From assembly GCA_963713475.1 (NCBI GenBank), contig CAVQLY010000005.1, positions 77,955-141,954 on the forward strand: a stretch of 64,000 nt of DNA. Direction: 5' to 3'. The position numbers and the translations under genes are program-made. This stretch comes from an uncultured Thermoleophilia bacterium. Its GTDB lineage: Bacteria > Actinomycetota > Thermoleophilia > UBA2241. Shown here one piece after another: positions 1 through 64,000 of this stretch. Position 1 is the stretch's first letter. Each line of letters opens with the position of its first letter. The notes under the pieces were generated by a model that saw only the letters and a list, made by a program, of their open reading frames with translations, did no database searches and had not been told where the DNA came from.

Positions 1-316
1 TCCGGATAGAAGCCGGGCTTCCAGGCCGGGTACGCGTAGCCCGATGTCCCTGCGTAGAGCGTGGCCATCTCTCGTCCTGCCGTTCCTCTCGGGGCCGTTC
101 AGACGGGCGGCGCGCAGAGGAGGGTCCTGCCGCGCCACCCGTCTGCTTTGGACCTGCCCGGTGGCGAGCCCGGCAAACGCGCCGCCGTCGCTCCGCAGGG
201 CGGCGCTCCACGCCAACTCTGGGCTCGCGTCACCGGCGCCGCCCGCGGGAAAGCAACCAGCAGATGCGGGGATCGCTCACGCATCCGAGAGTCCACGACA
301 ACCGAGGAGATCGACG

Positions 317-2188
317 ATGAGCGCCCTTGCGCAAGACGTATCCCGGCCCGACCTCGAGGCGGTCCGCGAGCTCGCCCGGCAGCTGCGCGTCGACAGCATC
401 CGCTGCGTCGCCGCCGCCGGCTCCGGCCACCCGACCTCGAGCCTGTCCGCCGCCGACCTGATGGCCGTGCTGTTCGCCCGCCATCTGCACTACGACTGGG
501 TCCGTCCTGACAGGCCCGACAACGACCACCTCATCTTCTCCAAGGGGCACGCCTCGCCCCTCCTGTACTCCCTGTTCAAGGCCGTCGGCGCGATCAGCGA
601 CCGGGAACTGGTGGAGACGTACCGGCAGGCAGGTTCTCCCCTGCAGGGTCACCCCACGCCCGTCCTCCCCTGGGTCGATGTGGCCACCGGCTCGCTCGGC
701 CAGGGCCTGCCCGACGGCGTCGGCGTAGCACTGGCCGGCAAGCGGCTCGACAAGCTCGACTACCGCGTCTGGGTGCTGTGTGGCGACAGCGAGCTGGCCG
801 AGGGCTCGATCTGGGAAGCGCTCGACAAGGCTTCCTTCTACGAGCTGAACAACCTCACGGCGATCGTCGACGTCAACCGGCTGGGACAGTCCGGACCCAC
901 CGAGCTGGAATGGGACATGGACGAGTACCGGCGGCGCGTCGAGTCGTTCGGCTGCAGGGCGGTGGTGATCGACGGCCACGACCCGCAGCAGATCGACGAC
1001 GCCTTCGCCCTCGCAGAACGGTCGCAGGTGCCTACGGTCATCCTGGCGCGGACCGTCAAGGGAAAAGGTGTACCTGAGGTCGAGGACAAGAACGGTTGGC
1101 ACGGAAAGCCGCTGCCCGACGACGTGGCCAAGGAGGCGGTGCGCGCGCTCGGCGGCGTCACCGCGCGCACGGTCGCGACGCCCGCTCGTCCGGCGCGTCC
1201 GTCGGCCGTCGTCACCGCAGAGCGTCACCCCGTCTTGCTGCCCAAGTACGAGATGGGCATGAAGGTCGCGACCCGGGTCGCCTTCGGCGACGCGCTCGTC
1301 GCTCTCGGTGCCCGCCCGGAGGTCGTCGCCATCGACGGCGAGGTCGGCAACTCGACCTACACCGAGAAGTTCGGCAAGGCCTACCCCGACCGCTTCTTCC
1401 AGATGTACATCTCCGAGCAGCAGATGGTCGGCGCGGCCGTGGGCCTGAGCGTGCGCGGCTACGTCCCCTTCGCCGCGACCTTCGCGGCGTTCTTCGCGCG
1501 CGCCTACGACTTCATCCGCATGGCCGCGGTCTCCCAGGCCGACATCCGGCTCTGCGGCTCGCACGCCGGGACCGAGATCGGCCAGGACGGGCCCTCGCAG
1601 ATGGGCCTCGAGGACCTCGCCGCCATGCGCGCCGTGCACGGCTCCACGGTGCTCTATCCCAGCGACGCGAACAGCGCCGCGGTGCTGACCGCCGCGATGG
1701 CGGACCTGACCGGCGTGAGCTACCTGCGCACCACGCGCGGCGCGTATCCGGTGCTGTACGCGGCCGACGAGGCGTTCCCGGTCGGCGGGTCCAAGGTCCT
1801 GCGCCTGTCCGACGACGACCACGTGCTGCTTGCCGGCGCCGGCGTCACCGTGCACACCTGTCTCGAGGCCGCCGAACGGCTCATCGAGCGAGGGATCCCG
1901 GCGCGGGTCATCGACCTGTACTCGGTGAAGCCCCTGGACGCCGAGGGCCTGGTGGCGGCGGCCCGCGCCGCCGGACGGCGGATCGTCGTCGTCGAAGACC
2001 ACTACCCGGAGGGCGGCCTGGGGGAGGCCGTGCTGGCCGCCCTCGCGCCCTTCGACGAGGTGTTCCGTCTGGAGCATCTGGCGGTGCGCGGCCTACCGGG
2101 TTCCGGCACCCCGGCCGAGCTGATGGAGGCGGCCGGCATCTCGACCGGCGACGTCGAGGCGGCGGCGCTGCGCCTGCTCACGCACTGA
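317..2188 (+). CDS. tkt: Transketolase (N-terminal TPP-binding and C-terminal halves in one polypeptide)
   Basis: ORF 44..2188. Recognisable sequence starts at in-frame ATG 317 (MSALAQDVSRPDLEAV). Motif GSGHPTSSLSAADLMAVLF and downstream transketolase regions are present. The 91 upstream codons are Arg/Pro-rich and look non-coding. Confidence 0.85.
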   Translation: MSALAQDVSRPDLEAVRELARQLRVDSIRCVAAAGSGHPTSSLSAADLMAVLFARHLHYDWVRPDRPDNDHLIFSKGHASPLLYSLFKAVGAISDRELVETYRQAGSPLQGHPTPVLPWVDVATGSLGQGLPDGVGVALAGKRLDKLDYRVWVLCGDSELAEGSIWEALDKASFYELNNLTAIVDVNRLGQSGPTELEWDMDEYRRRVESFGCRAVVIDGHDPQQIDDAFALAERSQVPTVILARTVKGKGVPEVEDKNGWHGKPLPDDVAKEAVRALGGVTARTVATPARPARPSAVVTAERHPVLLPKYEMGMKVATRVAFGDALVALGARPEVVAIDGEVGNSTYTEKFGKAYPDRFFQMYISEQQMVGAAVGLSVRGYVPFAATFAAFFARAYDFIRMAAVSQADIRLCGSHAGTEIGQDGPSQMGLEDLAAMRAVHGSTVLYPSDANSAAVLTAAMADLTGVSYLRTTRGAYPVLYAADEAFPVGGSKVLRLSDDDHVLLAGAGVTVHTCLEAAERLIERGIPARVIDLYSVKPLDAEGLVAAARAAGRRIVVVEDHYPEGGLGEAVLAALAPFDEVFRLEHLAVRGLPGSGTPAELMEAAGISTGDVEAAALRLLTH

Positions 2189-2386
2189 GATCGCGGGCGG
2201 CGGGCGGCCCTCCAGCCTCCCGCCGCCTCGCGCAGCTAGGCCACGACGTGGAGGGCACGGAAGTGGCAGGGCCGGAGAAGCCGCCGTCGGGGAAGGGGAC
2301 GGCGCCGGAGCCGCTATGATGCAGGCTCCGCAGGGTACGACGGCGAACGAGGGTCACAGATGAGGGCTCATCCACGGAACGACGAC

Positions 2387-3667
2387 ATGCCCCGCAGCGG
2401 CGGCCGGCGCGGCACGCGCCTGCTGGCCGCCGCGCTCGCGGTCGCGACGCTCTCCCTTGCGGCGGGCGGCTGTGCCGCGGCCTCTTCGGACACGGCCCCC
2501 TCGGCCAGCCCGAGTCCGAGCCCCACGCTCTCCGCCGCCCACATCAAGATCACGCCTGCGAACCGCGCCCGTCAGGCCAAGCCACACCGCGGCATCACGG
2601 TGACCGTGCGCGACGGGACCCTGACCTCGGTGACGGCGCGGGGCGGCGGCGTCACCGTCGCCGGCGAGCTCGATCCCACCTCCACGACGTGGCAGAGCCG
2701 CTGGACCCTCTCGACCGACAAGCAGTACGTGGTCCGCGCCACGGCGATCGACGCCGAGGGCCGGAGCATCACCAAGGTGAGCCGCTTTCGCACGTTGAAG
2801 CCGGACACCACCGCCGATATCCAGATCTTCGAGGGACACAACGTCACCTACGGCGTCGGGATGCCGGTGATGATCACGTTCAGCAAGCCCGTCGAGGACA
2901 AGAAGGCCGTCGAGCGCGCGCTCGTCCTGAAGACCTCGCGCCAGGTCGTGGGCGCCTGGTACTGGGACGGCGACCAGGCGCTCTGGTTCCGTCCGCGCGC
3001 CTACTGGCCGCAGAACACCAAGGTGAGCTTCATCGGCCACTTCGACGGCGTGCAGCTCTCCCCCGGCGTCTACGCGACGCACACGCTGCGGCAGGACTTC
3101 AAGATCGGGCGCTCGCTCATCGTGGTGGCCAGTGCGAGCGGCCACAGCATGAAGGTCTACAAGGACCGCAAGCTCTACGCCACGTGGCCGATCAGCACCG
3201 GGCGGCCCGGCAAGGACACCCCCAACGGGACGTATCTCTCGATCGAGAAGGCGAACCCGCAGCACATGGTGGGCCCGGACTACGACATCCAGGTGCCCTA
3301 CTCGGTGCGCTTCACCTGGAGCGGCGACTTCATCCACGCCGCGCCGTGGTCGGTGGGCTCGCAGGGCTACGCCAATGTCAGCCACGGGTGCGTCAACGTG
3401 GCTCCGGACCACGCGCAGACGTACTACTACTGGTCGATCCCCGGCGACCCGGTGACGGTCACCGGCAGCCCCAAGGCGGGCGGTTGGGACGACGGCTACA
3501 CCGTCTGGTTCCTCTCCTGGAAGGAACTCGTCAAGGGCAGCGCGCTGCACAAGGCGGTGCGGGTGGGGCCGGACGGCAGTACCCTGGTCCGGCCCTCGGA
3601 GCTCAAGAAGTCGCGCGCGAAGGCGCCGCTCGGGCGGCCGAAGCCGGACAACGCCTCGCCTTCCTGA
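2387..3667 (+). CDS. L,D-transpeptidase lipoprotein (LdtMt2-like: Ig-like domains + YkuD domain)
   Basis: ORF 2360..3667. Signal peptide with lipobox LAAGGC after ATG 2387. Catalytic motif HAAPWSVGSQGYANVSHGCVNV. Confidence 0.85.
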   Translation: MPRSGGRRGTRLLAAALAVATLSLAAGGCAAASSDTAPSASPSPSPTLSAAHIKITPANRARQAKPHRGITVTVRDGTLTSVTARGGGVTVAGELDPTSTTWQSRWTLSTDKQYVVRATAIDAEGRSITKVSRFRTLKPDTTADIQIFEGHNVTYGVGMPVMITFSKPVEDKKAVERALVLKTSRQVVGAWYWDGDQALWFRPRAYWPQNTKVSFIGHFDGVQLSPGVYATHTLRQDFKIGRSLIVVASASGHSMKVYKDRKLYATWPISTGRPGKDTPNGTYLSIEKANPQHMVGPDYDIQVPYSVRFTWSGDFIHAAPWSVGSQGYANVSHGCVNVAPDHAQTYYYWSIPGDPVTVTGSPKAGGWDDGYTVWFLSWKELVKGSALHKAVRVGPDGSTLVRPSELKKSRAKAPLGRPKPDNASPS

Positions 3668-3718
3668 TCGGCGGCGACGACGGCCGGCCGCCTCACGGAC
3701 GGACGCCGGCCGGCCCGA

Positions 3719-4327
3719 TCAGAAGAGGTCGAACAGGTCGCCCGGACGCCGGGCGATGAGGTCCGGCTCGGCGCTCAGGAGCCGCTCCTCCCCGTGCCAT
3801 CCCCAAGCCACACCGACGGTGACGGCGCCGGCGTCCCGTGCCTCGTGCACGTCGCCGACCGTGTCGCACACGTACCAGGCCTCCCGCGACTCGCCGTAGC
3901 GCCGCCGCGCGGAGCGGATCTTGCGCGTCTTGCTCGGCTCCACGTCGCCGCCGATCACCTCCGAGACGCCGGTCACGCCGTGCTCGTCGAGGATGGCCTG
4001 GACGTCGGCGGTGCGACTCGACGTGATGACGACGACGGGATGCTCGGCCGCAAGGCGCTCGATGACCTCGGCCATCTCCGGGAAGAGGTCGGGGCTGGGG
4101 ACGGCGCCGAAGGCGTCCTCCACCTCGGTGACCACGCGCTCGGAGACGCCGGACGCGGCCAGCGCCTCGAACCAGTTCGTCTCGGTGAAGTCGAGGAACG
4201 TGGACGGGGTCGCGAGCTCGTCGAGCCCGTGCGCGCGCAGGGTGTCAACGAAGGCGCGCGACTGGTCGTCCAGCGAGTCGACGATGACGCCGTCGAAGTC
4301 GAACATGATCAGCTTGTCGCGCGACAC
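3719..4327 (-). CDS. HAD-superfamily hydrolase (phosphoglycolate phosphatase-like)
   Basis: N-terminal MFDFDGVIVDS (DxD motif). C-terminal CDTVGDVHEARDAG motif. Full-length 202-aa ORF. Confidence 0.8.
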   Translation of the reverse strand: MSRDKLIMFDFDGVIVDSLDDQSRAFVDTLRAHGLDELATPSTFLDFTETNWFEALAASGVSERVVTEVEDAFGAVPSPDLFPEMAEVIERLAAEHPVVVITSSRTADVQAILDEHGVTGVSEVIGGDVEPSKTRKIRSARRRYGESREAWYVCDTVGDVHEARDAGAVTVGVAWGWHGEERLLSAEPDLIARRPGDLFDLF

Positions 4328-4454
4328 GACGCCTCCCGGAGACGCATCAGATGCGCCAGACCTGGAGGGCCGGACGACCGGGCGGCAGCCTACCCGGCGC
4401 GCGACCGTGCGGCAACCCGGGGCGCCGGCGACGGACGACGAAGACGAGCGGTCG

Positions 4455-5771
4455 TCAGCGTGCGGCGGCCAGCAGGGCGGCGCGCATCCCGGCCCCGAGG
4501 CGGTGACTGCTCAGCTCCACGGTGATGATCGGGATGCCGTACCGCTCGGGCACGAAGCGGCCCAGCGAGCCGGTGATGTACGGGTCGTACCAGAGCTTGC
4601 CGACCGGGAGGCCGCTGAGCGCCGACATGCGCCGTCCCAAGGCGCGCGCGCCCGGGCCGCTGCAGTCGATGATGCCGCCCCGCGAGTGCAGGCTCACGAC
4701 GACGTCGAAGCGCCCACGGAGGTGCGCCAGCAGTGCCTTCGTCTCGGGCTCCGATCCCGGCGTCGACCCGCCGGTCAGGCCGGGCGCGCCCGGCTCGTTC
4801 AGGGGGCCGAGCCGCCGGCGCCAGTTCCGCGTCGGCAGGTTGCGGTTCAGGTCGACGTCGCGGGCGTTGCCGCGCGTACGGCGCGCGTGACCATCCGGGT
4901 TGGCGCACACCAGCACGTCGATGCGGGTCTGCGCCGGGAGCGCCCGCGGGTGCGCGAGAAGGTAGCTCACCAGCCGACGCGCGACCGGCGTCCCGGACTC
5001 GTTGCCGTGGACGCCGCCGACGACCAGCAGCCGCCGTCCGGCGCCGCCGAAGCGGGTGACGGTGATCGGCCGACCGCGGACCGAGCGCCCGATCGTGAGC
5101 GTGGTCAGTTCCTTCACGTCGAGGGTGGCCGGGCTGGAGGCGGCCGCATTGCCGGCCAGGTCCTGCGCCGCGACCGCGTAGTGGAAGACGCCCGCGGCGG
5201 CGGGAGTCCAGCGGGCGCGCCGCCACTCCCCCATGCTCGCCGAGCCCAGCGCCGCGGTCGCCACGGTCTCCCCCGCGGCGTCGCTGACGACGAGGCCCAG
5301 CTCGCGCGCCGTCGGGCTGAGCCGGTCGCGGACGCGGAAGCTCAGGGTCACGGCGCGGCCGGCGTAGCCGGCGGCCGCCAGGACCGTCACGACCGGCGCT
5401 TCGGTGTCGACGCACAGTTGCGCGACGCGCGCGGTCTCGGTGTTGCCGGAGGCATCCACGGAGTAGTACCGAAGCGCGTGCACGCCGTCGAACGAGTGAT
5501 CGGCGGGCGCCGGGATCTCCAGCGAGCCGCCTGCCGAACCGCCTACCTGCGCCGGCTGACCGTCGTCTATCGCCGCCCAGATCGCGGCGACGCCCGACCC
5601 GGCGTCGGTGGCGGCGAAGCGTACGACGAACGATGCGCGCTGCCACCCGGCGGGCGCGTCGCAGGTCGTCACGGGCGGAGTCGCGTCGGCCGCGGCCGCG
5701 GCCGGAGCGGCCTGAAGGAGCGCACAGGTCAGCGCCGCGAGCACGGCGGCCGCCAGCGGCGTCCATCTCAT
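4455..5771 (-). CDS. Secreted M14-family zinc carboxypeptidase/murein peptide amidase-like with N-terminal Ig-like modules
   Basis: ORF 4455..6020. Signal peptide starts at ATG 5771 (MRWTPLAAAVLAALTCALLQAAPAAA). Motifs GGVHGNESG, NPDG and DVDLNRN. Confidence 0.8.
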   Translation of the reverse strand: MRWTPLAAAVLAALTCALLQAAPAAAAADATPPVTTCDAPAGWQRASFVVRFAATDAGSGVAAIWAAIDDGQPAQVGGSAGGSLEIPAPADHSFDGVHALRYYSVDASGNTETARVAQLCVDTEAPVVTVLAAAGYAGRAVTLSFRVRDRLSPTARELGLVVSDAAGETVATAALGSASMGEWRRARWTPAAAGVFHYAVAAQDLAGNAAASSPATLDVKELTTLTIGRSVRGRPITVTRFGGAGRRLLVVGGVHGNESGTPVARRLVSYLLAHPRALPAQTRIDVLVCANPDGHARRTRGNARDVDLNRNLPTRNWRRRLGPLNEPGAPGLTGGSTPGSEPETKALLAHLRGRFDVVVSLHSRGGIIDCSGPGARALGRRMSALSGLPVGKLWYDPYITGSLGRFVPERYGIPIITVELSSHRLGAGMRAALLAAAR

Positions 5772-6007
5772 CGTCGGCACCCCCAGGATCACGGCCCGGG
5801 CGCGTCGCCCCCGGTCAGCGGAGCATAGCACCGGCCCTCGGGGGATCGACGGCGGAGCCGGCCTCGTGGCCTCTGCCGGCGGCTCCGGGCGACCGGACGG
5901 CCTGCTGCCGCTATCATAGGAGGCCGACAACCTTCGGTGGCTCTCGGCGCCGCGCCCGCCCGGGCACGCCCTCCGCCGCCGCACAACACAGCATCGAGAG
6001 GGGCGAC

Positions 6008-8092
6008 GTGCATCCCACATCCATCACCCGAGGCATCCATCGGACGGCGATCGTCGGCGCGGCGATCGCGCTGGCCCTGATGCTGGCAGCGCCGGCATTC
6101 GCCGCCAGCGGCTGGAAGGCCGCGGCGAGCGGCACCGGCGCGAACCTGACCGGCGTCGCGGCCCCGACCACCGGCCTGCGCTGGGCGGTGGGCGCCGGCG
6201 GCGTCATCGTCGCCTCCACCGACGGCGGGACGACGTGGGCGGCGCAGGCGTCGGGCACCACCCAGGACCTGCATGCCGTGGCCTTCGTGAGCGCGACCCA
6301 CGGCTGGGCCGTGGGCGCAGCCGGCGCCATCGTCGCGACCGCCGACGGCGGCGCCACGTGGACGCCGCAGACTTCGGGCACGAGCAGCGACCTGAACGGC
6401 GTCGCCTTCGTCGACTCGAGCCACGGCTGGGCCGTCGGCTCCGGCGGCGTGATCGTCGCCACCAGCGACGGCGGCGCTACCTGGACACCGCAAACGTCGG
6501 GTACGAGCAGCGACCTCCTCGGGGTCGCGTTCGCGGACGCGACGCACGGCTGGGCCGTCGGCCTCGGCGGAGCGATCGTCGCGACCAGCGACGGCGCCGC
6601 TTGGACGGGGCAGACGTCGGGCACCACTCAGACGCTTCACGCCGTCGCCGCCGCCGACGCGACGCACGTGGTCGCCGTCGGCTCCGGCGGCACGATCGTG
6701 GCCACCGCCGACGGCTCCGGCTGGGCGGCGCGGACCTCGGGCACGACGAGTGACCTGCTCGGCGTCGACTACGGCGACCCCGCGTATGTGTGGGCGTCCG
6801 GCGCGGGCGGCATCGTCCTCCGCTCGGCGAACGGCGGCGTCAAATGGGCGGACCAGGGGACGGGGTCGGCGCGCGACCTCGCCGCGGTCGCGTTCGTCGA
6901 CCCGGGTCGCGGAGCGGTGGTCGGCGCCGCCGGCACGATCCTCAGCACCACCAGCGGAGGGGTGGTCGACGCCACCGCGCCCAAGACGACCGCCACCGGC
7001 CTGCAGGCCGGCGCGACCAAGGGCTGGCGACACACCGCCCAGACCGTAGCGCTCAAGGCCACCGATGCCGGCTCCGGCGTGGCCGCGACGTACTACTCCG
7101 TCGACGGCGGCGCCCGGCAGACCTACGCCGGGCCGTTCGCCATCGCGGCCGCGGGCTCGCACGTGGTCAAGTACTGGTCGGCCGACTGGGCCGGCAACCT
7201 GGAGACCAAGCGCACCGGCTACGTCAACATCGACCTCAGCAAGCCGGTCTGCAAGGCGATCGGCAACATCACCGCCTACACCGGGACCTCCGTCAAATTC
7301 ATGTTCAAGGTGACGGACGCCAAGCCGACGTGCGGCGCCGGATCGGTGCGCATCTCGATCCAGAAGAACGGCAAGACCAAGCAGAGGATCACGATCTCGC
7401 GGACCACCTTCAACGTCGCGCACTCGCGCTCGGCCGTCGTGAAGCTCGCGGCCGGCCAGTACACCTGGGTGGTCACCGCGACCGACCTCGCCGGGAACGT
7501 CCAGAAGACCAAGGGCCATGCCAGGCTGACCCTCAAGAAGATGCCGCTGCCGACCCTGGCGGACGTCCAGCGGCGCCTGATCCAGCTCAAGTATCTGCCC
7601 TCCGGTGCGGTCACCGGCAAGGCCGACTACCGCACCTCACAGGCCCTCATGGCCTTCCAGGCCTGGAACCACCTCCCGCGCGACGGAGTCGCCGGCGTCC
7701 AGACGCGGAAGAAGCTCGCCAGCGCCTCGGTGCCCACACCGCGTCCGGTGAGCTCCGGCGGCCACTCTATCCAGATCTATCGCAGCCTCGGCGTCGCCCT
7801 CTGCATCGACAACGGGACGCTCGTGCGCGCCATCCACTGCTCCACCGGCCGGCCCGGCCTCGAGACGACGGCCGGCACCTGGTCCGTCTACCTCAAGTCG
7901 CTGAAGTTCTGGTCGGAGAAGTACAGCTCGTGGATGCCGTATGCGAGCTTCTTCCACGGCGGCGAGGGGCTGCACGGGTACGGGGACGTGCCCGCCTACC
8001 CGGCATCGCACGGCTGCGTACGCCTGCCGATGCCCGAGGCGCCGTGGGTGTACGACTTCGCCTACATGGGGAGCACGGTCTTCGTCTACTAG
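6008..8092 (+). CDS. Multidomain exported L,D-transpeptidase: about 8 Ycf48/BNR-like propeller repeats + Ig-like modules + peptidoglycan-binding domain + YkuD
   Basis: ORF 5633..8092. Likely GTG start at 6008 before the signal peptide (AIALALMLAAPAFA). Repeats of the form GGxIVATxDGGxTWxxQTSGTxxDLxGVAF. PG-binding-like segment LIQLKYLPSGAVTGKADYRTSQALMAFQ. Catalytic ASHGCVRLP. Confidence 0.8.
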   Translation: MHPTSITRGIHRTAIVGAAIALALMLAAPAFAASGWKAAASGTGANLTGVAAPTTGLRWAVGAGGVIVASTDGGTTWAAQASGTTQDLHAVAFVSATHGWAVGAAGAIVATADGGATWTPQTSGTSSDLNGVAFVDSSHGWAVGSGGVIVATSDGGATWTPQTSGTSSDLLGVAFADATHGWAVGLGGAIVATSDGAAWTGQTSGTTQTLHAVAAADATHVVAVGSGGTIVATADGSGWAARTSGTTSDLLGVDYGDPAYVWASGAGGIVLRSANGGVKWADQGTGSARDLAAVAFVDPGRGAVVGAAGTILSTTSGGVVDATAPKTTATGLQAGATKGWRHTAQTVALKATDAGSGVAATYYSVDGGARQTYAGPFAIAAAGSHVVKYWSADWAGNLETKRTGYVNIDLSKPVCKAIGNITAYTGTSVKFMFKVTDAKPTCGAGSVRISIQKNGKTKQRITISRTTFNVAHSRSAVVKLAAGQYTWVVTATDLAGNVQKTKGHARLTLKKMPLPTLADVQRRLIQLKYLPSGAVTGKADYRTSQALMAFQAWNHLPRDGVAGVQTRKKLASASVPTPRPVSSGGHSIQIYRSLGVALCIDNGTLVRAIHCSTGRPGLETTAGTWSVYLKSLKFWSEKYSSWMPYASFFHGGEGLHGYGDVPAYPASHGCVRLPMPEAPWVYDFAYMGSTVFVY
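6130..6960 (+). repeat. Tandem coding repeats of about 120 bp (propeller blades) inside the Ldt gene
   Basis: Near-identical 40-codon units are visible at the DNA level (e.g. gacggcggcgccacgtggacgccgcagac / gacggcggcgctacctggacaccgcaaac). Confidence 0.8.
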
Positions 8093-8102
8093 AAGCGATG
8101 GA

Positions 8103-8146
8103 GGGGCGCGGCGCAGCACGACGGCGCCGCGCCCCTTCTGCGTCTT
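8103..8146 (+). terminator. Intrinsic terminator after the Ldt gene
   Basis: ggggcgcggcgc-agcacgac-ggcgccgcgcccc followed by the T-rich run ttctgcgtcttc, 11 nt after the stop codon. Confidence 0.6.
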
Positions 8147-8448
8147 CAGAGGACGGCGGAAGGGCTCACCGCTGCAGCCTGAAGCGGCCGCCGTCAGCCT
8201 CGGGCAAGCGGTCAACGGAATAGTACGCTTGCCTTTGCGCCCATTTGCCGTACTCTGGATAAAGCACTCACGCTTCGGGGGACTCCGGGCCCGCGGATCG
8301 CGCCACGCGCAGCAGCAGACACCCGGCAGTCCGTCAGGTCCCCAGGAGGTCGAGGCTACCCTCGAACGACCACCCCGCTAGTTCCGCATGGTTCGGCCGC
8401 GCCGTGCGCCGGCGACCCTGCGTCCCATCCGCGAGAAAGTGACCCCGC

Positions 8449-9852
8449 ATGAAGATCCGTCTGATCGAACCCGCCCCCGCCCATGTCCACATGTGGTCCT
8501 ACACGTTCTATCCGCGCCTCGGTCTGCCCATGATCGGCGCCGCGCTCAACGCCGCCGGCCACGACGTGGTCATCTATTGTCCCCAGCTCTCGCCGATCGA
8601 CTGGACGGACGTGGAGGACGCCGACATCGTCGGCATCTCGACGACGACGTCGACGACCCCGGCGGGCTACGAGATGTCCGACCGGCTGCGCGCCGCCGGC
8701 GTGCCCGTGATCATGGGCGGCTCGCACGTCACTTTCATGGCCGACGAAGCACTGCAGCACGCCGACTATGTCGCGCGCGGGGAGGGCGGCGACTCCTTGA
8801 TGCTCGAGCTCATCGAAGCCCTCAGGGGCGAACGGCGACTCGAGGCCATCGCCGGCCTCTCCTACATGCGCGACGGCAAGGCCGTGCACAACGCGGCGCG
8901 AGAGGCGTGCGCCGACCTCGACACTCTGCCCGTGCCCGACCTATCGCTCATCGTCGGCACCGAAGGCATGCGCGCGACGACGCCCATCATGACGAGCTGG
9001 GGTTGCCCCTTCGCCTGCAACTTCTGTTCAGTCACCGCGATGTTCGGGCGCAAGTACCGCTACCGCAGCGCCGAGAGCGTCATGGCCGAGATCGAGGCCA
9101 AGCGCCCGGAGACGATCTTCTTCTACGACGACAACTTCGCAGCCGACAAACGCCGGCTCAAGAAGTTCCTTCGGATGTTCATCGACAGCGGGCTCACGGT
9201 CCCGTGGTGGGCGCAAGCTCGCACCGACGTCGTCGACGACCCCGAGCTTCTCGACTTGCTGCGGGAGTCCAAGTGCCAGACGCTGGCGATCGGCCTCGAG
9301 TCGGTCAACCAGGAGACGCTGGACAGCTACGAGAAGTCGCAGAGCCTCGCCGACATCGTGCGCGCAATAGACACGTTGCACGCTTGCGGCATCAACAGCC
9401 ACGGGATGTTCGTCCTAGGCGCGGACACCGACACTCCCGAGACGATCCGTGACACTGCGCGCTTCGCCCGCAGACACCACATCGACACGCTGATGCTCAA
9501 TATCCTGACGCCGGTTCCAGGCACGCAGCAGTTCGCCGACCTGGATGCCGCCGGCCGCATCTTCGACCGGCGCTGGGACCTCTACGACGGCCAGCATGTA
9601 GTCTTCAGGCCCGCTCGAATGAGTGCCGGAGAGCTGCAGCGCGAGACACTGAGGGCGTATGCGCGCTTCTACTCCTTCGGTCAGTGGCTCAAGTACCTGG
9701 CGACCTTCCGATACGGCACGATGGCGCTGTACAGCTGGCACTGGGTGTTCCTGCGCCGTTGGCGCAGGGAGAAGGGCAATCGGGACTACCTCGAGATGCT
9801 GAAGCATCTGAGCCCCGCCGGGCGGGTGACGGCCACGGGCGCACGGGGCTGA
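8449..9852 (+). CDS. B12-binding-domain radical SAM protein (class B), function unknown
   Basis: N-terminal B12-binding-like region. CxxxCxxC cluster motif WGCPFACNFCSV. Full 467-aa ORF. Confidence 0.85.
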   Translation: MKIRLIEPAPAHVHMWSYTFYPRLGLPMIGAALNAAGHDVVIYCPQLSPIDWTDVEDADIVGISTTTSTTPAGYEMSDRLRAAGVPVIMGGSHVTFMADEALQHADYVARGEGGDSLMLELIEALRGERRLEAIAGLSYMRDGKAVHNAAREACADLDTLPVPDLSLIVGTEGMRATTPIMTSWGCPFACNFCSVTAMFGRKYRYRSAESVMAEIEAKRPETIFFYDDNFAADKRRLKKFLRMFIDSGLTVPWWAQARTDVVDDPELLDLLRESKCQTLAIGLESVNQETLDSYEKSQSLADIVRAIDTLHACGINSHGMFVLGADTDTPETIRDTARFARRHHIDTLMLNILTPVPGTQQFADLDAAGRIFDRRWDLYDGQHVVFRPARMSAGELQRETLRAYARFYSFGQWLKYLATFRYGTMALYSWHWVFLRRWRREKGNRDYLEMLKHLSPAGRVTATGARG

Positions 9853-9893
9853 CGGCTCGGGCGGCGCGGAGGTCAGGAGCGCTCCTTCGGTCG

Positions 9894-12800
9894 CTACGCC
9901 AGCGAGGCCCGCAACTCTCCGGCCTCCTGGAGCGCGGGGCCGGCGCCGAGACGCTCGAAGATCTTCGTCGCGGCGTCGAGCGGCGCGACGGCCTCGGCCG
10001 CCCGGCCGAGAGCTGCCCGGCAGCACGCGAGGCCGAAGCGGGCGTGCGCCTCCTCATACGGCATCTCGAACCTCTGCCACCGCGAGGCGGCGTCGGCGAA
10101 GCCCGCCGCCGCCGTCTCGAGCTCGGTGTCCGCCTGCGCGAGAAGGGCACCCACGGTCGCGACGACGTTCTCGAACAGCGGCAGCCTCGGCTCCGGGAAG
10201 CCGGTGAGGCAGCATTCGAGGAACCCCGCCGCGATCGCACGCTCTCCGCACCGAAGAGCGGCTCTCACGGCGGTTGGGACGAGCTCGACGACCGCTGTGA
10301 CGGCCGGCGGCGACGCCAGGCACTCAGCCAGAAGCGCGGCCGCTTCTTCGGTCTCGCCGGTCCGCACAGACACGAGAGCGGCTCCGAGCAGGGCAGAACC
10401 CTTGAGATGTCCGATGTCACTCTCCCGGCCCCTGTCCGCCATCCAGGAAAGCAGCGGTGCTACCTGCGCGCCTTCTCCGCGCTCCGCGAGCCACTGCGCC
10501 AGCAGAGACCTGACGTACAGAGCATCGGAGACGTCGTCGCTGTCTTCCAGAAGTGCCAGCAGATCGGCAGCTTCCCTGAGCGCGCGGTCCCAGTCCCCTG
10601 CCTCGCGCAGATAGACGACGAGACCCACGCGGCAGTTCATCACGTACGCTTCCAGTCCGTGCCTGCGATCGAACTCCATCGTCTCTGTAATGGCGCGGCA
10701 GGCGGCGCGCGGCCCTTCCAGCGCGAAGATCGACACCGTGCGGTTGCCCTCGATGGCCGCGCGTTCGCGGCCAAGCCCCTGGGCTCGCGCAGCCGCGACC
10801 GCCCGTTCGTAATCCTCCATGCCCTTGCGATCGCCCAGCGTCAGACGCGCGTCCGCGCGGCAATGCAGCGCCACCGCCGGCTCTGGAAGCCCCAGGAGGT
10901 CGCAGATCTCCACCGCCCTGGTCGCCGCGTCGATCACCTCCCGTGGGTCACTGTTCTCGATCGACACGCTGAGAGCATGCATCCCCAGCACCTCGGCTTT
11001 CTCGGGGGATGGGCCGTCGTCGGCGAGCAGGCCCACGGCCTCCCGCGTCAGGCCGCGGTCGGACTCGCCCATCCGCGGAAGCGTGTGGGCCAACATGCAC
11101 ATCGCGACCGCCTCGGCCCGCCTGTCGCCTGCGGCCCGATACCGCTCGATGGCCTCCTCGAGGACCTCCGCCGCCTCCCGAAGGCGGTTCGTGAGGAAGA
11201 GCGCCTCGGCCAGGCGCGAAAGCAGCTTCGTCCACTCGGTGCCGTCAGGACCGGTGAGCTCCAGCGCACGCCTCAGGTGGCGCTCGGCCGCGGTCGCGTC
11301 GAGGCGCAGGGCTCGTTCGCCGGCGAGCGTGAGACTCCGGAGCGTCGGAGCGACGAGCGATGCAGCGAGCTGGTACGCGCCGTCGGCCCGGGCGAGCTCC
11401 CTGGCGGTCTCGTAGTGGTGGACGAGGATCTCGGCATACTCGGAGCTCCGCTCGCCGGTGGTCCGCGTGACCCACGTTGCGACGGCCGCGTGCTGCTGTG
11501 CCCGGACCCCGCGCGGCAGTTGTCCGTACGCGACATCGCGGGCCAGGGCGTGCCAGAAGAGGTACTCCTCTTCTCCCTGGATGGACGAAGTGATCACGGG
11601 ACGGATCAGGTCGCGTGCGGCGAGCGCGGCCATGATCTCGTCGACCGCCGAGAGATCGCGGCCGGAGAGCTCCGCGACGGCGCCTCCCCAGAACGTCTCA
11701 CCCACCACGGCCGCGTCGCAGAGCAGCGCTTTGTGCTCGGGCGGCAGCGTGTCGAGCCGGGCGGCGAGTACCGCCTGCACCGTCTTCGGCAGAGGCAGCG
11801 CCTCATCCACGAGGCGCAGGCCGGCAGGCGAAGGCGCCAGGTGGTCCCCATCGAGCAGCAGGCGCACGTACTGCTCGGCGTGGAGCGGGTTACCCGCGAT
11901 CAGCTCGACGATCCGCGAGCGGACGTCCGCAGCGAGCTCAGCGCCGAGCAGGTCATCGACGAGGGCGCCGGCTGCCCGGTCCGGGAGTGACGACAGCGTC
12001 AGCCGACGAAGGCGCTCAGCGCCGGTGGTGAGCGCGCCGTCGTGCTGCCGGAGCAGCTCGGGTCGCGCCGTCGCGACGACGAGAAGCGGGGCCTCGAGCG
12101 CCTCTGAGAGGAGATGCTCGATGAAGTCGAGCATGGCCCCGCCCGCCCACTGCAGGTCTTCGAAGACGAGGACCGTGGGCCGATCGGCGGCCATGAGCCC
12201 CACGAAGCGCGTCCAGGCCGCGAGGTTCTCCTCGCGGGAGGCGCGCGCGGCGTCCAGGCCGAGCAGAGGTCGAAGATGCTGCTGCAACCACGCCCCGTCC
12301 GCGTGTCCGCGCACGCCGGCCGCGAGCTTCGCCTCGACAGCGGCGACATCATCCGACTCGAAGATGCCCAGGTGCGCCTTGACGATGTCGGCCAGCGCCC
12401 AGTACGTGACGCCCTCGCCGTACGGCAGGCATCGCCCCTGCCTCCACGTGGTCAGGTCGGGCCGGGCGTCGAGGGAGCGCGCGAACTCGAGCACGAGACG
12501 GCTCTTGCCGATCCCCGGCTCGCCGATCACCAGCACGAAGTGACTCCGGACCCGGCGCGCGGCCGCGCCGAGCGCCTCTTCAAGCGCCTGCAGTTCCAGC
12601 TCCCGCCCGAGGAACGGTGACGACGTGAGCGCGGCGGTGCGAAGCCCGGTCCGCGCATACGGACGCCGGGCGAGCCACATCCGGACCGGCTCCGCCTTAC
12701 CCTTGGCGACGACCGGCGGCGCCTGCTCGTACTCGATCGCTTCGACGCTCAACTCATGGGCCAGCGCGCCGACGGCGACTCCCATCGGCGGAGCGCCCGC

Positions 12801-13307
12801 CTGGAGGCGGGCTGCGGTGTTCACCACATCGCCGGTGACGAAGCCGCGACCCGAGCGCGGGTCCACGTCGAGACGCACCAGCGCCTCGCCGGTATTGACT
12901 CCACAGCGAGCCTGCAGCGGCGTTCCGTCCGGACGTCTGAGGCCCACGGCACGCAGCGTCTCGAGCAGGCGGAGAGCGGCTCTGACCGCCCGTTCCGGAT
13001 CATCCTCGTGAACGACGGGGACTCCGAAGACCCCGACCACCGCGTCACCGATGAACTTCTCCACGATGCCGCCGTGAGACTCGATCACCCTGCGCGCGTG
13101 CGATGCGTACTGGCTGAGGAGGCGGTCCACGTCTTCCGGGTCCGCCACCTCGCTCATTGCGGTGAAGCCCACGAGGTCGCAGAAGAGAGCCGTCACGACC
13201 TTGCGCTCCTCGGGCCGGACGATGAGGCGACCGACCGGGGCGCCGCACGCCATACAGAAGCCGGCGTGGTCTGGATTCTCGGCGCCGCACGCGAGACAGG
13301 CGGTCAT
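9894..13307 (-). CDS. Zinc-ribbon + class III adenylate/guanylate cyclase + AAA/STAND ATPase + TPR protein
   Basis: N-terminus CLACGAENPDHAGFCMACGAP. Cyclase region VTALFCDLVGFT...GVNTGEALV. Walker A GEPGIGKSRL. Long helical-repeat C-terminus. No C-terminal HTH seen. Confidence 0.85.
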   Translation of the reverse strand: MTACLACGAENPDHAGFCMACGAPVGRLIVRPEERKVVTALFCDLVGFTAMSEVADPEDVDRLLSQYASHARRVIESHGGIVEKFIGDAVVGVFGVPVVHEDDPERAVRAALRLLETLRAVGLRRPDGTPLQARCGVNTGEALVRLDVDPRSGRGFVTGDVVNTAARLQAGAPPMGVAVGALAHELSVEAIEYEQAPPVVAKGKAEPVRMWLARRPYARTGLRTAALTSSPFLGRELELQALEEALGAAARRVRSHFVLVIGEPGIGKSRLVLEFARSLDARPDLTTWRQGRCLPYGEGVTYWALADIVKAHLGIFESDDVAAVEAKLAAGVRGHADGAWLQQHLRPLLGLDAARASREENLAAWTRFVGLMAADRPTVLVFEDLQWAGGAMLDFIEHLLSEALEAPLLVVATARPELLRQHDGALTTGAERLRRLTLSSLPDRAAGALVDDLLGAELAADVRSRIVELIAGNPLHAEQYVRLLLDGDHLAPSPAGLRLVDEALPLPKTVQAVLAARLDTLPPEHKALLCDAAVVGETFWGGAVAELSGRDLSAVDEIMAALAARDLIRPVITSSIQGEEEYLFWHALARDVAYGQLPRGVRAQQHAAVATWVTRTTGERSSEYAEILVHHYETARELARADGAYQLAASLVAPTLRSLTLAGERALRLDATAAERHLRRALELTGPDGTEWTKLLSRLAEALFLTNRLREAAEVLEEAIERYRAAGDRRAEAVAMCMLAHTLPRMGESDRGLTREAVGLLADDGPSPEKAEVLGMHALSVSIENSDPREVIDAATRAVEICDLLGLPEPAVALHCRADARLTLGDRKGMEDYERAVAAARAQGLGRERAAIEGNRTVSIFALEGPRAACRAITETMEFDRRHGLEAYVMNCRVGLVVYLREAGDWDRALREAADLLALLEDSDDVSDALYVRSLLAQWLAERGEGAQVAPLLSWMADRGRESDIGHLKGSALLGAALVSVRTGETEEAAALLAECLASPPAVTAVVELVPTAVRAALRCGERAIAAGFLECCLTGFPEPRLPLFENVVATVGALLAQADTELETAAAGFADAASRWQRFEMPYEEAHARFGLACCRAALGRAAEAVAPLDAATKIFERLGAGPALQEAGELRASLA

Positions 13308-13431
13308 GACTCACGCCCTCGGACCCGCTCGCTGCACCCCACGCAGTGCATCCGTCCCTCCCCGGCAACCTCCGTGATTGTACCGTGGGCGAGCGCTCCC
13401 CCCCAGGCCATGCGTCAGCCCGCGGGGAGGG

Positions 13432-15045
13432 TCAGGTCAGCGAGGTGACGAAGCCCGAGGACTCCGCGTCCTCGCCGCGGAGCACGGCCAGGTAACGCTC
13501 CCGGATCCTCTCCGTGACGGGGCCGATCCGGCTGCCGTTGACCATGCGCGCGTCGACCTCCTTGACCGGCGCGACGTAGGTCGAGGTGCCGCAGGCGAAC
13601 ACCTCATCGGCGATGTACAGCTCGGTCAGGTCGACCTCGCGCTCGCAGGTCTCGATGCCCAGACCTTCGGCGATCCGCAGCACGGTGTCACGGTTGATGC
13701 CCTCGAGCAGGTCGCTCGCCGTGCTGGGGGTGATGAGCACGCCGCCACGCACGATGAAGATGTTGGCGGCGCTGAGCTCGCATACGTGTCCCGAGGCGTC
13801 GAGGAAGATGCAGTCGTCGTAGCCGCTGTCGATGGCGTCCTGCTTGGCGAGCACCGAGTTGACGTAGGCGCCGTTGACCTTGGCGCGCGACGGGATCGCG
13901 TAGTCGGGGATGCGCCGCCACACGCTCGTCTTCAGGCGCGCGCCGTCGAGCGGCAGGATGGACTCGGCCCGGTACACGAACATGCTCAGCGTCGTCGTCG
14001 TGCCCCGCGAGCGCGTCCCCGGCAGTTCCTCGCTCACGTGGACGCTCACACGCACGAAGACGTCCTCGGTCACCTCGTTCGCGAGGACGACGTCACGGAG
14101 GGCCTGGACGAAGCGCTCCTCGCTCCAGGCCGGCTCGAACGTGTCGATGCCGATGATCCTCGCGGAGTTCACGAGACGCCGGTAGTGGTCGCCGAGGCGG
14201 AAGGCGATGGGCCGGCCGTCTCGCGCCAGAGTCACCGGCAAGACGGTGTATACGCTCAGCCCGTACAGCACGGCCGCGCTGGTGATGCTCAGGGTGGCGT
14301 CGCCGGTGGCGATGAGCTGGTCGCCGAAGTAGGTGACGGGATACACGTGGGCCATGCCGCGGATACTTCCAGAAGCCGGAGGCACATGCCAGCCGCGAGC
14401 TCGCGCCGGGCGCGCGGCCGACGAGCTGCGGGCGCTCCGGTCCGCGGCTACCGCCAGCTCCCGGGCCCAGAGCGCCAGCGCGGGCGCCGCCCGCCGCAGT
14501 GCACGCCACGCAGTGACGCCCCCGACGAGCGTGGCCAGCGGCCGGTGGAGCTCGCGCTCCGGCGTGTCGAGCACGACGCGCAGCACGGCCAGCGGCCTCC
14601 CGGCCGCCGCTTGCGCCAGCCACGCCGACTCCATGTCGGCGGCCAGGGCGCCCTCGCCGGCCAGCGCGGAGCGCTCGGCGCCGCGCACCACGTGATCGAC
14701 CGAGACCACAGGCCCGACGCGGACGCGCCGGATCCCCAGCGCCGCCAGCGCCGCGACCAGCGGGCCGCTGGAGCACTCGGTGATGCCCGACGGCCCGCGC
14801 ACCTCTGTGGCGACGACGACGTCCCCGGGGCGCAGACCCCGGTCGACCGCCCCGCAGAAGCCCGCGATCGCGACCACGTCCGCGGGGATGCGCGCGGCGA
14901 CCAGCGCGGCGGCCTGCGCCCGGGCCGCGCCCATGCCGGAGCACAGCACCAGCGCCCGAGGAAGACGGCTCTTCAGGGCCGAGCGCTCGAGGCGAAGCGG
15001 AGCGATCACGAGCAGACGAGCGTTTCGAGCGTTCACCTCGGCCAC
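13432..15045 (-). CDS. Apparent fusion: PNP_UDP_1-type nucleosidase/phosphorylase domain (14356..15045) + fold-type IV PLP aminotransferase-like domain (13432..14355)
   Basis: One uninterrupted 537-codon ORF. N-terminal part LLVIAPLRLE...SGMGAARA...GFCGAV...PGDVVVATEV. Ser/Ala/Arg linker. C-terminal part starts at internal ATG 14355 (MAHVYPVTYFGDQLI), which has a weak GGAAG upstream. Confidence 0.7.
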   Translation of the reverse strand: MAEVNARNARLLVIAPLRLERSALKSRLPRALVLCSGMGAARAQAAALVAARIPADVVAIAGFCGAVDRGLRPGDVVVATEVRGPSGITECSSGPLVAALAALGIRRVRVGPVVSVDHVVRGAERSALAGEGALAADMESAWLAQAAAGRPLAVLRVVLDTPERELHRPLATLVGGVTAWRALRRAAPALALWARELAVAADRSARSSSAARPARARGWHVPPASGSIRGMAHVYPVTYFGDQLIATGDATLSITSAAVLYGLSVYTVLPVTLARDGRPIAFRLGDHYRRLVNSARIIGIDTFEPAWSEERFVQALRDVVLANEVTEDVFVRVSVHVSEELPGTRSRGTTTTLSMFVYRAESILPLDGARLKTSVWRRIPDYAIPSRAKVNGAYVNSVLAKQDAIDSGYDDCIFLDASGHVCELSAANIFIVRGGVLITPSTASDLLEGINRDTVLRIAEGLGIETCEREVDLTELYIADEVFACGTSTYVAPVKEVDARMVNGSRIGPVTERIRERYLAVLRGEDAESSGFVTSLT

Positions 15046-15153
15046 GCCGTGCGACCCCCCGGTAGCGTGGCCTCACCCTACCAAACGCAGCCAGAGGCGC
15101 AGAGAGGGTAGAGTGCGGGTGACCTGGGGGCTACTTTGCGGAGGCGGGACGCG

Positions 15154-17847
15154 ATGATGACTCGGCTGTCCACCGGTGTTCTTCTGCTCGGACTCTTCGT
15201 GGCGCTCGGGGCCGTGGTCGCCGATACGTCAGGGGCGGCGCCCACCGTGCCCGATCCCGCCACCGGCTTCCTGCTCAACGGTCGCCAGCTCACCCCGCAG
15301 GGGGCGCAGGTGAGCCTCGGCAACTTCCCCACCGGGGGAGCGGTCACGGCGGACGGGCGGTTTCTCTGGACCGTGTCCGCCGGCCAGGGCGCCAACGACG
15401 TCCGCATCGTCGACACGGCTCGCCGGCGCGTGATCCAGGTCATCGCCCTCGCCGGCGCCTCGGGCGGCGTCGCCCTGGACTCGGGCCGCCGGCGCGCCTA
15501 CATCTCCGCCGTGGGCGTCTCTCGCTGGTGGCCGACGCAGACCGGTCTGCCCGGAGCCGCGGGCAACTACGTCCTCGTCTACGGCTGGAACGCGACGTCC
15601 GGCAAGGCCCACTTCGTCGATGCCATCCCCGTGCCCCCGCAGCCGGGAGCCCCGCCGATCCAGATGTTCCCGGTCCCGACCACCCCGTCGACAGACGCCT
15701 GGCCGCAGAAGCTCGCGGTCTCGCCCGACGGCCGCCGTCTGCTGGTGCCGCTCAACCTCGCCGGCAGCGCCGACGTGATCGACCTGCGGCACCACCGCGT
15801 GCGCAACGTCGTGACCGGCAGCTTCCCGTTCGGCGCGGCGATCCTGCCCGATGGCCGCACCGGCCTGGTGAGCAACGAGGCGGCCGGCACGCTCTCCGTC
15901 GTCGACCTGCGGAAGGGCGTGAAGCTCCGCGACATCCAGGTCGGCCCGCCGCTCTCGCATCCCCAGGGCGTCGTCGTCGACCGCGCGGGCCGGCGCGCCT
16001 ACGTCGCCCTCTCGGCCCTCGACGAGGTGGTCGTCGTCGACCTGCGGCGCCGGCGCGTCGAGCGCACGATCTCGGTGGGTCGCAGCGCCGGCCTCGGGAC
16101 GATGCCGGTGGCGCTCGCGCTCAGTCCCGACGGCGCGCGCCTGTTCGTGGCCGAGTCGGGCGCCGACGAGATCGCCGTCATCCGTCTTCCGAGCCCGAGG
16201 ACGAGGCCCCGGCTCGAGTGGACGCTCCTCGGGCGCATCCCGACCGCCGAAGACCCCCAGGCCGTGGCGACGGCCGCGGCCCGCGGCGGCCGCGCGGCCC
16301 AGCTCCTCTACGTCGCCGCCCGCGGCGTCGGCGTCGGCGCCAACCCGACCGGCCCTGTCCCCACGAAGCCCCTCGACCCCATCTTCTGGGCCTTCAACTG
16401 GCTCGCTCCCACCACCGACGTCTTCAGCCTCACCAGCGGGACCACGTACCTTCCGGCCATGGTCCGCGGCCATGCGGGGCTGATGCGGCTGCCGTCGGAC
16501 GCGACCGTCAAACGGCTCTCCTCCCGGGCGACGCGCCAGATCCACCCGCGCGACGCGCAGGCGGCTCCCGAGGGGACCCCGCTGCGCGCCGGCGGACCGA
16601 TCAAGCACGTCTTCTTCGTGGTGCGTGAGAACCGGACCTACGACCAGCTCCTCGGCGACCTCGGGCGCGGCAACAGCGACCCCCACCTGGTCGTGTTCGG
16701 GAAGAAGGTGACGCCCAACCTGCACGCCCTGGTCACGCGATTCCCGCTCCTCGACCACGTGTTCGCCAACTCGGAGGCGTCCATCCAGGGGCACTTCTGG
16801 ACCGCCGCGGCGAGCGTCCCCGACTACGTCGACCGCAACTGGGTGCAGGAGTACGGCGGGCGCGGGCGCCCCAACGACTTCGGCGTGTACGCCGTGACCT
16901 TCCCCGGCAACGGCTTCCTGTTCAACCAGGCCGAGCGCCAGCACATCTCGTACTTCAACTACGGCGAGGCGATCGCCGGCGATGAGCCGGACATCAGCGA
17001 TCGCGACCGCACTCCAGAGGTGCTGGCCGACGAGAAACTGGTGGCCGCCAACTCCGATCTCGGTCCGGGTTTCACGCCCGGCGGCACCTACCCCAACGAC
17101 CTGTCCATCGGCAGCACCGGCCAGCAGCCCTACCCCGGAGAGATCTTCAACTCGAGCTTCTCGACCCTCCCGAGCCCCCCGCCGGCGGGCAGCCTGTCGT
17201 GCATGGACTCCTTTCAGGCGAGGTTCGAGACGCAGCTCGCCGCCGACGCCGTCCCGACCTTCAACTACCTGACGATGACCGGCGACCACACGCGCGGCAC
17301 GCAGACCGGCTTCCCAACGCCGAACGCCATGGTGGCCGACTGCGACCTGGCGCTGGGCCAGCTCGTCGATCTGATCTCGCACTCGAAGATCTGGTCGTCC
17401 TCGGTCATCTTCGTCGTCGAGGACGACTCCCAGGACGGCGCCGATCACGTCAACGCGCACCGCATCCCGGTGGCGATCATCAGTCCCTACGCAAAGCAGG
17501 GCGCGATCATCCACCGGCGCTATGACCTGCTCTCGGTGGTGCGCTCGATGGAGCTGATCATGGGCATGAAGGCGCTCTCACTGAACGACGCGCTGGCGAC
17601 GCCGATGTACGACGCCTTCACCTCCGAGCCGCTCAACTCGGCCCCGGTGGACTGCCTCCCCGCCCAGGTCGACCTGCTGGAGCGGAACACGCAGGCCGCT
17701 CCCTGGGCGGCGCTCTCGAACCGCCTGGCGCTGGGCAAGCTCGACGCCGTCCCGCAGTGGCAGCTGGACGCGATCCTCTGGAAGTCGGTGTACGGCGCGG
17801 ACAGCACGCCGCCGCCGCCGGGGCCCGACGCGGAAGCATACGAGTAG
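15154..17847 (+). CDS. Exported YncE-like beta-propeller fused to a phosphoesterase (phospholipase C/acid phosphatase family) domain
   Basis: ORF 15136..17847. GGAGG lies 9 nt before ATG 15154. Signal peptide present. Phosphoesterase motif IKHVFFVVRENRTYDQLLGDL and C-terminal VVEDDSQDGADHV. Confidence 0.8.
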   Translation: MMTRLSTGVLLLGLFVALGAVVADTSGAAPTVPDPATGFLLNGRQLTPQGAQVSLGNFPTGGAVTADGRFLWTVSAGQGANDVRIVDTARRRVIQVIALAGASGGVALDSGRRRAYISAVGVSRWWPTQTGLPGAAGNYVLVYGWNATSGKAHFVDAIPVPPQPGAPPIQMFPVPTTPSTDAWPQKLAVSPDGRRLLVPLNLAGSADVIDLRHHRVRNVVTGSFPFGAAILPDGRTGLVSNEAAGTLSVVDLRKGVKLRDIQVGPPLSHPQGVVVDRAGRRAYVALSALDEVVVVDLRRRRVERTISVGRSAGLGTMPVALALSPDGARLFVAESGADEIAVIRLPSPRTRPRLEWTLLGRIPTAEDPQAVATAAARGGRAAQLLYVAARGVGVGANPTGPVPTKPLDPIFWAFNWLAPTTDVFSLTSGTTYLPAMVRGHAGLMRLPSDATVKRLSSRATRQIHPRDAQAAPEGTPLRAGGPIKHVFFVVRENRTYDQLLGDLGRGNSDPHLVVFGKKVTPNLHALVTRFPLLDHVFANSEASIQGHFWTAAASVPDYVDRNWVQEYGGRGRPNDFGVYAVTFPGNGFLFNQAERQHISYFNYGEAIAGDEPDISDRDRTPEVLADEKLVAANSDLGPGFTPGGTYPNDLSIGSTGQQPYPGEIFNSSFSTLPSPPPAGSLSCMDSFQARFETQLAADAVPTFNYLTMTGDHTRGTQTGFPTPNAMVADCDLALGQLVDLISHSKIWSSSVIFVVEDDSQDGADHVNAHRIPVAIISPYAKQGAIIHRRYDLLSVVRSMELIMGMKALSLNDALATPMYDAFTSEPLNSAPVDCLPAQVDLLERNTQAAPWAALSNRLALGKLDAVPQWQLDAILWKSVYGADSTPPPPGPDAEAYE

Positions 17848-17871
17848 GCGGTCCGGACCGGCGCCGCAAAG

Positions 17872-17912
17872 CCGGAAGGCCCGGCGGCTCTGAGAGCCGC
17901 CGGGCCTTCCGG
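17872..17912. terminator. Bidirectional stem-loop between convergent genes
   Basis: Perfect 18-bp stem ccggaaggcccggcggct / agccgccgggccttccgg between stop codons at 17847 (+) and 17938 (-). Confidence 0.6.
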
Positions 17913-17937
17913 TGAAGCTACGACGCTGGTGTCGTTG

Positions 17938-18144
17938 TTACGACAGCACGCGCACGTTGGTCGCCTGAGGCTTGTTGTTCTTGCCGGTGCCCTGCTCGAA
18001 CGAGACGGCCTGACCCTCGTCGAGGGACTTGAAGCCCTCGCTCTGGATCTCCGAGAAGTGAACGAAGAGGTCGTCGCCGCCCTCATGCTCGATGAAGCCG
18101 TAACCCTTGTCGGCGCTGAACCACTTTACTTTGCCTGTCGCCAT
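17938..18144 (-). CDS. cspA: Cold-shock protein (CspA family)
   Basis: [34 protein letters not shown] contains the RNP1/RNP2 motifs. Start taken at the internal ATG 18144. Confidence 0.9.
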
Positions 18145-18327
18145 GCTGATATCAATCCCTTCGCCCACTTTGGGGCAAACAAAAACGACGTGACTACCGC
18201 GTAGAAGTGCGGTGTGTCACGTCGCAATCCTGCGGGCCCACTCGGCCCGTCTTCGAACATCATAGCAGATTTCGCGGCGTCGTGCACGCGCCGCCGGCGC
18301 ACGCGCCCATCGCGCAGCCGTGGGACT

Positions 18328-19572
18328 CTAGCGGGCGGCGGTCGACTGCGGTGGAGCGGGGCCTGCCGGACCCGTCTCCCTCACCTCGGCGGGCCGCCGC
18401 CTCCCGCTCCGCATCCCGAACAGGAACCTGGTGACCGACCAGCGCCGCACCCCTTCGTAGAGCGCGAACGTGCCGAGGACCGAGAGCGCGAGCAACGCCA
18501 CCCACTGCAGCGGCTCCCACACCGCCCAGCCGACGAGGTAGAAGGCGAGGACCACGATCACCGTCTGGTGCAGCACGTAGACGGGATACGATCCCTCCGC
18601 CAGGTAGGCGAGGGCGGGCGAAGAACGGTCGAGGTAGCGCCTGCCGTAGCCCAGCAGCCCGACCATCATCAACCACGTCCCCATCATGCCCACATAGACG
18701 ATCGCGACGCGCTGTGGCGAGGGGTCGGGCAGCGAGTCGCGGAAGCCCTGAGTCAGTGACCACCACGCGCACAGGGCGAGACCCAGCGCGAGGGCCGGCA
18801 GGCGAAAGCGCTCGGCCGATTTGATGAAGGCCTCGTCCCGCACTACGAGGTAGCCGAGCACGAAGAGCACGAGGAAGTACCACACGCCCTGTCCAGACGG
18901 ATCGGGGAAGGCGTCGGCGACGAAGAGGAGGAACGCCGGCAGCAGCCACCAAACGAGCCGGCCGAGCCCGCGCGAGAGGCTCTGCAGGAAGGCGCCGCCA
19001 CGTCTGCCCCGCCCCCACGCGAACAGCGGCAGCGCGATGAGAGAAAGCATCAGCAGCAGCAGGATGAACCAGAGCTGGCCGAGGCCGAAGTACCCCAGGA
19101 AGTCGCTGCCGGCCTCAGAGCTGAACCGGAAGAAGTCGCCGCTCGAGAGGTAGTCCCAGTACGAGCCGGTGTACCCGGCGTTGGACCGCGCCCCGTAGTA
19201 GCACTGCGGCGGCACCAGGACGAGGACGCCGAACACGAACGGGACCCCCAGGCGCACGAAGCGCTCGCCCACGTACTGCCGGTTGCTGCGCTTGCGCAGC
19301 GCCAGGCAGGTCGAGGCGCCGGCCAGCAGGAAGAGCAGTTGCATGTGCCATGCGCGGACGAAGTCGAGCAGGTAGCTCAGAGGGATCGAGAGCTGGGCGG
19401 CCTTCACGTAAAAGGGGTCGTCGGCGTTGTAGACGCGCAGGGTGTGGAAAGGGAAGAGGAGCAGAACGGCCAGCACGCGCAGCCAGTCGATGTAGTGCTG
19501 GCGCGCGAACGACTGCTGCGGTGCGGGCGCCTCGAGCGTCCCGGCCTGCGTCTCCAGAGTCCCCACGTTCAC
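18328..19572 (-). CDS. Integral-membrane acyltransferase family 3 (OpgC-like) protein
   Basis: YIDWLRVLAVLLLFPFHTLRVY N-terminal motif, followed by multiple hydrophobic helices. Confidence 0.75.
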   Translation of the reverse strand: MNVGTLETQAGTLEAPAPQQSFARQHYIDWLRVLAVLLLFPFHTLRVYNADDPFYVKAAQLSIPLSYLLDFVRAWHMQLLFLLAGASTCLALRKRSNRQYVGERFVRLGVPFVFGVLVLVPPQCYYGARSNAGYTGSYWDYLSSGDFFRFSSEAGSDFLGYFGLGQLWFILLLLMLSLIALPLFAWGRGRRGGAFLQSLSRGLGRLVWWLLPAFLLFVADAFPDPSGQGVWYFLVLFVLGYLVVRDEAFIKSAERFRLPALALGLALCAWWSLTQGFRDSLPDPSPQRVAIVYVGMMGTWLMMVGLLGYGRRYLDRSSPALAYLAEGSYPVYVLHQTVIVVLAFYLVGWAVWEPLQWVALLALSVLGTFALYEGVRRWSVTRFLFGMRSGRRRPAEVRETGPAGPAPPQSTAAR

Positions 19573-19668
19573 GGCTCCCCCCGGCCCATGGCCCTTCCGA
19601 GAATCTACTCACTTCGGAGCCTGAGGACCAGCGTTTAGTGCGCCTCCCGGACGAGGAGGAGATCCGCG

Positions 19669-20355
19669 TCACTCGACCCACATGTCGAAACTGTAGTCGA
19701 GCCAACCCTGCCCACCGGCCGCGGTGTGCGTGGGCCGGGCGGGATCGCCGGAGTACAGCATCTCGTTGACCGGGCGCGCCGTCCACCAACTCTCGGTCAC
19801 GGTGTACTTGCCGGCCTCCGGGAACGGGCCCACGGGCAACATCACGTTGTTGCCGTACACGCCCGCGCCGATCGTGGGCTTGAAGGGCGTCGGCGTCCAG
19901 TCGGTCATCCAGAACCACTGGTAGAAGTCGTTCCACCACTTGTCCCAGACGTAGGGCCCCGTCCAGTGTGCCTTCACGGTCGCCGGGCCGTAGTGCTTGC
20001 TGTAGCCGTTCGGGCCCGTCACGTCGTAGCTGAACAGCACGTTCTTCGGAGCATTGTTCATGAACCCGTAGCCGACGCCGATCCACATCGCCATGAGCCT
20101 GACTTTGCCGTCTTTCGGGACCGCCTTGAACCAGTCCTTGAGGTCCGGGTCGTTGGGGTCGAAGGACTGATAGAAGGTCGCTTCGTCGATGAACTCCCCG
20201 GTCGAGGGTGAGTACTCCCACCACCAGGCATCCCAGACGGTCGATACGTCGGTGCGTGGGCGGTAGGTCTGCACCTTCTTGCCTGCGAGGGCGGGCGCGG
20301 CGAGCGCGCCCATGCAGACCGCGATACAGATGAGCAGAAGCAAGATGCGTTTCAT
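19669..20355 (-). CDS. Secreted Trp-rich protein of unknown function (paralog of 33851..34444)
   Basis: ORF 19669..20556. Signal peptide starts at ATG 20355 (MKRILLLLICIAVCMGALAAPALA). Shares GPYxWxxW...MTD...AGVxG...P..P...GxYxV with 33851..34444. Confidence 0.65.
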   Translation of the reverse strand: MKRILLLLICIAVCMGALAAPALAGKKVQTYRPRTDVSTVWDAWWWEYSPSTGEFIDEATFYQSFDPNDPDLKDWFKAVPKDGKVRLMAMWIGVGYGFMNNAPKNVLFSYDVTGPNGYSKHYGPATVKAHWTGPYVWDKWWNDFYQWFWMTDWTPTPFKPTIGAGVYGNNVMLPVGPFPEAGKYTVTESWWTARPVNEMLYSGDPARPTHTAAGGQGWLDYSFDMWVE

Positions 20356-20459
20356 CGAGCACCTCCAGTCGAGATGATGCGCGTGGCCGACCGCGCGGGC
20401 CGCCGGCAGATCGGCGCTCCACACACTCCGACTGTCGCGCGCCCGACGCGCCGCTGTCA

Positions 20460-20478
20460 TCACCGGAATCCGGTGATT
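20460..20478 (-). promoter_or_regulatory. P palindrome, copy 1 (atcaccggaatccggtgat)
   Basis: Perfect 8+3+8 palindrome, about 115 nt upstream of ATG 20355. In gene orientation it reads TCACCGG-ATT-CCGGTGA followed by TGAC. Confidence 0.6.
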
Positions 20479-20962
20479 TTGGGGCGGCCCAAGCGCGAGA
20501 GACGCCCGTCTGCAGGAGTGACGTTGGGGGGGCCGGAGGCGCGCCGGCGCCGGCACAACCGGGACACGCGGCGATCGCAGGCCCTACGCGCGCTCGAAGA
20601 TCCAGGCCGCGACCCTGGTGTTGAGTTCCTCGGCGCCAGCCTCACGGCGAACACCTGCAGCCGGTTTCCACGGCCGGGGATGGCGATGAGGTCCCGCCTC
20701 TTGCACGCGGCCGTCAATGGAACCAGGCAGAAGCGGGCGCCGGAGGCCGCGTTGAGGATCGCCCCGACCGGCGCCAGCGCGCCTGCCGTCGTCGTCGCCG
20801 GGAGAGGGTCTGCCGCGCCTGCCCGACAGGTCGTGTGCGTCGGTGATGGCTGTGATGGCCGAACGGCATACACACTGGCGACGTCGCCTGAAGGACGTCG
20901 ACCATGGACTCGAAGAGCCGTACCCGCGAACAGATGCCACGCGGGGCGGCACGGCATGGCAA

Positions 20963-20994
20963 GGGGCGGGCGGCCACGAAGGGCCGCCCGCCCC
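20963..20994 (-). terminator. GC-rich stem-loop after the surface-protein pseudogene
   Basis: ggggcgggcggcc-acgaag-ggccgcccgcccc, a 13-bp perfect stem 9 nt past the stop at 21003. Confidence 0.5.
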
Positions 20995-21002
20995 ATCAGT
21001 CG

Positions 21003-23023
21003 TCAGCGCCCGAGGCTCGGATAGACCTCGATGAAGTGCCACTTGCCCACGCCGCGGTTGCCGGCCTGGTCGTAGGCGACGACGCGCCAGCACCAGGTGC
21101 CGACGCCGAGGTCGCAGGTCACGGCGGTCACGAGGCGGTGATTGGCCGGGCGAACGCCAAGCTTGTACTGCTGGATCGGTACATGGTAGCGGGTGACCGC
21201 CAGCTTGGTGGTGACCCGCTTGGACGTGGCGTCGGTGACCTTGTAGGCGCACTGCATGATGCCGCCCTGCCACGTGACCGGGCTGCCGTAGTCGTGGACC
21301 ACCGGGGCGACGCTGTCGACGCGCACCGTGCACGTCTTGGCGGTCTCGACGTTGCCCAGGGTGTCGGCGGAGCGGTAGCTGACCTTCGTCGCTCCCTGGC
21401 GCTTGATGGTCACGTGGGTACCCCTGATCCACTTCCCCGAGGCGACGCGATACTCGGTGTAGGCAACGGGAGCGCCGTCGGGGGCCGCGGTAGCGACGAA
21501 GCGCAGGCTGACCGCGTGCCGCGCCCAGCCACCGCGGGCACCCTTGACCACCGTCGTCGGAGGATTCGTGACGAGCGGGGCGGTGAAGCTCATCTCCTCA
21601 CCGTAGGCCACGGCCTCTCCCGCGGCCTTGGCGCGGAAGTAGTAGGTGGCGCCCGGCGTCAGGCCGCTGATGCGCGGCGCTGAAGGCGCCCGTCGCGGTC
21701 CTGGCCGCCGGGGTCGTCTCAGTCGTGTAGGTCCCTGAGGCGGTCCCGTACTCGAAGGAGACGTTCACGGTCGTGCTGGATCCCAGGTCCTCGAGGGTGC
21801 CGTTCAGGGTGGCCGCCTGGCTGGTGACGGACGTGGCGGCGTTGGTCGCGACCCTGGGCGGGATGTAGGAGCTGCCCTTCAGCAGCGTCAGCATCGCCCA
21901 GCAGGTGCTGCGGAGCGTCGACTCGTCCTCGTCGTAGCCGCCGCCCTCCCAGTGCCCGTCCGCGAACTGGTTGGCGACGATGACGTCGCTGAAGTCCGCG
22001 TACCAGTCGATCCCGTTGAACGTCTCGATACCCAGCGCGGTGAACCCCTTCATGGCCGCCGCCGTGGCGATGTACGACGGCTTCTGCTGCCAGGGATTCT
22101 CTGAGGCGGGATCTCCGCGCCAGCCGTAGTCATTCGAGGAGTCGTAGCCGTTGGTCTTGTCGGCCCAGTGCGTGGTCATGAAGGTCAGGGCGTCCTGCAC
22201 GCGCTGGGTGGCGACGGTGTCGCCGCAGAGGCTCTGGTTGAACAGCAGGTGTCCCGTCTTGTAGGTGTTGATCCAACCCACCGTATTCGGTGTACGCGGC
22301 GCCGCCGAACGTCGGGGCCCGGGCGTAGTCGACTGGATGAAGTCGTTCCAGGTCGACAGCCGAGTGAGCGTGTCCGCCGGAATCGTGCAGCCCATGCTGT
22401 GGGCGGCGTAGCCGAGTCCCATGCCGACCCAGCCGGTCGCCGACTGGTCGCCGTAGGTCGCTGCCCTTGTAGTAGTACCAGGCGCCGTTGGCGTCGCCGG
22501 TGGTGACCTGCGCCGAGGCGAGCCAGTCGACCGCCATCTGCGCGACCTGCTTGTACGTGAATCCGTTCAGATCTCCGCCGACCACGGTGGCGTTCGGCGT
22601 CCCCGAGCGAGCGATCGCCATCAGGCAGGGGCCCGTCTGATAGGCATTGATGCCGTTGTCGTTCCAGTAGACCCAGTGGTCCGCTGGTTCATAGACCGCC
22701 GATGCGAAGAGGAAATCGAGCCCGGCCTGGACGTTTGCGGCGTAGGCATATGACGGATCGAGCGGGGCCTTGCGGAGCTGCTCGGCGTAGTGCTCGAGCA
22801 CCGCCACCGCGAAGCCGGTATTGGCGCTGTAGTACTCGTCCGACGGCCACGCGCCGGTCGGCGCTCCGCCGGTCGACTGCAGCGGCACGAGGTAGCCGAC
22901 GCCCTTGGCGAGCGCCGCGTCGATGTCGGCTTTGCTGGCGGCCCCGGCCGACGCGGCAAACACAAGGCCTAACAGGAGCAGCACCAGTACCAGCAGGACA
23001 GGGATGTGCCGAGATGTCTTCAT
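21003..23023 (-). pseudogene. Exported prenyltransferase/squalene-oxidase-repeat-like surface protein with Fn3/Ig-like C-terminal modules, disrupted by at least 4 frameshifts
   Basis: Signal peptide at ATG 23023 (MKTSRHIPVLLVLVLLLLG). Homology continues through ORFs 22130..23095, 21598..22422 and 21003..21611 in different frames (e.g. YYYKG|ATYGDQSATGWVGMGLGY, SAA|ISGLTPGATYYFRAKA). Confidence 0.7.
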
Positions 23024-23117
23024 TGGATCTCCCCTCCAGTCGATGCCAATCCAAGACCATCGACGCGGGGTATCGGCCCTCCCCGCAGCCGTCATCCCAT
23101 TCTAGTCCCACGCTCCT

Positions 23118-23480
23118 CGTCGCGTCGAGGGTGTCGGAACGTAGTCGTTGGCCGGTGGCTGCGGGCTCGGCCGCGATGCCTGACACCCAGGGATCGGAGC
23201 AGCCGCCACTCCAGGCCGCCGACGATGATCTCGAGTCCCTCCTCATAGGCCGCCTCGGAAAACGTGGCAGGCACGCTCACCGTCGCGTCGAGGGTGTCGG
23301 GACGGATTCATCGCCGGCGGCTGCGTTCTCGACCGCGATGACTGCCGCCCACGGGGCCCGGATCAGACCGCTCCGGGCGCCAGACCGGCGCCGCCCAGGG
23401 ATCAGAGGAGCCGCCGCTCCAGGCCGCCGACGATGATCTCGAGTCCCTCCTCGTAGGCCGCCTCGGAGAGAGTGGCGGGC
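23118..23480. repeat. Tandem duplication (about 165-210 bp units) of the TetR gene 3' end and downstream flank
   Basis: cgtcgcgtcgagggtgtcgg occurs at 23118 and 23281. ccaggccgccgacgatgatctcgagtccctcctc occurs at 23211 and 23419. ORF 23092..23280 re-encodes PATFSEAAYEEGLEIIVGGLE, which is the TetR C-terminus. Confidence 0.65.
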
Positions 23481-24025
23481 ATGCGGTCGGCGAGCTCGCT
23501 CGCCTCCTGGTCGAGTTCGTCGTGCGGCGCCGTCGCGCGCCGCATCACCGCCTGCGTCTCCAGCAGGAGGAAGCCCGTCTCGAACGCGTCGAGCACGCTC
23601 CAGACCTCGACGAAGGCTTCGATCGGCGCGCCCAGCGCGACGTAGAAGTCGCGCAGACGGCGGGCGAAGTCGAGCAGCGGCGGCTCGTCGCTGGCCGCGG
23701 CGGCGACGAGCGCGAAGGCGCGCGGGTGGCGCAGCGCCATCGCGCGCAGCGAGCGGCCGACCTGCTTGGCGCCGTCGCGCCAGGTGAGGCCGGGGCTGAT
23801 CGTCAGGTCCATCTCGGCGACGAGCAGGGCCACGATGTCCGCGACCAGAGCCTCGCGCGACGGCACGTAGTGGTAGAGCGTCATCGTGCCCACACCGAGC
23901 TCGCCGGCCACCTTGCGGAGGCTGAGCGCCTCGGAGCCGTCGCGGTCGACGACGGCCAGCGCGGCCCGCGCGATCGAGTCGCGATTCAGGTGCGCGTGGC
24001 GGTTTCCCCTGGGGTCCTTTGACAT
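23402..24025 (-). CDS. TetR-family transcriptional regulator
   Basis: ORF 23402..24313. Start at ATG 24025 (MSKDPRGNRHAHLNRDSIARAALAVV). HTH region LSLRKVAGELGVGTMTLYHYV. Confidence 0.85.
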   Translation of the reverse strand: MSKDPRGNRHAHLNRDSIARAALAVVDRDGSEALSLRKVAGELGVGTMTLYHYVPSREALVADIVALLVAEMDLTISPGLTWRDGAKQVGRSLRAMALRHPRAFALVAAAASDEPPLLDFARRLRDFYVALGAPIEAFVEVWSVLDAFETGFLLLETQAVMRRATAPHDELDQEASELADRMPATLSEAAYEEGLEIIVGGLERRLL

Positions 24026-24107
24026 CCGCGCAAGCTTATCAGAGGATAGTCGTACAGTGTACGAGTCCGGTCTCGCGAACACGTCACCGACCACGCAGGA
24101 GGGGAAC

Positions 24108-25484
24108 GTGAAACGCTTCATCTCTACGATCGTCCTTGCCTTGGCGCTGTTGCTCACGGTCGCCGCCGCGCCGGCGCTCGCCACGCCGCGCACCATCGTC
24201 GAACGACCGGCGGTGGCCTCCGCGGAGGCCCTCACGCAGCAGCTGCAGGCGGTCATGGCCGACCAGGTCATGCCGATCCTGGCCATGCAGGCCGTCGTCG
24301 TGAAGGACGGCAAGGTCGTCTACGTGAAGAGCCTCGGCCCGCGGTACGTCGACAACGCCGTGCCGGCCAACGACCTGCCCGTCATGAACGACACCAAGTA
24401 CCGCATCGCCTCGATCTCCAAGATGGTCGCGGCGATCGGCGTCATGCAGCAGGTCGAGAAGGGCAAGATCAGGCTCGACGCCGACGTGAGCCGCTACCTC
24501 GGCTTCACGTTCCGCAATCCCAACTTCCCGGGCGAGAAGATCACCGCCCGCATGCTGCTCTCGCACACGTCGTCACTCCGCGACGGCGACTACTACACGT
24601 TCCCCGCCACCGACAAGCTCAGCGACTACGTGACTCCGACGGGCGGCCACTTCGAGGATGGCGCCCGCTGGCAGACGCCGATCGACGGCACCGACGCCGG
24701 TCCCGGGCACTACTTCTCCTACCAGAACCTCAACTACGGCGTGCTCGCCACCATCCTCGAGTCGGTGACGCACCAGCGCTTCGACCGCTACATGTGGGCG
24801 CACGTGCTGAAGCCGCTCGGCTGCGACGCGAGCTACGACGTGCGCGCGTTCTCGCCCAAGGATCTGGCCAAGGTCGGCGTGCTGTACCGGAAGATGGACG
24901 ACCAGGGCGTGTGGGACACGGCCGGCCCGTGGTACCCGCAGGTCGACGACTACCGCGGCGTGCGCCCGCCGGCGCCGGTGGGCTCCGTCCATTACGTGCC
25001 CGGCACCAACGCGACGTGGGAGTCGCCCCAGGGCGGCCTGCGCATCTCCGCCCTCGACCTCTCGAAGGTCATGCGCATGTTCATGAACGGCGGCAGCTAC
25101 CACGGTCACCGGCTGCTCGAGCGGGCCACGGTGCGCCTCATGTTCAAGCCCGAGTGGACCTATGACGCGGCCGCCAACAACGGCGACACCCAGGGCTGGT
25201 GCGCGGAGTGGGGTCTCGGCGTGCAGATCCTCAAGAACGACCCGGACGTCGGCGACCGGCTCCTCCCCACGCCCGACAGCCCGCACTGGCAGGGTCACCT
25301 GGGCGAGGCCTACGGCATGATCAGCAACATGCTGTTCGACCGGCGGACCGGCGACGGCTACATCTACTACTGCGCCGGCATGGGCGCCGACCCGTTCGAG
25401 CACTGGAGCGACTACGCGCCGGCGTTCTTCTCCTTCGACTCGACGATCGTCCAGGCGATCTTCGAGAACTACTTCAGCAACTAG
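24108..25484 (+). CDS. Exported serine hydrolase (beta-lactamase/DD-peptidase family)
   Basis: GTG 24108 is preceded by aggagggg. Signal peptide present. SxxK motif in YRIASISKMVAA. Divergent from the TetR gene. Confidence 0.8.
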   Translation: MKRFISTIVLALALLLTVAAAPALATPRTIVERPAVASAEALTQQLQAVMADQVMPILAMQAVVVKDGKVVYVKSLGPRYVDNAVPANDLPVMNDTKYRIASISKMVAAIGVMQQVEKGKIRLDADVSRYLGFTFRNPNFPGEKITARMLLSHTSSLRDGDYYTFPATDKLSDYVTPTGGHFEDGARWQTPIDGTDAGPGHYFSYQNLNYGVLATILESVTHQRFDRYMWAHVLKPLGCDASYDVRAFSPKDLAKVGVLYRKMDDQGVWDTAGPWYPQVDDYRGVRPPAPVGSVHYVPGTNATWESPQGGLRISALDLSKVMRMFMNGGSYHGHRLLERATVRLMFKPEWTYDAAANNGDTQGWCAEWGLGVQILKNDPDVGDRLLPTPDSPHWQGHLGEAYGMISNMLFDRRTGDGYIYYCAGMGADPFEHWSDYAPAFFSFDSTIVQAIFENYFSN

Positions 25485-25505
25485 CGCCGACGCACACCCG
25501 AGGCG

Positions 25506-25539
25506 ACGACGGAGGGGGCCGGTCGGCCCCCTCCGTCGT
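25506..25539. terminator. Bidirectional stem-loop between convergent genes
   Basis: acgacggagggggcc-ggtc-ggccccctccgtcgt, a 15-bp perfect stem between stops at 25484 (+) and 25548 (-). Confidence 0.55.
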
Positions 25540-25547
25540 TTGGAACG

Positions 25548-26651
25548 TCAGTCCAGCGCCACGACCCGGTAGGTGTTCTCGCACGGCCGCCCCGCGCAGA
25601 CGTGCATGCGGCGCTCTTCCAGTTCGATGATCACGCTGCCCGTCGTAGGGCCGTCGTGCGGATCGTCCGGCACGGGATGAGCGCAGATCGAGGTCGGCGC
25701 GTTGACGTGATCCCGGAGGACGCCGGCGACGATGGCGAACGGGTCGTCGCCGGTAGCCATGCCCGCCGCCGTCAGCTCGCGCCCGCGCTCCAACCGCAGC
25801 CGCGATCCCGCGGATTCGGAGCGTTCGACGTCCTGCATCTCGGCGGCCGTGAAGTGGTTGGTGTGCACCAGCCAGCCGTCGGCCTCGATGGTCACCGCGC
25901 GCTCGGACGAGACCTCGAGGTCCCAGATGGCGCCGCCGGCCTCGGCGTTGAGGTGGTTGGAACCGCGGGCGCGCCCACGCATGCAGGCGCGTGCGTCCGC
26001 CTCCGCGCGCATGGCCGCCTCGAGCAGCCAGCGATGCTTGAAGGAGTTGGGCATCCCGGGGCGCTCGTCACGTGCGTAGAGCGTGTTGCCGTAGAAGGCG
26101 ATCCCGTGCGAGTTCACGCCGCACATGGGCAGGTAGGCGGCTCCGGTCAGCGAGAGGATGCGCGTGCCGTCGGGCACCGTCAGTGAGAGCAGCACCATGT
26201 TCTCGACGTCGGCCTCGATCCAGTCTTCGTTGTGCCCGACGACCGTGCGCCCCTGAGCGTTCAGTGCGAGACAGGTGCACCGGTCCGGAGGCCGCAGCGG
26301 CGCGGTCGCGCCCGGCCCCGCGGCGCCCGGCTCCGCGGCACAGAGGATCTCCTCGCCGCAGTTCAGCACGAGGAGCTTCTCGAACGGCACGCCCGCGCCC
26401 TCGGCCATGCCGGCGAGCTCGTCGACGTACTGTGGAAGCTCGCGTTCGGCGTGCCGTAGAAGCGGCAGTGCACGTGCTTCGGCTGCCGCGAACGACATCC
26501 CCGCGAGCCACTCGATGTGCTCCTCGTAGTAGGCGACCGAGCGCCGGATAGGTTCGCGCCCCGCCTCGCCCACCTGGCGCCCGATCTCCCGATGCGTTCC
26601 GCGCGCCTCGATCAGGGGCAGCGAAGCCTGCAGGTCCCGTCCCACCTTCAC
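25548..26651 (-). CDS. Peptidase C45 / acyl-CoA:6-aminopenicillanic-acid acyltransferase family protein
   Basis: The family pattern is recognisable: N-terminal GTHREIGRQVGEA, and a putative autoprocessing Cys in DRCTCLAL. Confidence 0.7.
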   Translation of the reverse strand: MKVGRDLQASLPLIEARGTHREIGRQVGEAGREPIRRSVAYYEEHIEWLAGMSFAAAEARALPLLRHAERELPQYVDELAGMAEGAGVPFEKLLVLNCGEEILCAAEPGAAGPGATAPLRPPDRCTCLALNAQGRTVVGHNEDWIEADVENMVLLSLTVPDGTRILSLTGAAYLPMCGVNSHGIAFYGNTLYARDERPGMPNSFKHRWLLEAAMRAEADARACMRGRARGSNHLNAEAGGAIWDLEVSSERAVTIEADGWLVHTNHFTAAEMQDVERSESAGSRLRLERGRELTAAGMATGDDPFAIVAGVLRDHVNAPTSICAHPVPDDPHDGPTTGSVIIELEERRMHVCAGRPCENTYRVVALD

Positions 26652-26822
26652 CTCACCTCTTCGTGGTCCTGGGCGAGCGCACGGAAGCCATGACGCCGGA
26701 GCGTCCGGGCGACCCGACCCCGCCGAGACTATCGCGGTACGGCGTGGTGCGCCGAGGCGCGGCGTCTTGTCGGCGATCCGTCGGCGTCAACTCGTGCAAG
26801 CAACTGCGCAGTTGCCGGCCGC

Positions 26823-27344
26823 CTACCACACGAAGGGCACCAGGCTGTGTCGTACCTCCTGGCGATACGCCTCGTACTCGGGGTGCTCCTCGCTCAGCCA
26901 GGCCTCCTCCCGGCGACGCTTGGCGTCCAGGAACAGCGCGCCGGCGCCCCACGGAGCCAGCACGACGGGCGACGACGCAAGCGACCAGGCCAGGGCGAGA
27001 AGGAGTACCCCGCCGTAGATGGGATGGCGGACGAGCCCGTACGCGCCGTCCCGCCTCAGGCTCGCCTCCGGGACGGGCTTGGGAAAGGGCGTGAGCTGCG
27101 TGCCGAGTCCGCCTGCCCCGCCTGCGAACAGATAGGTGCCGGCCAGCGCGGTCGGGCCGGCGATCAACAGACGCAGACCGCGGGTCCTGGCGGGCCATCG
27201 CCGCCCGCGCATCCCAGCCGCGACCATGGCGGCAAGGAGCAGGACCTGCACCGCCACCCACCCCTCTCCCCGCGGCCCCATCTCCGGAAAGGTCCAGGCC
27301 GCGCCCGCCGTGCCGGGTCCGTCCCGGCCTGCCGTCTCGGTCAC
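26823..27344 (-). CDS. Isoprenylcysteine carboxyl methyltransferase (ICMT/PEMT) family membrane protein
   Basis: LVRHPIYGGVLLLALAWSL and C-terminal RREEAWLSEEHPEYEAYRQEV. Confidence 0.75.
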   Translation of the reverse strand: MTETAGRDGPGTAGAAWTFPEMGPRGEGWVAVQVLLLAAMVAAGMRGRRWPARTRGLRLLIAGPTALAGTYLFAGGAGGLGTQLTPFPKPVPEASLRRDGAYGLVRHPIYGGVLLLALAWSLASSPVVLAPWGAGALFLDAKRRREEAWLSEEHPEYEAYRQEVRHSLVPFVW

Positions 27345-27583
27345 GATGCGCCTCCTCCGATCGGTGAGCGGAAGTCCTCCCGTCTCGTCCGGTCTTCTCT
27401 CCTCACGGCGCCGACGAGGATCTCAGGCCCGATGAAGACCGCGAGAGACGACCAAACGAGCCTATCACCGACCCACGCCTGGGCAGCGACGAGAAGCGTG
27501 AGGCCGATCGGATGGCCCTCGACGTCGCTCGGCCACGACTCCAGCCTGCAACCTTCAACGGCCGCTTCCCTGGACCGCGCTGC

Positions 27584-27589
27584 TAGAAT
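27584..27589 (+). promoter_or_regulatory. Candidate -10 hexamer TAGAAT for the ECF sigma gene
   Basis: Matches the actinobacterial TANNNT/TAGAAT consensus, 33 nt before GTG 27622. No convincing -35 element. Confidence 0.35.
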
Positions 27590-27621
27590 CCTGGCGTCCG
27601 CCGTCCCGTCGTGAGGTCCGC

Positions 27622-28344
27622 GTGGCCACACTCTCGCAGCCGACCCTTGCGCCGCCCCAGCCCGCCGCCGTGGTGGAGCAGTACGGGCGCCTCGTCTCCT
27701 CGATCTGCTGGCGCATGACGCAGGACCAGGATGCGGCGCGCGAGGCGGCGCAGGAGGTGTGGATCGCCGTCCTCGAGGGGCTGCCCGGCTTCCGCGGCGA
27801 CTCGTCCCTGTCGACCTGGATCTACACCATCGCGCGGCGCGTGGTCGGCCGCTATGCGCAGGCCCGTCGCACCCAGAACGTGCGCTTCCTCAGTGCGGCG
27901 TACGAAGCCCCGGGGGAGCTCGACCCCCCGGACACCCCCGACCTCGACCACGACCTGTGGGTGCGCGAGATGTGCGACCTGTGCATCTCCGGGATGCTCC
28001 AGTGCCTGGACCCCGACGTGCGCCTGGCCTATCTGCTGCGCGAGGTCGCCGAGCTGGACTACGACGACGTCGCCCGGGTGCTCGAGGTCCAGCCGGAGGC
28101 CGCGCGCCAGATGGTGTCGCGGGCGCGCCGTAAGCTGAACCGCTTCATGAGCGGGCACTGCGCCCTCGCCAACCCGACGGGCGCCTGCCGCTGCCGCATG
28201 CGCCGGCGGGTGCAGGACGTCGACCTGCCCGCCGAATACGCGCGCCTGCGGAAGACCAGGCACCAGGCGCGCGTCATCAAGGAATCCGAACAGGTGCTGC
28301 CGCCCAAAGATTACTGGCTGGAGTTGTCACAAGCCGTCGCCTAG
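27622..28344 (+). CDS. ECF-type sigma-70 factor with a Cys/His-containing C-terminal extension
   Basis: Sigma2 region AAQEVWIAVLEGLPGFRGDSSLSTWIYTIARR. Sigma4 region YDDVARVLEVQPEAARQMVSRARRKL. An extra 55 aa or so carries HCALANPTGACRC. Confidence 0.8.
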   Translation: MATLSQPTLAPPQPAAVVEQYGRLVSSICWRMTQDQDAAREAAQEVWIAVLEGLPGFRGDSSLSTWIYTIARRVVGRYAQARRTQNVRFLSAAYEAPGELDPPDTPDLDHDLWVREMCDLCISGMLQCLDPDVRLAYLLREVAELDYDDVARVLEVQPEAARQMVSRARRKLNRFMSGHCALANPTGACRCRMRRRVQDVDLPAEYARLRKTRHQARVIKESEQVLPPKDYWLELSQAVA

Positions 28345-28352
28345 GGCCACTC

Positions 28353-30764
28353 ATGTCCATAGAGAGCCCCGACCAGAGAGGGCTCGCGACCGGACGGGAG
28401 AGACCCGATGGAACCCACCACAAGGCCAGGCCGGACGGCCGCACCGCCTCGTTCACCGAGCGTCTCGCTCGCAGCAGCGCCAGCCACCCGTGGCGCACCA
28501 TGGGCATGTGGCTGGCGATCATCATCGCCGCCGTCCTCGGCGTGAGCTCGCTGCTCGGCGGCGGCCTCACCTCCGAGATGAAGCAGCACGGCCGCCAGCC
28601 CGACAGCACGATCGCCCAGCGCCTCATCGAGGATCGCATCACCGGCCCGCAGAAGACGACCGAGTTCGTGATCGTCCGGTCCGCCGCTTACACGGCCGAA
28701 GACGCCGCCTTCAAGGCCTACGTGACGGGGCTCGCGAGCGAGATCGATGGACTCGGCAGCGGCGTCGTCGAGGGCGTGGCCACCTTCTACCAGACCGAGG
28801 ATCCGACGCTGGTCTCCGAGGACGGCCACGTGATGCTCGTCCCGGTGATCCTGGCCGGTGACCTGAACGCGGCCATCGCCAACGTCGACGCGCTGCACGC
28901 CGTCGTCACCGCCGGCCAAGATGGGGACTTCACCGTGCAGCAGACGGGCGCCGCCAGCCTGAAGCAGATGGGCAACCGGCTCGCCGAGAGCGACATGCAG
29001 AAGACCGAGGTCTTCGGCGTGCCGGTCGCGCTGATCGTGCTGGTCGCGGTCTTCGGCGCCCTGCTGGCCGCGTTCATGCCGCTGATGCTCAGCGTCGTGA
29101 GCATCATCCTGGCGCTCGCGCTCACGGCCCTGCTCGGGCAGCTCTACCCCATGAACACCTTCGTGCTCAATATCCTCACGACGATGGGCCTCGCCGTCGG
29201 CATCGACTACACGCTGTTCATCCTCAGCCGCTATCGCGAAGAGCGTGCCCGCGGCCTGGAGAAGATCGAGGCCATCGCCGCCACCGGCGCCAGCGCCAAC
29301 CGGGCCATCTTCTTCAGCGGCATGACCGTCATCCTCGCCATGCTCGGCATGGTCGTCGTCCCCATCGACCTCACCATCAGCATGGGCATCGGCGCGATGC
29401 TGGTCGTCTTCACCACGCTGCTCACCTCGCTCACGCTGCTGCCCGCGCTGCTGGGCCTGCTCGGCGACCGCGTCAACGCCGCGCGCGTGCCGCTCCTGAG
29501 CCGGCTCGGCACGCGCCGCGCCAGCGGCCACGGCGGCGTCTGGGAGCGCCTCTCGCACAGCGTCATGCGGCGGCCGGTGATCTGGCTGGTGGCCGCCGTG
29601 ACCCTGCTCCTCCTGGCCGCCTCGCCCATCGTCTTCATGCAGACCGGCAGCACCGCCGCGACAGCGGCGGGCTACCCCGACGACCAGTACGCCAAGCAGG
29701 GCTGGGACACCCTGGGCCGCGACTTCTCGCTCGGCAAGGCCGACCCGGTCCAGATCGTCGTCGACGGGCCGGCCGGTTCCGCCGCCGTCAAGGCCGGCGT
29801 CGCGCGTCTGCAGGCCGCAGTCGAGGCCGACCGCCGCTTCGGGCCGGCGCAGGTCGCGGTGAGCAAGGCCGGCGACCTGACCGTGCTCTCCGCGCCGCTC
29901 GCCGGCGACCCCGCCAGCGCCGACACGCAGGACGTCGTCAAGCGCCTGCGTGACAGCGTCGTGCCCGCCGCCTTCGGCGCCACCGCCTCGCACGTGTACG
30001 TCGCGGGCACCACGGCCGGCGTGGTCGACTACCTCGACTTCTTCGATCGCTGGCTGCCGATCGCCCTGGCCGTGGTCCTGAGCCTCAGCTTCGTGCTCCT
30101 GCTGCTCGCCTTCCGCTCCGTGGTCATCCCGGCCAAGGCGATCCTGATGAACCTGCTCTCGGTCGGCGCGGCCTACGGCCTCCTCGTGCTGGTCTTCCAG
30201 AAGGGCGTCGGCGCCCATCTGCTCGGCTTCCAGCAGGTCGACAGCATCGAGGCGTGGGTGCCGCTGTTCCTCTTCAGCCTCCTCTTCGGACTCTCGATGG
30301 ACTACCAGGTGTTCCTGCTCACGCGCATCAAGGAACGCTTCGACCGTACCGGCGACACCCGCGAGGCCGTGGCCCACGGCATCGGCCGCACGGCCGGGAT
30401 CATCACCGGCGCCGCCGCGATCATGGTCTGCGTCTTCGGCGGCATGGCGACGGGCGAGCTGGCCATGTTCCAGCAGATGGGCTTCGGCCTCGCCGTCGCG
30501 ATCTTCCTGGACGCGACCGTGGTCCGCACGATCATCGTGCCGGCCGGCATGGAGCTGCTCGGCTCCTGGAACTGGTACCTGCCGCGCTGGCTCGAGTGGC
30601 TGCCGAACATCAGCGTCGAGGGACCTCAGCCGCCGGTCGGCGAGCAGCCGCCGGTCGAGGAGGGTGGCGAGCGCGAGGACGAAGCCGGCCACACCCGCAG
30701 GCCGCACGCCCAGGGCGCGCCCGCCTTCAGGACGCCGGCTCACGGGGGCGCCCCTGCTCGCTGA
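28353..30764 (+). CDS. MMPL-family (RND superfamily) membrane transporter
   Basis: 803 aa with two 6-TM bundles and two extracytoplasmic loops. GIDYTLFILSRYREE and GLSMDYQVFLLTRIKE motifs. Starts 9 nt after the sigma stop codon. Confidence 0.85.
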   Translation: MSIESPDQRGLATGRERPDGTHHKARPDGRTASFTERLARSSASHPWRTMGMWLAIIIAAVLGVSSLLGGGLTSEMKQHGRQPDSTIAQRLIEDRITGPQKTTEFVIVRSAAYTAEDAAFKAYVTGLASEIDGLGSGVVEGVATFYQTEDPTLVSEDGHVMLVPVILAGDLNAAIANVDALHAVVTAGQDGDFTVQQTGAASLKQMGNRLAESDMQKTEVFGVPVALIVLVAVFGALLAAFMPLMLSVVSIILALALTALLGQLYPMNTFVLNILTTMGLAVGIDYTLFILSRYREERARGLEKIEAIAATGASANRAIFFSGMTVILAMLGMVVVPIDLTISMGIGAMLVVFTTLLTSLTLLPALLGLLGDRVNAARVPLLSRLGTRRASGHGGVWERLSHSVMRRPVIWLVAAVTLLLLAASPIVFMQTGSTAATAAGYPDDQYAKQGWDTLGRDFSLGKADPVQIVVDGPAGSAAVKAGVARLQAAVEADRRFGPAQVAVSKAGDLTVLSAPLAGDPASADTQDVVKRLRDSVVPAAFGATASHVYVAGTTAGVVDYLDFFDRWLPIALAVVLSLSFVLLLLAFRSVVIPAKAILMNLLSVGAAYGLLVLVFQKGVGAHLLGFQQVDSIEAWVPLFLFSLLFGLSMDYQVFLLTRIKERFDRTGDTREAVAHGIGRTAGIITGAAAIMVCVFGGMATGELAMFQQMGFGLAVAIFLDATVVRTIIVPAGMELLGSWNWYLPRWLEWLPNISVEGPQPPVGEQPPVEEGGEREDEAGHTRRPHAQGAPAFRTPAHGGAPAR

Positions 30765-30793
30765 GATCTGCTCCCCGAGTGCCGGCGCACTTG

Positions 30794-30827
30794 GCGACCG
30801 GGGCCGGCGTCAGCCGGCCCCGGTCGC
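30794..30827 (+). terminator. GC-rich stem-loop after the MMPL gene
   Basis: gcgaccggggccggc-gtca-gccggccccggtcgc, a 15-bp perfect stem with no T-tract. Confidence 0.5.
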
Positions 30828-30954
30828 ATGCCCAAAGGACGACTCCGACTCCTGGTCACGGGCAACGCGACAACGCATCGCCGAGGGACAGTGCGTCTCG
30901 TCAGGCGGCATGTCGGCAGTCCTGCCCACCGCCACGCTCACCGTCGCCCAGGAA

Positions 30955-30971
30955 TCACTGGATTCCGGTGA
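30955..30971 (+). promoter_or_regulatory. P palindrome, copy 2 (tcactggattccggtga, one mismatch)
   Basis: Sits within the conserved context gccacgctcaccgtcgcccaggaa-P-agacaacgcc, about 69 nt upstream of ATG 31032. Confidence 0.55.
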
Positions 30972-31031
30972 AGACAACGCCATCCATCGCCCGTAGCGTT
31001 ACCTGTGACATCGCGCGAGAGGGGGCACCTC

Positions 31032-33491
31032 ATGAGCGACGAACCGACTTCCGAGAACTCTCCCACTCCATCAGACGAGGGCGGCCTGGTGATGAGGTCC
31101 ACCGACCCGCCGCCGGGACAGGTCGAGAGTGCGGCGGGCGAAAGCCGCGGGCGGTGGATGCGCTGGAAGGCGAGGGCGAACAGGATCCTCCCTCGCCGTC
31201 CGTCCGAGCCCGAAGATGGCATGACCAGCCTCGTACCAGGGGTCATCCTGTTCCTGTGTCTTCTGGGCGTGGCCGTGCTGTCCATCCTCGCGATCACGCT
31301 GCCCACTCCGCTGCCGGAGAGCGCACCGGTGGACCAGTACTCCGCGGCGCGGGCCATGGCCCACATCCGGTCGCTGGCCGCACGATCCCACGCGGTCGGC
31401 ACGCCGGCGCACGCCGAGGCGGAGGCGTACCTCATCGCTCAGCTGAAGCAGCTCGGGCTCGAGACCCAGGTGCAGCGGTCGCTTGGGGTCAATCCCGAGA
31501 ACCTCAAGGACGTGACACACGTGGAGAACGTCCTCGCCCGGCTGCGTGGCTCCGAAAGCGGAGGGAAGGCCGTCCTTCTGATGGCGCACTACGACTCCGT
31601 GCCGACCGGGCCCGGGGCAGCCGATGACGCCTCGGGCTGCGCCACCCTGCTGGAGACCGCCCGTGCCCTGACGGCCGGAGGCCCGTCGCCGGCGAACGAC
31701 GTCATCTTCCTGTTCACCGATGGAGAGGAAGAGTGGGTGATGGGCTCGGAGGCCTTCGTCCGGGAGCACCCCTGGGCGAAGGACGTCGGCGTCGCACTCA
31801 ACGTGGATTGCGAGGGCCTGACCGGCGGCGCAGTCAGGATCAACGACGTCAGCCCTGACAGCGAGTGGCTGATCTCAGAGTTGACCGGCGCTGCCCCAAA
31901 CGCCTACGCCACCTCCTTCATTCCGGACTTCGACCGCGTGTTCCCGACCGGTGGAGCCAACGACTTCACCACAGTCTTCAAGACTGCCGGCATTCCAGGC
32001 TTCCTGGCCAGCTCCGATGGCGGCCCCATCTATCACGTCAGCGTGCTGGAGGATCCTGCACACGTGCACCTGGACTCCCTGCAACACCAGGGGACGTACG
32101 CCCTTGCGTTCGCTCGCCGCTTCGGGAGTCTCGATCTCACCGTTGCGCATCACGGTGCGGCCGTCTATTTCAACGCGGTCGGGAACCACCTCATGGTCGT
32201 CTACCCGACCAGCTGGGTCATTCCGCTGGCGATCCTGGCAGCCCTGGCGTGGGCCTGCGCGCTGGTGTTCGGGCTGCGCTGGGGGCAGGTCTCGGTGCGG
32301 GGCATCCTCCTGGGGGTGTTGGCCTCGCTCATCGTCATGGCAGCCATGGCCGCGATGGGCTTCCTGCTCTGGCGCCTGATAACGACCATCTATCCGCAGT
32401 ACACGAAGTGGGGCGGTGACATCTTCAACGCCCTCTACTACTGGCTCGCCTTCCTGGCGCTCGGCGTGGGGCTGGGCGCGCTGCTCCACATCGGCTTTCG
32501 CACCCGGATCCGGACGGCGGAACTGGCGCTGGGAGGTCTGTCGGTGTGGCTGGCGTTGGCCGTGATCTTCGGCATCTGGGTGCCAGGCGCCTCCTACGTC
32601 GTCACTTGGCCGTTGCTGTTCGCCGGCATCGGCGTATCGGGATGGTTCGCCCTGCGCCACCGAGGCTCCGCGACGGCCTGGAGGATCGGCTGGCTGGTGC
32701 TGTATGCAGTCCCTGCCTTCGCGCTGATGGTCCCCTTGTTCTACCTGGCGCTGTTCCCGCCGGACTTCTGGATCGTCTTGCTCTTCGCGGGTCTGCTGGT
32801 CGGGCTGCTGGCGCCGCATCTTGCGATCGTCGCACGGCCGCGCAAGTGGTGGCTCCCGGTCCTCATGGGAGTCGTCGCCGTGGCCTTCCTCGTCGCCGGG
32901 CATCTCACGTCGGCCTACACGCCCCAGCGCCCGCTCCCCGACGGCGTCACGTATGCCCTGAGCGCGGACACGGGCAAGGCCTACTGGGTCTCGTGGTACG
33001 AGCTGGATCCCTGGACGGAGCAGTTCTTCCAGGAGGCGGACGCCGGCGGTGACTGCAGTGACATCTGGCCTGAGGTCACGTCGTCCTACAAGGCGCAGGC
33101 TCCTCGGGCCGATCTCGCTGCGCCGACTGTGGAAGTACTGCCCACGACGGCTTCCGGCATCTTCCGTCTGCGAATCGTACCGGCCCCGGGGACGTGGTCG
33201 ATCTACGTCAGCACCGTGCCAAAGGCGAGACCGGTCACGTACTACGTGGACGCCAAGCCTCTGAAGTCCGACGGCTGGACCGCCTACTGGGCTCCGCCCG
33301 CGGAGGGCTACAACCTGTCCGTGAAGACACGTGGTCACTCGCTCAAGCTGCGCGTGATGGCTCAGACCCTCGGGCTGCCGACGATCCCGGACTTCACGTA
33401 CGAGGCTCGTCCGGCTTGGATCGTGCCCTCGGAGGACTACTGGGAGAACACGACCTGGGTCGCCAAGACCGTCTCCCTTGAGAAGGAGTAG
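31032..33491 (+). CDS. M28-family metallopeptidase fused to a polytopic membrane domain
   Basis: ORF 31005..33491. ATG 31032 is preceded by gagaggggg. Motifs MAHYDSVPTGPGAADDASG and FLFTDGEEEWVMGSEAF, followed by about 8 hydrophobic helices. Confidence 0.8.
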   Translation: MSDEPTSENSPTPSDEGGLVMRSTDPPPGQVESAAGESRGRWMRWKARANRILPRRPSEPEDGMTSLVPGVILFLCLLGVAVLSILAITLPTPLPESAPVDQYSAARAMAHIRSLAARSHAVGTPAHAEAEAYLIAQLKQLGLETQVQRSLGVNPENLKDVTHVENVLARLRGSESGGKAVLLMAHYDSVPTGPGAADDASGCATLLETARALTAGGPSPANDVIFLFTDGEEEWVMGSEAFVREHPWAKDVGVALNVDCEGLTGGAVRINDVSPDSEWLISELTGAAPNAYATSFIPDFDRVFPTGGANDFTTVFKTAGIPGFLASSDGGPIYHVSVLEDPAHVHLDSLQHQGTYALAFARRFGSLDLTVAHHGAAVYFNAVGNHLMVVYPTSWVIPLAILAALAWACALVFGLRWGQVSVRGILLGVLASLIVMAAMAAMGFLLWRLITTIYPQYTKWGGDIFNALYYWLAFLALGVGLGALLHIGFRTRIRTAELALGGLSVWLALAVIFGIWVPGASYVVTWPLLFAGIGVSGWFALRHRGSATAWRIGWLVLYAVPAFALMVPLFYLALFPPDFWIVLLFAGLLVGLLAPHLAIVARPRKWWLPVLMGVVAVAFLVAGHLTSAYTPQRPLPDGVTYALSADTGKAYWVSWYELDPWTEQFFQEADAGGDCSDIWPEVTSSYKAQAPRADLAAPTVEVLPTTASGIFRLRIVPAPGTWSIYVSTVPKARPVTYYVDAKPLKSDGWTAYWAPPAEGYNLSVKTRGHSLKLRVMAQTLGLPTIPDFTYEARPAWIVPSEDYWENTTWVAKTVSLEKE

Positions 33492-33516
33492 GCGTCAGGC
33501 CCACGGGCTTTGATAC

Positions 33517-33685
33517 CACTGACGGAGGTGCTGCAGTTCCACCCCGCGGTGTTCTGCTGTCTCGGTGGCTGCCCATGAGGTGCGTGGAGCGCCTGCAAAT
33601 GGGCGGAGGCTGTGCGCTCTCGGCGTCACCCGTCTCGCAGACGCGAGGTTGAGTCAGGCCAGTCCCGTGGGCAGATCCGTGGGCA
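33517..33685 (-). repeat. Truncated tRNA-Cys 3' fragment (33517..33537) + type-1 conserved arm (33538..33685)
   Basis: ccactgacggaggtgctgcag aligns to ccgctgatggaggttttgcag of the other copies. The arm is roughly 85-90% identical by eye to 35279..35440 and 36786..36934. Confidence 0.6.
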
Positions 33686-33702
33686 GCAGGCCGGCCGCGA
33701 AA

Positions 33703-33734
33703 GAGGCCCGCCGCCCTCACGGGTAGCGGGCCTC
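33703..33734 (-). terminator. Hairpin H, copy 1 (GC-rich stem, GUGA loop in gene orientation)
   Basis: gaggcccgccgccctcacgggtagcgggcctc, 117 nt past the stop at 33851. Confidence 0.6.
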
Positions 33735-33850
33735 TTCGGGAAGCTGGCGGCCGGGTTCCGATCAGAGAGGCCGGGCCGCCTGCGAGAGGCTGCGCTCAGC
33801 ACACGTCTCGATCGGTAGCGCCGCCCAAGCCGCACTCGGCGGCCGACGCA

Positions 33851-34444
33851 TCACTTGACCACGAAGGTCACGTCGTCCCAACTGGTCCAGTCGTGCGGAG
33901 GCACGAGCTGGTACTCCCACGGATGGGCGAACAGCGGGTCGGCCATCGTGCGCGGGAACTTGTCGCTGTAGGACACCTTGTAGGTGCCGCGCGCGAGCGG
34001 CGGCATCGGGACGAGCCAGTCCCTGCCCCACACCCCCGCTTGGCTGCCGTTGTAGGGAGCGACCATCATTTCGGGATGGTCGGTCATCCAGGCGTTCCAG
34101 AGATATGGGGCGCCCCAGTAGCTCTGGCACGTGGAGGCATCGACCGTCTTGATCACCAACGCCGGCCGCGGAGACACTCTCGTGACCTCGAGCTTGATCA
34201 ACATGCTCTCCGACTGATTGATGATGCCGCCACGAGTGATGGCGACCCAGGAGGAGCCGACCCTGACGTCGGCCCTCGCCGTCGCGGGCACGCTCTTCGC
34301 GGGCCCCCACGTCATGGTCGCATCATCCACCCAGCTGACGCTTCCGTCGGGACCCACCTGGTAGTAGAAGTCGGCCAGCGCGGGCGCCGCGCTCGCCAGG
34401 AGCAACAGCAAGGCGCAACACAGCAGGAACAGCAGCTTCGTCAT
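33851..34444 (-). CDS. Secreted Trp-rich protein of unknown function (paralog of 19669..20355)
   Basis: GGAGGG RBS. Signal peptide MTKLLFLLCCALLLLLASAAPALA. Intact 197-aa ORF. Confidence 0.7.
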   Translation of the reverse strand: MTKLLFLLCCALLLLLASAAPALADFYYQVGPDGSVSWVDDATMTWGPAKSVPATARADVRVGSSWVAITRGGIINQSESMLIKLEVTRVSPRPALVIKTVDASTCQSYWGAPYLWNAWMTDHPEMMVAPYNGSQAGVWGRDWLVPMPPLARGTYKVSYSDKFPRTMADPLFAHPWEYQLVPPHDWTSWDDVTFVVK

Positions 34445-34508
34445 GACGCCCTCCGATCTTCGGCACTCGGACTACGAGATCATCATCGAAGCGTCGGGCG
34501 GCCCCGTC

Positions 34509-34527
34509 ATCACCGGAATCCGGTGAT
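34509..34527 (-). promoter_or_regulatory. P palindrome, copy 3
   Basis: atcaccggaatccggtgat, about 74 nt upstream of ATG 34444. Confidence 0.6.
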
Positions 34528-34564
34528 TCTTGCGTGCCGATGAGCGTGACAGATCGCAGTCGAT

Positions 34565-34602
34565 GCTCTGTGCGTGTGGGCAAAGTCCCCGAAACGGTGG
34601 CC
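34565..34602 (-). repeat. Box B, copy 1
   Basis: The reverse complement reads ggccaccgtttcggggactttgcccacacgcacagagc. It starts 10 nt after hairpin H copy 2 in gene orientation. Confidence 0.6.
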
Positions 34603-34612
34603 GGCCGCAGAA

Positions 34613-34644
34613 GGGGCCCGCCGCCCTCACGGGCGGCGGGCCTC
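34613..34644 (-). terminator. Hairpin H, copy 2 (fully paired variant)
   Basis: ggggcccgccgccctcacgggcggcgggcctc. The internal loop of the consensus is closed here by C-G/G-C pairs. Confidence 0.6.
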
Positions 34645-34779
34645 CGCGCAGAGTGAGCGGTATGGACGCGACCATTCCGCGCGCAATGGCGTGGGCGACG
34701 CGGCCGATACCGTCGTGAACTGGTTGCGACGTCACGCGGCTATCGCGGGCGGCCCGTGCGCGTCAGGCTGATGCGCTGG

Positions 34780-35031
34780 TCAGGCCACCGGCTTCGCCGG
34801 CGGTGAATGATGCCGCAACAGGGTCATGACGAATGTGACCACGGCGCCGATGATGCCCACCGCAAGTCCAAGAACGCCGCCGAAGGCGATTAGGGACCCG
34901 ACGGCGGTAGTACCCGTGCTGGATTGGTCGCTGATGGTTGCGCCGAGGACGAACGCGAGGACCGACACGGCGGCCAGCAGCAGGAACCACCACGTCCGTT
35001 TCCACTTCGATGTCGAGAGTACCCCAGACAT
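34780..35031 (-). CDS. Small two-TM membrane protein (83 aa), unknown function
   Basis: ORF 34780..35178. ATG 35031 is preceded by aaaggggcgggag. Sequence WWFLLLAAVSVLAFVLG...GVLGLAVGIIGAVVTFVM. Confidence 0.5.
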   Translation of the reverse strand: MSGVLSTSKWKRTWWFLLLAAVSVLAFVLGATISDQSSTGTTAVGSLIAFGGVLGLAVGIIGAVVTFVMTLLRHHSPPAKPVA

Positions 35032-35234
35032 GACTCCCGCCCCTTTCTGGCTCCGGCTCCGGGGAGTACCCCGAGAAGCGCGGAGACCGGCCTCGCGGGC
35101 CGGTCTCACCAGTGGCTCACCGCCGGTGCGTGGTGGCCGCGTACGTGCCGCCGACGGGTCAACGCCTCCCACAAGCATGGTACTCCCCGGTCAACGCGCC
35201 CTCGTGTTCATCGGGGCCACACGCGGAGAGAAGT

Positions 35235-35440
35235 TGGAGGCGGCGAGCGGAGTCGAACCGCTGATGGAGGTTTTGCAGTTCCATCCCGCAGTGTTCTGCT
35301 GTCCCAGTGGCTGCCCGTGAGTTGCACAGAACGCCTGCAAATGAGCGGAGGCTGTGCGCTCTCGGCGTCACCCGTCTCGCAGGCGCGAGATTGGGGCGGG
35401 CCAGTCCCGTGGGCAGATCGGTGCGCAGATCGGTGGGCAG
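35235..35440 (-). repeat. tRNA-Cys(GCA) 3' half (35235..35278) + type-1 conserved arm
   Basis: The reverse complement reads CTGCAAAACCTCCATC-AGCGGTTCGACTCCGCT-CGCCGCC-T-CCA, i.e. anticodon loop, T-arm, acceptor 3' strand, discriminator U and CCA. No 5' half is present. Confidence 0.7.
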
Positions 35441-35608
35441 CCCGGCCGATATCTGCGGACTGGGTTCGCCACGGCGGCGGCCCGTGCCGGCGCCGAGGAA
35501 CGCGACATCATGCGGCAGACGGGACGCCGTTCCACGGTCATGGTCAGGCGCTACATACGCGGCGGCAGTCTGTTCCGCAGCAACGCAGCCTCGGTGGTCG
35601 GCCTCTAG
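35441..35608 (+). pseudogene. Tyrosine-recombinase (integrase) C-terminal stump
   Basis: RYLRTGFATAAARAGAEERDIMRQTGRRSTVMVRRYIRGGSLFRSNAASVVGL. This is the box II region with the RRY catalytic-Tyr context. Nothing recognisable lies upstream. Confidence 0.6.
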
Positions 35609-35620
35609 AGAGGCTCGTGA

Positions 35621-35652
35621 AGAGGCCCACCGCCGTCACGGGTAGCGGGCCT
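35621..35652 (-). terminator. Hairpin H, copy 3 (degenerate, 2 mismatches)
   Basis: gaggcccaccgccgtcacgggtagcgggcctc, between the integrase stump end (35608) and the lipoprotein stop (35690). Confidence 0.5.
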
Positions 35653-35689
35653 CGGTGCGAAGAAGGCGGCCGGGACCCGGGCACTCAAC

Positions 35690-36394
35690 CTAAGGCGTGG
35701 GCGAGGCGACCGACACCGGGCGGAACTTGAAGTTGGGGGTCATGAAAAGATACCCCGACTCGCGCGTGGGGTAGACGAATCCCTCGGCCTCCTCGTCGGC
35801 TTCGAAGAAGTCCACCTCCCCCTGCGCGCGGTTGCCTGTCTCGGCCGCCCACACCAGACCCTTGGGGAAGTTGACCTCCGGGTCGAAGGGCGCCATGGCG
35901 TAGGTGACGACGATGTACGTCCTGCCAGCACGCAGGGTGACCGGCGCGACCTTGACGAAACGGTAGCACGCTTCCAGTGGACTGTTCCGCTGGACCATGC
36001 CTCTGACGAGCAGCTTCTTCGTCGCCATATCGTAGATGCCCGTGGGGTGGGCGTGGCGCAGCCCGTTGCCGCCGTCGTCGAAGTAGCCGAGGTGCGTCAC
36101 TTGGATGTCGACCGTGGGCTTGAAGGTCCAGCCGAGCGAAGTCTCACCGATGTCGGTGGTCGCGTCATCAGGGGGAGGGAACGTGGCGGCCGGGATGGGC
36201 TTGGCTCCCGGCGTCCACGTGTGGGTCGGAGTGGGCGTCGGCGTACTGCTGACGGTGGCAGCGACGCTCGGAGACGGTGCCGCAGTCCCGGTTGTTGCGG
36301 TGTCCGAGCCGCCGCAGGCGGCGAGCACCAGAGCTACGGCGGCGAACGCCGCCAGCGCGGCGGCCCAGATGATCTTCCTCAGACGAGATTCCAT
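35690..36394 (-). CDS. Lipoprotein, DUF4082-like beta-sandwich suggested (paralog of 39432..40094)
   Basis: ORF 35690..36412. GGGAGGGA RBS before ATG 36394. Lipobox LVLAACGG, then a Thr/Pro/Ser linker, then GWTFKPTVDIQVTHLGYFDD...RAGRTYIVVTY. Confidence 0.7.
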   Translation of the reverse strand: MESRLRKIIWAAALAAFAAVALVLAACGGSDTATTGTAAPSPSVAATVSSTPTPTPTHTWTPGAKPIPAATFPPPDDATTDIGETSLGWTFKPTVDIQVTHLGYFDDGGNGLRHAHPTGIYDMATKKLLVRGMVQRNSPLEACYRFVKVAPVTLRAGRTYIVVTYAMAPFDPEVNFPKGLVWAAETGNRAQGEVDFFEADEEAEGFVYPTRESGYLFMTPNFKFRPVSVASPTP

Positions 36395-36449
36395 GGCCCC
36401 GATCCCTCCCATCGTGTGACCACGTCGGACGCCGCGTCAGTCCGCCTTC

Positions 36450-36507
36450 GGGAGTCCCGTATGACGAGACTTGTACGCCCGGTTCGTCATGGCGACAAGC
36501 GTTTATC
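36450..36507 (-). promoter_or_regulatory. Type-2 leader/promoter block, copy 1
   Basis: gggagtcccgtatgacgagacttgtacgcccggttcgtcatggcgacaagcgtttatc. In gene orientation it contains TTGTCG-N17-TACAAG. Confidence 0.45.
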
Positions 36508-36557
36508 GCCCCTGCAGGCCGACGGGAGCGTGGCTGCCGATCTCGCGTGGCCGGACG

Positions 36558-36597
36558 TCCTCTGTGCGTGTGGGCCGGTCCACGAACGGCGGCCGGC
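36558..36597 (-). repeat. Box B, copy 2 (divergent, no adjacent H)
   Basis: Plus-strand sequence cctctgtgcgtgtgggccggtccacgaacggcggccggcc. Confidence 0.45.
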
Positions 36598-36741
36598 CAG
36601 TCGCAGGGAGGACGGCCGGTCTGCCGGCAGGGACGGTGCAGCAGGAGGGCATCATTGGGCAAGACGCAGGCAGCCATGCTGCTTCGCAGGAATGCGGGAC
36701 TGCAGCGGGCACCAGAAGGTGGCCAGGCACAGGACAGAAGT

Positions 36742-36934
36742 TGGAGGCGGCGAGCGGAGTCGAACCGCTGATGGAGGTCTTGCAGTCCCATCCCGCAGTG
36801 TTCCGCTGTCTCAGTGGCCGCCCCTGAGTTGCACAGAACGCCTGCAAATGTGCGGAGGCTGTGCGCCCTCGGCGTCACCCGTCTCGCTGACGCGAGGTTG
36901 AGTCAGGCCAGTCCCGTGGGCAGATGCGTGGGCA
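36742..36934 (-). repeat. tRNA-Cys 3' half (36742..36785) + type-1 conserved arm
   Basis: tggaggcggcgagcggagtcgaaccgctgatggaggtcttgcag. The arm aligns to the 33.5 kb and 35.3 kb copies. Confidence 0.7.
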
Positions 36935-36963
36935 ACGCCGCGGGCGACTTGCCGGTCGCGGAT

Positions 36964-36995
36964 GAGGCCCGCTGCCCTCACGGGGGGCGGGCCTC
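36964..36995 (-). terminator. Hairpin H, copy 4
   Basis: gaggcccgctgccctcacggggggcgggcctc, 35 nt past the stop at 37031. Confidence 0.6.
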
Positions 36996-37030
36996 CTGCT
37001 ATCAGATGTCCGGGTGCGTTCGGTACCCGA

Positions 37031-37531
37031 TCACCGTCCCGCGATGAAGATGTCTGCGTAGCCGGTGATGTAGACCGGCCCGGCCTCGTTCAGCGCAGAG
37101 GTGAGGCCTATCGCCTTCGTCTTGTGTCCGACCAGCCACTGGTACTGCGGCGAGGCGGCCGTCACCCGCCCGTTGGCCTGGAACCTGTAGGTGCTCACGA
37201 AGTTGTAGACGCCCACCTGGTAGCCGCTGATCGTCACGGGGGCGACGGCGTCAGCGTCGTACCCGCCGACGTAGATGGTCCAGTCCTCGATGAAGTGCTG
37301 GGTCCTGCCGGTGTACCGGCTGAGTGCGCCGCCGTCCCGCTCGACGTAGGCGATGTCGCCGTTGATGGCGCCCGTGATGGGGCCGAACCAGTCGCCAATG
37401 GGGTTGATGTCAGGAGCGACCGAGAGGTCCGTATGGCACCTGAGCGGCGCGTTGCTCTTGGACTGCGCCGCAGCCGGCCCCGCCAGCGCGAGCACGAGCA
37501 GTGCCAGAGTGATGAACAGTACCTTTCTCAT
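37031..37531 (-). CDS. Secreted beta-rich protein of unknown function (166 aa)
   Basis: ORF 37031..37696. GGGGAGG RBS before ATG 37531. Signal peptide MRKVLFITLALLVLALAGPAAA. Confidence 0.7.
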   Translation of the reverse strand: MRKVLFITLALLVLALAGPAAAQSKSNAPLRCHTDLSVAPDINPIGDWFGPITGAINGDIAYVERDGGALSRYTGRTQHFIEDWTIYVGGYDADAVAPVTISGYQVGVYNFVSTYRFQANGRVTAASPQYQWLVGHKTKAIGLTSALNEAGPVYITGYADIFIAGR

Positions 37532-37596
37532 TGCGCTACCTCCCCAGTGTCGTGACCTGCGATGCATCAGTGTGCGGCGTTCGCGGCGCACTGTCA

Positions 37597-37613
37597 TCAC
37601 CGGAATCCGGTGA
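37597..37613 (-). promoter_or_regulatory. P palindrome, copy 4
   Basis: tcaccggaatccggtga, about 76 nt upstream of ATG 37531. Confidence 0.6.
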
Positions 37614-37650
37614 TTTCTGGGTGCCGGCGAACGTGACAGATGCTGTCGGT

Positions 37651-37690
37651 GCGCTTGGTGCGTGTGGACAAAGTCCCCGAAGCGGTGGCC
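37651..37690 (-). repeat. Box B, copy 3
   Basis: The reverse complement reads ggccaccgcttcggggactttgtccacacgcaccaagcgc. It starts 10 nt after hairpin H copy 5. Confidence 0.6.
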
Positions 37691-37700
37691 GGTCAAAGAA

Positions 37701-37732
37701 GAGGCCCGCTGCCCTCACGGGTGGCGGGCCTC
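37701..37732 (-). terminator. Hairpin H, copy 5
   Basis: gaggcccgctgccctcacgggtggcgggcctc. It follows a roughly 210-bp slot (37733..37945) with no gene. Confidence 0.6.
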
Positions 37733-37945
37733 TGCCAGCTGAACTGAGAGCCGCCCGCCGCAGCTCGGGAGAATGCTGACAAGTCAGCCGTCCAAGACGT
37801 GCCTACCTTGTCGCTTCCCCAGCGCATCACGCCGGTATCCATCCCTAGCGTGTCGCGCTGCGCCATGCCGAGCATCTGCGACGGGCACCTTGATACTGCG
37901 CGCCTTCGGCGGCGGCCACAAGCGTTGGCCCCAGCGTTCAGGCAA

Positions 37946-37979
37946 GAAGGCCCGCTGCCCTCACGGGTGGCGGGCCTCC
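37946..37979 (-). terminator. Hairpin H, copy 6
   Basis: gaaggcccgctgccctcacgggtggcgggcctcc, 17 nt past the GYD stop at 37995. Confidence 0.6.
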
Positions 37980-37994
37980 TGCTGTCGTGCGCCG

Positions 37995-38288
37995 TCAGGG
38001 CAACTGGCTCACAAGGCCGGCGAACTCCTCAGGCGTGAAGGCGCGGAGCGTCTGAGTGGTGACATAGCCCTGAGCGGCCAGCGCCATCGCCGTCACGGCT
38101 GCGACCTCGTCGCTGGGACCTTCTGCCACCGCCACGTAGTCGTAGGCGCCCATCGTGGCTCTGAAGCAGACCATCTTCCCGCCCGCGGCCTCGAGCGCCT
38201 TGATGCCCGCGTCGATCCGCGCCGGCGCGCCCTTGAGGTCGGCAAGTCCCTTCGGGGTCATGTTGAAGAGAAGGACGAACTGCGCCAT
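37995..38288 (-). CDS. GYD-domain protein (97 aa)
   Basis: MAQFVLLFNMTPKGLADLKGAPARIDAGIKALEAAGGKMVCFRATMGAYDYVAVAEGP, with the characteristic G-x-YD core. Confidence 0.8.
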   Translation of the reverse strand: MAQFVLLFNMTPKGLADLKGAPARIDAGIKALEAAGGKMVCFRATMGAYDYVAVAEGPSDEVAAVTAMALAAQGYVTTQTLRAFTPEEFAGLVSQLP

Positions 38289-38376
38289 GGTGCACCTCCT
38301 GTGCCGTGGCGTCGCATCCTCTGTGCGGCGCCGTCACCAACCACCTCTACGGTAGGTGTGGCGAGCGCCGCCGTCT

Positions 38377-38393
38377 TCACCGGAATCCGGTGA
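38377..38393 (-). promoter_or_regulatory. P palindrome, copy 5
   Basis: tcaccggaatccggtga, about 96 nt upstream of ATG 38288. The upstream context gctcgccgtcgcccaagaa is conserved. Confidence 0.6.
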
Positions 38394-38441
38394 TTCTTGG
38401 GCGACGGCGAGCATCGGCGGCGACTTCCCCCGGCCAGCAAA

Positions 38442-38473
38442 GTGGCCCGCTGCCCTCACGGGTGGCGGGCCTC
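38442..38473 (-). terminator. Hairpin H, copy 7
   Basis: gtggcccgctgccctcacgggtggcgggcctc. It is followed in gene orientation by a truncated box B. Confidence 0.6.
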
Positions 38474-38583
38474 TGTGTGAGGCGGGCGGCGGTCACAAGG
38501 CTCCTCGGGCGCATGACGAGTGGCGATCCCGGCGACGCACCGTGCCGGATGCGGAGCCGTCCAGTCAGTAGGTTGTCGGCATG

Positions 38584-39124
38584 TCACGGGGCGGGACTGG
38601 CGGTCGGCAGATCCTTCAGGTGCACGGTCTTGTCGTACACGACTCTGTTTGTGCTCTTCTGGTCGTTGTCGTTGGCCCCGACGCTTCCCGCGAGGCCCTC
38701 CTCCGCAGTCCAGACCAGGCTGTCGGGGTCGTCCGGCGCCTTGGCGATCTGGAAGCCCCACGTGTAGCCCGAGTCCTTGTTGTACATGGTGAATCGAATC
38801 GCTGTCCTTCCACCGGTTCTTCTTCACGTATTCCGTGATGTCGATCCACCCGCTGTCGTCGAGGTAGCCGGCCTTCTTCACAAGGTCCCCGTTGACATAC
38901 GCCTTGCCCACTTCATCGACGTTGTAGATGCGGAGATACCATCCTTCACTCGCCGGAGTGGGGCTGGGCGTCGGGCTGACGGCCACCGCCGCGATGGGCG
39001 AGCTCGAAGGCGAGTCAGACGCAATGGTAGTTGTGCCACCGCAGGCTGCGAGCACCAGAGCCGCAGCGATGAACAGCGCGAGCGTCGCAACCCAGATGGA
39101 CTTCCTCAGGCTTGAGCGTCTCAT
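38584..39124 (-). pseudogene. Lipoprotein (lectin-like beta-sandwich?) with one frameshift near 38790
   Basis: ATG 39124 gives MRRSSLRKSIWVATLALFIAAALVLAACGG...ITEYVKKNRWKD. The sequence then continues in another frame as (AIRFT)MYNKDSGYTWGFQIAKAPDD... to the stop at 38584. Confidence 0.6.
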
Positions 39125-39181
39125 GACTCCGATCCCCCCCCATCGCGCCACCACGTCGGACGCCCGTGCCGGTCCGCTCTC

Positions 39182-39239
39182 GGGAGTCCCGTATGACGAA
39201 ACTTGTACGCCCGGTTCGTCGTGGCGACAAGCGTTTGTC
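39182..39239 (-). promoter_or_regulatory. Type-2 leader/promoter block, copy 2
   Basis: gggagtcccgtatgacgaaacttgtacgcccggttcgtcgtggcgacaagcgtttgtc. Confidence 0.45.
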
Positions 39240-39288
39240 ACCGTCGCCGGACAACGGGTGGGTGGACCGCTTTCGGACCTGACCGGAC

Positions 39289-39332
39289 GCTCTGTGCGTG
39301 GACGGAGGCCCCTAGACGGCAGTCGGTCGGCC
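39289..39332 (-). repeat. Box B, copy 4 (divergent)
   Basis: gctctgtgcgtggacggaggcccctagacggcagtcggtcggcc, starting 9 nt after hairpin H copy 8. Confidence 0.45.
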
Positions 39333-39341
39333 GTCGCAAAA

Positions 39342-39373
39342 GAGGCCCGCTGCCCTCACGGGTGGCGGGCCTC
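39342..39373 (-). terminator. Hairpin H, copy 8
   Basis: gaggcccgctgccctcacgggtggcgggcctc, 59 nt past the stop at 39432. Confidence 0.6.
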
Positions 39374-39431
39374 TGGCGAGACGAACGACCCTGCCCGCCA
39401 TACCTCGGGTCTACGGCGCCCGCGAAGTGAC

Positions 39432-40094
39432 CTAGAGCGGCTTGTACTTGAAGTTGGCGGTGATGAACTCGTTCGGGTTGGTCGGCGGGTAGACGAACTC
39501 GTCGGTCAGCGTCTCGCGGTAGCCTACGTACTCGATCTCGGGCGCGAAAACCAGCCCCGTCGGGCCGTTGACCTCGGGGTCGAAGGGCGGGTATGGAGAC
39601 GGTGGCCACCACGTAGGACGCGCCCGCCGCGAGGGTCACGGGCTGGATCCTCGTGAAGCGGTAGGCCCCGTCCAGCGAGCTCTTCTTCTCGACGGTGGTC
39701 TTCACCAGCAGCTTCTGTGTGGATACATCGAAGATGCCCACTGGATGCGGGTGGCGCAGGCCGTTCCCGCTGTCGTCGAAGTAGCCGAGGTGCGTCACTT
39801 GGATATCGACCGTTGGCTTGAACTCCCAGCCGTTCGTGCTCGACTGGAAGCCCTCTGTAGTGCCCTCCTGAGCAGGGATGGATGCGGCCGGGATGGGCTT
39901 CGCGCCAGGCGCCCAAGTACCGGTCCAGTCGGCGTCGGCGTACTGCTGATGGTGGCAGCGACGCTCGGAGATGGTGCCGCAGTCCCAGTCGTTGCGGTGT
40001 CCGAGCCGCCGCAGGCGGCGAGCACGAGAGCCGCGGCGACGACCAGCGGCCAGCGTGGCAGCCCAGATGGACGTCCTCAAACGAGACGTTTCAT
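39432..40094 (-). pseudogene. DUF4082-like lipoprotein paralog of 35690..36394, with at least 4 frameshifts
   Basis: ATG 40094 hits a stop after 5 codons. Homologous segments (IWAATLAA; LAACGGSDTATTGTAAPSPS; GWEFKPTVDIQVTHLGYFDDSGNGLRH; FDPEVNGPTGLVF...ANFKYKPL*) lie in three different frames. Confidence 0.6.
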
Positions 40095-40150
40095 GGTCCC
40101 GATCCCTCCCATCGTGTGACCACGTCGGACGCCCGCGCCGGTCCGTCGTC

Positions 40151-40207
40151 GGGAGTCCCGTATGACGAAACTTGTACGCCCGGTTCGTCGCGGCGACAAG
40201 CGTTTGT
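40151..40207 (-). promoter_or_regulatory. Type-2 leader/promoter block, copy 3
   Basis: gggagtcccgtatgacgaaacttgtacgcccggttcgtcgcggcgacaagcgtttgtc. Confidence 0.45.
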
Positions 40208-40348
40208 CACGCCGGAGACCGAACGTCCGCGTCGCTCAGGCGCGATGGTCCATTCAGCCCGATTCGAGTAGCTTCGACGGGATGTCGGCATCTAGGCCGT
40301 CAAGAGTGTCGATGCACACAGAGTAGGCATCCATGCGCGGAGAGAAGT

Positions 40349-40540
40349 TGGAGGCGGCGAGCGGAGTCGAACCGCTGATGAAGGTTCTGCAGTCGTCAGG
40401 CGGTCATGCGCGCCGGTAGTCGCCTGGACGCGATTGTGCTGCAAAGTCCAGGTTTCCGGCCGCCCTCCGTGATGCGCGCTGCACGGCTGTGGTGCGCCGT
40501 GCTGAGGCGTCTTATCGGCCGTTCGTCGGCAGGTGAGCCG
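40349..40540 (-). repeat. tRNA-Cys 3' half (40349..40392) + type-2 conserved arm
   Basis: tggaggcggcgagcggagtcgaaccgctgatgaaggttctgcag. The arm (tcgtcaggcgg...gattgtgctgcaaagtccagg...gaggcgtcttatcggc) aligns to 46711..46857. The outside flank gcggagagaagt is shared with the 35.2 kb copy. Confidence 0.65.
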
Positions 40541-40643
40541 CCTGGCAACGCGATGATTGAAGGCCAGGGGGCTGCCTTTGCGGATCAGCTCGGTCTCTTG
40601 CCGGCGACCCTACGTCGGCGCCATCCCCGGCCCAAGAGGCAGA

Positions 40644-40680
40644 GAAGCCGCCGATGGGGGCTCACCGGCGGCTTCTTTTC
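40644..40680 (+). terminator. Plus-strand intrinsic terminator with no annotated plus-strand gene upstream
   Basis: gaagccgccg-atgggggctca-cggcggcttc followed by tttt. Confidence 0.45.
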
Positions 40681-40859
40681 GCTACGGTCCTTCTGTCAAC
40701 GGGGTGACGGGGCATGCGACCTCGAGTCGCTTCAAGGCGGCTCGACGTCGTGTCGATTGCCGGCACGTCTCGCAGCTGGCAACGACGGCCCTCACCACCC
40801 CGCGCCGGCCCAATCGGCGGCACGAGCCGGGACGCGAGGCGACCCCGCCTTCACCGTCG

Positions 40860-42734
40860 TTAGTACTCCCTTTCCACCGAGCGCCGCCGGCGCCGCATCG
40901 CGATGATGCCGAGAACGCCGAGCACCACCACAGCGCCGACAACGACGAACACCGTCGTGGAGCCGCTTTTGCCGGACGAGGTGCCCGTGCCCATCGTCCC
41001 CGTCAGGGGATGGACGAGACGGTAGGTGTCTATGTTGAAGTAGCAGTAGAGGACCGAGCCTTGCTGGCCGCTCGGGGCATCGCTGGGCACTTCGACCCAG
41101 CCCGCCCAGTCGCGGGTGTTGAAGGCCTGCAGCGAGTCGGGGTAGGCGAGGATGGCATAGGGCGCGGCGTCGTAGAAGAGCTGCTGCATCTGCCTGACGA
41201 TCTCGATGCGCTTCGTCTGGTCGAGGGTCCGAGACTGCTGCTGGAAGAGCCTCGTGTACTCTGGGCTCGTCCAGTTGCAGTCGCTGCCAGTGCCGATCTG
41301 CTTCGGCGTAAACAGGCCGAGGATGTAGTTGGGGTCGGGCTCCGCGGTCCAGTACCACACGCACATGTCCCAGTCGGGCGCGAAGGTGTCGGCCTCCCAG
41401 TTGAGTTGCATGTCGCCGAACGCGCTGGGGTCAATGACCTGATAGGTCACCTTGATGCCCACGTCCTTGAGCCAGCCTGCGATCAGCTTGGCTGCCGTCT
41501 GGTCCTCGACGGAGTCGGTCGTCGCGGCGAGGCGCAGGTCCAGCTTCTTGCCGGCAGGAGTCTCGCGGTAACCGTCTCCGTTCACATCGCCGTAGCCGGC
41601 GGCGTCGAGGATCTGCCTCGCTGTGGCCGGGTCGTACCTGAACGCCGTCGCGGCCGGTGGCTGCAAGTGATACGGCGAGTACGGCACCATGAGCGTCGAG
41701 CCGACCGTGGCGTATCCGCTGTAGGCCAGCGCGACCACTTTCTCGCGGTCAACGGCCCAGTTGACGGCCTGCCGGAAGCGCTGGTCGAGGAGCACCGGAT
41801 TGCCCTTCGAGTCCGGGCTGTCGTAGCAGTTCATCGCAAGTTGGCTGAAGCGCCAGAGCGCGCCCTCGACGCCGGAGAAACCAGGCCGGGTGGAGACGGA
41901 GGCGAACTGCGCCATCGGTACGTCGATCGCGCCGGCGAGCGCGCCCGACTCGAGGTCGCTGACCATCGAGCTGGGGTTCGAATATGTCTGGAAGATGACC
42001 TCGTCCACCTTGGGAGCGCCGGCCCAGTAGTCCTTGTTGGCGACGAGGCGCACGAACTTGCCCTTCTGCCACTCGACGACCTGGAACGGCCCGCTGCCGA
42101 TCACCGGGGGGTTGTTCTGGAACGTCGTCCTCGCCGCCTTGCCGCTGACCTTGCTCCAGATGTGCTCCGGGATGATCGGCACGATCATCTGCAGCATGTT
42201 CGCCTTAGGCGCCGTGGTGTAGATCTTCACGGTGACGTCGTCGACCGCCACGGCCTTCGTGATCCCGTCGGTGTACGAGGCGAGGTTCCAGAGGTTGTTA
42301 TCGAGCTGGTAGTTGAACGTGAAGGCGACGTCTCTGGCCGTGAGCGGTACGCCGTCCTGCCACTTCACCCCGCTGCGGATGGTGAAGGTCCACACGGTGC
42401 CGTCGGGGGACACGGACCACTTCGTAGCCAGCTCCGGGCGCGGCTGCAGCGTCTTTGCGTCCAGGCTGGTGAGGAAGTCGTAGTTCATGTGGTAGAGCTG
42501 GTACGAAGTGGCCTGCCAGCCGACGAAGGGGTTCAGGCTGTCCGGCTCCTGGACCCACCCGACGCGCAGGATGGACGCGGCGCCGGGCGACGCGCTGGGG
42601 GACGCGGCCGGGGACGCGGCCGCCGAGCCGCACGCGAAGAGCAGGAGGGCGAGCGCGACGGCTGCCGAGACGACACGGCCTCCTCCGAGACCTCCAGCGT
42701 GGCTGCGGCAGCGACCACTGTACACGTGCCTCAT
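40860..42734 (-). CDS. ABC-transporter substrate-binding protein, family 5 (peptide/nickel type), with lipobox and C-terminal TM anchor
   Basis: ORF 40860..42875. ATG 42734. N-terminus LLLFACGS. Family-5 core LRVGWVQEPDSLNPFVG. C-terminus TTVFVVVGAVVVLGVLGIIAMRRRRR. No permease or ATPase genes nearby. Confidence 0.8.
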   Translation of the reverse strand: MRHVYSGRCRSHAGGLGGGRVVSAAVALALLLFACGSAAASPAASPSASPGAASILRVGWVQEPDSLNPFVGWQATSYQLYHMNYDFLTSLDAKTLQPRPELATKWSVSPDGTVWTFTIRSGVKWQDGVPLTARDVAFTFNYQLDNNLWNLASYTDGITKAVAVDDVTVKIYTTAPKANMLQMIVPIIPEHIWSKVSGKAARTTFQNNPPVIGSGPFQVVEWQKGKFVRLVANKDYWAGAPKVDEVIFQTYSNPSSMVSDLESGALAGAIDVPMAQFASVSTRPGFSGVEGALWRFSQLAMNCYDSPDSKGNPVLLDQRFRQAVNWAVDREKVVALAYSGYATVGSTLMVPYSPYHLQPPAATAFRYDPATARQILDAAGYGDVNGDGYRETPAGKKLDLRLAATTDSVEDQTAAKLIAGWLKDVGIKVTYQVIDPSAFGDMQLNWEADTFAPDWDMCVWYWTAEPDPNYILGLFTPKQIGTGSDCNWTSPEYTRLFQQQSRTLDQTKRIEIVRQMQQLFYDAAPYAILAYPDSLQAFNTRDWAGWVEVPSDAPSGQQGSVLYCYFNIDTYRLVHPLTGTMGTGTSSGKSGSTTVFVVVGAVVVLGVLGIIAMRRRRRSVEREY

Positions 42735-44170
42735 AGATGCTCCTTTCGGCGCCCGCGGGGGGAGGCGCTCCCGGCATGACGCGCGTACGCTTCGAAGGTT
42801 CGCATGATCGCCGCGCGGACGAGGCCGGGTCGACGGCCTCGCTCCGCGGCGCGGTCGCCGGTCTCGCCAGCCCAAGCGACGGTCCGCACCATCGGCCAGC
42901 GCAGCGGCTCCGGCGGTAGCTTGGCCCGCGGCGGGCCAACGACCGGCATGCGGCTCCAGCGGTCGTCCTCGCCGAGGACGAGCGAGGCGAGGATGCGGCC
43001 GCCGAGCCTGGTGGCAGCCAGTCCGTGCCCTGAAAACCCGAGCCCGGCATGCACGCTGCCGTCCGGAGAGCTCTCGAAGAACGGGAGTCCCGACGGCGTC
43101 AGGTCCATCGGGCCGCTCCAGGCGGCATCGACACGGACGCCGTCGAGTTGCGGGAACAGCCAGATCAAGCAGCGGGCCGCGACCTCGGCCATCCGTGCCG
43201 AGGACGGGTCGGGCGCGGCGATGCGGCCCGCGAAGACCGCGCCCATGGCGCCTCCGCCGACGGCGATACGCCCGTCGTCGGTGGTGCGAAGGTACGCCGC
43301 CAGCTCCCGGACGTCAGCGAGCGGCGCTCGACGTCCACCCGATCTGCGCGATCAGCTCCGGGATCGGTTCGTCACGACCATTGCGTTCGTGCAGACGGCG
43401 AAGGCGCGACGGAAGTGCGGCCGGGACGCTGCCCACGCCCCGTTTGCCAGCACGACACGCCGTGCCGAGACGTAGCCGCCCGGCGTCTCCACACGCGCCG
43501 GGCGGCCCGGCGTGAAAGCGGTCATGGGAGTGCCTTCGCAAATCCACACGCCGCGCTCGAGAAGCACGCGGCGAAGCTCGCGCGCCAGGCTTGCCGGCTG
43601 GATCACGGCGAGGTCGTCGGTCACGACGCCGCCGCAGAAACGCGGCGAGTCGGCGACCTGCCGCGCCGCGGCGGCATCGACGACCCGCAGCCGGCCGGCG
43701 AGCCCGTGCTTCTCCAACAGGCGCAGATCCTCGTCGCCCGGATCCTCCTGCCATTCCACGGTCTTCGCGTACAAGATGCCGTTCGAGTGCAGGCCGATCG
43801 CGGCGTGATGCCGTGCAGTCCACGCCTCAAGGCCCGGCACCTCGTCTGCAGCGCCGCGGCGTACTCGATCCCCTGCTCCTCGCCGAGATGGTGGCAGAGG
43901 GAGGCGACCCCGATCCACGACGGCGAGAAGAAGCCGCCGTTGGAGCCGCTCCCGCCGGCGCCACACACGTCCGCCTCAAGAAGCGTGATGCCGAGATCCG
44001 GCCGGCGCTCGCTCAGTTCGTAGGCAGTCCAGAGGCCCGCGAAGCCGCCGCCCACGACGCAGACGTCGGCGTCCGTCTCCTCAGCGAGCGGAGGGCACGG
44101 GGAGGGTCGATGCGCAGGGCTTCAAGAGCCAGTAGCTGCGCGCACCACGGCGGGGACGCACGCGCCATCA
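42731..44170 (-). pseudogene. FAD-dependent (DAO-family) oxidoreductase, with at least 4 frameshifts
   Basis: Segments SYWL..., DADVCVVGGGFAGLWTAYEL, GGSGSNGGFFSPSW, VITDDLAVIQPASLAREL and the C-terminal HAGLGFSGHGLAATRLGG lie in ORFs 43621..44055, 43352..43966 and 42731..43246 in different frames. The stop overlaps the SBP start (ATGA). The 5' end is approximate. Confidence 0.65.
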
Positions 44171-44249
44171 TCGGCGGTTTGTCTGTGGCCTCGTCGCACC
44201 GTCGTCATCTGAGGACACCTGGCGACCGCTCAGCGGGTTCGCCATGTGT

Positions 44250-44777
44250 AGTTGTACTTCTGCGTATGCAGGACGGATCAGGTTCTAACCCTTGTATTCT
44301 CAATTCGCAGGACGTTCGTGATGAATGAAGAGGTCTCATCGTCTTGACATGCACTCGATGAGGATGTCGATGCTCCCGCGAGGCAGGCACGTCGAGACGC
44401 TGTCAGCGCCGCAAGCCTGTCGGCGACGACCTCAGGCTGTCGGCCTGACTTTCAGCCGATGACGACCTCTCTCTCCAGGCTAGGGCGGCGGGTTGAGTAC
44501 GCATGATGTCGAGAACAGCCGCGTAAGAGGCGGTCCAGCCGGTTGCGTACCGTCTGCATCGACTTGCCGACAATGCGCGCATGTCGGCGTGCGAGCGACG
44601 ACCGTCTTCCTGCAGCAGGCTGATGATCTGCAGGTCGAGCTCGTCGAGCTCGAGACGCTGGGGCGGTTTCTGTCTCTTCGCATCGATTCGCGGCGATGGC
44701 CGGCGCAGACCTGCAGAAGGGAGTTGCACTGTGGGTGCTTGTACGCGTAGAGTGGAGTATGTCAATTCTTTTGCCAT
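44250..44777 (-). pseudogene. Lrp/AsnC-family regulator, frameshifted (ends approximate)
   Basis: LDELDLQIISLLQEDGRRSHAD, then in another frame ARIVGKSMQTVRNRLDRL, then further shifts (VLDIM...). Confidence 0.5.
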
Positions 44778-44896
44778 GAAGTCGTCATTAGTTACCATGA
44801 TTATGAGATATTTCTTGACTATCATCCTCTACCTTTCCATATTGCTGAGATAATGCCATATGTAAGAGGGGTGAGCGGATTGCGCGCGCGTGAACT

Positions 44897-45169
44897 GTGT
44901 GCCGCACCGTCGCTGCTCGATCGCGCGCGGTGCCTATACTTCCCGGGTTGCCACGGTTGCGAGTGTCCCACTGGGGCTACCTGCTTAACGGCAGAATGCG
45001 AGTGAAATACGCCAACCACGAAGAAGTCATCACGGCAGGGGAAGCCTACTATTTGGCCCCGGGTCATATTCCGGTGATGGAAGAAGATTGTGAGATGGTC
45101 GAATTCAGCCCCAAAGACGAAAGCCGGAGGATGCTGGCGTTCGCAAGTCGCAGCACGGCGCCGAAGTGA
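44897..45169 (+). pseudogene. Cupin-domain protein, probably 5'-truncated
   Basis: ILPGLP...HWGYLLNGRMRVKYANHEEVITAGEAYYLAPGHIPVMEEDCEMVEFSP. The expected N-terminal 40-50 aa or so are not recognisable upstream. Confidence 0.45.
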
Positions 45170-45440
45170 CTAGGTGTTCCAGTCGCTCACCGTACGGTGG
45201 TGAGGACACTGTCGGCTCACTTCATTCCGCGATGGCTCTCCGGCAGGACTGTAGGCGTCGCCCCGGTCAACCTGCAAGGGTCACAGGAGCTTAGAGCCTC
45301 CGCTGCCATGTGCCGCATCCGGAGGTGGCGGAACTCGAGGCCCCCGGCCGGGTCGAAGCGCTAAATCAGCCGTCCGCGCCGAGCGAACACGACGGTGCCG
45401 GGTGGTGTCCGTCCCGCGGGTGCCGCTGCATCCGCCACGC

Positions 45441-45689
45441 TTAGCCCCCCGGCACGGCTGGGGCGGGATGCTCCGGCTCGGCGGTTGCCTGCCGCTGGAG
45501 CAGATCGAGGATCTGGTCGGTGTTCGCTCGGATCGCCGTGACGTTGTTGAAGATCCACTTCGGCGGAGCGCTGTCCGGCATCGCCGCGATCCGCGACGCG
45601 AAGTCGAACTGGCCGGCACGCGGTCCCAGCCACTTCGCCAGCAGTACAGCGACGGCAACGATGGGTATGAGCACTGCGATGCGCTTCAT
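45441..45689 (-). CDS. Small N-terminally anchored hypothetical protein (82 aa)
   Basis: MKRIAVLIPIVAVAVLLAKWLG followed by a soluble tail. No homology recognised. Confidence 0.4.
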   Translation of the reverse strand: MKRIAVLIPIVAVAVLLAKWLGPRAGQFDFASRIAAMPDSAPPKWIFNNVTAIRANTDQILDLLQRQATAEPEHPAPAVPGG

Positions 45690-45797
45690 GCGTTCCTCCT
45701 GTCAGACGCTTGCCCGTACCGCCGGAGCCGGCGTGAGCACGAACTCCCTCCCGAAATCTCCTGCGCCGCCGCGACTCTGGCGGAGGCGCTGATCCGC

Positions 45798-46436
45798 TCA
45801 CGCGCCCGAGACCAGATGCCCGTGGCTCCGCCGCTCATGACGTCTGACCAGCAAGTCGGCGCCCGTCACAGCCGCCGCGCCCATGGCGCCAGGTAGATAG
45901 AGGAGTGCGAGAGCCTCCACCCTGTCTTGATCGGGCGTGAGTCCCCTCGCCCAGACGATCCAGCCCACGACGAAGGCGGCGTAGGCGACGGTCGCGAGCA
46001 GACGGAGGATGTCGAGCCGCACGTGCTCACGCCGGCGCGGCGAGAGGTCACGCAGCGCGTCGACGGTGAGCCACACGGCCACGGCGAGGGACGCCGCGAC
46101 GACGACCGTCACGGCTGTCCATGAGAGGTTCTCTTGGGACATGCCCAAGAGGCTGCCCAGCGCGCCGACGGCGAGGAACGCGACGACCGCGCCGACGATG
46201 AAGCCCAGGATCGCCCCAAGCGTGGCCGTGACGTCGACGTGACGGCCGTACAGCGACCACGCGAGCAAGGGTGCGAGGAGCACGGCTGCGACCACGAGGA
46301 CGCCCCACCCGCCAAAGGTGTGCACAAGCAACGCCGGCAGCCCCACGACGATTGCGATCGCTGCGGCCGTCAGCAGGCCGCCGTCGCCCGCCTGCAGCGC
46401 ACGCGGGCCCACCTTGAAAGTCCGAGCGGATGCCAT
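45798..46436 (-). CDS. Polytopic membrane protein, unknown function
   Basis: ORF 45798..46508. ATG 46436. Six hydrophobic segments. Confidence 0.5.
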   Translation of the reverse strand: MASARTFKVGPRALQAGDGGLLTAAAIAIVVGLPALLVHTFGGWGVLVVAAVLLAPLLAWSLYGRHVDVTATLGAILGFIVGAVVAFLAVGALGSLLGMSQENLSWTAVTVVVAASLAVAVWLTVDALRDLSPRRREHVRLDILRLLATVAYAAFVVGWIVWARGLTPDQDRVEALALLYLPGAMGAAAVTGADLLVRRHERRSHGHLVSGA

Positions 46437-46666
46437 GACGCTCGCCCCCTTCACCCCTCGGTCGGCACGGCGTCGACGCGCCGCGCCACATAGATGGAAT
46501 ATGCCCAACCGTGCATGAGTACTCCGTTGTGCCGGAGTGGAGGATGACTCTCTTCATCGGCGAGCAGCGTAGCTGACGGCGGGCGGCGGGCCTCTTCTCA
46601 CTGCCGATTCGGAAGGAAATGGGCAGGAGGCGGCCACAAGAAAGTGCCCATTTGCAGGAGAAAGAT

Positions 46667-46857
46667 TGGAGGCGGCGAGCGGAGTCGAACCGCTGATGGA
46701 GGTTTTGCAGTCGTCAGGCGGCGGTGCTGGGCCGGAGCGTCCCGTGCGCCATTGCGCTGCACAGTCCGAGTTACCGATTGGACTCGATGCTGCCTCGTCC
46801 TCGGCTGTTGTGGGTCGTGAGGAGGCGTCTCGTCGGCAACTTGTCGGCAGTGCCGCG
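46667..46857 (-). repeat. tRNA-Cys 3' half (46667..46710) + type-2 conserved arm
   Basis: tggaggcggcgagcggagtcgaaccgctgatggaggttttgcag, then tcgtcaggcgg..., homologous to 40393..40540. Confidence 0.65.
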
Positions 46858-47201
46858 AGGGTTCACGAATCGGCATGATCCCAAGGCGCTAACCCGGTTG
46901 CGCCGCGCCCACGGCCAGCTCCAAGAGGAGACACCAACCAGTGCGAGACCAAGCCCTGGACCGAATCGCCGGCTGGACGGACGCGCTGGTGGCTGGTCCA
47001 GCCCGTCCGTCCATACCGGCAGCCCCCCAAGGGGGTAAGGGGGACATGTCGCGCCGCCATCCGGGCGGTTTCCCTGCACATCTTTGACACGAGAGAGACG
47101 GAAGCTCCTTGGCCAACCTGCGTGGACCACAGGGAGCTTGGACGGCGACGCCGGCGTGAGTCGGAGTGCGACAGCACCGGCGTCGCCCTGTACGTCTTCA
47201 G

Positions 47202-48777
47202 TCAGACAAGCTCGCGGTCGGAGGTCACAGCTGCGTCGGTCGGCACAACGACGACGGGCGCGAGGAGGGGCGGAAGCCCAAGCGCCTGACGCTTGACCGG
47301 AGGCAGAGCCTCCAGGAAGAGCTCGTCGACCCGATCCTTCTCTTCCTGGGACTGGCCAGTCAAGGCCGATACGAGTATGTACGCAGCGAAGTTGACAGCA
47401 AGGCCGACGACTCCGGCTGTGAGTCCGCCCAATTCCGGGATCGCGTCGATCCACTTGGTCGTCAGCACGATAGCGACGACGGATCCACTGATCATGCCGC
47501 TGATGGCGCCGTATCGGTTGCCGAACTTCGTGAACATGCCGAGGAACAACGGGATGGAGATCTGGATGATCAGGTAGTAGGACATCTGCGCCAGCAGCTG
47601 CAGACGCGCCATGTTGAAGGTAGCGTAGGCCAGCACCGCGGCGATGGCCATGAAGCGGCCATGCTCGTCTTTGCGATGCAGCGTCAGCTGACTGTCCTTC
47701 AGCGGCTTGAAGTGGTTGACGATGTCGTTTGCGATCTGCGTGCCGCAGACCTGGACGCAGCCGTCCACGTGGCCCATGGCTGCACCGAGTACCATGACGA
47801 CTCCCAGACCCAGCAGCCAGACGCCGCCGTAGTGCTGCAGAGATGGTGAACCAGGTCGTGGTCGGACTGTCGATGGCCGCTGGCAACGTCGCCGCGGCCA
47901 GCGTGAAGATGGTGAGAAAACCGTAGAAGATGCCGGCGATGCCGATGCCGTATACCGTGCCGGCCTTCACCGACTTGACGCCGCTCGCCGTGTAGATGCG
48001 CTGGAAGCTCATCGGCCAGGCCAATGCGCCGATGGTGCCCATGAAGATCAGCGAGAACACGTAGAACACGCCGTACCCGCTGCCGGGCATCCCCGCCAGA
48101 GTCGTCAGTATCTCCGGTAGCTGTGCCAGGTTGGAGTAAGGAGCCGGCGAGTTCCGTCCGAAAGAATGACGAGGCACACGACCGCGGCGACGAGGTAGGC
48201 GACGATGCCCTGCAGCATGTCGGTCATGATGAGGCCTCGCATGCCCATGCGAACGGTCCAGTACTGCCGGACGACGATGAGGGCAATGCCCACCAGCAAG
48301 CAAGTCGTCAGTGACCAGGCGCCGGCCGTGGAGACCTCGAAGAGGAGGGCCATCGCCTGCAGGCCGAGGATGACCCATGGCAGGACCGCGACGATGCCGA
48401 TGACGCTGGCCACGATCTTCACCCAGCTGCTGTTGAAGCGGAGCTCCAGAAGGTGGGGCTGCGAGCGCAGGTCGTACCGGTGACCCCAGCGCCAGGCGCG
48501 GTTGCCCATGAAATACATGGCGGTCAGGCCGAGAAGCGAGTAGGCGAGGCAGTAGAACATCAGCGTGCCGAGAGTGACGCCCAGCGAGACGAAGGCGATG
48601 AACATGGCGCCCGGGAACCACGACTGGACGTACGACATGCCGATGAAGGCGGGTCCGTAGCGGCGTCCGCCGACCGCGTACTCGTCGAAGTCCACGTGGC
48701 CCCGCTGCTTCGTGAAGTAAAGAAGCGCCGATCACGATGGCGTAGAAGATCGCGATACAGGCGAAGACCTGCCACAT
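47202..48777 (-). pseudogene. Sodium:solute symporter (SSS) family transporter, with at least 3 frameshifts
   Basis: ATG 48777 gives MWQVFACIAIFYAIVIGASL. Continuations are found in ORF 48105..48695, in a 47.8-48.1 kb segment (GMPGSGYGVFYVFSLIFMGTIGALAWP) and in ORF 47202..47795. Confidence 0.7.
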
Positions 48778-48778
48778 G

Positions 48779-49064
48779 TCACACCCCCGTCTTCTGAGCG
48801 ATGGAGGGCTCGACGTGCTCTTCGTTCTCGCCCCTGACGGACTGCACCCCGTAGCAGCGCCCAGATGGCGAAGAAGATCCACAGGGCGTTCACGTTCCAG
48901 TACCACATGGAGAAGGGCAGGCCCAGGATCACGAACCCGGACTTCCAGTGTGACCCCCAGAGGTACAGCGGCGGGAACAGCGCGGCCACGAAGGGGACGA
49001 GGAACAGGACTGCGAAGACGGTGGTGACCGTTCTTGATGAAAGCCCGCGCAACCACTCTTTCAT
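48779..49064 (-). pseudogene. DUF3311-like small membrane subunit preceding the SSS gene, one frameshift
   Basis: MKEWLRGLSSRTVTTVFAVLFLVPFVAALFPPLYLW...WIFFAIWALL. The natural C-terminus (GVQSVRGENEEHVEPSIAQKTGV*) is in another frame, and its stop lies 1 nt from the SSS ATG. Confidence 0.5.
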
Positions 49065-49161
49065 GCGAACTCCTCTTGTAGCGGGAAGGTCAGCAGCTTG
49101 ATCACGGATCGAGGTCCAGAGGCATAGGCTTCCTTTCGCGTTGGGATAACGGCCATGGCTC

Positions 49162-50103
49162 TCAGACGCGCCGCAACTGGTCGTCCCAGTCCGGAGCCAG
49201 CGTCTCGAAGAGGGCTCTGCGCAGGTCCCAGAGCCCGTACTTGTAGTAATCGAAGTCGCCACCGGACCAGGCCTTGGCGTTGACGAGGCCCCAGAAGCCC
49301 CACTTCACGTCTGCGACCATGCGCACCACCTGTACTCGCGCCCAGAGGCGCGGGTCCCAGTGGCCGAGGTAGGACTCGATGGCGTGTCTGGTCTGAGCCT
49401 CGTCGAAGAAGTTGAAGCCGACGAATACGCCGATCTCGTAGGCGCGCTCGTTGTTAGAGGCGTAGTCGTAGTCGATGAGCCTCATTGGCTTGGGCGGGAC
49501 GGCAGTGGAGCGCATGTAGTTGCCGGCGCCCGGGTCGTTGTGGCAAGGGACGATGTCGAGCCCCGAGGCGATGAACCTCGCCTTGGCCTCGTTGTACGCG
49601 CTGAGTACGGCCTGCACCCACTGCGGGAATGTCGTGCCGTCGCGAAGCACCTGCTCGTAGTGCTCGTCGACCATGTCGAACACCGTCTTGGTCTGCGGCA
49701 AGGGTGGGCCCGAATTCCAGGAACGAAAGAGGCCCATGAGCTCGGCGCACACGTCCGGCGCCCGACCTCCCACGCGGTACAGGTCTGGTAGCCCTCCAGG
49801 AACTCCCCCACCTCGATACCGGACACCGGATCCTGGAAGTAGACGGCCGGGCCGACACCCACCTCGGCCGCGTGCAGCGAAGCGGCGGCGGCGGTCGCGC
49901 GATCGATGAACCCCTCGGTCCCAGGACCCGGAACCTTGACGAAGAACGGCCCGTCGGCGCCGCCCACCTCCACGCGGTAGTTGCTATTGGTGAGCCCGCC
50001 CGAGCACCGGCGACACCGTGAGCTCCCGGTCGCCCCAGATGCCGGGAACCCTGCCAGCACCGTGCGCAGTTCGTTGGCGGTTCTCAGGACGCGGCGCGTT
50101 CAC
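49162..50103 (-). pseudogene. Phosphotransferase (APH/choline-kinase family), frameshifted
   Basis: GGLTNSNYRVEVGG...FVKVPGPGTE in ORF 49482..50060. Catalytic CHNDPGAGNYM and IDYDYA in ORF 49162..49773. The GTG start overlaps the upstream stop (GTGA). Confidence 0.6.
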
Positions 50104-51043
50104 GACGCCTCCTTCATCCATCGCTCGACCTGGCCTTCCGTCACCGCGAACCGGGCCTTGAACAGCCGCCAGTGGCCGTACCGCTGGTACTCCACTGGGG
50201 AGTCCGGGTCCTCCGCCCTCGCGATGGAGCCGATCAGGCCCCAGCGAACGTCGTCGGCGACGCCGTACAGGTGGGCCCGGGCGAGCCGGGCCACATCTGG
50301 CTCGCCCAACCTCGCCTCGAAGACCTCGGCCGCATCCGCGACGAACGGGACGAACTCCGTGAGCACGGAGCCGAGCTCCTCCAGCGGGTCCATACGGGCC
50401 GTACTGCGTCCAGCCGACCAGCCGGACCTCGTCGCCGCGGAACATGAGGTTCGAGACCGCGCCATCGCCGTGGCAGGGCACCGGCTCCGCCGGAGCATCC
50501 AAGAGGCCGCGAATCTGCGTGAGAAGGTCGACGAGGCTGGCGACCGGGGAGCGGGACGGCGAGCGCGCTGTCGCGGACGTGCCCGTAAAGACTGTCGATC
50601 TGGTCGAACACCGACACCACGGGAAGATCGACGGCCAACTCGGCAAACCGGCGTCGCGCATCCAGCGACGCGCGCCATAGGCGCGGTTCGAGATGGAGAC
50701 GGTAGAGCGTGCCGAGCTTCCACTCCCCATCCAGCACCTCCTGGACGCTGATACCGGCAGCGGCGTCGTGGAACACGAGCGGCGGAGCGATACCGGCGGC
50801 CGCGGCTACCTCCATGGCCGCGAACATGGCCGGCTGGTCCACCCGGACGAGGGCCGCCGGCCTGAGGCGGCGTGCGACGAGTCGCGCGCCGCCGGGAGAG
50901 GTGGCGGCGAAGAAGACACTGTCCCCGCCGACCCATGAAGGGCTGGCGATGGTCGGCAGCGCCGGCGCCCACGCGAGACGAGCCAGCTCATCCGGGAGGA
51001 GCCCACTGAGGCCCAGGCCGTCCACCACGGCGGTCTCAGACAT
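50100..51043 (-). pseudogene. Second phosphotransferase (APH/choline-kinase family), with at least 2 frameshifts
   Basis: MSETAVVDGLGLSG..., then PCHGDGAVSNLMF, then the C-terminus LYGVADDVRWGLIGS...WMKEAS*, in three frames. The start overlaps the amidase stop (ATGTCTGA). Confidence 0.6.
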
Positions 51044-52441
51044 TGGAGAGCTCCCCGCCGACAAGGTTCGGCCAGGGCAGTTCGAGGTCGAGCGCCTCCT
51101 CGAGCAGAACGGCCACGCGCAGTACGTCGGCATCGCGGAACCGCTTCCCGACGATCTGGACGCCAATCGGCATCCCGGTGTCTGCGGTCCGCCCGCCGCA
51201 GATGCTGGCAGCGGGCTGACCCGTCTGGTTGAACCAGGCGGTGAAGCTCGCGTGGTACAGGAGCGGCACCCCGGGGGCTGGGCCGAATCTGTCGGCAGGG
51301 AACACGGGGACGGGCATGACCGGCGCGACGATGAGGTCGAGGTGCTCCGTGGCGCGCGACGACACGGTCTCGCGTCGCCGCCACGATGTTGGCGGCGGCC
51401 ATGGCGTCCGAGCCGCTCACACCGCGCGCCGTCTCGCACCACTCCTTTACGATGCCGAGGAGGCGCTCCCCGTGGTGGTCGGGCGCGCCGTCCGCTTCGG
51501 CCAGCGCACCCAACTTGAGGCCAAGATCCAGAGCTGCGTATTCGTCGTCGGTGACGTCGAGCCGAAGCTCCTCGACTTCCGCTCCCCACGACACGAGCTG
51601 TTCACCAGCCTTGGCCACGACGGCGAGCGTCTCGTCGTCGGCGGGCAGCCCGTACCCCATGGCCGTGAGCATGGCCACGCGCTTGCCGCGGATGCGATCG
51701 ACGCCCCATGTGGCTGCCTCGAACTGGCCGGGCAGGCACCACGGGTCGCTCGCATCCGCTTGGCCAACGCACACGAGCATGGTCTCCAGGTCGGCGGCGC
51801 GGCGCGCCATGGGCCCAGCCGAGCGGGCCATGCTGGCCGGCGCATATGCGATGCGCCCCTGGGTCGGCTTGATCGCCGCGGCGCCGCAGTGCGCTGCCGG
51901 AAGCCGCACCGAGCCGGCGACGTCGGTACCCATCGCGACGGGCACGACGCCGGCCGCCAGCGTGACGGCCGCTCCGGCGCTCGATCCACCCGGGGTGTAC
52001 TCCGGACCCCACGGGTTGCGGATGACCCCGAACTCGAATGATGCCGGATGCCAGCATGCCAAAGTCCGGCATGGCGGTCTTGGCGACGAGGACCGCGCCC
52101 GCCTCCTTGAGGCGCAGCACCGGTGCCGAATCGGCCACTGAGACGCCGGCGCCGTCGTGGACAGCGCTGCCGTGCCAGCGGCGAAGGCCAGCGACCCGGT
52201 AGCTGTCCTTGACCGTCACGGGGACGCCATCAAGAGGGCCGAGGCCGCAGCCGGCGCGGAAACGTTCCCGGCTGGCTTCCGCCGGCCGCAGGCAGTCCTC
52301 GTTGAAAGCGGCGATCGCATTGAACGAGTCCTGAGCAGCATGGGCGGCCTCGAGCGCAGCCTCGGCGACTTGGACGGGATCGAGCTCGAGCGTCCGGTAC
52401 AATGCGGCGAGATCTCCTGCGCTATGGTAAGAAGCTCCCAT
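51036..52441 (-). pseudogene. Amidase-signature (AS) family amidase, 2 frameshifts
   Basis: N-terminal ORF 51602..52441. AS motif GGSSAGAAVTLAAGVVPVAMGTDVAGSVRLPAAHCG in ORF 50806..52062. C-terminus in ORF 51036..51365. Confidence 0.7.
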
Positions 52442-52487
52442 TTAGCTCCCCCAAAGTAATACCTTTTACCGGTATTGGTATGGATAT

Positions 52488-52501
52488 TTGGTCCGTACCA
52501 A
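52488..52501. promoter_or_regulatory. HutC/DasR-type operator-like sequence ttggtccgtaccaa
   Basis: Resembles the TGGTCTAGACCA-type half sites. Lies in the comparatively AT-rich divergent region between the amidase operon and the GntR gene. Confidence 0.35.
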
Positions 52502-52621
52502 AATATAGCCGCACAGTAGACCCAAATTCCGACCTCGTCAAGGGGGTCTCAGGAGTCCATCTTGGTCCCGCTGATGCCCGGATCGAACCGGAATGCTTGT
52601 CGGACAGCAGACCATTTGTGG

Positions 52622-52627
52622 TATGAT
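52622..52627 (+). promoter_or_regulatory. Candidate -10 (TATGAT, with upstream TG) for the GntR gene
   Basis: gtggTATGATtt lies 32 nt before ATG 52659. A possible -35 TTGTCG sits at 52597 with a 19-nt spacer. Confidence 0.3.
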
Positions 52628-52658
52628 TTAGGCATCATGCGAGGGAAAGCAGCAAGTC

Positions 52659-53489
52659 ATGGCTACGAAACAGCAACTGCTTGATGATCTGGAGGCGCGC
52701 TGCGCCGCGCTCCGTGCGCAGGGCGGGGGCAAGCTGCCGCCGGAGCGCGCACTCGCGGAGGAGCTCGGGGCTTCTCGCTCCACCGTCCGCCGAGCACTTT
52801 CGGAGCTCGCGGCGATGGGCGCGGTCACCATCCGGCGCGGCCGCGCCGGCGGCGCGGTGGTTGAGGGCACGCCCCGCACTGGGCGCGAGCGGCGCGAAGA
52901 GCGACTCCTCGCCGTCTGGAGCACGGATGGCGGCAAGGTCACCCGCAGCCTCAACCACATCAGCGGGATTCCCCAGACCCTGGCCGGAGAGGGGCTGGCT
53001 GTGGGTATTCGCGTCCTCTCGCTGGCGCTCGAAGCGCCAGACCCCAAGATCGCAGAGCGGCTGGGCGTCGACCCGGTCGAACCGGTGGTCGCGCTGACCC
53101 GCATCCGCGTCGCCAATGGGCAAGCCCTCTCCCTCGAGCGCATGTACCTCAGCTATGGCCGCTTCCCCACCCTCGTGGAGGAGGGCCTCGGCGGCGCGAC
53201 GTCCATGTACCTGCTGCTGCGCGAGCGCTACGGCGTATCAGTCGCGTATATTGAGGAGGAGATCGAGATCGCGGGGGCCACGCCGCGGGAAGCTGCACTG
53301 CTCACGATCGAGACGGGCGCCCCCGTCCTGGTGCTTCACAGGCTGGCTTCGGACACGGACGGCGTCCCCATCGAGTGCTCCTTCGACCTCTTTCGCGGCG
53401 ACCGGACGCGCCTGACCGTGCGGACCGCCGACGCGAGCGCCGCGGCCGCAGGCAACGCGCTAGGGGTGGCGCTCAAGCCAAAGCGATAG
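52659..53489 (+). CDS. GntR/HutC-family transcriptional regulator (wHTH + UTRA domain)
   Basis: KLPPERALAEELGASRSTVRRALSELAAMGAVTIRRGRAGGAVV, followed by a UTRA-like C-terminus. Intact 276-aa ORF. Confidence 0.85.
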   Translation: MATKQQLLDDLEARCAALRAQGGGKLPPERALAEELGASRSTVRRALSELAAMGAVTIRRGRAGGAVVEGTPRTGRERREERLLAVWSTDGGKVTRSLNHISGIPQTLAGEGLAVGIRVLSLALEAPDPKIAERLGVDPVEPVVALTRIRVANGQALSLERMYLSYGRFPTLVEEGLGGATSMYLLLRERYGVSVAYIEEEIEIAGATPREAALLTIETGAPVLVLHRLASDTDGVPIECSFDLFRGDRTRLTVRTADASAAAAGNALGVALKPKR

Positions 53490-53554
53490 CACGATGCCCC
53501 AATGGGCGGGCCTCCGCACAAATCGGCAGCCAGGCGGGTCCCGGTGCGATTCGC

Positions 53555-54804
53555 CTAGGTTGCGGGACCAGGCGCCACCGCGAGCACGCTCTGCAGAAGC
53601 ATTTCGGCCCCAGCCTCGCAGTGCGCCCAGTCCGTGTCCTCCACCTCGGCGTGGCTGCGACCGCCGATACTCGGCACGAAGATCATTGCGGTCGGGGCGA
53701 CCCTCGCCACGTACACCGAGTCGTGACCGGAGCCGCTGACGAACGACATCGGCGAGTGGCCCAGGTCTGCGGCCACGCGGCGGACCACGGCAACCAGGCC
53801 GTCATCGAACTCGGTGCGCCCGGTCCGCCAGGGGGGGTCTATCCGAAGCCCGCATCCGTGCGCCCCCGCGATGGCCGAGAACGAGCCGGCCAGGTCATCC
53901 CAGGCGCGAACCGCCAGGTCTTCGTCCCACGAGCGCATGTCGACAGTGAAATGGACGTGGTCGGCAATCACGTTGGAGGCGTTCGGGCGCACATCGAGCC
54001 TGCCGACCGTGGCGACCAGGCCGCCGGACGTCTTGGATGGCAGCTCGCGCGTCGCGAGCACCATCTCGGCGGCAGCTACGAGTGCGTCGTTGCGCCCCTC
54101 CATGGGCGTGGTCGCCGCGGATCGGCCTGCTCCTATTCCACATGCACGTGGTACACGTGCAGACAGACGACGCCTCTGGGAATGCCAATCACCGCTCCGG
54201 CGGAGTCGAGGATCGGCCCCTGCTCGATGTGCAGCTCGAGGTAGGCACGAACCGGCCAAGCCACGCATGGAACGTCCCCGGCGTACCCAATGCGCCGTAG
54301 TTCCTCGCCGAAAGAGGCGCCACTCTCGTCCCGGAGCCCGCGCACCCAGCCCGCCCGCAGCTGGCCGGACCACACGCCGGAGCCGAGCTTGGATGGCGTG
54401 AACCTCGCACCCTCCTCTGCCGTCCAGGCCGCGAGCATCAGCGGCCGCGCCGTGACCACATCGGCGTCGGCGAGCGTGCGCATCACCTCGAGCCCGGCCA
54501 TGACGCCCAAGGTGCCGTCGAAACGGCCACCCCGGGTCTGCGAATCGAGGTGCGACCCGATCATTACCGGGGCCGCGGCTTCATCGCGTCCCCCCCGGCG
54601 ACCGAAGATGTTGCCCATCTCGTCGACTACCACGCTCGCCTCCGCCTCCCTGAGCCACGCTGCGAGCTGGTCCCTGGCGCTCTTGTCCTCGTCGCCGAGC
54701 GCAAGGCGTGTCACACCGCCCCCAGGGGTTGCGCCGATTTCCGCCATCCGATCGAAGGCGGCCTTCAACCGCCGACCGTCGATCCGCAGCTCGTGGCTGG
54801 ACAT
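53555..54804 (-). pseudogene. M20-family amidohydrolase (allantoate amidohydrolase / N-carbamoyl-amino-acid hydrolase type), one frameshift near 54135
   Basis: ATG 54804 gives MSSHELRIDGRRLKAAFDRMAEIG...GSHLDSQTRGGRFDGTLGV...ELHIEQGP. The sequence then continues as GAGRSAATTPMEGRNDAL... in ORF 53555..54373. The junction gtggaatagga is consistent with loss of one A. Confidence 0.7.
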
Positions 54805-55533
54805 CCTGCCTCCCGTGGGTCGTCGTATCGTGACGCGCTCTTTGGCAGAGGGTACGCGCTCGGCATGTTCCCTGCGCATTGTGGCGCGGCTCTGCCATGA
54901 GTATCAGACCCGAGAGACAGTCGCCAAGGGGATGACGCTGGAATCACTTCATCGCAAGTGGCAATCGACTCCTCCCCGACGTCAAGCCCCGTCGTGCAGT
55001 GCAGGGATGGGTCTTCCTGGGGCTGACATGCATCTCGGCCAGCGGAACAGCTCCTTCCGAAGCGCCCACGCCCCCACTCGACTCTGGCGAGTTCTGCACG
55101 CTGCTCCTCATCGCTTTCGCCTCGCACAGCCAGTCACCCTCCGGTGGCCCGGCTCCCCGACTCGCCCATCATCACGAGACCGTGCCGCCGCCGCAGCTTG
55201 GTGATCGTCTGCCAGACCTTCACGTGGTCGGCCTCGACCCCGTTGGCGGCGAGCGCCTCCGCGCAGGTGGTCGGGAGGCATTTGTTGGAGGTCTTGAGAT
55301 TCTGTGCGACGCACAGAAACGCTCGCGGTGCAGCCAGTCCTCCCCTCTTGCCGACGCATGGCCGACCCCATCGGAGAGGCACTGGGGCTCGCGCGACTGG
55401 GTAGCGGGGCGGTGTCCGGTTCCGCAGTCCCTCGGTTGCCGGCCTTCACCGGGGGCCGACCTACCGCCTTTGTTGCCGACGTTGGTGCCTGCGTGGTGGC
55501 AGGGAACGCCGCCAGTCTCGGAATCGGTGCTGC

Positions 55534-55552
55534 GCACGATACGCAATCGTGC
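55534..55552 (+). promoter_or_regulatory. 7-5-7 palindrome gcacgat-acgca-atcgtgc
   Basis: A second copy at 62380..62398 has arms acacgat/atcgtgt. The outer position changes on both arms (G..C to A..T). Confidence 0.4.
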
Positions 55553-55582
55553 CAGGAACGTAGTCGCACTGACTCCACGCGA

Positions 55583-55622
55583 CCGGGTGCCGTATCGGGG
55601 ACTATGCTCACACGTACAGAAC
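55583..55622 (+). repeat. Box B, copy 5 (divergent, no adjacent H)
   Basis: ccgggtgccgtatcggggactatgctcacacgtacagaac. Confidence 0.45.
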
Positions 55623-55741
55623 GTCCGGTCGGGCGCAATGCTGGGAGACGCCCCGATCAGCCTGCTGGAGTGACAATCGCCCAACGGGCCTATCTCTAGC
55701 CACGCCGGGCACCTCCCGCAGTAGGAGGGAGGTGAGAAGCC

Positions 55742-56296
55742 ATGAGAGGACCGTACCGCAAGTACGGCGTCTTGGCGCTGCTCGCGCTGCTCCTGCTGCT
55801 CGGTTTGCTGCTGGTCGCCGCACCGGCAGGCGCGGAGACCCGGACCGCCTACACGGCGACCACGACCTACCTTCCCGACGACCCCGACAACGCCCCCGGC
55901 AACTGGGTCTTGTACGAGAAGAAGCAGGCCTGCGCTCTGGACATTGTCGAGGTCTTTTGGACCGAGTGCAGCGACCCCCGCCGGACCGGCAGGAACGTCC
56001 AGCATCTGAACAGCTACGGGCAAGGACACTTCTGGGGGCAGGGCGTCTTCAATCCCTTCTGGGCGATTCAGTACCTGACGGGAACGCTCTACGTCGACTA
56101 CGGGGGAGGCGGCGTCTGGGAAGGCAGCTCGACCGCGACCTACGACCGCAAGACCGGGACGACCCAGACTGGCGTGGACTACGGCGTGTCCGGCAGCGTC
56201 GCCGGATTGCGTGCGACCTACACCGTCAGAGAGACTGCTCAAGGCAACACCTTTGTAACCACCGTCACCGAGACCGGGTACATCATCGAGCCGTGA
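55742..56296 (+). CDS. Secreted protein of unknown function (184 aa)
   Basis: RBS ggagggagg. Signal peptide GVLALLALLLLLGLLLVAAPAGA. Intact ORF. Confidence 0.7.
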   Translation: MRGPYRKYGVLALLALLLLLGLLLVAAPAGAETRTAYTATTTYLPDDPDNAPGNWVLYEKKQACALDIVEVFWTECSDPRRTGRNVQHLNSYGQGHFWGQGVFNPFWAIQYLTGTLYVDYGGGGVWEGSSTATYDRKTGTTQTGVDYGVSGSVAGLRATYTVRETAQGNTFVTTVTETGYIIEP

Positions 56297-56325
56297 CCTC
56301 TGCGGCTGCAGCGGGAGGAACAAGG

Positions 56326-56357
56326 GAGGCTCGCCACCCGTGAGGGCAGCGGGCCTC
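56326..56357 (+). terminator. Hairpin H, copy 9
   Basis: gaggctcgccacccgtgagggcagcgggcctc, 30 nt past the stop at 56296. Confidence 0.6.
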
Positions 56358-56367
56358 TTCAGCGCTC

Positions 56368-56406
56368 GGCCACCGTTTCGGGGACTTCGCCCACACGCAC
56401 AGAAGC
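56368..56406 (+). repeat. Box B, copy 6
   Basis: ggccaccgtttcggggacttcgcccacacgcacagaagc, starting 10 nt after hairpin H copy 9. Confidence 0.6.
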
Positions 56407-56660
56407 GCGACTGGAGGAGGGGCAAGAACCGCGGCGGCCGCCCTGGGAGGCGGCCGGGGGGCGCCAGGCAATGGAGCTGCCGGCGCGGTGGTCTGGTTCT
56501 GACGGTTCCTGAAATCAACCATAGCACCGGGACCGGAACGGTGCGCCGTTGCATGGCGGCCCGCCGGCAGTCTTCCGCTGGAAGTCGGCTACGACGGGCG
56601 CGTCGTCATTCTCGGCCGCGCTCGCGGCACGGGACAAGGGGCTGAGGGGTCCGGCAGGTT

Positions 56661-56773
56661 GACGACGAAGAACGGCCCCGGCGCCGTCCTGCGACCCGGG
56701 GCCGTCTGCCTCCGGCGGAGCGGGGACAGAACAAGGGGACCTACGCCCCTCCTAGCGCGTTCCGCCGACTGCA
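56661..56773 (+). repeat. Element E, copy 1 (about 110 nt, two predicted hairpins)
   Basis: ggccccg-N15-cggggcc, then ggcggagcggggacagaacaaggggacctacgcccctcctagcgcgttccgccgactgc. Confidence 0.5.
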
Positions 56774-57007
56774 CCCACGTTGTCGGTGCGTTCCGGCATC
56801 CCTTTAGCCTCGAGAGTAGTCAGTCCGGTAGACGCGACGCCAGCGCCAGATGCGGGACCGGGCGCCGAAGCCGCCTGGCATCGCCTGACGCAGGACGACC
56901 CCGCCGCGAAACGTCCAACTAGGCGCTAGACGAGTCAAACGTCAGCGTGCAGGGTCGTGAGGGTAGCCTAGACGATGCTGGAGCCACCGACCAGGGTCGT
57001 TGCCGAT

Positions 57008-57114
57008 GGACGCAGAAGCGGCCCCGAAGCCGAAGCCCGGGGCCGCCCGTCACCGGCGAAGCGGGGCAGAACGAGGGGACCTGTGCCCCCTCCTAGCGCC
57101 TTCCGCCGGCTGCG
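57008..57114 (+). repeat. Element E, copy 2
   Basis: ggccccg-N10-cggggcc, then ggcgaagcggggcagaacgaggggacctgtgccccctcctagcgccttccgccggctgc. Confidence 0.5.
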
Positions 57115-57377
57115 CCTCTGTTCTCAGCCATGGGCCATCCCCTTGGCGAGCCTGGCTTGGGGGGATCAGGATGTTGTTAGCAAAACGGAGAGGCAGCCCT
57201 TCGTCAAGCGCGGGCCCGCGCGTGGGGGCCGCCTACGGGTCTAACCGGCACCGGTGGATTGTGGCCCTGCCGACGACCGCTCCGACAGCCGATGCTCTGC
57301 GTATCATCAGCAGTCAAACGTTTCGCACTAGGGATGCAGAACGGTCCGCCGCCAGTGAGCTGCCTGGGTGACGATGA

Positions 57378-57409
57378 GAGGCTCGCCGCCCGTGAGGGCA
57401 GCGGGCCTC
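57378..57409 (+). terminator. Hairpin H, copy 10
   Basis: gaggctcgccgcccgtgagggcagcgggcctc, closing a gene-less stretch of about 1 kb. Confidence 0.6.
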
Positions 57410-57418
57410 TCCATGACC

Positions 57419-57458
57419 GGCCACCGTTCTAGGGACCTCGCCCACACGCACAGAACGC
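57419..57458 (+). repeat. Box B, copy 7
   Basis: ggccaccgttctagggacctcgcccacacgcacagaacgc, starting 9 nt after hairpin H copy 10. Confidence 0.6.
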
Positions 57459-57493
57459 GACCTCCCTCTGCCACGCTCGCCGTCGCCCAAGAA

Positions 57494-57510
57494 TCACCGG
57501 ATTCCGGTGA
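57494..57510 (+). promoter_or_regulatory. P palindrome, copy 6
   Basis: Context gccacgctcgccgtcgcccaagaa-tcaccggattccggtga-tgacaacgcc, about 106 nt upstream of ATG 57609. Confidence 0.6.
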
Positions 57511-57608
57511 TGACAACGCCACTCACCACTCCCATTGTGGAGGTGGGAAGGAGGCGAGAGATAGCAGGGACAGTGCATCGTGAAGGTTGAATCGAAGAGA
57601 AGCTGGTC

Positions 57609-57883
57609 ATGGTCTTCATCACGTTGTGCAGAGTGAGGTCCAGGCATCTCGAAGGGGCACACCGCCCGCCGCCTCGACTACGGTATCCCGAGGGGATGCG
57701 GGTGTTGGGCGAGTGGTGGCTGCAGACTCCGGACCCTGAGGTGATTCTGATTACAGAAGCGAACAGCGCGGCCCCGATGCTGGCTGCGCGTGCGGCTTGG
57801 GATGATGTCTTCGACATCACGATACTCCCGGCCGTCAGGCCGAAGAAGGGATGGCGATCGCCCGTCAGGCGATGGCGGGGTAG
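57609..57883 (+). pseudogene. DUF3303-like small protein with one frameshift near 57840
   Basis: MVFITLCRVRSRHLEGA...YPEGMRVLGEWWLQTPDPEVILITEANSAAPMLAARAAWDDVFDITILP. The natural-looking end EEGMAIARQAMAG* is in another frame (TAG 57881). Confidence 0.55.
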
Positions 57884-57916
57884 CGGACGGGTCTGCAGCC
57901 GCGGGCGATGCAGCAA

Positions 57917-57948
57917 GAGGCCCGCGACCCGTGAGGGCAGCGGGCCTC
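57917..57948 (+). terminator. Hairpin H, copy 11
   Basis: gaggcccgcgacccgtgagggcagcgggcctc, 34 nt past TAG 57881. Confidence 0.6.
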
Positions 57949-57980
57949 TGTTAATGCCGAAATGTCTAGCCTATGGCGAA

Positions 57981-58122
57981 GGCTCAGACGGCCCCCGTCC
58001 TTGCCAAGAATCGTGCCAACATGCCAATCCGAACGATGGGGATTGTGGCAGTGTATGGGGCTGTGTGGAGGCTGGAGGAGCACCGCAGGCACGGTCAGGG
58101 TTGATGAAAATCGTGTCGCGGC
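57981..58122 (+). repeat. Leader block R4, copy a (about 140 bp)
   Basis: ggctcag..ccttgccaagaatcgtgcc..gattgtggcagtgtatggggctgtgtggaggctggaggagcaccgcaggcacggtcaggg..atcgtgtcgcggc. Aligns to 61979..62118. Confidence 0.6.
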
Positions 58123-58223
58123 CTGTGAACGGCTGCCAGAAGGGGTCCGAAGCCAAGACTGGGAGGGGGCAGCGCATCGGGCACACCGTTTCTTCAGCCA
58201 GAACGAAGCGCGGGGGGTCTGAA

Positions 58224-61200
58224 ATGGTACGCAAGGGCCTGTTCATGGTCGTCTTCGCGACTGCCACGTTGTGGTTATTGTGGCCGTCATCTCGCCGACG
58301 GCGATGGCTGCGGCGGGGTGGGTGACGACGCAGCTCACCGACAACGACTACAGCAACAGAGTTCCCGGAGTCTCGGGTGACCGGGTGGTGTGGATGGCGG
58401 GGGAGTTACAGGCGGGGGTCAAGACAGTAATACCTGGAGGTCTACACGTGGAAGGAGGGCGACTCTGGCCCCACTCAGATCACCCACAACCTCACCCGGA
58501 TTACGCCGCAGGTCTCCGGCGATCGCGTCGTCTGGGTCGGATCCATGGCTCCTACAACGCGACGGCGCCTCTACACGTGGGAATCGGGCGACGCCGCGCA
58601 ACACTGATCGTCGACGGCCTGGGGCAGACCCCGAGTACGCAATCTCAGGCGATCGGGTGGCGTGGGTAGACATTCCGGACTATCCGGGAGGTTACAGCGC
58701 CGCGGAGGTCTACACTGGAAGGTGGCGGCTGCGCCACGCGGGTCACCGACAACGCCGTTCCGGATGGCTACGTGCAGGTTTCCGGCGACGGCTGGTGTGG
58801 GCCGCAGGGGACATGCCTGGACCAGGGAGCCCAAAGGCGCCGGGGAGATGAAGACCTGGAAGGTGGACGAAGCTGCACGCGGGTGACGACAATGACCATG
58901 ACGACTGGTGCACGATGGTCTCCGGCGATCGGCTGGCGTGGCTCGGGAGCGCGGATGCCTCCTCGATCGAAGACGTCTTCACTGGAAGGTGGGCGACGCA
59001 GCGCCACACGGGTCACTCGGGCCGTGAGTGCGAGCGATCTCCGGGTCTCCGGCGACGTTCGCCTGGCGGGCGCTATAGGGGGGCCGATAGATGACAACGA
59101 GGTCTTCACTTGGCAGGTCGGCGACCGGCCCGACAAGGTTGACCGACGACGACGGTAACGACGGATTCGTGGGGCTCTCCGGCAATCGACTAGTGTGGGC
59201 CTCGTGGCCGCATGGTAGTTCTGAGCCTTGCGAGATCTACACATGGGGGCCGGTGACGTCGTACCGACCAGCTCACCGGCATCAGCAGGACTGGGCGCGA
59301 CGGTTTCGGGAGAACGGGTTGTCTGGAGCTACCTGTACAGTCACAAGCCAGATTCGTACTGCCGTACCGCTCCCGGCGGCGTGGGCAATTTGGTCTCCCC
59401 GACGCACCTGACGAGGCGACTGGTACGCGGACTCTGGCCCCGCTTCGCTTGGGATGCAGCAGCGATGCAATCTCCGGTGTAGACGGCTACTCGTACATGC
59501 TCGACAGGACCGGGGACCGTGCAGACACGGAGGTAGATCCCACGGACGCGGCAGTGCTCGGCTTCGCACCGTGGACCGACTACCAACCGGTCGATATGCG
59601 ACCGTCGCCACAGGCGACGTCAACAACGACGGCAAGGCGGACATCGTGACGGCGAACGGCGGCGACTCCACCGTCAGCGTACTGCTCGGAAGGGATGACG
59701 GCAGTTTCCAAGCGAAGGACGATACGAACTGGAGTTGCGCGTGCAGTAGCGTTGGCGAGTTCAACGGCGACGGCAAGCAGGACGTGGCGACGAGGAACAC
59801 CGATGGGCACGGTCTCGGGTCGGTAGCGTGCTGCTGGGCAACGGCGACGGCACTTCAGGGCAAGGTCGACTATCCGACGGGTGGCAGCGGAACCGACGTG
59901 GCCGTGGGCGACTTCAACGGCGACGGCAAGCAGGATCTGGCCGCGACGTCGTCGCAACGCGAACAAGGTCGGTGTGAGGCTGGGCTACGGCGACGGCAGC
60001 TTCAGGGCCAGGGCCGACTGGTCGGCACAGTGAGAGTCACGTTGGTCGTAGGTGATTTCAACGGCGACGGCAAGCATGCCCTGGTGGTGGCGAACGGCCA
60101 GGAGCATTGGACGCGAGCGTGCTGCTCGGTGACGGGGGCTGGCAGCTTCGCCGGCAAGATCGACTTCACGACGGGTGACGGCCCTACCGAGTCGCCGTGG
60201 GTGACTTCAACGGCGACGGCAAGCAGGACCTGGTGACGGCGAACGTTTCGATTCGGTGGCGACAAGGTCGGCGTGCTGCTTGGGGAAGGCGACGGCAGCT
60301 TCGCCGGACCTATCGACTATGCGACCGGCTAGCTCGCTCGGTCGGTCGCCGTGGGTGACTTCAACGGCGACGGCAAGCAGGACCTGGTGACGGCAACGTC
60401 GACGGCGGCGACGTCAGCGTGCTCGGGGATGCGGCGACGGCACCTTCGCCGGGGCAGCGGCCTTCAGCGTGGGGTCTGGGGCGTCCTCGCTCGCCGTCGG
60501 CGACTTCAACTCGGACGGCCGGCCTGACCTAGCTGCGGCCACAATGCATTGCTCTACGGCGACACGGTCAGCGTCCTCATGAACGCCGCCGCGGGCACGG
60601 CCACCATTTCAGTGACTTTGCCGATGGTGTCTGGTACTTCCACGTGAGGGCTGTGAACCGAGCGGGCTACGGTGGCCCGACCAGCACGCGAGAGGTACGC
60701 ATCGACACGGCGCACAATACGTTGCCGGGCAGCAACGTGACGGTCGACCTTGAGTCGGACATCTGCGTGATGTTCGACAGCGTCAGCGCGCCCGGCACGA
60801 CGACGGTCACGACGAGCCCCGTCAGTCCCGGTCCCGCCCCCGGCGAGTTGCTGGTGCTTGGCGGCCTCTACTTCGCGTTCTCGACCACGGCTGCATACCA
60901 GGGGCCCATCAGCATCTGCCTGCCCTATGATATTACCGGTCTCAGCGATGCCGAGCAGCAGGGCCTCGTCCTCCTACATTACGACGACGGTGTCTGGGTC
61001 AATGTGACGGACTCCGTGGACATGGTGAGACACATGGTCTGCGGCTCGGTCCAGCATCTCTTGGTTCGCGGTCGCCTATCCCAACCAGCCGCCCGCGGTT
61101 GGCGCCCTCAGCGCCCCGGTCGACCCCGTCAAGGTGGACACGCCCGTCGTGGCCTCGGCCGGCTTCACCGACCCCGGCATCCTCGACACCCACACGGCGC

Positions 61201-61828
61201 TCTGGGCCTGGGGGGACGAGACGTCACCCGGCAGCGTCACGGAGGTCAACGGCTGCGGCACGGTCTCGGGGACGCACACCTACCTCAAACCGGGCGTCTA
61301 CACCGTGACGCTGACTGTGACCGACGATGACGGCGCCTCGAGCCAGCGCGTCTACGGGTACGTCGTGATCTACGACCCGAGCGCCGGGTTCGTCACCGGC
61401 GGCGGGTGGATCCTGTCGCCTGCCGGGGCGTACGTGCCCGACCCGGGCGCTGACCGGGACGGCCAGCTTCGGCTTCGTCACCAAGTACCTGAAGGGTGCC
61501 ACGGTGCCGACCGGCGAGACCGAGTTCGTGTTCCAGGCCGCGGGCACATGAACTTCCAGTCGACCAGCTACCAGTGGCTGGTTGTCTCCGGAAAGGACAA
61601 GGCCCAGTACAAGGGCAGCGGCACGATCAATGGTTCGGCGGCAACTACGGCTTCATGCTGACCGCGCTCGACGGACAGGTCTCTGGCGGCGGCAATCTCG
61701 ACAAGCTGCGCATCAAGATCTGGGACAAGACCAGCGGTGAGGTCATCTACGACAACAAGCCTGGTGCCGCGGACACTGCCGACCCGACCACGACCCTCGG
61801 CGGCGGCAGCATCGTCGTCCACAATTAG
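58224..61828 (+). pseudogene. Giant exported surface protein (SGDRVVW-type repeats, 7 FG-GAP/VCBS-like repeats, PKD-like domain), broken by at least 10 frame changes and an in-frame TAG
   Basis: ATG 58224 gives signal peptide MVRKGLFMVVFATATL. Motifs VSGDRVVW, ISGDRVAW and TVSGERVVW occur at 58.3-59.4 kb. VGDFNGDGKQDLV occurs 7 times at 59.6-60.5 kb. YFHVRAVNRAGYGG and THTYLKPGVYTVTLTVTDDDGAS follow. The end GGGSIVVHN* is at 61828. The pieces lie in 12 or more ORF-track fragments. A TAG occurs at about 60330. Confidence 0.65.
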
Positions 61829-61978
61829 GAGTACGGACAATCCTGAGCCTGAGGCACGGAGGCGGCCGGCCCCTCCGTGCCTCTTCGCCCTGGCTCTGCT
61901 ACCCGCGAGCAGCTTGTTGCTGCCGACCTTGGCCTGCTGCGTGTTGGCGGCGACCCTGTCCGAGCTGTTGGGGATATC

Positions 61979-62118
61979 GGCTCAGCCCCCTTCCTTGCCA
62001 AGAATCTTGCCGACATGCCCATACGAGACAGTGGAGATTGTGGCACTGTATGGGACTGTGTGGAGGCTGGAGGAGCACCGCAGGCACGGTCAGGGTCGAC
62101 TGAAGATCGTGTCGCAGC
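61979..62118 (+). repeat. Leader block R4, copy b
   Basis: cggctcag..ccttgccaagaatcttgcc..gattgtggcactgtatgggactgtgtggaggctggaggagcaccgcaggcacggtcaggg..atcgtgtcgcagc. Confidence 0.6.
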
Positions 62119-62379
62119 GATTTGGACCCGACACAGGTCTGAAAATCGTGTCGCCGCCCGGTCGGCACAGGTCACGCGAACCTGTGTGGCAAACGAAAGG
62201 CGCTCCTGTGCTGCTGGTCTTCACCCTCTGCCGACGTCGAGGCGACTCACTGGGGACCTAGTAGCGCCCGCGCAGCTCTTCACGAGGTGGAGCGCCATGC
62301 GCCCCGGTCCCCTGGCGGCCCCCGAAGAAGACGGCGTGCGCTTGGCAGAAGCCGCCTCTAGCCTCTGCTCGCGGTCTGC

Positions 62380-62398
62380 ACACGATACACAATCGTGT
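62380..62398 (+). promoter_or_regulatory. 7-5-7 palindrome acacgat-acaca-atcgtgt
   Basis: Second copy of the 55534..55552 palindrome, 25 nt upstream of P copy 7. Confidence 0.4.
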
Positions 62399-62422
62399 CC
62401 GCGCCCCGACGTCCCCTGAGAA

Positions 62423-62439
62423 TCACCGGATTCCGGTGA
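62423..62439 (+). promoter_or_regulatory. P palindrome, copy 7
   Basis: gagaa-tcaccggattccggtga-agacaacccc, about 150 nt upstream of ATG 62582 and about 320 nt upstream of ATG 62753. Confidence 0.55.
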
Positions 62440-62581
62440 AGACAACCCCGTTCTGCGCCTCCATGATGACGATGGGAGGCATTGATCCGCCGGACGCACC
62501 ACCGCGGCCACCAGACACCGGGGGGGAGCCGCTGGTGAGGCCGGACCTCTGGGAGCCAAGGGGCCAACCACGGGAGGGAGC

Positions 62582-62700
62582 CATGAAGGAGCTTCTGCTC
62601 CTCATCGGACGAGCACGACTGCCGACGCGCTGTCCAACCAGCTGGACTCGGGCTCGCTCCTCTGCCCGGCCCGCTGGTGGATTCCTCGGGGGTCCCGCAG
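62582..62700 (+). pseudogene. Possible remnant of a paralog of the 63825 gene
   Basis: Strong RBS gggaggg before MKELLLLIG. In a second frame STTADALSNQLDSGS resembles ATTTADQIAQLQKAV of the 63825 product. Very short and degenerate. Confidence 0.3.
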
Positions 62701-62752
62701 GTTCAAGTCGGCGGTGCGCTGAAGCGCCGCCTGAGATGGAGGTGTATGCCCG

Positions 62753-63274
62753 ATGAAAGCCAAGAAACCGATCCTTCTTGTCGTGCTCCTTGCGTTCGTG
62801 CTCGTGCTGGCGTTCGCGCCGGCGGCCTCGCGAAATCGCAGCCCGTCGCCGCATCGGGCTCATGGACCTGGGTGGGCGGCGAGGGCGGGACGAACAGAGT
62901 GCTCGTCCAGCGGACACCTGTTCATCAAGGGCTACGAGATCGGCCAGTGGTCCGGCACGTTCACGGCCACCAACACGTACGAGAACTACGTGGGGACGGT
63001 CTGGTTCGACCCCGCCAACCCCGATACTTGGTACTCCCTGCGGGCGAAGCTCTGGATCCACTTCGCGGATGCCACCGTCGACATGGGCGGCGGTGTGCTC
63101 CTTCATGGTGACATGACCATGCTCGTCGTCTTTGATGGCTACGACTGGGTCCAGGGAGCCACCTGGAAGATCCACAACGGGACGCGTGGCCTGAAGCATC
63201 TCGGAGGCGCGGGCACCCTTGTCGGGACTACGACGGGGATGGACTACGCCGGCACCATCTGGACTCAGAAATAG
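62753..63274 (+). pseudogene. Secreted protein of unknown function, probably 2 compensating frameshifts near the N-terminus
   Basis: GGAGG RBS. Signal peptide MKAKKPILLVVLLAFVLVLAFAPAA. Codons 27-55 are Arg/Ser/Pro-rich, while the alternative frame reads AKSQPVAASGSWTWVGGEGGTNRVLV. The remainder (GHLFIKGYEIGQWSGTF...GTIWTQK) is clean. Confidence 0.55.
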
Positions 63275-63345
63275 CGACGGCGGCCAGGAGCGCGAATCGA
63301 AGAACGGAGGTCCTTCGGGGTCTCCGCTATCCTGCGCCCCGCCAA

Positions 63346-63377
63346 GAGGCCCGCCACCCGTGAGGGCAGCGGGCCTC
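63346..63377 (+). terminator. Hairpin H, copy 12
   Basis: gaggcccgccacccgtgagggcagcgggcctc, 72 nt past the stop at 63274. Confidence 0.6.
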
Positions 63378-63425
63378 TTCTGCGGGCTGTAGAAGTCGCC
63401 GCTGACGCTCGCTGTCGCACAAGAA

Positions 63426-63442
63426 TCACCGGATTCCGGTGA
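63426..63442 (+). promoter_or_regulatory. P palindrome, copy 8
   Basis: gctcgctgtcgcacaagaa-tcaccggattccggtga-agacaacgcc, about 390 nt upstream of ATG 63825. Confidence 0.55.
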
Positions 63443-63824
63443 AGACAACGCCGTGCCGTGTCTCCAAGATGGGAGTCGGGAGGCGTTGATCCGCCGGCGG
63501 CGCCATGCGGCCACCACGGTATGGCAGGGAGCCACTGGCGAGTTCGCCCGCGGGCCGGTCGTCGTGATGTGTGGGGAGCGGCCGGCAGCAAGAAGGGTCC
63601 AGGGCCGACTCCAGGAGGGGGCAGCGAATGGGGCACACCGTCTTGTCCACGTGATGCACGCTCGCCTGCGTTCCGTCCCTAGCCCCTGCACCCGCAAGCG
63701 CCACGCGCGGCGATGATGAGGGACGAACGGGCAGTGCAGCGTCCCTAGGGAGCCAAACACCGGGTCCCGGGTCTGGGGACCGGTTCAGTGATAGGGAATG
63801 CGCCAATCCAAGGAGGGGAACGTC

Positions 63825-64000
63825 ATGAGAAGGCTCGTTCTGTACCTCGTCTGCGTCGCCCTTGCGTTCTTGCTCGTGACGCCGGCGGTGGCCAGCGCCA
63901 CGACCACGGCCGACCAGATCGCTCAGCTCCAGAAAGCTGTCGCGGCCCTGCAGATGCTGACCGCCCAGCAGGGCCTACAGATCCAGGTGCTGAAGGCACA
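63825..64000 (+). CDS. Secreted protein, 5' part only (runs off the window)
   Basis: RBS aaggagggg. ATG 63825 gives MRRLVLYLVCVALAFLLVTPAVASATTTADQIAQLQKAVAALQMLTAQQGLQIQVLKA. Not in the ORF track because no stop is reached. Confidence 0.6.
   Translation, partial: MRRLVLYLVCVALAFLLVTPAVASATTTADQIAQLQKAVAALQMLTAQQGLQIQVLKA

Follow-up and report, generated by a model that had tools for sequence, protein, structure and literature searches.

The window analysed here, a stretch of 64,000 nucleotides from an uncultured Thermoleophilia bacterium, carries eight copies of the palindrome TCACCGG-ATT-CCGGTGA, each within a compact module upstream of a gene (Table 1). Searching the window with the 17-mer TCACCGGATTCCGGTGA, allowing up to two mismatches, recovered the seven perfect copies and the one with a single mismatch (TCACTGG, module 2) listed in the original prediction, at the same coordinates except in module 3, where the palindrome lies at 34510 and not 34509. 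In 100 shuffles the 17-mer had no match, a chance expectation of 0, and allowing three mismatches yielded no further site in the window, so copies of the palindrome are either near-perfect or absent. All eight copies are intergenic and aimed at a downstream gene, and on the strand of that gene all eight have T as the central base, (A/G)AA as the upstream flank and WGAC as the downstream flank, the fixed orientation that had been claimed for them. Neither pattern named beforehand as evidence against a regulatory element, occurrence inside genes or in the opposite orientation, was seen in the window.

Table 1. Palindrome modules, downstream genes and leader aptamers in the window
Feature	Coordinates	Strand	Description
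Module 1	20431..20479	-	AAA 20477-20479; palindrome 20460-20476; -35 ATGACA 20455-20460; -10-like GACAGT 20431-20436; 18-bp spacer; predicted start near 20425
Module 1 gene	19669..20355	-	228-aa signal-peptide protein; no Pfam match
Module 2	30952..30999	+	GAA; palindrome 30955-30971 (1 mismatch); -35 AAGACA 30971-30976; -10 TAGCGT 30994-30999; predicted start near 31006
Module 2 gene	31032..33491	+	Membrane M28 peptidase, 819 aa; PF04389, 1.4e-38
Module 3	34482..34529	-	GAA; palindrome 34510-34526; -35 ATGACG 34505-34510; -10 GATGAT 34482-34487; predicted start near 34475
Module 3 gene	33851..34444	-	197-aa signal-peptide protein; no Pfam match
Module 4	37569..37616	-	AAA; palindrome 37597-37613; -35 ATGACA 37592-37597; -10 CACACT 37569-37574; predicted start near 37562
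Module 4 gene	37031..37531	-	166-aa signal-peptide protein; no Pfam match
Module 5	38349..38396	-	GAA; palindrome 38377-38393; -35 AAGACG 38372-38377; -10 TACCGT 38349-38354; predicted start near 38342
Module 5 gene	37995..38288	-	GYD-domain protein, 97 aa; PF08734, 2.8e-22
Module 6	57491..57538	+	GAA; palindrome 57494-57510; -35 ATGACA 57510-57515; -10 CATTGT 57533-57538; predicted start near 57545
Module 6 ORF	57609..58325	+	Partial DUF3303 match, 3.4e-05
Module 7	62420..62467	+	GAA; palindrome 62423-62439; -35 AAGACA 62439-62444; -10 CATGAT 62462-62467; predicted start near 62474
Module 7 leader aptamer	62466..62555	+	c-di-GMP-II-GAG-type; 40.8 bits, above the gathering score of 40
Module 7 gene	62753..63274	+	173-aa signal-peptide protein; no Pfam match
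Module 8	63423..63470	+	GAA; palindrome 63426-63442; -35 AAGACA 63442-63447; -10 CAAGAT 63465-63470; predicted start near 63477
Module 8 leader aptamer	63470..63557	+	c-di-GMP-II-GCG/GAG-like; 33.6 bits, below the RF03170 gathering score of 47.9; E 0.042
Module 8 gene	63798..64000	+	Signal-peptide protein, cut by window end; alternative start 63825

The products of the downstream genes are as first described, with Pfam matches for the M28 peptidase, the GYD protein and, in part, DUF3303 alongside the signal-peptide proteins. The distances to the start codons likewise agree: the palindrome centre lies 113, 69, 74, 74 and 97 nt before the start in the five modules with short leaders, about 107 nt before the DUF3303-like ORF, 322 nt before the start at 62.4 kb and 364 or 391 nt before those at 63.4 kb. 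As the module 6 ORF reads through a terminator-like hairpin (57928-57944), it is probably disrupted. In five further genomic contexts, module 5 likewise precedes an identical GYD gene, and a near-identical copy of module 8 is present in a Thermoleophilia MAG (locus L072).

Mean pairwise identity among the eight window copies was 0.99 over the palindrome, 0.45 over the 17-bp spacer and 0.30 further downstream. With spacer and flanks diverged to an identity of 0.40-0.45 around an invariant palindrome, the pattern points to selection on the palindrome and not to recent copying. At loci found through their proteins instead of through the motif, copies were perfect or had one mismatch, never two or three. 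The mismatch of module 2 is also kept in L153 and L155, and a more distant orthologue of the module 2 promoter (L145) combines a perfect palindrome with diverged flanks. A conserved block of about 20 nt further upstream (gccacgctcgccgtcgccc) had also been proposed; it is indeed conserved in a subset of copies, but only moderately (0.3-0.7 bits per position at -29 to -12).

We aligned 47 non-redundant instances of the module from the window, Thermoleophilia MAGs and metagenomes. In this alignment the WGAC(A/G) flank forms a -35 box, reading A-W-G-A-C-R at +8 to +13 from the palindrome centre as compared with TTGACA, and the last base of the palindrome is the first base of the hexamer. GAC at +10 to +12 was not constrained by the search pattern; 8/8 copies in the window and 11/12 GTDB matches from Thermoleophilia have it. 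A -10-like element, cANNNT, follows 17-18 bp past the -35 box in 43 of the 47 instances: ANNNT stands at +32 in 35 and at +33 in 8, against a mean of 0.8/47 at the other offsets from +14 to +63 (binomial P ~1e-51), and, taken singly, A occupies +32 in 36/47 and T occupies +36 in 38/47. Most instances (34/47) have C at position -12, where the TANNNT -10 element of Actinomycetota has T. The -35 hexamer is fairly good (4-5/6), and a TTGACA-like -35 with a -10 element 16-18 bp beyond it is the arrangement of a sigma-70-type promoter.

From this geometry, transcription is predicted to start at about +43 from the centre, which would place the palindrome at about -51 to -35 with its centre near -43; ribosome-binding sites begin at about +50 in units without an aptamer. 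The -35 and -10 positions argue that the palindrome is a DNA site next to a sigma-70-type promoter, outside the stretch which that promoter transcribes, a placement that the sequence evidence supports well. The attached -35 box also accounts for the orientation lock of the palindrome. With WGAC identified as a -35 hexamer and a -10-like element in most instances, the original suggestion of an operator overlapping a promoter is supported.

Riboswitch aptamers begin at the predicted start in two of the window modules, which explains the long leaders at 62.4 and 63.4 kb. The conserved core GGGAGGC of the module 7 aptamer begins at 62474, the predicted start itself, and the P1 helices of the aptamers start 5-8 nt past the -10 hexamer, at +41 to +46. 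Aptamers of the c-di-GMP-II-GAG/GCG type also lie at the predicted start in at least seven related loci, where seven palindrome-adjacent matches scored 50-63 bits; the palindrome leaders that match the RF03169 or RF03170 models are those at 62423 and 63426 together with L046, L075, L119, L124, L133 and L154. The leader of module 1 contains a degenerate remnant of a riboswitch 5' half, and a c-di-GMP-II-GAG aptamer without a palindrome lies at 35089-35178 (60.6 bits; gathering score 40). The riboswitch and the palindrome are distinct modules: the RNA element follows the palindrome and is also found where no palindrome precedes it. To our knowledge, the ligand of these c-di-GMP-II-GAG and -GCG variants is not established.

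An unbiased scan of GTDB genomes for the 17-mer showed that Streptomyces, Micromonospora-like, Streptosporangiaceae and Frankiales genomes also carry it, placed identically relative to the promoter. In these other Actinomycetota the palindrome is followed by NGACC and then by a GAACCT or GATCAT -10 element at +32 to +37, and it directly flanks a gene for a MalT-like LAL regulator (STAND ATPase, TPR and LuxR/GerE HTH; Pfam domains AAA_16, TPR_MalT and GerE). A LAL homologue was present in 30 of 152 motif-ascertained loci, three Thermoleophilia-type loci among them, and in 15 of the 30 the palindrome was separated by 27-91 bp from whichever aligned end of the LAL gene is closer. The distance was 75 bp to 1.8 kb in the Thermoleophilia-type loci L029, L103, L116, L160 and L165, and 4.3 kb in L154, a close relative with the same array. 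In three loci (L010, L113 and L015), palindromes on both sides of the LAL gene drive neighbouring genes. LAL proteins are the one regulator family found repeatedly near the sites, and nothing ties the TetR, GntR and ECF sigma proteins originally put forward as local candidates to the motif. The comparative data point instead to a MalT-like LAL/LuxR regulator that would be encoded outside the window.

We consider it reasonably probable that the 17-mer serves a LuxR-type regulator as an operator of the class II type, hitherto undescribed and positioned at the upstream edge of a sigma-70-type promoter. This reading builds on the motif, the promoter geometry, their conservation and the co-localisation with LAL genes. 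A dimer of a GerE/LuxR-type HTH regulator would bind the 17-bp palindrome, and we infer that this binder is most likely a MalT-like LAL protein (STAND ATPase, TPR, GerE) with its gene in another part of the genome. From its class II position it would probably activate, and not repress, through contact with sigma region 4 and the alpha-CTD. The regulon would consist of hairpin-terminated single-gene units whose products are mostly small exported proteins of unknown function, with M28 peptidases, GYD, DUF3303 and SnoaL-like proteins among them, and where the transcript starts with a c-di-GMP-II-GAG-type riboswitch, as in some units, this may impose a further level of control. Several observations fit this reading less well. 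Co-localisation cannot separate a binder from a regulated target, the window contains no LAL or other GerE gene, and of the 7 LAL orthologues looked up, 4 lack a palindrome within 10 kb. A -35 box as good as this one is commoner in repressed than in activator-dependent promoters, it is unusual for the operator of a regulon to be conserved almost perfectly at each of 17 positions, and a symmetric dimer fails to explain the orientation lock of the central base in Thermoleophilia.

Some of these observations would suit a different binder at the same site and in the same geometry, such as a BldM-like orphan response regulator or a TetR- or Xre-type repressor that occludes the -35 box and UP region, with LAL genes as its targets; we regard this as possible but doubtful. 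The -35 box (TGACA or AGACA) and the 17-bp spacer are near-optimal, and the promoter may therefore fire unaided; in other Actinomycetota the LAL start codon follows 30-45 nt after the palindrome, which could therefore control that gene; the outer TCAC/GTGA is shared with the BldM box; and the LAL orthologues without a nearby site are accommodated. However, LAL genes flanked on both sides by palindromes bear the usual mark of a regulator with its local targets, no second regulator family is found repeatedly beside the sites, and the spacing of the BldM box is off by 1 bp. More speculatively, and in our view improbably, the palindrome-promoter may combine with the orphan c-di-GMP-II-GAG riboswitch and the conserved terminator hairpin into self-contained cassettes, each made of a promoter, an optional riboswitch, a single gene for a small secreted protein and a hairpin. 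Recombination at the hairpins would shuffle these cassettes between genomic sites and from strain to strain, giving Thermoleophilia an integron-like, promoter-carrying pool of secreted-protein genes that one STAND/LuxR master regulator would switch on en bloc.

It is quite unlikely that there is no dedicated regulator at all, and that a promoter cassette, perhaps a recombination or mobilisation site, has spread by duplication or recombination with hairpin-bounded units and been kept by descent or gene conversion. Units do shuffle between genomic contexts, Thermoleophilia copies share the upstream block and the central base, and the palindrome is all-or-none, but spacer and flanks have drifted almost to background level around 17 fixed bases, distant classes keep the 17-mer at the same promoter position amid unrelated flanks, and homology breakpoints fall at the other hairpin and not at the palindrome. 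The alternative originally offered, an RNA hairpin (AUCACCGG-AUU-CCGGUGA), which at the 5' end of the mRNA would stabilise the transcript or bind a protein, is extremely improbable: a 7-bp stem with a 3-nt loop could form (-10.6 kcal/mol) and the palindrome is orientation-locked, but -35 and -10 elements are conserved at and beyond it, aptamers and ribosome-binding sites begin only at the predicted start some 43 nt past its centre, the invariant sequence offers no compensatory changes or covariation, other Actinomycetota carry the central base either way round relative to the driven gene, and Rfam covariance models (E up to 1) gave no match over any palindrome.

The reading as a class-II-type operator of a LuxR-type regulator can be set against known systems. 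Lux-box and class II LuxR-type sites (LuxR, TraR and the proximal DosR/DevR site) are dyads of 16-20 bp near -42/-43 that overlap the -35 box by about one base, and a GerE-type HTH protein occupies them as a dimer. The 17-mer shares this dyad symmetry and, judged from the -10 position, this placement, with its centre at about -43 and an overlap with the -35 box. It differs from the lux box in its unrelated sequence, its odd centre, its near-total invariance from site to site and the good -35 box attached to it. REP- or MITE-like repeats do not describe the palindrome, which is always co-oriented with a gene, joined to -35 and -10 elements and set in diverged flanks. A precedent for a GerE-type protein at such a palindrome is BldM of Streptomyces venezuelae, whose Group I box is 5'-TCACcCgnncGgGTGA-3' (PMC4125116). 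It has the same outer TCAC and GTGA and a G/C-rich interior, and is likewise a palindrome bound by a homodimer with a NarL/GerE-type HTH; the two are not the same site, as the BldM box is 16 bp with 8 bases between TCAC and GTGA, whereas the 17-mer has 17 bp and 9, and the inner bases differ. Furthermore, BldM is an orphan response regulator and the LAL candidate a STAND protein. That candidate has the architecture of the regulators of known MalT/LAL regulons (E. coli MalT; Streptomyces PikD and SCO6993), and LAL proteins exert their effect at the -35 region or close to it, where the 17-mer also sits. MalT boxes are asymmetric decamers in repeats (GGGGAKGAGG), and the site described here is a 17-bp palindrome of unrelated sequence. 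The Streptomyces LAL protein SCO6993 binds short palindromes, its own promoter included (PMC9628970). None of the reported LAL sites resembles the 17-mer, and, compared with cluster-situated LAL regulons, the regulon described here appears large and dispersed.

A pattern search for the 17-nt palindrome confirmed the eight copies of the original prediction, seven with perfect arms and one, at 30955, with a single mismatch. All eight are intergenic and, when read in the sense of the gene that follows, each has the form (A/G)AA-palindrome-WGAC with a central T, so that the proposed locking of central triplet and flanks to the downstream gene holds for every copy. The palindrome-to-start-codon distances claimed earlier likewise agree with the measured values: 69–113 nt in five cases, ~107 nt ahead of the DUF3303-like ORF, 322 nt at 62.4 kb and 364/391 nt at 63.4 kb. 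The genes that follow encode an M28 peptidase, a GYD protein, a partial DUF3303 and proteins that carry a signal peptide but lack a Pfam match. No palindrome matches were found in dinucleotide-preserving shuffles of the window, and as raising the tolerance to three mismatches added no further sites in the window, copies there are either near-perfect or absent.

Features and their locations (PAL, the palindrome; L-numbers, comparison loci)
Feature	Location	Remarks
Palindrome TCACCGGATTCCGGTGA	Window 20460 (-), 30955 (+), 34510 (-), 37597 (-), 38377 (-), 57494 (+), 62423 (+), 63426 (+)	n = 8
c-di-GMP-II-GAG/GCG-type aptamer	Window 62466-62555	Rfam; directly after a palindrome
c-di-GMP-II-GAG/GCG-type aptamer	Window 63470-63557	Rfam; directly after a palindrome
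c-di-GMP-II-GAG aptamer	Window 35089-35178 (-)	Rfam, 60.6 bits, strongest in the window; without an upstream palindrome
Hairpin GCCCGCCACCCGTGAGGGCAGCGGGCC	Window 33707-39362 (-) and 56337-63373 (+)	
ggtgg-PAL-gaccgtgggcgagcggctggcc context	L003, L021, L033, L035, L044, L056, L058, L061, L063, L069, L071, L091, L112	

Further instances came from a scan of GTDB genomes for the exact 17-mer with unconstrained flanks, a metagenome scan for the palindrome plus WGAC, and loci reached via proteins; once near-duplicates were taken out, the Thermoleophilia-type set comprised 47 instances. In their position profile, numbered from the palindrome centre, GAA at -11 to -9 precedes the invariant palindrome at -8 to +8, which is followed by W-G-A-C-R at +9 to +13, 17 low-information bases between +13 and +31, and C-A-N-N-N-T at +31 to +36, with A at +32 in 36/47 and T at +36 in 38/47. 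An ANNNT begins at +32 in 35 instances and at +33 in 8, against a mean of 0.8/47 elsewhere in +14 to +63 (binomial P ~1e-51). By its sequence, the palindrome-flanking element is a sigma-70-type promoter. The -35 hexamer, A-W-G-A-C-R, shares its first base with the last base of the palindrome, agrees with TTGACA at 4–5 of 6 positions and is separated by a 17–18 bp spacer from an actinobacterial-style -10 hexamer. This placement puts the palindrome at about -51 to -35, its centre near -43, relative to a transcription start predicted ~43 nt downstream of the centre, and fusion to a directional promoter accounts for the orientation lock. A strict TTGACA/TATAAT consensus scan gave no match at palindrome sites; since its cut-off of at least 4/6 to TATAAT is ill-suited to a 68% G+C genome (~68% in the window), the position-specific count was used instead. 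Reading the flanks as ECF-type (GGAAC...CGTC) or sigma-54 elements was dropped after inspection by eye, since neither has a conserved partner element at the required spacing.

Extra TCACC-like half-sites are present at -25 to -19 and +16 to +25 from palindrome centres. A TCACCGG-like heptamer at -25 is present in 7/47 instances with at most one mismatch and in 15/47 with at most two, and we do not rely on it; in its degenerate form, TCrCCGy, it is placed 17 bp before the left arm (e.g. window 30938-30944). (C)TCACC also occurs within the -35/-10 spacer of several Thermoleophilia copies (e.g. window 57520-57525) and most copies from other Actinomycetota. Such half-sites may be auxiliary contacts of an oligomeric regulator. 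In three metagenome contigs (L127, L132 and L150) the palindrome is the core of a ~43-bp perfect palindrome, aggtgaatggtca-PAL-tgaccattcacct, with -35 and -10-like elements to its left and right, an arrangement suggestive of a symmetric bidirectional promoter.

The unconstrained GTDB scan recovered the same 17-mer in Streptomyces, Asanoa/Micromonospora, Streptosporangiaceae, Frankiales and other Actinomycetota. These copies are intergenic; NGACC and a -10 at +32 to +37 (GAACCT or GATCAT) come after them, in the direction of SDR, MBL-fold, SnoaL-like or quinone-oxidoreductase genes. In Mycobacterium and other Actinomycetota, the 17-mer was also seen in a conserved context, ...ggtgg-PAL-gaccgtgggcgagcggctggcc..atcgt, that looks like the coding sequence of a conserved gene.

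In other Actinomycetota, a large regulator gene directly flanks the palindrome. Using tblastn, we found a homologue in 30 of 152 loci; its nearest aligned end lies 27–91 bp from the palindrome in 15 loci, and several loci (L010, L113) have palindromes at both ends of the gene. Pfam assigned AAA_16, TPR_MalT and GerE domains to the product, a MalT-like LAL protein, and a related LAL gene lies 0.3–1.8 kb from the palindrome in three Thermoleophilia-type loci (L029, L103 and L116). A protein-based look-up of seven LAL orthologues gave a perfect palindrome 75 bp past the stop codon in one (L160), a 1-mismatch palindrome 334 bp upstream, in divergent orientation, in a second (L165) and a palindrome 7 kb away in a third; the other four have none within 10 kb. 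No LAL or other GerE protein was found encoded in the 64-kb window. A frameshifted LAL gene does occur in L154, a close relative that carries the same array as the window organism; the gene lies 4.3 kb from a palindrome. GerE-type dimers are known to read half-sites of this kind, the BldM box being TCACcCgnncGgGTGA (PMC4125116). From this precedent and the LAL co-localisation, we infer that the palindrome is bound by a LuxR/GerE-type regulator, most likely a LAL protein at a class-II position.

Activation is the norm in the LAL/LuxR-type family. As the -35 box is fairly good, repression by the palindrome-bound regulator is kept as an option, and we regard a different binder, or a repressor, at the palindrome as plausible, though less likely. 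The TetR (23402-24025), GntR/HutC (52659-53489) and ECF sigma (27622-28344) proteins of the window, put forward in the original prediction as candidate regulators, are annotated as such, and nothing ties any of them to the motif. Recognition helices of LAL HTH domains, compared by eye, gave no discrimination and were not used as evidence. Two palindrome promoters, in L152 (centre 1734, -) and L130 (centre 2352, -), drive regulator genes rather than a secreted protein; between them, these loci contribute an ECF sigma factor (Sigma70_r2, r4_2) and a PucR-type HTH_30 protein, which hints at a regulatory cascade.

When the eight window copies are compared pairwise, mean identity reaches 0.99 within the palindrome and 0.80 within WGACR, then falls to 0.45 for the spacer and 0.43 for the -10; other positions average ~0.30. 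At the M28 peptidase promoter of L145, a more distant relative, a perfect palindrome is kept next to an entirely different upstream flank, and palindromes in protein-ascertained loci show at most one mismatch. All 17 bases thus appear to be under constraint, which argues for sequence-specific recognition over a recently spread repeat. That a promoter cassette merely spread, without a dedicated regulator, is improbable given the diverged spacers and the conservation of the palindrome across classes.

Of the loci fetched for comparison, those closest to the window come from Thermoleophilia MAGs, DNA identity reaching 84% in one cassette. Units are bounded by a conserved terminator-like hairpin (GCCCGCC...GGCGGGC), of which the window has 12 copies, always co-oriented with the gene arrays. 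The GYD protein recurs unchanged on 13 contigs, where its gene has at least five different neighbourhoods; DNA homology among these begins and ends at hairpins (e.g. window 38476->37698 in L155 and L156), and in L157 a 280-bp hairpin-to-hairpin unit lies on the opposite side of the GYD unit. This pattern suggests cassette-like shuffling of hairpin-bounded units and underlies a bolder reading, given a low probability, in which promoter, optional riboswitch, small secreted-protein gene and hairpin would form self-contained expression cassettes. In L154, two tRNA genes (7533-7762) directly precede the first palindrome of the cassette array, and a tRNA-Sec gene and a tRNA gene lie near palindrome sites in L039 and L117.

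Rfam aptamer matches, that at 63470-63557 below the gathering score, identify the extended leaders at 62.4 and 63.4 kb as riboswitch leaders, and related loci hold seven aptamers over the gathering score, each directly after a palindrome. Across the eleven aptamer leaders aligned, of which ten follow a palindrome, the P1 helix and GGGAGGC core begin 5–8 nt past the -10 hexamer, at +41 to +46, coinciding exactly with the expected transcript start; aptamer-less units have a ribosome-binding site from ~+50. Aptamers without a palindrome occur in related loci too (e.g. L158 2583, L154 10623, L039 5365 and L075 6382), so riboswitch and palindrome are independent modules, combined at times. A weak cspA thermoregulator-like match at 17872-18216 (-), scoring 29.8 bits against a gathering score of 78, overlaps mainly the coding sequence of a cold-shock protein gene and is probably not real. 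The Rfam search returned no family over the palindrome itself. Of the two roles originally proposed, an operator overlapping a promoter is supported by the -35/-10 geometry of the 47 instances, while a 5'-UTR RNA hairpin is highly improbable, being disfavoured by that geometry and by the central base, which outside Thermoleophilia can face either way with respect to the driven gene.

Base-for-base conservation of an operator between distant actinobacterial classes is unusual and suggests very tight protein-DNA recognition. Also unusual are so dense a Thermoleophilia regulon of small secreted proteins, with eight sites in 64 kb, and the frequent pairing with an orphan riboswitch variant. For Thermoleophilia, an uncultured and poorly known class, the analysis defines a promoter architecture and proposes a candidate master regulon made up of secreted proteins that are themselves uncharacterised. 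The orphan c-di-GMP-II-GAG variant acquires a clear transcriptional setting, its aptamer beginning at the predicted +1 of a regulated promoter for small exported proteins, which may aid the search for its ligand. Since the same operator adjoins the candidate regulator in Streptomyces that can be cultured, e.g. Streptomyces sp. NBC_01622 and S. hokutonensis R1-NS-10 (L078, L027), the pair of regulator and site is directly testable and the result transferable to Thermoleophilia.

None of the papers in the searchable library contains the motif's 15-mer core, and the palindrome is best read as an undescribed operator with an undescribed regulon. In geometry and in inferred function it resembles both lux-box-type class II sites and the elements of LAL/MalT regulons. 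The outer TCAC/GTGA is common to the palindrome and the BldM box, which has one base fewer between them (PMC4125116); because of such differences in spacing and sequence, the palindrome lies outside the MalT-box and BldM-box motifs.

Follow-up and report, generated by a model that had tools for sequence, protein, structure and literature searches.

The DNA analysed here, a 64-kb window (64,000 nucleotides) from the genome of an uncultured soil actinobacterium of the class Thermoleophilia, carries an array of tRNA gene fragments that very probably arose when islands bearing integrases inserted one after another at a single tRNA-Cys(GCA) hotspot and their integrases were subsequently lost. The assembly is a draft reconstructed from a metagenome, with 88% completeness, 4% contamination and numerous one-base indel errors.

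No tRNA genes were detected by ARAGORN within the 64-kb window. The sole tRNA-Cys gene of the genome, with the anticodon GCA and a length of 74 nt, is located at C5:145680-145753 on the minus strand, which extrapolates to window positions 67726-67799, 3.7 kb beyond the window end; an intact gene at higher coordinates outside the window is what the original prediction, made from the window sequence, had anticipated. Its last 44 nt (bases 31-74) constitute the repeated unit of the array. Copies of this unit had been proposed at 35235, 36742, 40349 and 46667, and all four were found, with zero to two mismatches, while the truncated copy proposed at 33517 is recognisable in a decayed form; in 100 shuffles, no copy of the 44-mer arose by chance. 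All five 3' fragments lie on the same strand as the intact tRNA-Cys and on its 3' (downstream) side:

33490..33536, minus strand: c0, decayed tRNA-Cys 3' half; clear part 33515-33536, with 18 of 22 bases matching by the anticodon loop
35235..35278, minus strand: c1, tRNA-Cys 3' half, same sequence as the intact gene
36742..36785, minus strand: c2, tRNA-Cys 3' half, one mismatch
40349..40392, minus strand: c3, tRNA-Cys 3' half, two mismatches (one in a sibling assembly)
46667..46710, minus strand: c4, tRNA-Cys 3' half, same sequence as the intact gene

Read on the minus strand, the unit comprises the anticodon loop CTGCAAA, a 4-nt variable region, the T-arm AGCGG-TTCGACT-CCGCT, the acceptor strand, the discriminator U and CCA, in agreement with the earlier reading as a tRNA-Cys 3' half. 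The divergence reported right after the anticodon loop was also confirmed, since in every copy the identity with the tRNA stops at the 5' edge of the loop. At c0, the similarity becomes fainter leftward to about 33490, over the stop codon of an M28 peptidase gene (31005-33491). The original prediction had also raised dispersal of the unit at unrelated loci as a possibility; searches of the 3.27-Mb genome with blastn-short and with an nhmmer profile of trailer plus half revealed no copies elsewhere, and the unit is restricted to the tRNA-Cys locus.

The array consists of the units S0 (1.74 kb), S1 (1.51 kb), S2 (3.6 kb), S3 (6.3 kb) and S4 (21 kb), the last of which extends from 46.7 kb to the intact tRNA-Cys outside the window. 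The borders of these units include arms, in which distances are counted from the presumed crossover, and trailers, a trailer being the sequence downstream of the tRNA 3' end:

33537..33697, plus strand: type-1 arm of S0; GTGGGCA direct repeats at +129 and +141
35279..35441, plus strand: type-1 arm of S1; GTGGGCA repeats at +130 and +154, with GTGCGCA in between
36786..36949, plus strand: type-1 arm of S2; GTGGGCA repeats at +130 and +142
40393..40532, plus strand: type-2 arm of S3; closest relative the arm at G063:C3:60.6 kb (77%)
46711..46850, plus strand: type-2 arm of S4; GTCGGCA repeats at +121 and +132
35212..35234, minus strand: trailer at the right end of S0; nhmmer core profile and alignment
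36658..36741, minus strand: trailer at the right end of S1; 77% to the trailers at G015:C6:412261 and 430408; nhmmer
40322..40348, minus strand: trailer at the right end of S2; alignment and nhmmer
46601..46666, minus strand: trailer at the right end of S3; 91% to the trailer of the intact tRNA-Cys of G063
about 67635-67725, extrapolated: trailer before the intact tRNA-Cys, at the end of S4
26734..26782, plus strand: tentative distal type-2 arm remnant; nhmmer with the type-2 arm profile

Alignment bore out the proposed two families of inner flanks, type 1 at three copies and type 2 at two. The type-1 flanks share 83-91% identity by BLAST and 87-89% by global pairwise alignment, and the two type-2 flanks are about 75% identical to each other. 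Judged from their sequences, both families look like attP arms: each contains direct repeats about 120-155 nt from the crossover, GTGGGCA in type 1 (about 12 nt apart from +129/130 in the c0 and c2 arms, with a degenerate middle copy in the c1 arm) and GTCGGCA in type 2 (+121/+132, sometimes also +143), which may be arm-binding sites of the integrase. Such direct repeats are absent from the flanks of intact tRNAs. The arms also recur in other genomes of the genus, as expected if they are integration products: the type-2 arm adjoins tRNA-Cys halves in G015, G017, G024 and G063, and the type-1 arm is present in G015:C4 and G061:C1 and partly in G063:C3. The arm at the end of G015:C4 is 92% and 93% identical to the S0 and S2 arms, respectively. 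Decay has gone further in the c0 half than in the arm that belongs to it, an observation that runs against an island origin.

The tentative remnant at 26734-26782, in which GGCGTCTTGTCGGCGATCCGTCGGCG aligns with the c3 and c4 arms, was recovered by nhmmer with an E-value of 0.023 genome-wide and 1.4e-4 within 14-33.5 kb. No tRNA half survives next to it. It may mark an older unit at 26.7-33.5 kb encoding a sigma factor, an MMPL-type protein and the M28 peptidase.

The tRNA query matched in 52 of the 54 genomes of the genus, and many of them contain same-strand arrays of halves, the largest with up to six tRNA-Cys halves across 155 kb. In line with tRNA-targeted integration, relatives possess full-length tyrosine integrases beside tRNA-Cys or its halves: a 421-aa integrase (SAM_3 and PF00589) or its close homologues are located 0.1-2.4 kb from the tRNA or half, with the C-terminus pointing toward it. 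Full-length examples are:

G017:C30:76492-77754, integrase beside the tRNA or a half
G045:C120:7960-9120, integrase beside the tRNA or a half
G065:C4:502675-503832, integrase beside the tRNA or a half

In the genome studied here, the 1.07 kb immediately preceding the tRNA shares 92-93% identity with the corresponding ends in G017 and G024. A host-specific compensatory T-stem variant is carried by the displaced halves in about 24 of 25 cases, an observation that speaks against free exchange between species; lineage-restricted spread or gene conversion could account for it.

In the present genome, only pieces of such integrases were found:

35444..35608, plus strand: tyrosine recombinase C-terminal stump of 54 codons in S1, identified by homology
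65908-66382, extrapolated: integrase remnant in S4, before the intact tRNA-Cys
66714-66821, extrapolated: integrase remnant in S4, before the intact tRNA-Cys

The S1 stump is 83% identical to a stump in G061:C3 that matches PF00589 positions 126-166, although its own window ORF has no Pfam match, and it has the motifs GRYLR and TGRRS where the consensus has GHSLR and TGHRS. A conserved terminator hairpin lies directly 3' of it. The stump belongs to a different integrase family, which survives only as stumps: in four genomes of the genus, five further sites hold short C-terminal pieces of it and nothing longer, followed at four of the five by a copy of the same hairpin. The S1 stump may therefore not derive from S1's own integrase. 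The two S4 remnants cover residues 262-419 of one integrase and 386-421 of another, with the 421-aa relative as the reference, and the N-terminal 261 residues are absent from this genome. Thus, the claim that only the copy at 35.3 kb keeps an integrase C-terminus was right about the stump and overlooked both S4 remnants. A whole-genome PF00589 search yielded two Xer-like genes on C3 and the fragment C5:144007-144282, with no match above threshold in S0 to S3.

Taken together, these data suggest the following scenario. Each island would originally have carried a tyrosine integrase and an attP site made up of the 3' 44 nt of the tRNA, about 25-110 nt of trailer and an arm of about 140-165 nt across the crossover. 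Recombination by the integrase between attP and the tRNA gene would have taken place at the 5' edge of the anticodon loop; the 3'-half copy brought in by the island would have rebuilt the gene, and the older half would have been displaced outward. At least five and probably six or seven such rounds would have produced the order (possible remnant at 26.7 kb) - c0 - S0 - c1 - S1 - c2 - S2 - c3 - S3 - c4 - S4 - intact tRNA-Cys, in which S4 would also contain the remnant of a further element and the two arm families would represent two related element families. Internal deletions could later have removed the integrases, leaving S0 to S3 without any except the 54-codon stump of S1, and the present units, 1.5-21 kb long, would be fixed islands that lack integrases. 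The succession of integration, decay with loss of the integrase and accretion of the next element has been documented in other systems (PMC5704250; PMC3146451).

The backbone is collinear with G061, the closest usable relative, up to about 15.0 kb and then again from the tRNA onward; since synteny stops and resumes at these points, everything between them (15.0-67.6 kb) is a variable region. The cargo of the units consists chiefly of secreted, lipoprotein, and transport or metabolic genes, and from unit to unit the contents are unrelated except for shared regulatory modules. Metabolic genes described previously as decayed are whole in the sibling assembly, and their apparent decay is therefore mostly one-base consensus error. 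The M28 peptidase gene, formerly regarded as the neighbour of the tRNA at the empty site, is probably island cargo: besides the early end of backbone synteny, the gene pair at 27.5-30.8 kb lies inside tRNA-Cys arrays in three relatives, and the tentative type-2 arm remnant lies at 26734-26782. An empty site was not encountered in any close relative, G061 being occupied too. In G048 and G049 the tRNA-Cys stands alone, without fragments or a nearby integrase; these two genomes are too distant for synteny on the left flank, and only the right flank is syntenic.

One could hypothesise that S0 to S2 (1.5-3.6 kb) never had integrases and were mobilised by one supplied in trans by an adjacent or arriving element, as units bounded by trailer plus half and type-1 arm, with the trailer region resembling a cassette platform. 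S0 and S1 are very short, yet they have near-perfect halves (0-1 mismatch) and both arm ends; the occurrence of the S1 stump family at unrelated loci, mostly with the same hairpin, also fits this possibility, as do type-1 units without an integrase in G061 and the situation in G015:C4, where no integrase lies closer than 9 kb and the nearest one has no half next to it. Nevertheless, such an origin is unlikely: units across the genus measure 1.5 to 49 kb and are mostly island-sized, small units in relatives hold integrase fragments where an internal deletion would leave them (e.g., G024:C10:366.0-369.1 kb), no unit recurred as a cassette at another position or with other neighbours, the two sibling assemblies being collinear over the part of the array that they cover, and the assembled genome has no integrase able to act in trans. 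Multiplication of half and arm inside one old island, by unequal crossing-over or slippage among the tRNA gene, trailer and earlier copies without repeated integration, is very unlikely. Identity to the gene is 95-100% for the halves, whereas the arms diverge by 9-25%, which fits attP copies held to the tRNA sequence rather than neutral duplicates. The arms, short sequences as they are, are equally near or nearer to arms of other genomes than to their neighbours: the c0 and c2 arms are closer to that of G015:C4 (0.92 and 0.93) than to one another (0.89), and the c3 and c4 arms are closest to those of G063 (0.77) and G015 (0.72), respectively, and below 0.66 to each other. Given also the unrelated contents, the units do not appear to be in-situ copies; moreover, the array contains two distinct arm families, and the same architecture is seen in relatives beside integrases that look active. 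What duplication would explain is the consecutive position of the three type-1 arms, the host's T-stem variant common to all halves, and the presence in several units of DUF4082 lipoprotein paralogues and of common promoter and terminator modules.

The quality of the draft, with its contamination and indel errors, could also raise the suspicion of a chimeric metagenome join, or the unit could be a tRNA-derived dispersed repeat of the SINE or REP kind. Either is extremely improbable, since all copies of the unit are confined to the interval from the upstream flank to the intact tRNA-Cys and share the strand of the tRNA, and the order and spacing of copies are the same in two other public assemblies, derived from other samples, over the part that these cover (c1 to c3 on contig_57151, L072; c1 and c2 on contig_82381, L073; c4 on another stretch of contig_57151, L074). 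No exact repeat between copies reaches 60 nt.

The island pile-up resembles the tandem genomic islands in tRNA and tmRNA genes made by tyrosine integrases and catalogued by Islander/TIGER (PMC4383910, PMC12424338). As in those islands, a full tRNA gene is accompanied on one replicon by same-orientation 3' fragments downstream, the island copy restores the gene, and tyrosine integrases lie by the att site in relatives; the fragments are terminal (to base 74) and begin at the anticodon loop, as in the Islander 'A' site class. Unlike Islander islands, which have one integrase each and a length of at least 2 kb, the array has no whole integrase, and two units are below 2 kb: S2, S3 and S4 fall within the Islander range of 2-200 kb, and S0 and S1 outside it. 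No unit passes the strict rule of one tyrosine integrase inside each island, because none has a working integrase; this and the size of S0 and S1, below that usual for islands, speak against calling them islands. Arrays of three or more were rare in the Islander survey, with four among 3919 islands (PMC4383910, PMC12424338), and the five to seven junctions found here are at the high end.

In Dehalococcoides, many direct 3'-end repeats of one small-RNA gene, ssrA, occur within 100 kb downstream of it, their number differs between strains, and about half of the islands are without an integration module and were interpreted as cis-mobilizable or fixed (PMC3146451). The array shares with them the direct 3'-end repeats marking tandem islands and the integrase-less units, and differs in its target, repeat and enzyme (tRNA-Cys, 44 nt plus trailer and a tyrosine recombinase, versus tmRNA, 20 bp and a serine recombinase). 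In CIME accretion, described for ICESt1/ICESt3 of Streptococcus, the next element integrates at an att site holding the gene end (PMC5704250). The proposed succession of integration, decay that keeps attL/attR without integration genes, and further integration is the same, and S0 to S3 would qualify as CIMEs by their sequence, having trailer plus half and arms as borders and no integrase or transfer genes. Unlike in the ICESt1/ICESt3 family, neither the units nor the intact G017 relative showed any genes for conjugation or mobilisation, and no integrase-bearing neighbour element was found in this genome.

The actinomycete integrative elements pSAM2 (in tRNA-Pro) and SLP1 (in tRNA-Tyr) have an integrase gene beside attP with its 3' end facing it, an att identity segment comprising the 3' part of the tRNA and continuing past the gene end, and replication and transfer genes. 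The array matches them in phylum, integrase orientation and the extension of the att segment past the gene, and differs in that its units carry cargo only. An integron was rejected, since no integrase lies in or beside the array and the unit borders are tRNA halves rather than attC. The recurring hairpin is found behind genes of either orientation, and copies of it are present outside the array as well. An arrangement of the SSV/Mx8 type, with att inside the integrase frame, was rejected because two stop codons separate the c1 half from the stump in the stump's frame; this argument is weakened by the one-base indel errors, and the arm also has no integrase homology.

Every testable prediction of repeated integration into the 3' half of one tRNA gene held. 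Insertion hotspots at tRNA genes are well known as a kind, and the array at the tRNA-Cys locus of this bacterium is a real but ordinary one.

Exact copies of the 44-nt unit stand at 35235 and 46667; the copies at 36742 and 40349 have one and two mismatches, respectively (no copy is expected by chance), and a fifth, decayed copy is recognisable at 33515–33536 and more faintly back to about 33490, overlapping the stop codon of the 31005–33491 gene. On the minus strand the unit comprises the anticodon loop CTGCAAA, a four-base variable region, the T-arm, the acceptor strand, the discriminator U and CCA. ARAGORN found no tRNA inside the window; over the whole genome, a 3.27-Mb draft of 26 contigs with 70% G+C in which the window spans C5:77955–141954, it located an intact tRNA-Cys(GCA) gene, adjoining tRNA-Gly(GCC), 3.7 kb beyond the window end, and the unit is identical to bases 31–74 of this gene. 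In every copy, the edge of identity to the gene is the first base of the anticodon loop.

Elements of the tRNA-Cys array on contig C5 (positions beyond 64000 are extrapolated past the window end)
33490–33536 (−): c0, decayed tRNA-Cys 3′ half
33537–33697: type-1 arm, right of c0
35235 (−): c1, tRNA-Cys 3′ half
35279–35441: type-1 arm, right of c1
35444–35608 (+): stump, a 54-codon tyrosine-recombinase C-terminus, in island unit S1
36742 (−): c2, tRNA-Cys 3′ half
36786–36949: type-1 arm, right of c2
40349 (−): c3, tRNA-Cys 3′ half
40393–40532: type-2 arm, right of c3
46667 (−): c4, tRNA-Cys 3′ half
46711–46850: type-2 arm, right of c4
65908–66382: integrase remnant near the intact tRNA, matching residues 262–419 of the 421-aa integrase of the same-genus genome G017
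66714–66821: integrase remnant near the intact tRNA, matching residues 386–421 of the same integrase
67726–67799 (−), C5:145680–145753: intact tRNA-Cys(GCA), single copy

Whole-genome searches, by BLAST and with an nhmmer profile built on the half and its trailer, placed copies of the unit at the tRNA-Cys locus only. Since the intact gene carries the unit and the unit is restricted to this locus, both objections anticipated in the original prediction, that no tRNA-Cys gene with this 3′ half exists and that the unit is a dispersed tRNA-derived repeat, are answered in favour of its reading. The repeat observation is confirmed, and its interpretation as tandem integration is supported with three corrections.

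To the left of each half lies a trailer of 25–110 nt that resembles the sequence downstream of the intact tRNA-Cys genus-wide, including in one fragment-free genome. To the right lie the attP-like arms, whose type-1 pairs are 83–91% identical by BLAST and whose type-2 pair is about 75% identical. Type-2 arms carry the direct repeat GTCGGCA at +121, +132 and sometimes +143 from the crossover in the studied genome, G015, G017 and G024, with one copy kept in G063. In type-1 arms, GTGGGCA recurs about 12 nt apart from +129/130 beside c0 and c2, and stands at +130 and +154 beside c1 with a degenerate copy in between. No such direct repeats were found in the 5′ flanks of intact tRNA genes. The GTCGGCA and GTGGGCA repeats are putative arm-type binding sites of the integrase.

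The type-2 arm is the common arm next to tRNA-Cys halves in relatives, and the type-1 arm was found again in G015, at the end of C4, and in G061, at the decayed outermost half on C1. The nearest arm to that of c3 is from G063 (0.77) and the nearest to that of c4 is from G015 (0.72), while c3 versus c4 scores below 0.66; the c0 and c2 arms are closest to the G015:C4 arm (0.92 and 0.93, respectively). That no arm of the genome has its closest relative within the same genome argues against duplication of units in place. A point against repeated integration is that the half at c0 has decayed further than its neighbouring arm.

Apart from an arm remnant at 26.7 kb and a type-2-like arm on contig C9, nhmmer profiles revealed no further decayed halves or arms elsewhere in the genome. 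The latter (C9:106787–106962, outside the window) directly follows a tRNA-Arg(CCT) 3′ half about 3.9 kb from the intact gene and matches the type-2 profile with an E-value of 1.4e-15, which suggests a related element family targeting another tRNA. One extra well-kept 3′ half each was found in the genome for tRNA-Arg(CCT), tRNA-Ile, tRNA-Met and tRNA-Ala.

The stump had been taken as the only integrase C-terminus retained in the array; this proved incorrect, as two further remnants precede the intact tRNA-Cys. The 261 N-terminal residues are absent from these remnants. The tyrosine recombinases detected in the genome are two Xer-like proteins on contig C3 and a single fragment at C5:144007–144282. 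The final 1.07 kb ahead of the tRNA-Cys shares 92–93% identity with the equivalent ends of G017 and G024, and the matching 13.9-kb unit of G017 contains a whole integrase, with a SAM-like N-terminal domain and a catalytic domain, about 0.9 kb from the half. The cargo of this unit includes an M28/PA peptidase, a DinB-type polymerase, a methyltransferase, hemerythrin and an exonuclease, and no phage or conjugation genes were found in it. Homologues of the G017 integrase lie 0.1–2.4 kb from the tRNA-Cys or a half, with the C-terminus toward it, in many genomes; they are full-length in G017, G045 and G065 and fragmentary in G002, G024, G043, G050, G055, G056 and G060, among others.

The stump, whose product is GRYLRTGFATAAARAGAEERDIMRQTGRRSTVMVRRYIRGGSLFRSNAASVVGL, belongs to a different integrase family from the remnants near the intact tRNA. 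Its relatives share the conserved motifs GHSLR and TGHRS, both histidines of which are lost in the window's copy. Elsewhere in the genus the family has five matches, spread over four genomes (L044 in G061:C3, L045 and L048 in G022, L046 in G009:C13, and L047 in G063:C3), which are all short C-terminal pieces in open frames of 74–167 aa, and no full-length relative was found in the genus. The alignment revealed the same conserved hairpin following the relatives in four of the five places; three copies of the family, including that in the window, start at about the same point just ahead of the HxLR motif, and one relative lies about 0.8 kb from a tRNA-Met gene. As the family is known in the genus as short pieces, mostly followed by the hairpin, the stump may derive from something other than the integrase of S1 itself. 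An integrase gene spanning attP, of the SSV type, was considered as a source of stumps to the right of halves, and was rejected; an internal deletion running from the arm to the far-end integrase of a unit gives the same picture (cf. G024:C10:366.0–369.1 kb).

Backbone collinearity with G061 extends from 19 kb before the window start up to position 15.0 kb and resumes at the tRNA, so that the variable region is bounded by a point near 15 kb on one side and by the tRNA on the other. A gene pair at 27.5–30.8 kb sits within the tRNA-Cys arrays of G061, G015 and G017, the distal type-2 arm remnant lies at 26734–26782, and in G061 a DUF4082 lipoprotein gene directly follows a type-1 arm, much as in S1. 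Together, these features suggest that the array extends further left than c0. The M28 peptidase gene (31005–33491), originally proposed as the neighbour of the tRNA at the empty site, is on this evidence probably the cargo of an older unit rather than a native neighbour, although this assignment is tentative. A search for the empty site through this gene yielded only a distant Bacteroidota match among related loci, and no orthologue was found beside a tRNA-Cys in the genus, the best matches (34–37%) corresponding to a paralogue on contig C6. Left-flank synteny with the fragment-free genomes G048 and G049 was not detected, and comparison of the left flanks of G015, G017, G024 and G063 gave nothing useful.

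According to Pfam, the islands carry an SBP_bac_5 solute-binding protein, pieces of a DAO oxidoreductase, of an SSF transporter, of a choline-kinase-like protein and of an M20 peptidase, an AsnC-type HTH protein, a GntR/UTRA regulator, PKD and collagen-like proteins, DUF4082 lipoproteins and a GYD protein. Two sibling assemblies contain parts of the array (ENA ERZ25039545, contig_57151, and ERZ25039503, contig_82381) and jointly match the window in collinear order over 26.8–65.5 kb, at identities of 96–97.5% and 93%, respectively. No unit-level gain or loss was found against the two siblings over this interval, the sole large differences being a 555-nt indel and the tRNA-proximal end. Comparison of the window (26815–65519) with contig_57151 revealed 144 one-base indels in 19.3 kb, about one per 130 nt, and about three quarters of the one- and two-base indels are bases missing in the window. 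Genes interrupted in the window but complete in the sibling are DAO (496 aa), FG-GAP (1094 aa), M20 and AsnC; for M28 and MMPL the situation is reversed, with a complete gene in the window and a split one in the sibling. Because different genes are broken in each assembly, and given the indel bias, the frameshifts in the window are mostly consensus errors. The description of the cargo as decayed is therefore unsupported, and pseudogene calls based on reading frames were abandoned as unsafe in this genome.

At 65519 contig_57151 departs from the window, and the integrase remnants give way to at least 4.9 kb carrying other genes (ankyrin-repeat, CpXC and a HigBA-like pair), so the tRNA-proximal end differs between strains. 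Both large sibling differences, the 555-nt indel (58009–58562) and this divergence point, start inside a copy of a repeat of 135–145 nt that contains TTGCCAAC twice.

Repeated and regulatory elements and associated genes in the islands
57982–58123, 61985–62118 and 65392–65536: the 135–145-nt repeat
35089–35178 (−) and 62466–62555 (+): c-di-GMP-II-GAG riboswitch matches above the Rfam threshold (60.6 and 40.8 bits)
about 63478–63560 (+): sequence about 80% identical to the 35089–35178 match, not reported at the Rfam gathering threshold
33705, 34615, 35624, 36966, 37703, 37949, 38444 and 39344 (+): 28-nt hairpin GGCCCGCYGCCCTCACGGGYRGCGGGCC
56328, 57380, 57919 and 63348 (−): the same hairpin
34494–34554, 37581–37641 and 38361–38421: palindrome TCACCGGAATCCGGTGA, upstream of several island genes
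58563–61700: large FG-GAP/PKD surface protein gene, fragmented in the window, with internal repeats of about 150 nt at 59604–60530
63798–64000, to extrapolated 65258: 486-aa secreted protein with collagen-like Gly-X-Y repeats (Pfam Collagen, E 1.1e-14)

The two riboswitch matches lie inside islands, upstream of small membrane or secreted protein genes, and the third, similar sequence lies upstream of the collagen-like gene. The hairpin stands after genes, in gene orientation, and 12 of its approximately 18 sites in the genome (up to five substitutions allowed) are inside the tRNA-Cys array.

A tRNA-Cys gene was found in nearly all of 54 genomes of the genus, many with arrays of same-strand 3′ halves alongside: six over 155 kb in G015:C6, three in G024:C10, and two each in G017:C30, G063:C3, G056:C3 and G055:C23. 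The small closed genomes G048 and G049 have the tRNA-Cys gene alone. Among the studied genome and 14 relatives, four T-stem variants of tRNA-Cys occur, each a compensatory pair, and in about 24 of 25 cases a displaced half has the same variant as its host, with one exception at G013:C3:722.7 kb. Because integration derives each half from the attP of an element, host-matched T-stems imply either spread limited to lineages sharing a variant or conversion of the halves by the tRNA-Cys gene.

The signature matches that of tRNA-targeted islands with an anticodon-centred site as described by Islander, in whose survey arrays of three or more are rare, 4 among 3919 islands (PMC4383910); tRNA-Cys arrays, with as many as six displaced halves, lie toward the upper end of the range in island surveys. 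Of the described cases, the ssrA island region of Dehalococcoides (PMC3146451) comes closest, being a long array in which many units lack an integrase. For streptococcal elements, a succession has been set out in which an element integrates, decays until its integrase is gone, and is then joined by the next element through accretion (PMC5704250). The tRNA-Cys array leaves the current understanding of island formation unchanged. One could hypothesise, as a long shot, that in this genus the trailer region of tRNA-Cys is a standing platform for gene capture, where the integrases of passing elements would act in trans to insert, excise and reshuffle short integrase-less units, each bounded by a half with its trailer and by an arm with putative integrase-binding repeats; the units would supply secreted-protein genes controlled by c-di-GMP riboswitches, and, as a by-product, repeated replacement of the tRNA 3′ half could drive the compensatory T-stem variants between species.

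The array marks about 35–50 kb of the contig as horizontally acquired, which accounts for the co-occurrence of secreted-protein and transport genes of mixed origin. The comparison of genomes identifies tRNA-Cys as an insertion hotspot throughout the genus, in an uncultured soil lineage. Should an integrase of the G017 type prove active, the attP architecture, consisting of a tRNA half, a trailer and an arm whose repeats are spaced by about 11 nt in type 2 and about 12 nt in type 1, could become a tool for integration in this uncultured group.

Follow-up and report, generated by a model that had tools for sequence, protein, structure and literature searches.

This locus can be compared with integron cassette arrays, in which varied small genes in one orientation are separated by attC sites with GTTRRRY/RYYYAAC cores, and tRNA-linked integration hotspots with attachment-site repeats and integrase relics. 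We analysed a 64,000-nt stretch of DNA (the window) from a soil actinobacterium of the class Thermoleophilia, in which small unrelated genes lie beside a cysteine-tRNA site. The interval 33.7–40.2 kb contains eight copies of a hairpin (H), four of a B block, three of a P module and three of a type-2 leader, with 0 expected by chance (Table 1); a degenerate H pattern gave seven matches against 0.00 expected in 100 shuffles. The initial annotation had located these blocks and listed the open reading frames correctly. The order it proposed, from H to B to either P or the leader, held for three of the eight H copies and failed for the rest: D1 repeats follow H1 and H4, an integrase stump follows H3, the slot follows H6, and P follows H7 directly with no B between. 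The B block at 36560 comes after a tRNA-Cys fragment rather than after H. Cargo proved as heterogeneous as claimed, with 43 H-ended genes falling into 24 BLAST families, and the non-lipoprotein cargo genes share no mutual similarity by this grouping.

Table 1. Coordinates of the array, its repeated parts and related features in the window
Feature	Position	Strand	Remarks
P	20460..20476	-	before Trp-rich secreted paralogue outside the island
P	30955..30971	+	before M28 peptidase gene; kept before L048 orthologue
D1 copy 1	33483..33696	-	arm and truncated tRNA-Cys 3' half (T33); abuts M28 gene end; also in L047
H1	33700..33735	-	core 33705-33732; terminator-like hairpin 3' of Trp-rich gene; D1 next
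Trp-rich secreted protein	33851..34444	-	commonest family among H-terminated genes
P module	34470..34554	-	before Trp-rich gene; palindrome 34510-34526, abutting -35-like TGACGG, -10-like GATGAT ~16 nt on
B block	34566..34605	-	core 34566-34580; 34 nt past H2 core
H2	34610..34645	-	core 34615-34642; perfect-stem variant; lipoprotein-gene 3'-end remnant precedes
DUF4082 lipoprotein 3'-end remnant	34688..34721	-	79% identical to 35694-35727; between 2-TM gene and H2
2-TM peptide gene	34780..35031	-	
c-di-GMP-II-GAG riboswitch aptamer	35089..35178	-	before 2-TM gene; 60.6 bits, gathering score 40
D1 copy 2	35225..35438	-	tRNA-Cys 3' half T35 (35225-35279)
Integrase relic	35440..35608	+	C-terminal, 54 aa, HxxR and Tyr motifs; from ordinary ~320-aa tyrosine integrase
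H3	35619..35654	-	core 35624-35651; 3' of intact DUF4082 lipoprotein; integrase stump converges, opposite strand
DUF4082-like lipoprotein	35690..36394	-	
Type-2 leader	36395..36535	-	of intact DUF4082 lipoprotein; promoter-like TTGTCG-N17-TACAAG and 5'UTR; pattern at 36448
B block	36560..36598	-	165 nt past tRNA-Cys fragment T36; no H ahead
D1 copy 3	36732..36945	-	tRNA-Cys 3' half T36 (36732-36787)
H4	36961..36996	-	core 36966-36993; 3' of 166-aa secreted protein; D1 next
166-aa secreted protein	37031..37531	-	
P module	37555..37641	-	before 166-aa secreted protein; palindrome 37597-37613
B block	37654..37693	-	after H5
H5	37698..37733	-	core 37703-37730; slot RNA 3' end; 3' edge is one 4.0-kb indel breakpoint
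Slot (candidate RNA)	37698..37925	-	promoter-like TTGTGG-N17-CAGTAT (37893-37921); ~190 nt, conserved, structured, ending in H5
H6	37944..37979	-	core 37949-37976; 3' of GYD gene
GYD-domain protein	37995..38288	-	
P module	38335..38421	-	before GYD; palindrome 38377-38393; joined to H7 without B
H7	38439..38474	-	core 38444-38471; 3' of lipoprotein 2; 5' edge is second strain breakpoint (38473/38474)
Lipoprotein 2	38584..39124	-	leader and signal peptide common to family, mature domain different; intact (185 aa) in L050
Type-2 leader	39125..39265	-	of lipoprotein 2; pattern at 39180
B block	39290..39329	-	after H8; degenerate
H8	39339..39374	-	core 39344-39371; 3' of lipoprotein 1
Lipoprotein 1 (DUF4082)	39432..40094	-	intact (219 aa) in L050
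Type-2 leader	40095..40235	-	of lipoprotein 1; pattern at 40149
T40 region	40339..40532	-	tRNA-Cys 3' half T40 (40339-40393) and arm of second family
T46 region	46602..46850	-	arm with K2 motif, tRNA-Cys 3' half T46, flank found downstream of intact L047 tRNA-Cys
Second array, same parts	55607..63557	+	H 56328, 57380, 57919, 63348; B 55607, 56390, 57441; P 57494, 62423, 63426
Second-array riboswitches	62466-62555 and 63470-63557		within 55607..63557 array

The H core (GGCCCGCCACCCGTGAGGGCAGCGGGCC; eight minus-strand occurrences within 33703-40207) comprises a 15-bp GC stem with a GTGA loop, followed by a UCUUC tail, and the boundaries of the element are sharp, at -3 and +33. Folding predictions give -28 to -39 kcal/mol (z ~ -4.5), the tail is U-rich, and variation at the two internal positions favours base pairing. 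Each of the 12 copies in the window has the orientation of the sequence that precedes it, lying 19–140 nt downstream of the stop codon where an upstream gene was called. We read H as a sequence-conserved intrinsic terminator at which transcripts would end. Counting against this reading, the commonest variant (36 of 80 copies, identical across species) keeps two mismatched stem pairs that a plain terminator would not need; the copies in relatives came from a pattern search, which is biased towards conserved ones.

The P palindrome (TCACCGGATTCCGGTGA) occurs three times in the interval. Across ~33 distinct sites, P combines this palindrome with a (T/A)GACA directly next to it and, 17 nt downstream, with a second conserved patch. 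It would often feed a c-di-GMP-II-like riboswitch, whose aptamer starts ~10 nt past the second patch. We read P as a sigma-70-type promoter whose -35 hexamer (TGACAA or AGACAA) would overlap a 17-bp palindromic operator with its centre near -44, with transcription presumably starting downstream. The initial annotation held that the blocks match no described mobile or regulatory element, a statement at odds with the terminator anatomy of H and the promoter-operator anatomy of P. B is conserved and unstructured, at a fixed distance past H or a tRNA and 50–70 nt ahead of promoters; our guess is that it is a candidate upstream protein-binding site. Both P and B are conserved in front of the M28 peptidase orthologue of L048, whose protein is only 60% identical, which argues that they are regulatory DNA and not merely mobile repeats.

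The type-2 leader, initially treated as a free module, is tied to one family of paralogous lipoproteins, whose signal peptide it accompanies, and we think it supplies that family with promoter, 5'UTR and signal peptide as one module. Two lipoproteins reported as disrupted are called intact (219 and 185 aa) in L050, a second, colinear assembly with ~92 small indels relative to the window in 20.5 kb; long-read assembly errors therefore probably account for the disruptions. The supposedly gene-less slot is not empty. It is structured and 81–91% conserved in at least six other loci, making it a candidate small RNA, and what follows the conserved H-slot-H unit is B-P in the window, B-leader in L036, D1 in L047 and a tRNA-Phe arm in L056/L058. 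Two further features had been overlooked, namely the D1 repeat with its tRNA-Cys half and the c-di-GMP-II-GAG riboswitch before the 2-TM gene.

D1 (~214 nt, three copies in the array) ends in a tRNA-Cys 3' half, which recurs beyond the D1 copies at 40.35 and 46.67 kb. All copies of this half (T) lie on one strand, with a conserved arm upstream of each. The 3' 44 nt of an intact tRNA-Cys(GCA) in a closely related strain, L047, are identical to the T repeats of the window, and a 9.5-kb element with a full-length integrase has a T copy on either side in L048. The D1/T repeats are attachment-site scars left by a tandem stack of integrative elements. An intact integrase and an intact tRNA-Cys are both missing from the window; its sole remaining integrase is the 54-aa relic already noted, and the same stump adjoins an H in L034. 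The M28 gene and tRNA-Cys are 2.5 kb apart in L047, whereas the window continues for >30 kb after the M28 gene without reaching the tRNA.

L047 matches the flanks at 99.35% and 99.87% identity. It is without positions 33692-37697 of the window (4.0 kb, four cassettes) and has different genes upstream of H7, with breakpoints at H edges, so that cassette-wise turnover is real. The H-D1 linker of L047 is only ~75% like any linker in the window, and the indel is thus not a simple recent deletion. Gene remnants stand ahead of H both here (34688-34721) and in L047 (~13485-13560), showing imprecise replacement and not precise site-specific cassette exchange. Overall, the initial cassette-array reading is partly supported.

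The blocks are not private to the interval. Four H, three B and three P copies lie at 55.6–63.4 kb on the plus strand, P precedes ordinary genes at 20.46 and 30.96 kb (the former before a Trp-rich paralogue, 19669-20353), and three full H-B-P units of ~140 nt in the window are 80–85% identical (34506-34647, 37593-37735 and 57378-57514). Other Thermoleophilia MAGs carry clustered arrays of the same blocks, and single cassettes of the array recur there in other neighbourhoods; the GYD orthologues in L009 and L011 have control regions that differ from the one in the window. Modules are 81–85% identical between copies in the same genome and 79–91% across genomes. Since copies are no more alike within than between genomes, the parts are old and do not stem from a recent burst. 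H is clustered rather than even in related genomes, with 14 copies on one 195-kb contig against 1–2 on several ~1-Mb contigs. Together with the L047 differences, this contradicts on both counts the counter-hypothesis of the initial annotation, that the blocks are generic parts at similar density genome-wide in a locus invariant among relatives.

Building on the observed anatomy, the attachment-site repeats, the strain indels with H breakpoints and the dispersal of parts among relatives, we favour, with moderate confidence, the explanation that the interval is part of a strain-variable, tRNA-linked accretion island of decayed integrating elements with recombination between shared regulatory modules, and not a new kind of integron. 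The island would lie downstream of a tRNA-Cys gene, starting at 33.5 kb and reaching at least 64 kb. Elements with tyrosine integrases may have inserted repeatedly into the tRNA-Cys 3' half, each leaving a scar of arm plus 3' half (D1-T33, D1-T35, D1-T36, T40 and T46), and then decayed until the 54-aa relic alone remained in the window. The cargo would be a lineage-wide set of small genes, many exported, each forming its own transcription unit with standard regulatory parts common to the units. Recurring many times in one orientation, these parts would serve as portable homology patches. Recombination among them and with imported DNA from relatives could add, delete or swap whole gene units, with junctions at H. 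We infer that this recombination is homologous rather than site-specific; the ~36 bp of homology in H is a poor RecA substrate, which counts against this explanation.

An integron-like system, in which H would be an attC-analogue site for a dedicated recombinase (possibly the tyrosine integrases that left relics beside H) and promoter-gene-H cassettes would be excised and inserted site-specifically, is unlikely. It would account for the varied cargo in a single orientation, the near-invariance of H across species, two mismatches included, and the position of both strain breakpoints. H is also the left edge of the arm units H-D1-tRNA-Cys' and H-K-tRNA-Phe', and both in the window and in L034 the integrase relic ends 16–20 nt from H. 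That relic, however, is the same old one in two species and not an active gene, and at 61.85 kb the K arm comes after an unrelated hairpin. Homology of the same cassette across genomes neither begins nor stops at H: the Trp-rich cassette runs out 77 nt short of H in the window and 31 nt short of it in L015. The gene remnants ahead of H and the cassettes' own promoters also count against this system. As the initial annotation had said of attC features, GTTRRRY/RYYYAAC pairs flanking H were not found, and neither was an integron integrase or a dedicated recombinase.

We consider it very unlikely that H-B-P is a small non-autonomous, MITE-like element that inserted between resident genes and brought a terminator and promoter with it. 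The three full units and their sharp 5' edge at H fit such an element, but terminal inverted repeats and target duplications flanking the unit were not found, the H and P hairpins themselves being the sole inverted repeats. The parts also occur alone or in different combinations (H-P, H-D1 and tRNA-B-P), P and B are conserved in front of an orthologous gene in a distant relative, within-genome copies are not younger than between-genome copies, and neither H nor P was found in viral contigs. Little credence goes to purely vertical descent, by tandem duplication of one ancestral unit with gene divergence, control regions kept by selection and no mobility. Three of the seven genes are indeed paralogous lipoproteins with a shared leader, and the remaining genes and blocks are all on one strand. 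The other cargo genes are mutually dissimilar, though, with tRNA-Cys half-site repeats and the integrase relic interleaved among them; the same cassettes occur in other contexts elsewhere, and the whole-cassette differences between near-identical strains have largely refuted this account. Both the window and its relatives contain numerous 1-nt indels and frameshifts in genes, which could suggest that the array is an artefact, a repeat region misjoined or made chimeric by noisy long-read metagenome assembly. This is extremely improbable, given that a second assembly, made independently from another sample (L050/L051), is colinear with the window over 27.0–64.0 kb and that the alternative haplotype, L047, is internally consistent with intact tRNAs.

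Set against integron cassettes, the H arrays differ in their absent GTTRRRY/RYYYAAC cores and in having promoters of their own. The array sits in a tRNA-Cys integration hotspot rich in attachment-site repeats and integrase relics, which offers an ordinary route for gene gain.

We compared the window with L047, a locus from a near-identical strain. The two are 99.35% identical over 26815-33691 and 99.87% identical over 37698-38473, and the DNA at window 33692-37697 is missing from L047. This 4.0 kb extends between the 3' edge of H5 (hairpin copies in the array are numbered H1-H8 along the window) and the start of the first copy of D1, a ~214-nt repeat, and contains four gene units and two scars of D1 with a tRNA-Cys 3' half. 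Upstream of H7, the two strains have no common sequence until tRNA-Cys: the window has two lipoprotein genes, and L047 carries genes for a Zn-ribbon protein and a 233-aa protein, a relic of an integrase and the tail end of a gene for a secreted protein. From precisely the 5' edge of H7 on, the strains match again. The distance from the M28 peptidase gene left of the array to tRNA-Cys is 2.5 kb in L047 versus >30 kb in the window, and the part of L047 right of its tRNAs gave no match to the window. The cassette-wise strain variation on which the initial annotation had hinged is thus borne out, as a 4.0-kb indel plus a replaced segment.

The window has a G+C content of ~68%, and the relatives used here are uncultured Thermoleophilia MAGs, mostly 'MFD' long-read soil MAGs. 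What is essentially the same strain was assembled a second time (L050/L051, ENA ERZ25039545); this assembly is colinear with the window over 27.0-64.0 kb and differs from it by ~92 small indels per 20 kb, so single-gene frameshifts in the window are untrustworthy. Lipoproteins 1 and 2, earlier described as disrupted, are both called intact in the second assembly (219 and 185 aa); the frameshift sites in lipoprotein 1 show no clear placement at homopolymers. Frameshifts also break many genes at 43000-62000, a pattern that fits long-read indel errors; an FG-GAP repeat protein broken in the window is one 1094-aa gene in L051. A stretch of the window is absent from L051 (Table).

Table. Positions of features in the window and, where a locus is named, in related loci
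Feature	Position or locus	Strand	Remarks
tRNA-Cys 3' halves	35235, 36742, 40349, 46667	-	identical to the intact tRNA-Cys of L047 over its 3' half; at 40349 and 46667, the terminal 55 nt of D1 behind other arm sequence
Segment with SBP_bac_5 gene	40394-46711		6.3 kb between the half-sites near 40 and 46 kb (T40, T46)
Integrase stump	35440-35608	+	54-aa C-terminal relic
K block (CTTGCCAAGAATCTTGCCGACATGCC and ~130 nt after it)	58000-58110, 61994-62160	+	ends in tRNA-Phe 3'-half fragments
Two K-tRNA-Phe units	L034 658-1589		inverted, around an integrase fragment
c-di-GMP-II-GAG	35089-35178	-	60.6 bits (gathering cut-off 40)
c-di-GMP-II-GAG	62466-62555	+	40.8 bits (cut-off 40)
GCG-like aptamer copy	63470-63557	+	sub-threshold: GCG variant, 33.6 bits versus 47.9
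Slot (candidate small RNA)	37698-37925	-
Second stretch without a gene	56400-57376	+	between B (56390) and H (57380)
Internal ~80-nt repeat	56695-56772, 57036-57113		84-91% identical to L008 sequence
Lipoprotein 2	38584-39124	-
FG-GAP repeat protein	58.2-61.8 kb
Stretch absent from L051	57984-58562
GGTGAC-repeat module	L011 ~7880-7930; L012, L021, L029		after B in L012, L021, L029
tRNA-Sec heading an array	L013 5531-5628; L021 3926-4023
Streptomyces hairpin	L002, L005, L014, L017, L019, L020, L022, L023, L026, L027, L031, L032, L037, L041, L043

All the blocks named by the initial annotation were recovered in place, at an abundance far beyond chance. Hairpin H is a compact element of ~36 nt, (c)aGA-GGCCCGCCACCCGTGAGGGCAGCGGGCC-TCTTC, with information content at background by -4 and +34 (71 copies, window and related loci). 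It folds into a 15-bp stem with a 4-nt loop, is GC-rich and very stable (predicted folding energy -28 to -39 kcal/mol), and is followed by a U-rich tail, UCUUC(UUU). Among 80 copies, two internal stem positions vary freely, mainly toward pairing (CA/CA in 36/80, CG/CG in 9/80, TG/CA in 6/80), and the stem outside them is nearly fixed. Copies are single, co-oriented and clustered in the window and in relatives. Each copy invariably points the same way as the gene ahead of it. In the window, 12 of 12 are oriented as the array is and lie at 33.7-63.4 kb, the region that is extra relative to L047, with none in the first 33.6 kb; where an upstream gene is called, H lies 19-140 nt past its stop codon. 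By anatomy, H fits an intrinsic terminator with a conserved sequence, resembling the mycobacterial TRIT, and would end transcripts in this model. The order of blocks after each gene, claimed to be fixed, holds for three of the eight array copies of H; in the other five, H is followed by D1 (two), the integrase relic (one), the slot (one) or P without B (one).

A phage origin was rejected, as neither H nor the palindrome module P was found in IMG/VR. A peptide read across H and B from the GTG of the H loop was ruled out by 1-nt indels between copies. No Rfam family matched H, B, the slot or the type-2 leader, and a scan for consensus promoters and terminators was uninformative in such GC-rich DNA. 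Many Streptomyces genomes carry single copies of a hairpin, GGCCCGC(C/A)GCCCGTGAGGGCGGCGGGCC, with GAC...GTC flanks at most loci (Table). Since several have common downstream sequence, these look like one orthologous site outside this system.

Wherever both are present, the core of the conserved box B lies 33-35 nt beyond that of H. As RNA, B is predicted to be unstructured, and 1-nt indels between its copies exclude a coding function; it also stands directly after tRNA-Met (L033) and after tRNA-Sec (L013). An alignment of ~33 distinct P sites shows a palindrome, an abutting (T/A)GACA and a second conserved patch 17 nt on (such as CAAGATG or CATGATG), and in many copies a riboswitch aptamer begins ~10 nt past this patch. 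On this sequence anatomy, P reads as a promoter combined with an operator whose centre is near -44. In the more distant relative L048, P precedes the M28 orthologue (protein 60% identical), with B 68 nt upstream of P, and in the window it is also found ahead of the Trp-rich paralogue at 20.4 kb. These two placements argue that P is functional regulatory DNA. The type-2 leader goes with one lipoprotein family and holds a promoter-like TTGTCG-N17-TACAAG, with a related TTGACC-N17-TATAGC in the same place in L033; its copies are too alike for covariation to show. Each array unit appears to have either P or the leader as a conserved promoter-like module. Another module that recurs upstream of genes carries GGTGAC direct repeats ~20 nt apart, for example CAACGGTGACGATTGAACGGCTGAGGTGACAACC, and stands before GYD and other genes lacking P. 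Two related MAGs have an array headed by tRNA-Sec; in L013, B-P and a riboswitch come immediately after it.

In Rfam terms, this aptamer is the c-di-GMP-II-GAG variant (RF03169), and it lies in 5' leaders. Besides the window copies (Table), 16 further copies score above the curated cut-off in the 138.5 kb of related loci L001-L042, which were fetched solely for containing H. The riboswitch is very dense here, and its usual place is just past P, ahead of small secreted or membrane proteins. These islands offer a dense natural reservoir of an orphan c-di-GMP-II-GAG variant with a coherent gene set, which could help find its ligand. The 43 genes with a co-oriented H at most 200 nt away (window and related loci) fall into 24 BLAST families, in agreement with the earlier view that the cargo is mostly unrelated. 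About 45% of them have a signal-peptide-like start, and the families with most members are those of the Trp-rich secreted protein (seven genes) and GYD (five genes). Among array genes, Pfam recognised only GYD and, weakly, DUF4082. Lipoprotein 2 has its leader, signal peptide and lipobox region in common with the DUF4082 lipoproteins and an unrelated mature domain, which suggests recombination within the coding region.

The slot had been called gene-less. It indeed has no coding capacity, given the indels between copies, but it is not empty: it is kept in eight related loci (L021, L036, L012, L009, L047, L056, L057 and L058) with a conserved promoter-like TTGNNN-N17/18-(C)AGTAT. Its predicted multi-hairpin fold includes three pairs with changes on both sides that preserve pairing. 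We propose it as a candidate small RNA, structured, ~190 nt long and with its own promoter-like sequence, whose 3' end would be H5, acting as its terminator. What follows the terminator differs: B-P in the window, B-leader in L036, D1 in L047 and a tRNA-Phe arm in L056 and L058. A second stretch without a gene lies between B and H further right (Table); over the first 200 nt it has 89% identity to L021, and it contains an internal ~80-nt repeat.

Repeat D1, which the initial annotation had missed, is present in three copies in the array, and its terminal 55 nt recur at two further sites (Table). The sequence of the 55 nt is that of a tRNA-Cys(GCA) 3' half, with anticodon loop CTGCAAA, T arm AGCGG/TTCGACT/CCGCT, acceptor side CGCCGCC, discriminator T and then CCA. 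L047 carries a tRNA-Gly and an intact tRNA-Cys, and the window repeats match the 3' half of this tRNA-Cys exactly. In the window, ARAGORN found no tRNA, and no intact target tRNA lies in the 64 kb or the 2.8 kb beyond. A compensatory change within the T stem is seen in L039, another relative. An assignment to the 3' end of tmRNA or tRNA-Sec was rejected, as the sequences differ and L047 identifies tRNA-Cys; the tRNA-Sec lead had rested on a weak Rfam match and on the tRNA-Sec beside arrays in relatives. In L048, a 9.5-kb segment with genes for a full-length tyrosine integrase (19554-20618) and an SBP_bac_5 protein lies between two such half-sites, which have the same arm family and a flanking motif, CTGCCGACANNNTGCCGACGAGA. 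The window has a comparable segment with an SBP_bac_5 gene (Table).

The integrase stump belongs to an ordinary ~320-aa tyrosine integrase family. The same relic adjoins H in L034, and short C-terminal integrase relics occur in L016, L029, L034, L047 and L048. A 'split integrase' made of short ORFs only had been suggested by word-indexed matches, 120/120 of which were only 32-95 aa long. It was rejected because an unbiased HMM search recovers full-length proteins (314-379 aa) in which the motif is C-terminal, and in L054 the integrase frame runs on upstream. C-terminal integrase ORFs of 32-95 aa are very common in metagenome assemblies, long contigs included, which suggests that such relics are widespread. 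The K block, found after H in several loci, is an arm of tRNA-Phe-targeting elements. In view of the half-sites, arms and integrase relics, these regions are graveyards of tRNA-targeting integrative elements.

Two ordinary processes may explain the turnover: integration at tRNA-Cys, followed by decay, and recombination between dispersed regulatory repeats, imported DNA included. Four observations together favour them. Single units of the array occur in other MAGs with different neighbours; the GYD orthologues in L009 and L011 have another upstream region and another terminator or none; remnants of earlier genes precede H2 (34688-34721) and the L047 equivalent of H7; and module copies are old, as their within-genome identity (81-85%) is about equal to that between genomes. 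The alternative is that H is a true recombination site, its 36-nt hairpin being used as attachment core by Thermoleophilia tyrosine recombinases, a reading that invokes a tRNA-arm-like symmetry of H. H is almost invariant, even in its mismatches, and junctions fall at its edges; this keeps the reading alive, at what we judge to be long odds. The K block after H had looked like evidence for such a core; this is weakened because K is the arm of a tRNA-Phe element and, at 61.85 kb, comes after a hairpin unrelated to H. If H were an attachment core, the arrays would constitute a second, integron-independent form of cassette capture, in which each cassette has its own promoter and terminator.

With tRNA integration and repeat recombination as the favoured explanation, the locus shows how uncultured soil Thermoleophilia organise part of their accessory, largely secreted proteome: each gene is a plug-in unit under standard control elements, and the units are stacked next to a tRNA gene and shuffled among close strains. 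It is a concrete, testable case of regulatory repeats doubling as recombination junctions. For a group without genetics, it adds two candidates, a small RNA and a regulon operator.

Integron arrays and CALINs, such as those with the Vibrio cholerae repeats, consist of small unrelated genes in the same orientation with near-identical palindromic repeats. Our array likewise has small co-oriented genes mostly of unknown function, a palindromic repeat after each and cassette-wise strain differences; it differs in that the repeat is a 36-nt near-perfect hairpin, the junctions are imprecise and the units seem to have their own promoters. The absence of integron hallmarks noted initially was upheld, as the sole recombinase sequence is the C-terminal relic, which is not IntI, and a core-pattern search found no RYYYAAC...GTTRRRY pairs within -60/+90 nt of the eight H copies. 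The stems of attC sites are imperfect and bulged, and that of H has 15 bp and a 4-nt loop. Integron cassettes are promoterless, one common promoter serving them all, and these units would each carry P or the leader. Membership was therefore rejected on integrase, attC and promoterless cassettes, whole-cassette strain variation being the one tested trait found. REP/BIME and BOX elements are intergenic mosaics of a palindromic unit and short conserved boxes in a fixed order; REP/BIME families comprise hundreds of dispersed copies with inverted pairs and a RAYT transposase. The blocks here form a similar mosaic in set order, but without inverted REP pairs and with parts that coincide with recognisable terminator and promoter anatomy. 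A MITE was rejected for lack of terminal repeats, the sole inverted repeats at 33.4-40.6 kb being the H and P hairpins. As in a transcription-factor regulon, the same 17-bp palindrome stands in a fixed place relative to promoter hexamers before many unrelated genes and is kept before an orthologous gene of a distant relative; unlike in an ordinary regulon, ~60 nt around the palindrome are also conserved, and the sites show strong clustering within accessory islands.

The TRIT is a mycobacterial terminator hairpin conserved in sequence (Gardner et al. 2011, PMC3152330). Like H, it is a lineage-specific, GC-rich gene-end hairpin with many copies, conserved in both sequence and structure, and H agrees with a possibility raised by the TRIT authors, recognition of the motif by a factor (PMC3152330). 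The 147 TRITs are scattered over the genome, mostly bidirectional and overlapping the stop codon (PMC3152330), whereas H is oriented, set well past the stop codon, clustered in islands and rigidly linked to B. Accretion islands at tRNA or tmRNA genes, such as streptococcal CIMEs and Dehalococcoides ssrA islands (PMC5704250, PMC6323972, PMC3146451), share with this locus same-strand direct repeats corresponding to the target RNA's 3' part, integrase relics, conserved arms, a boundary tRNA that is intact (here in a single strain, L047) and large strain differences in content. Repeats and strain variability are found here in full, and the integrase and tRNA in part, as relics in the window and intact in L048 and L047. 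In contrast to those islands, the segments between repeats are tiny (1.5-1.7 kb, one or two genes), the terminator and promoter parts of the cargo are standardised and are not restricted to the island, and part of the turnover joins at H, not at tRNA repeats. What is new here is the combination of tiny gene units, standard promoter, riboswitch and terminator parts, tRNA-linked islands and exchange at the terminator.
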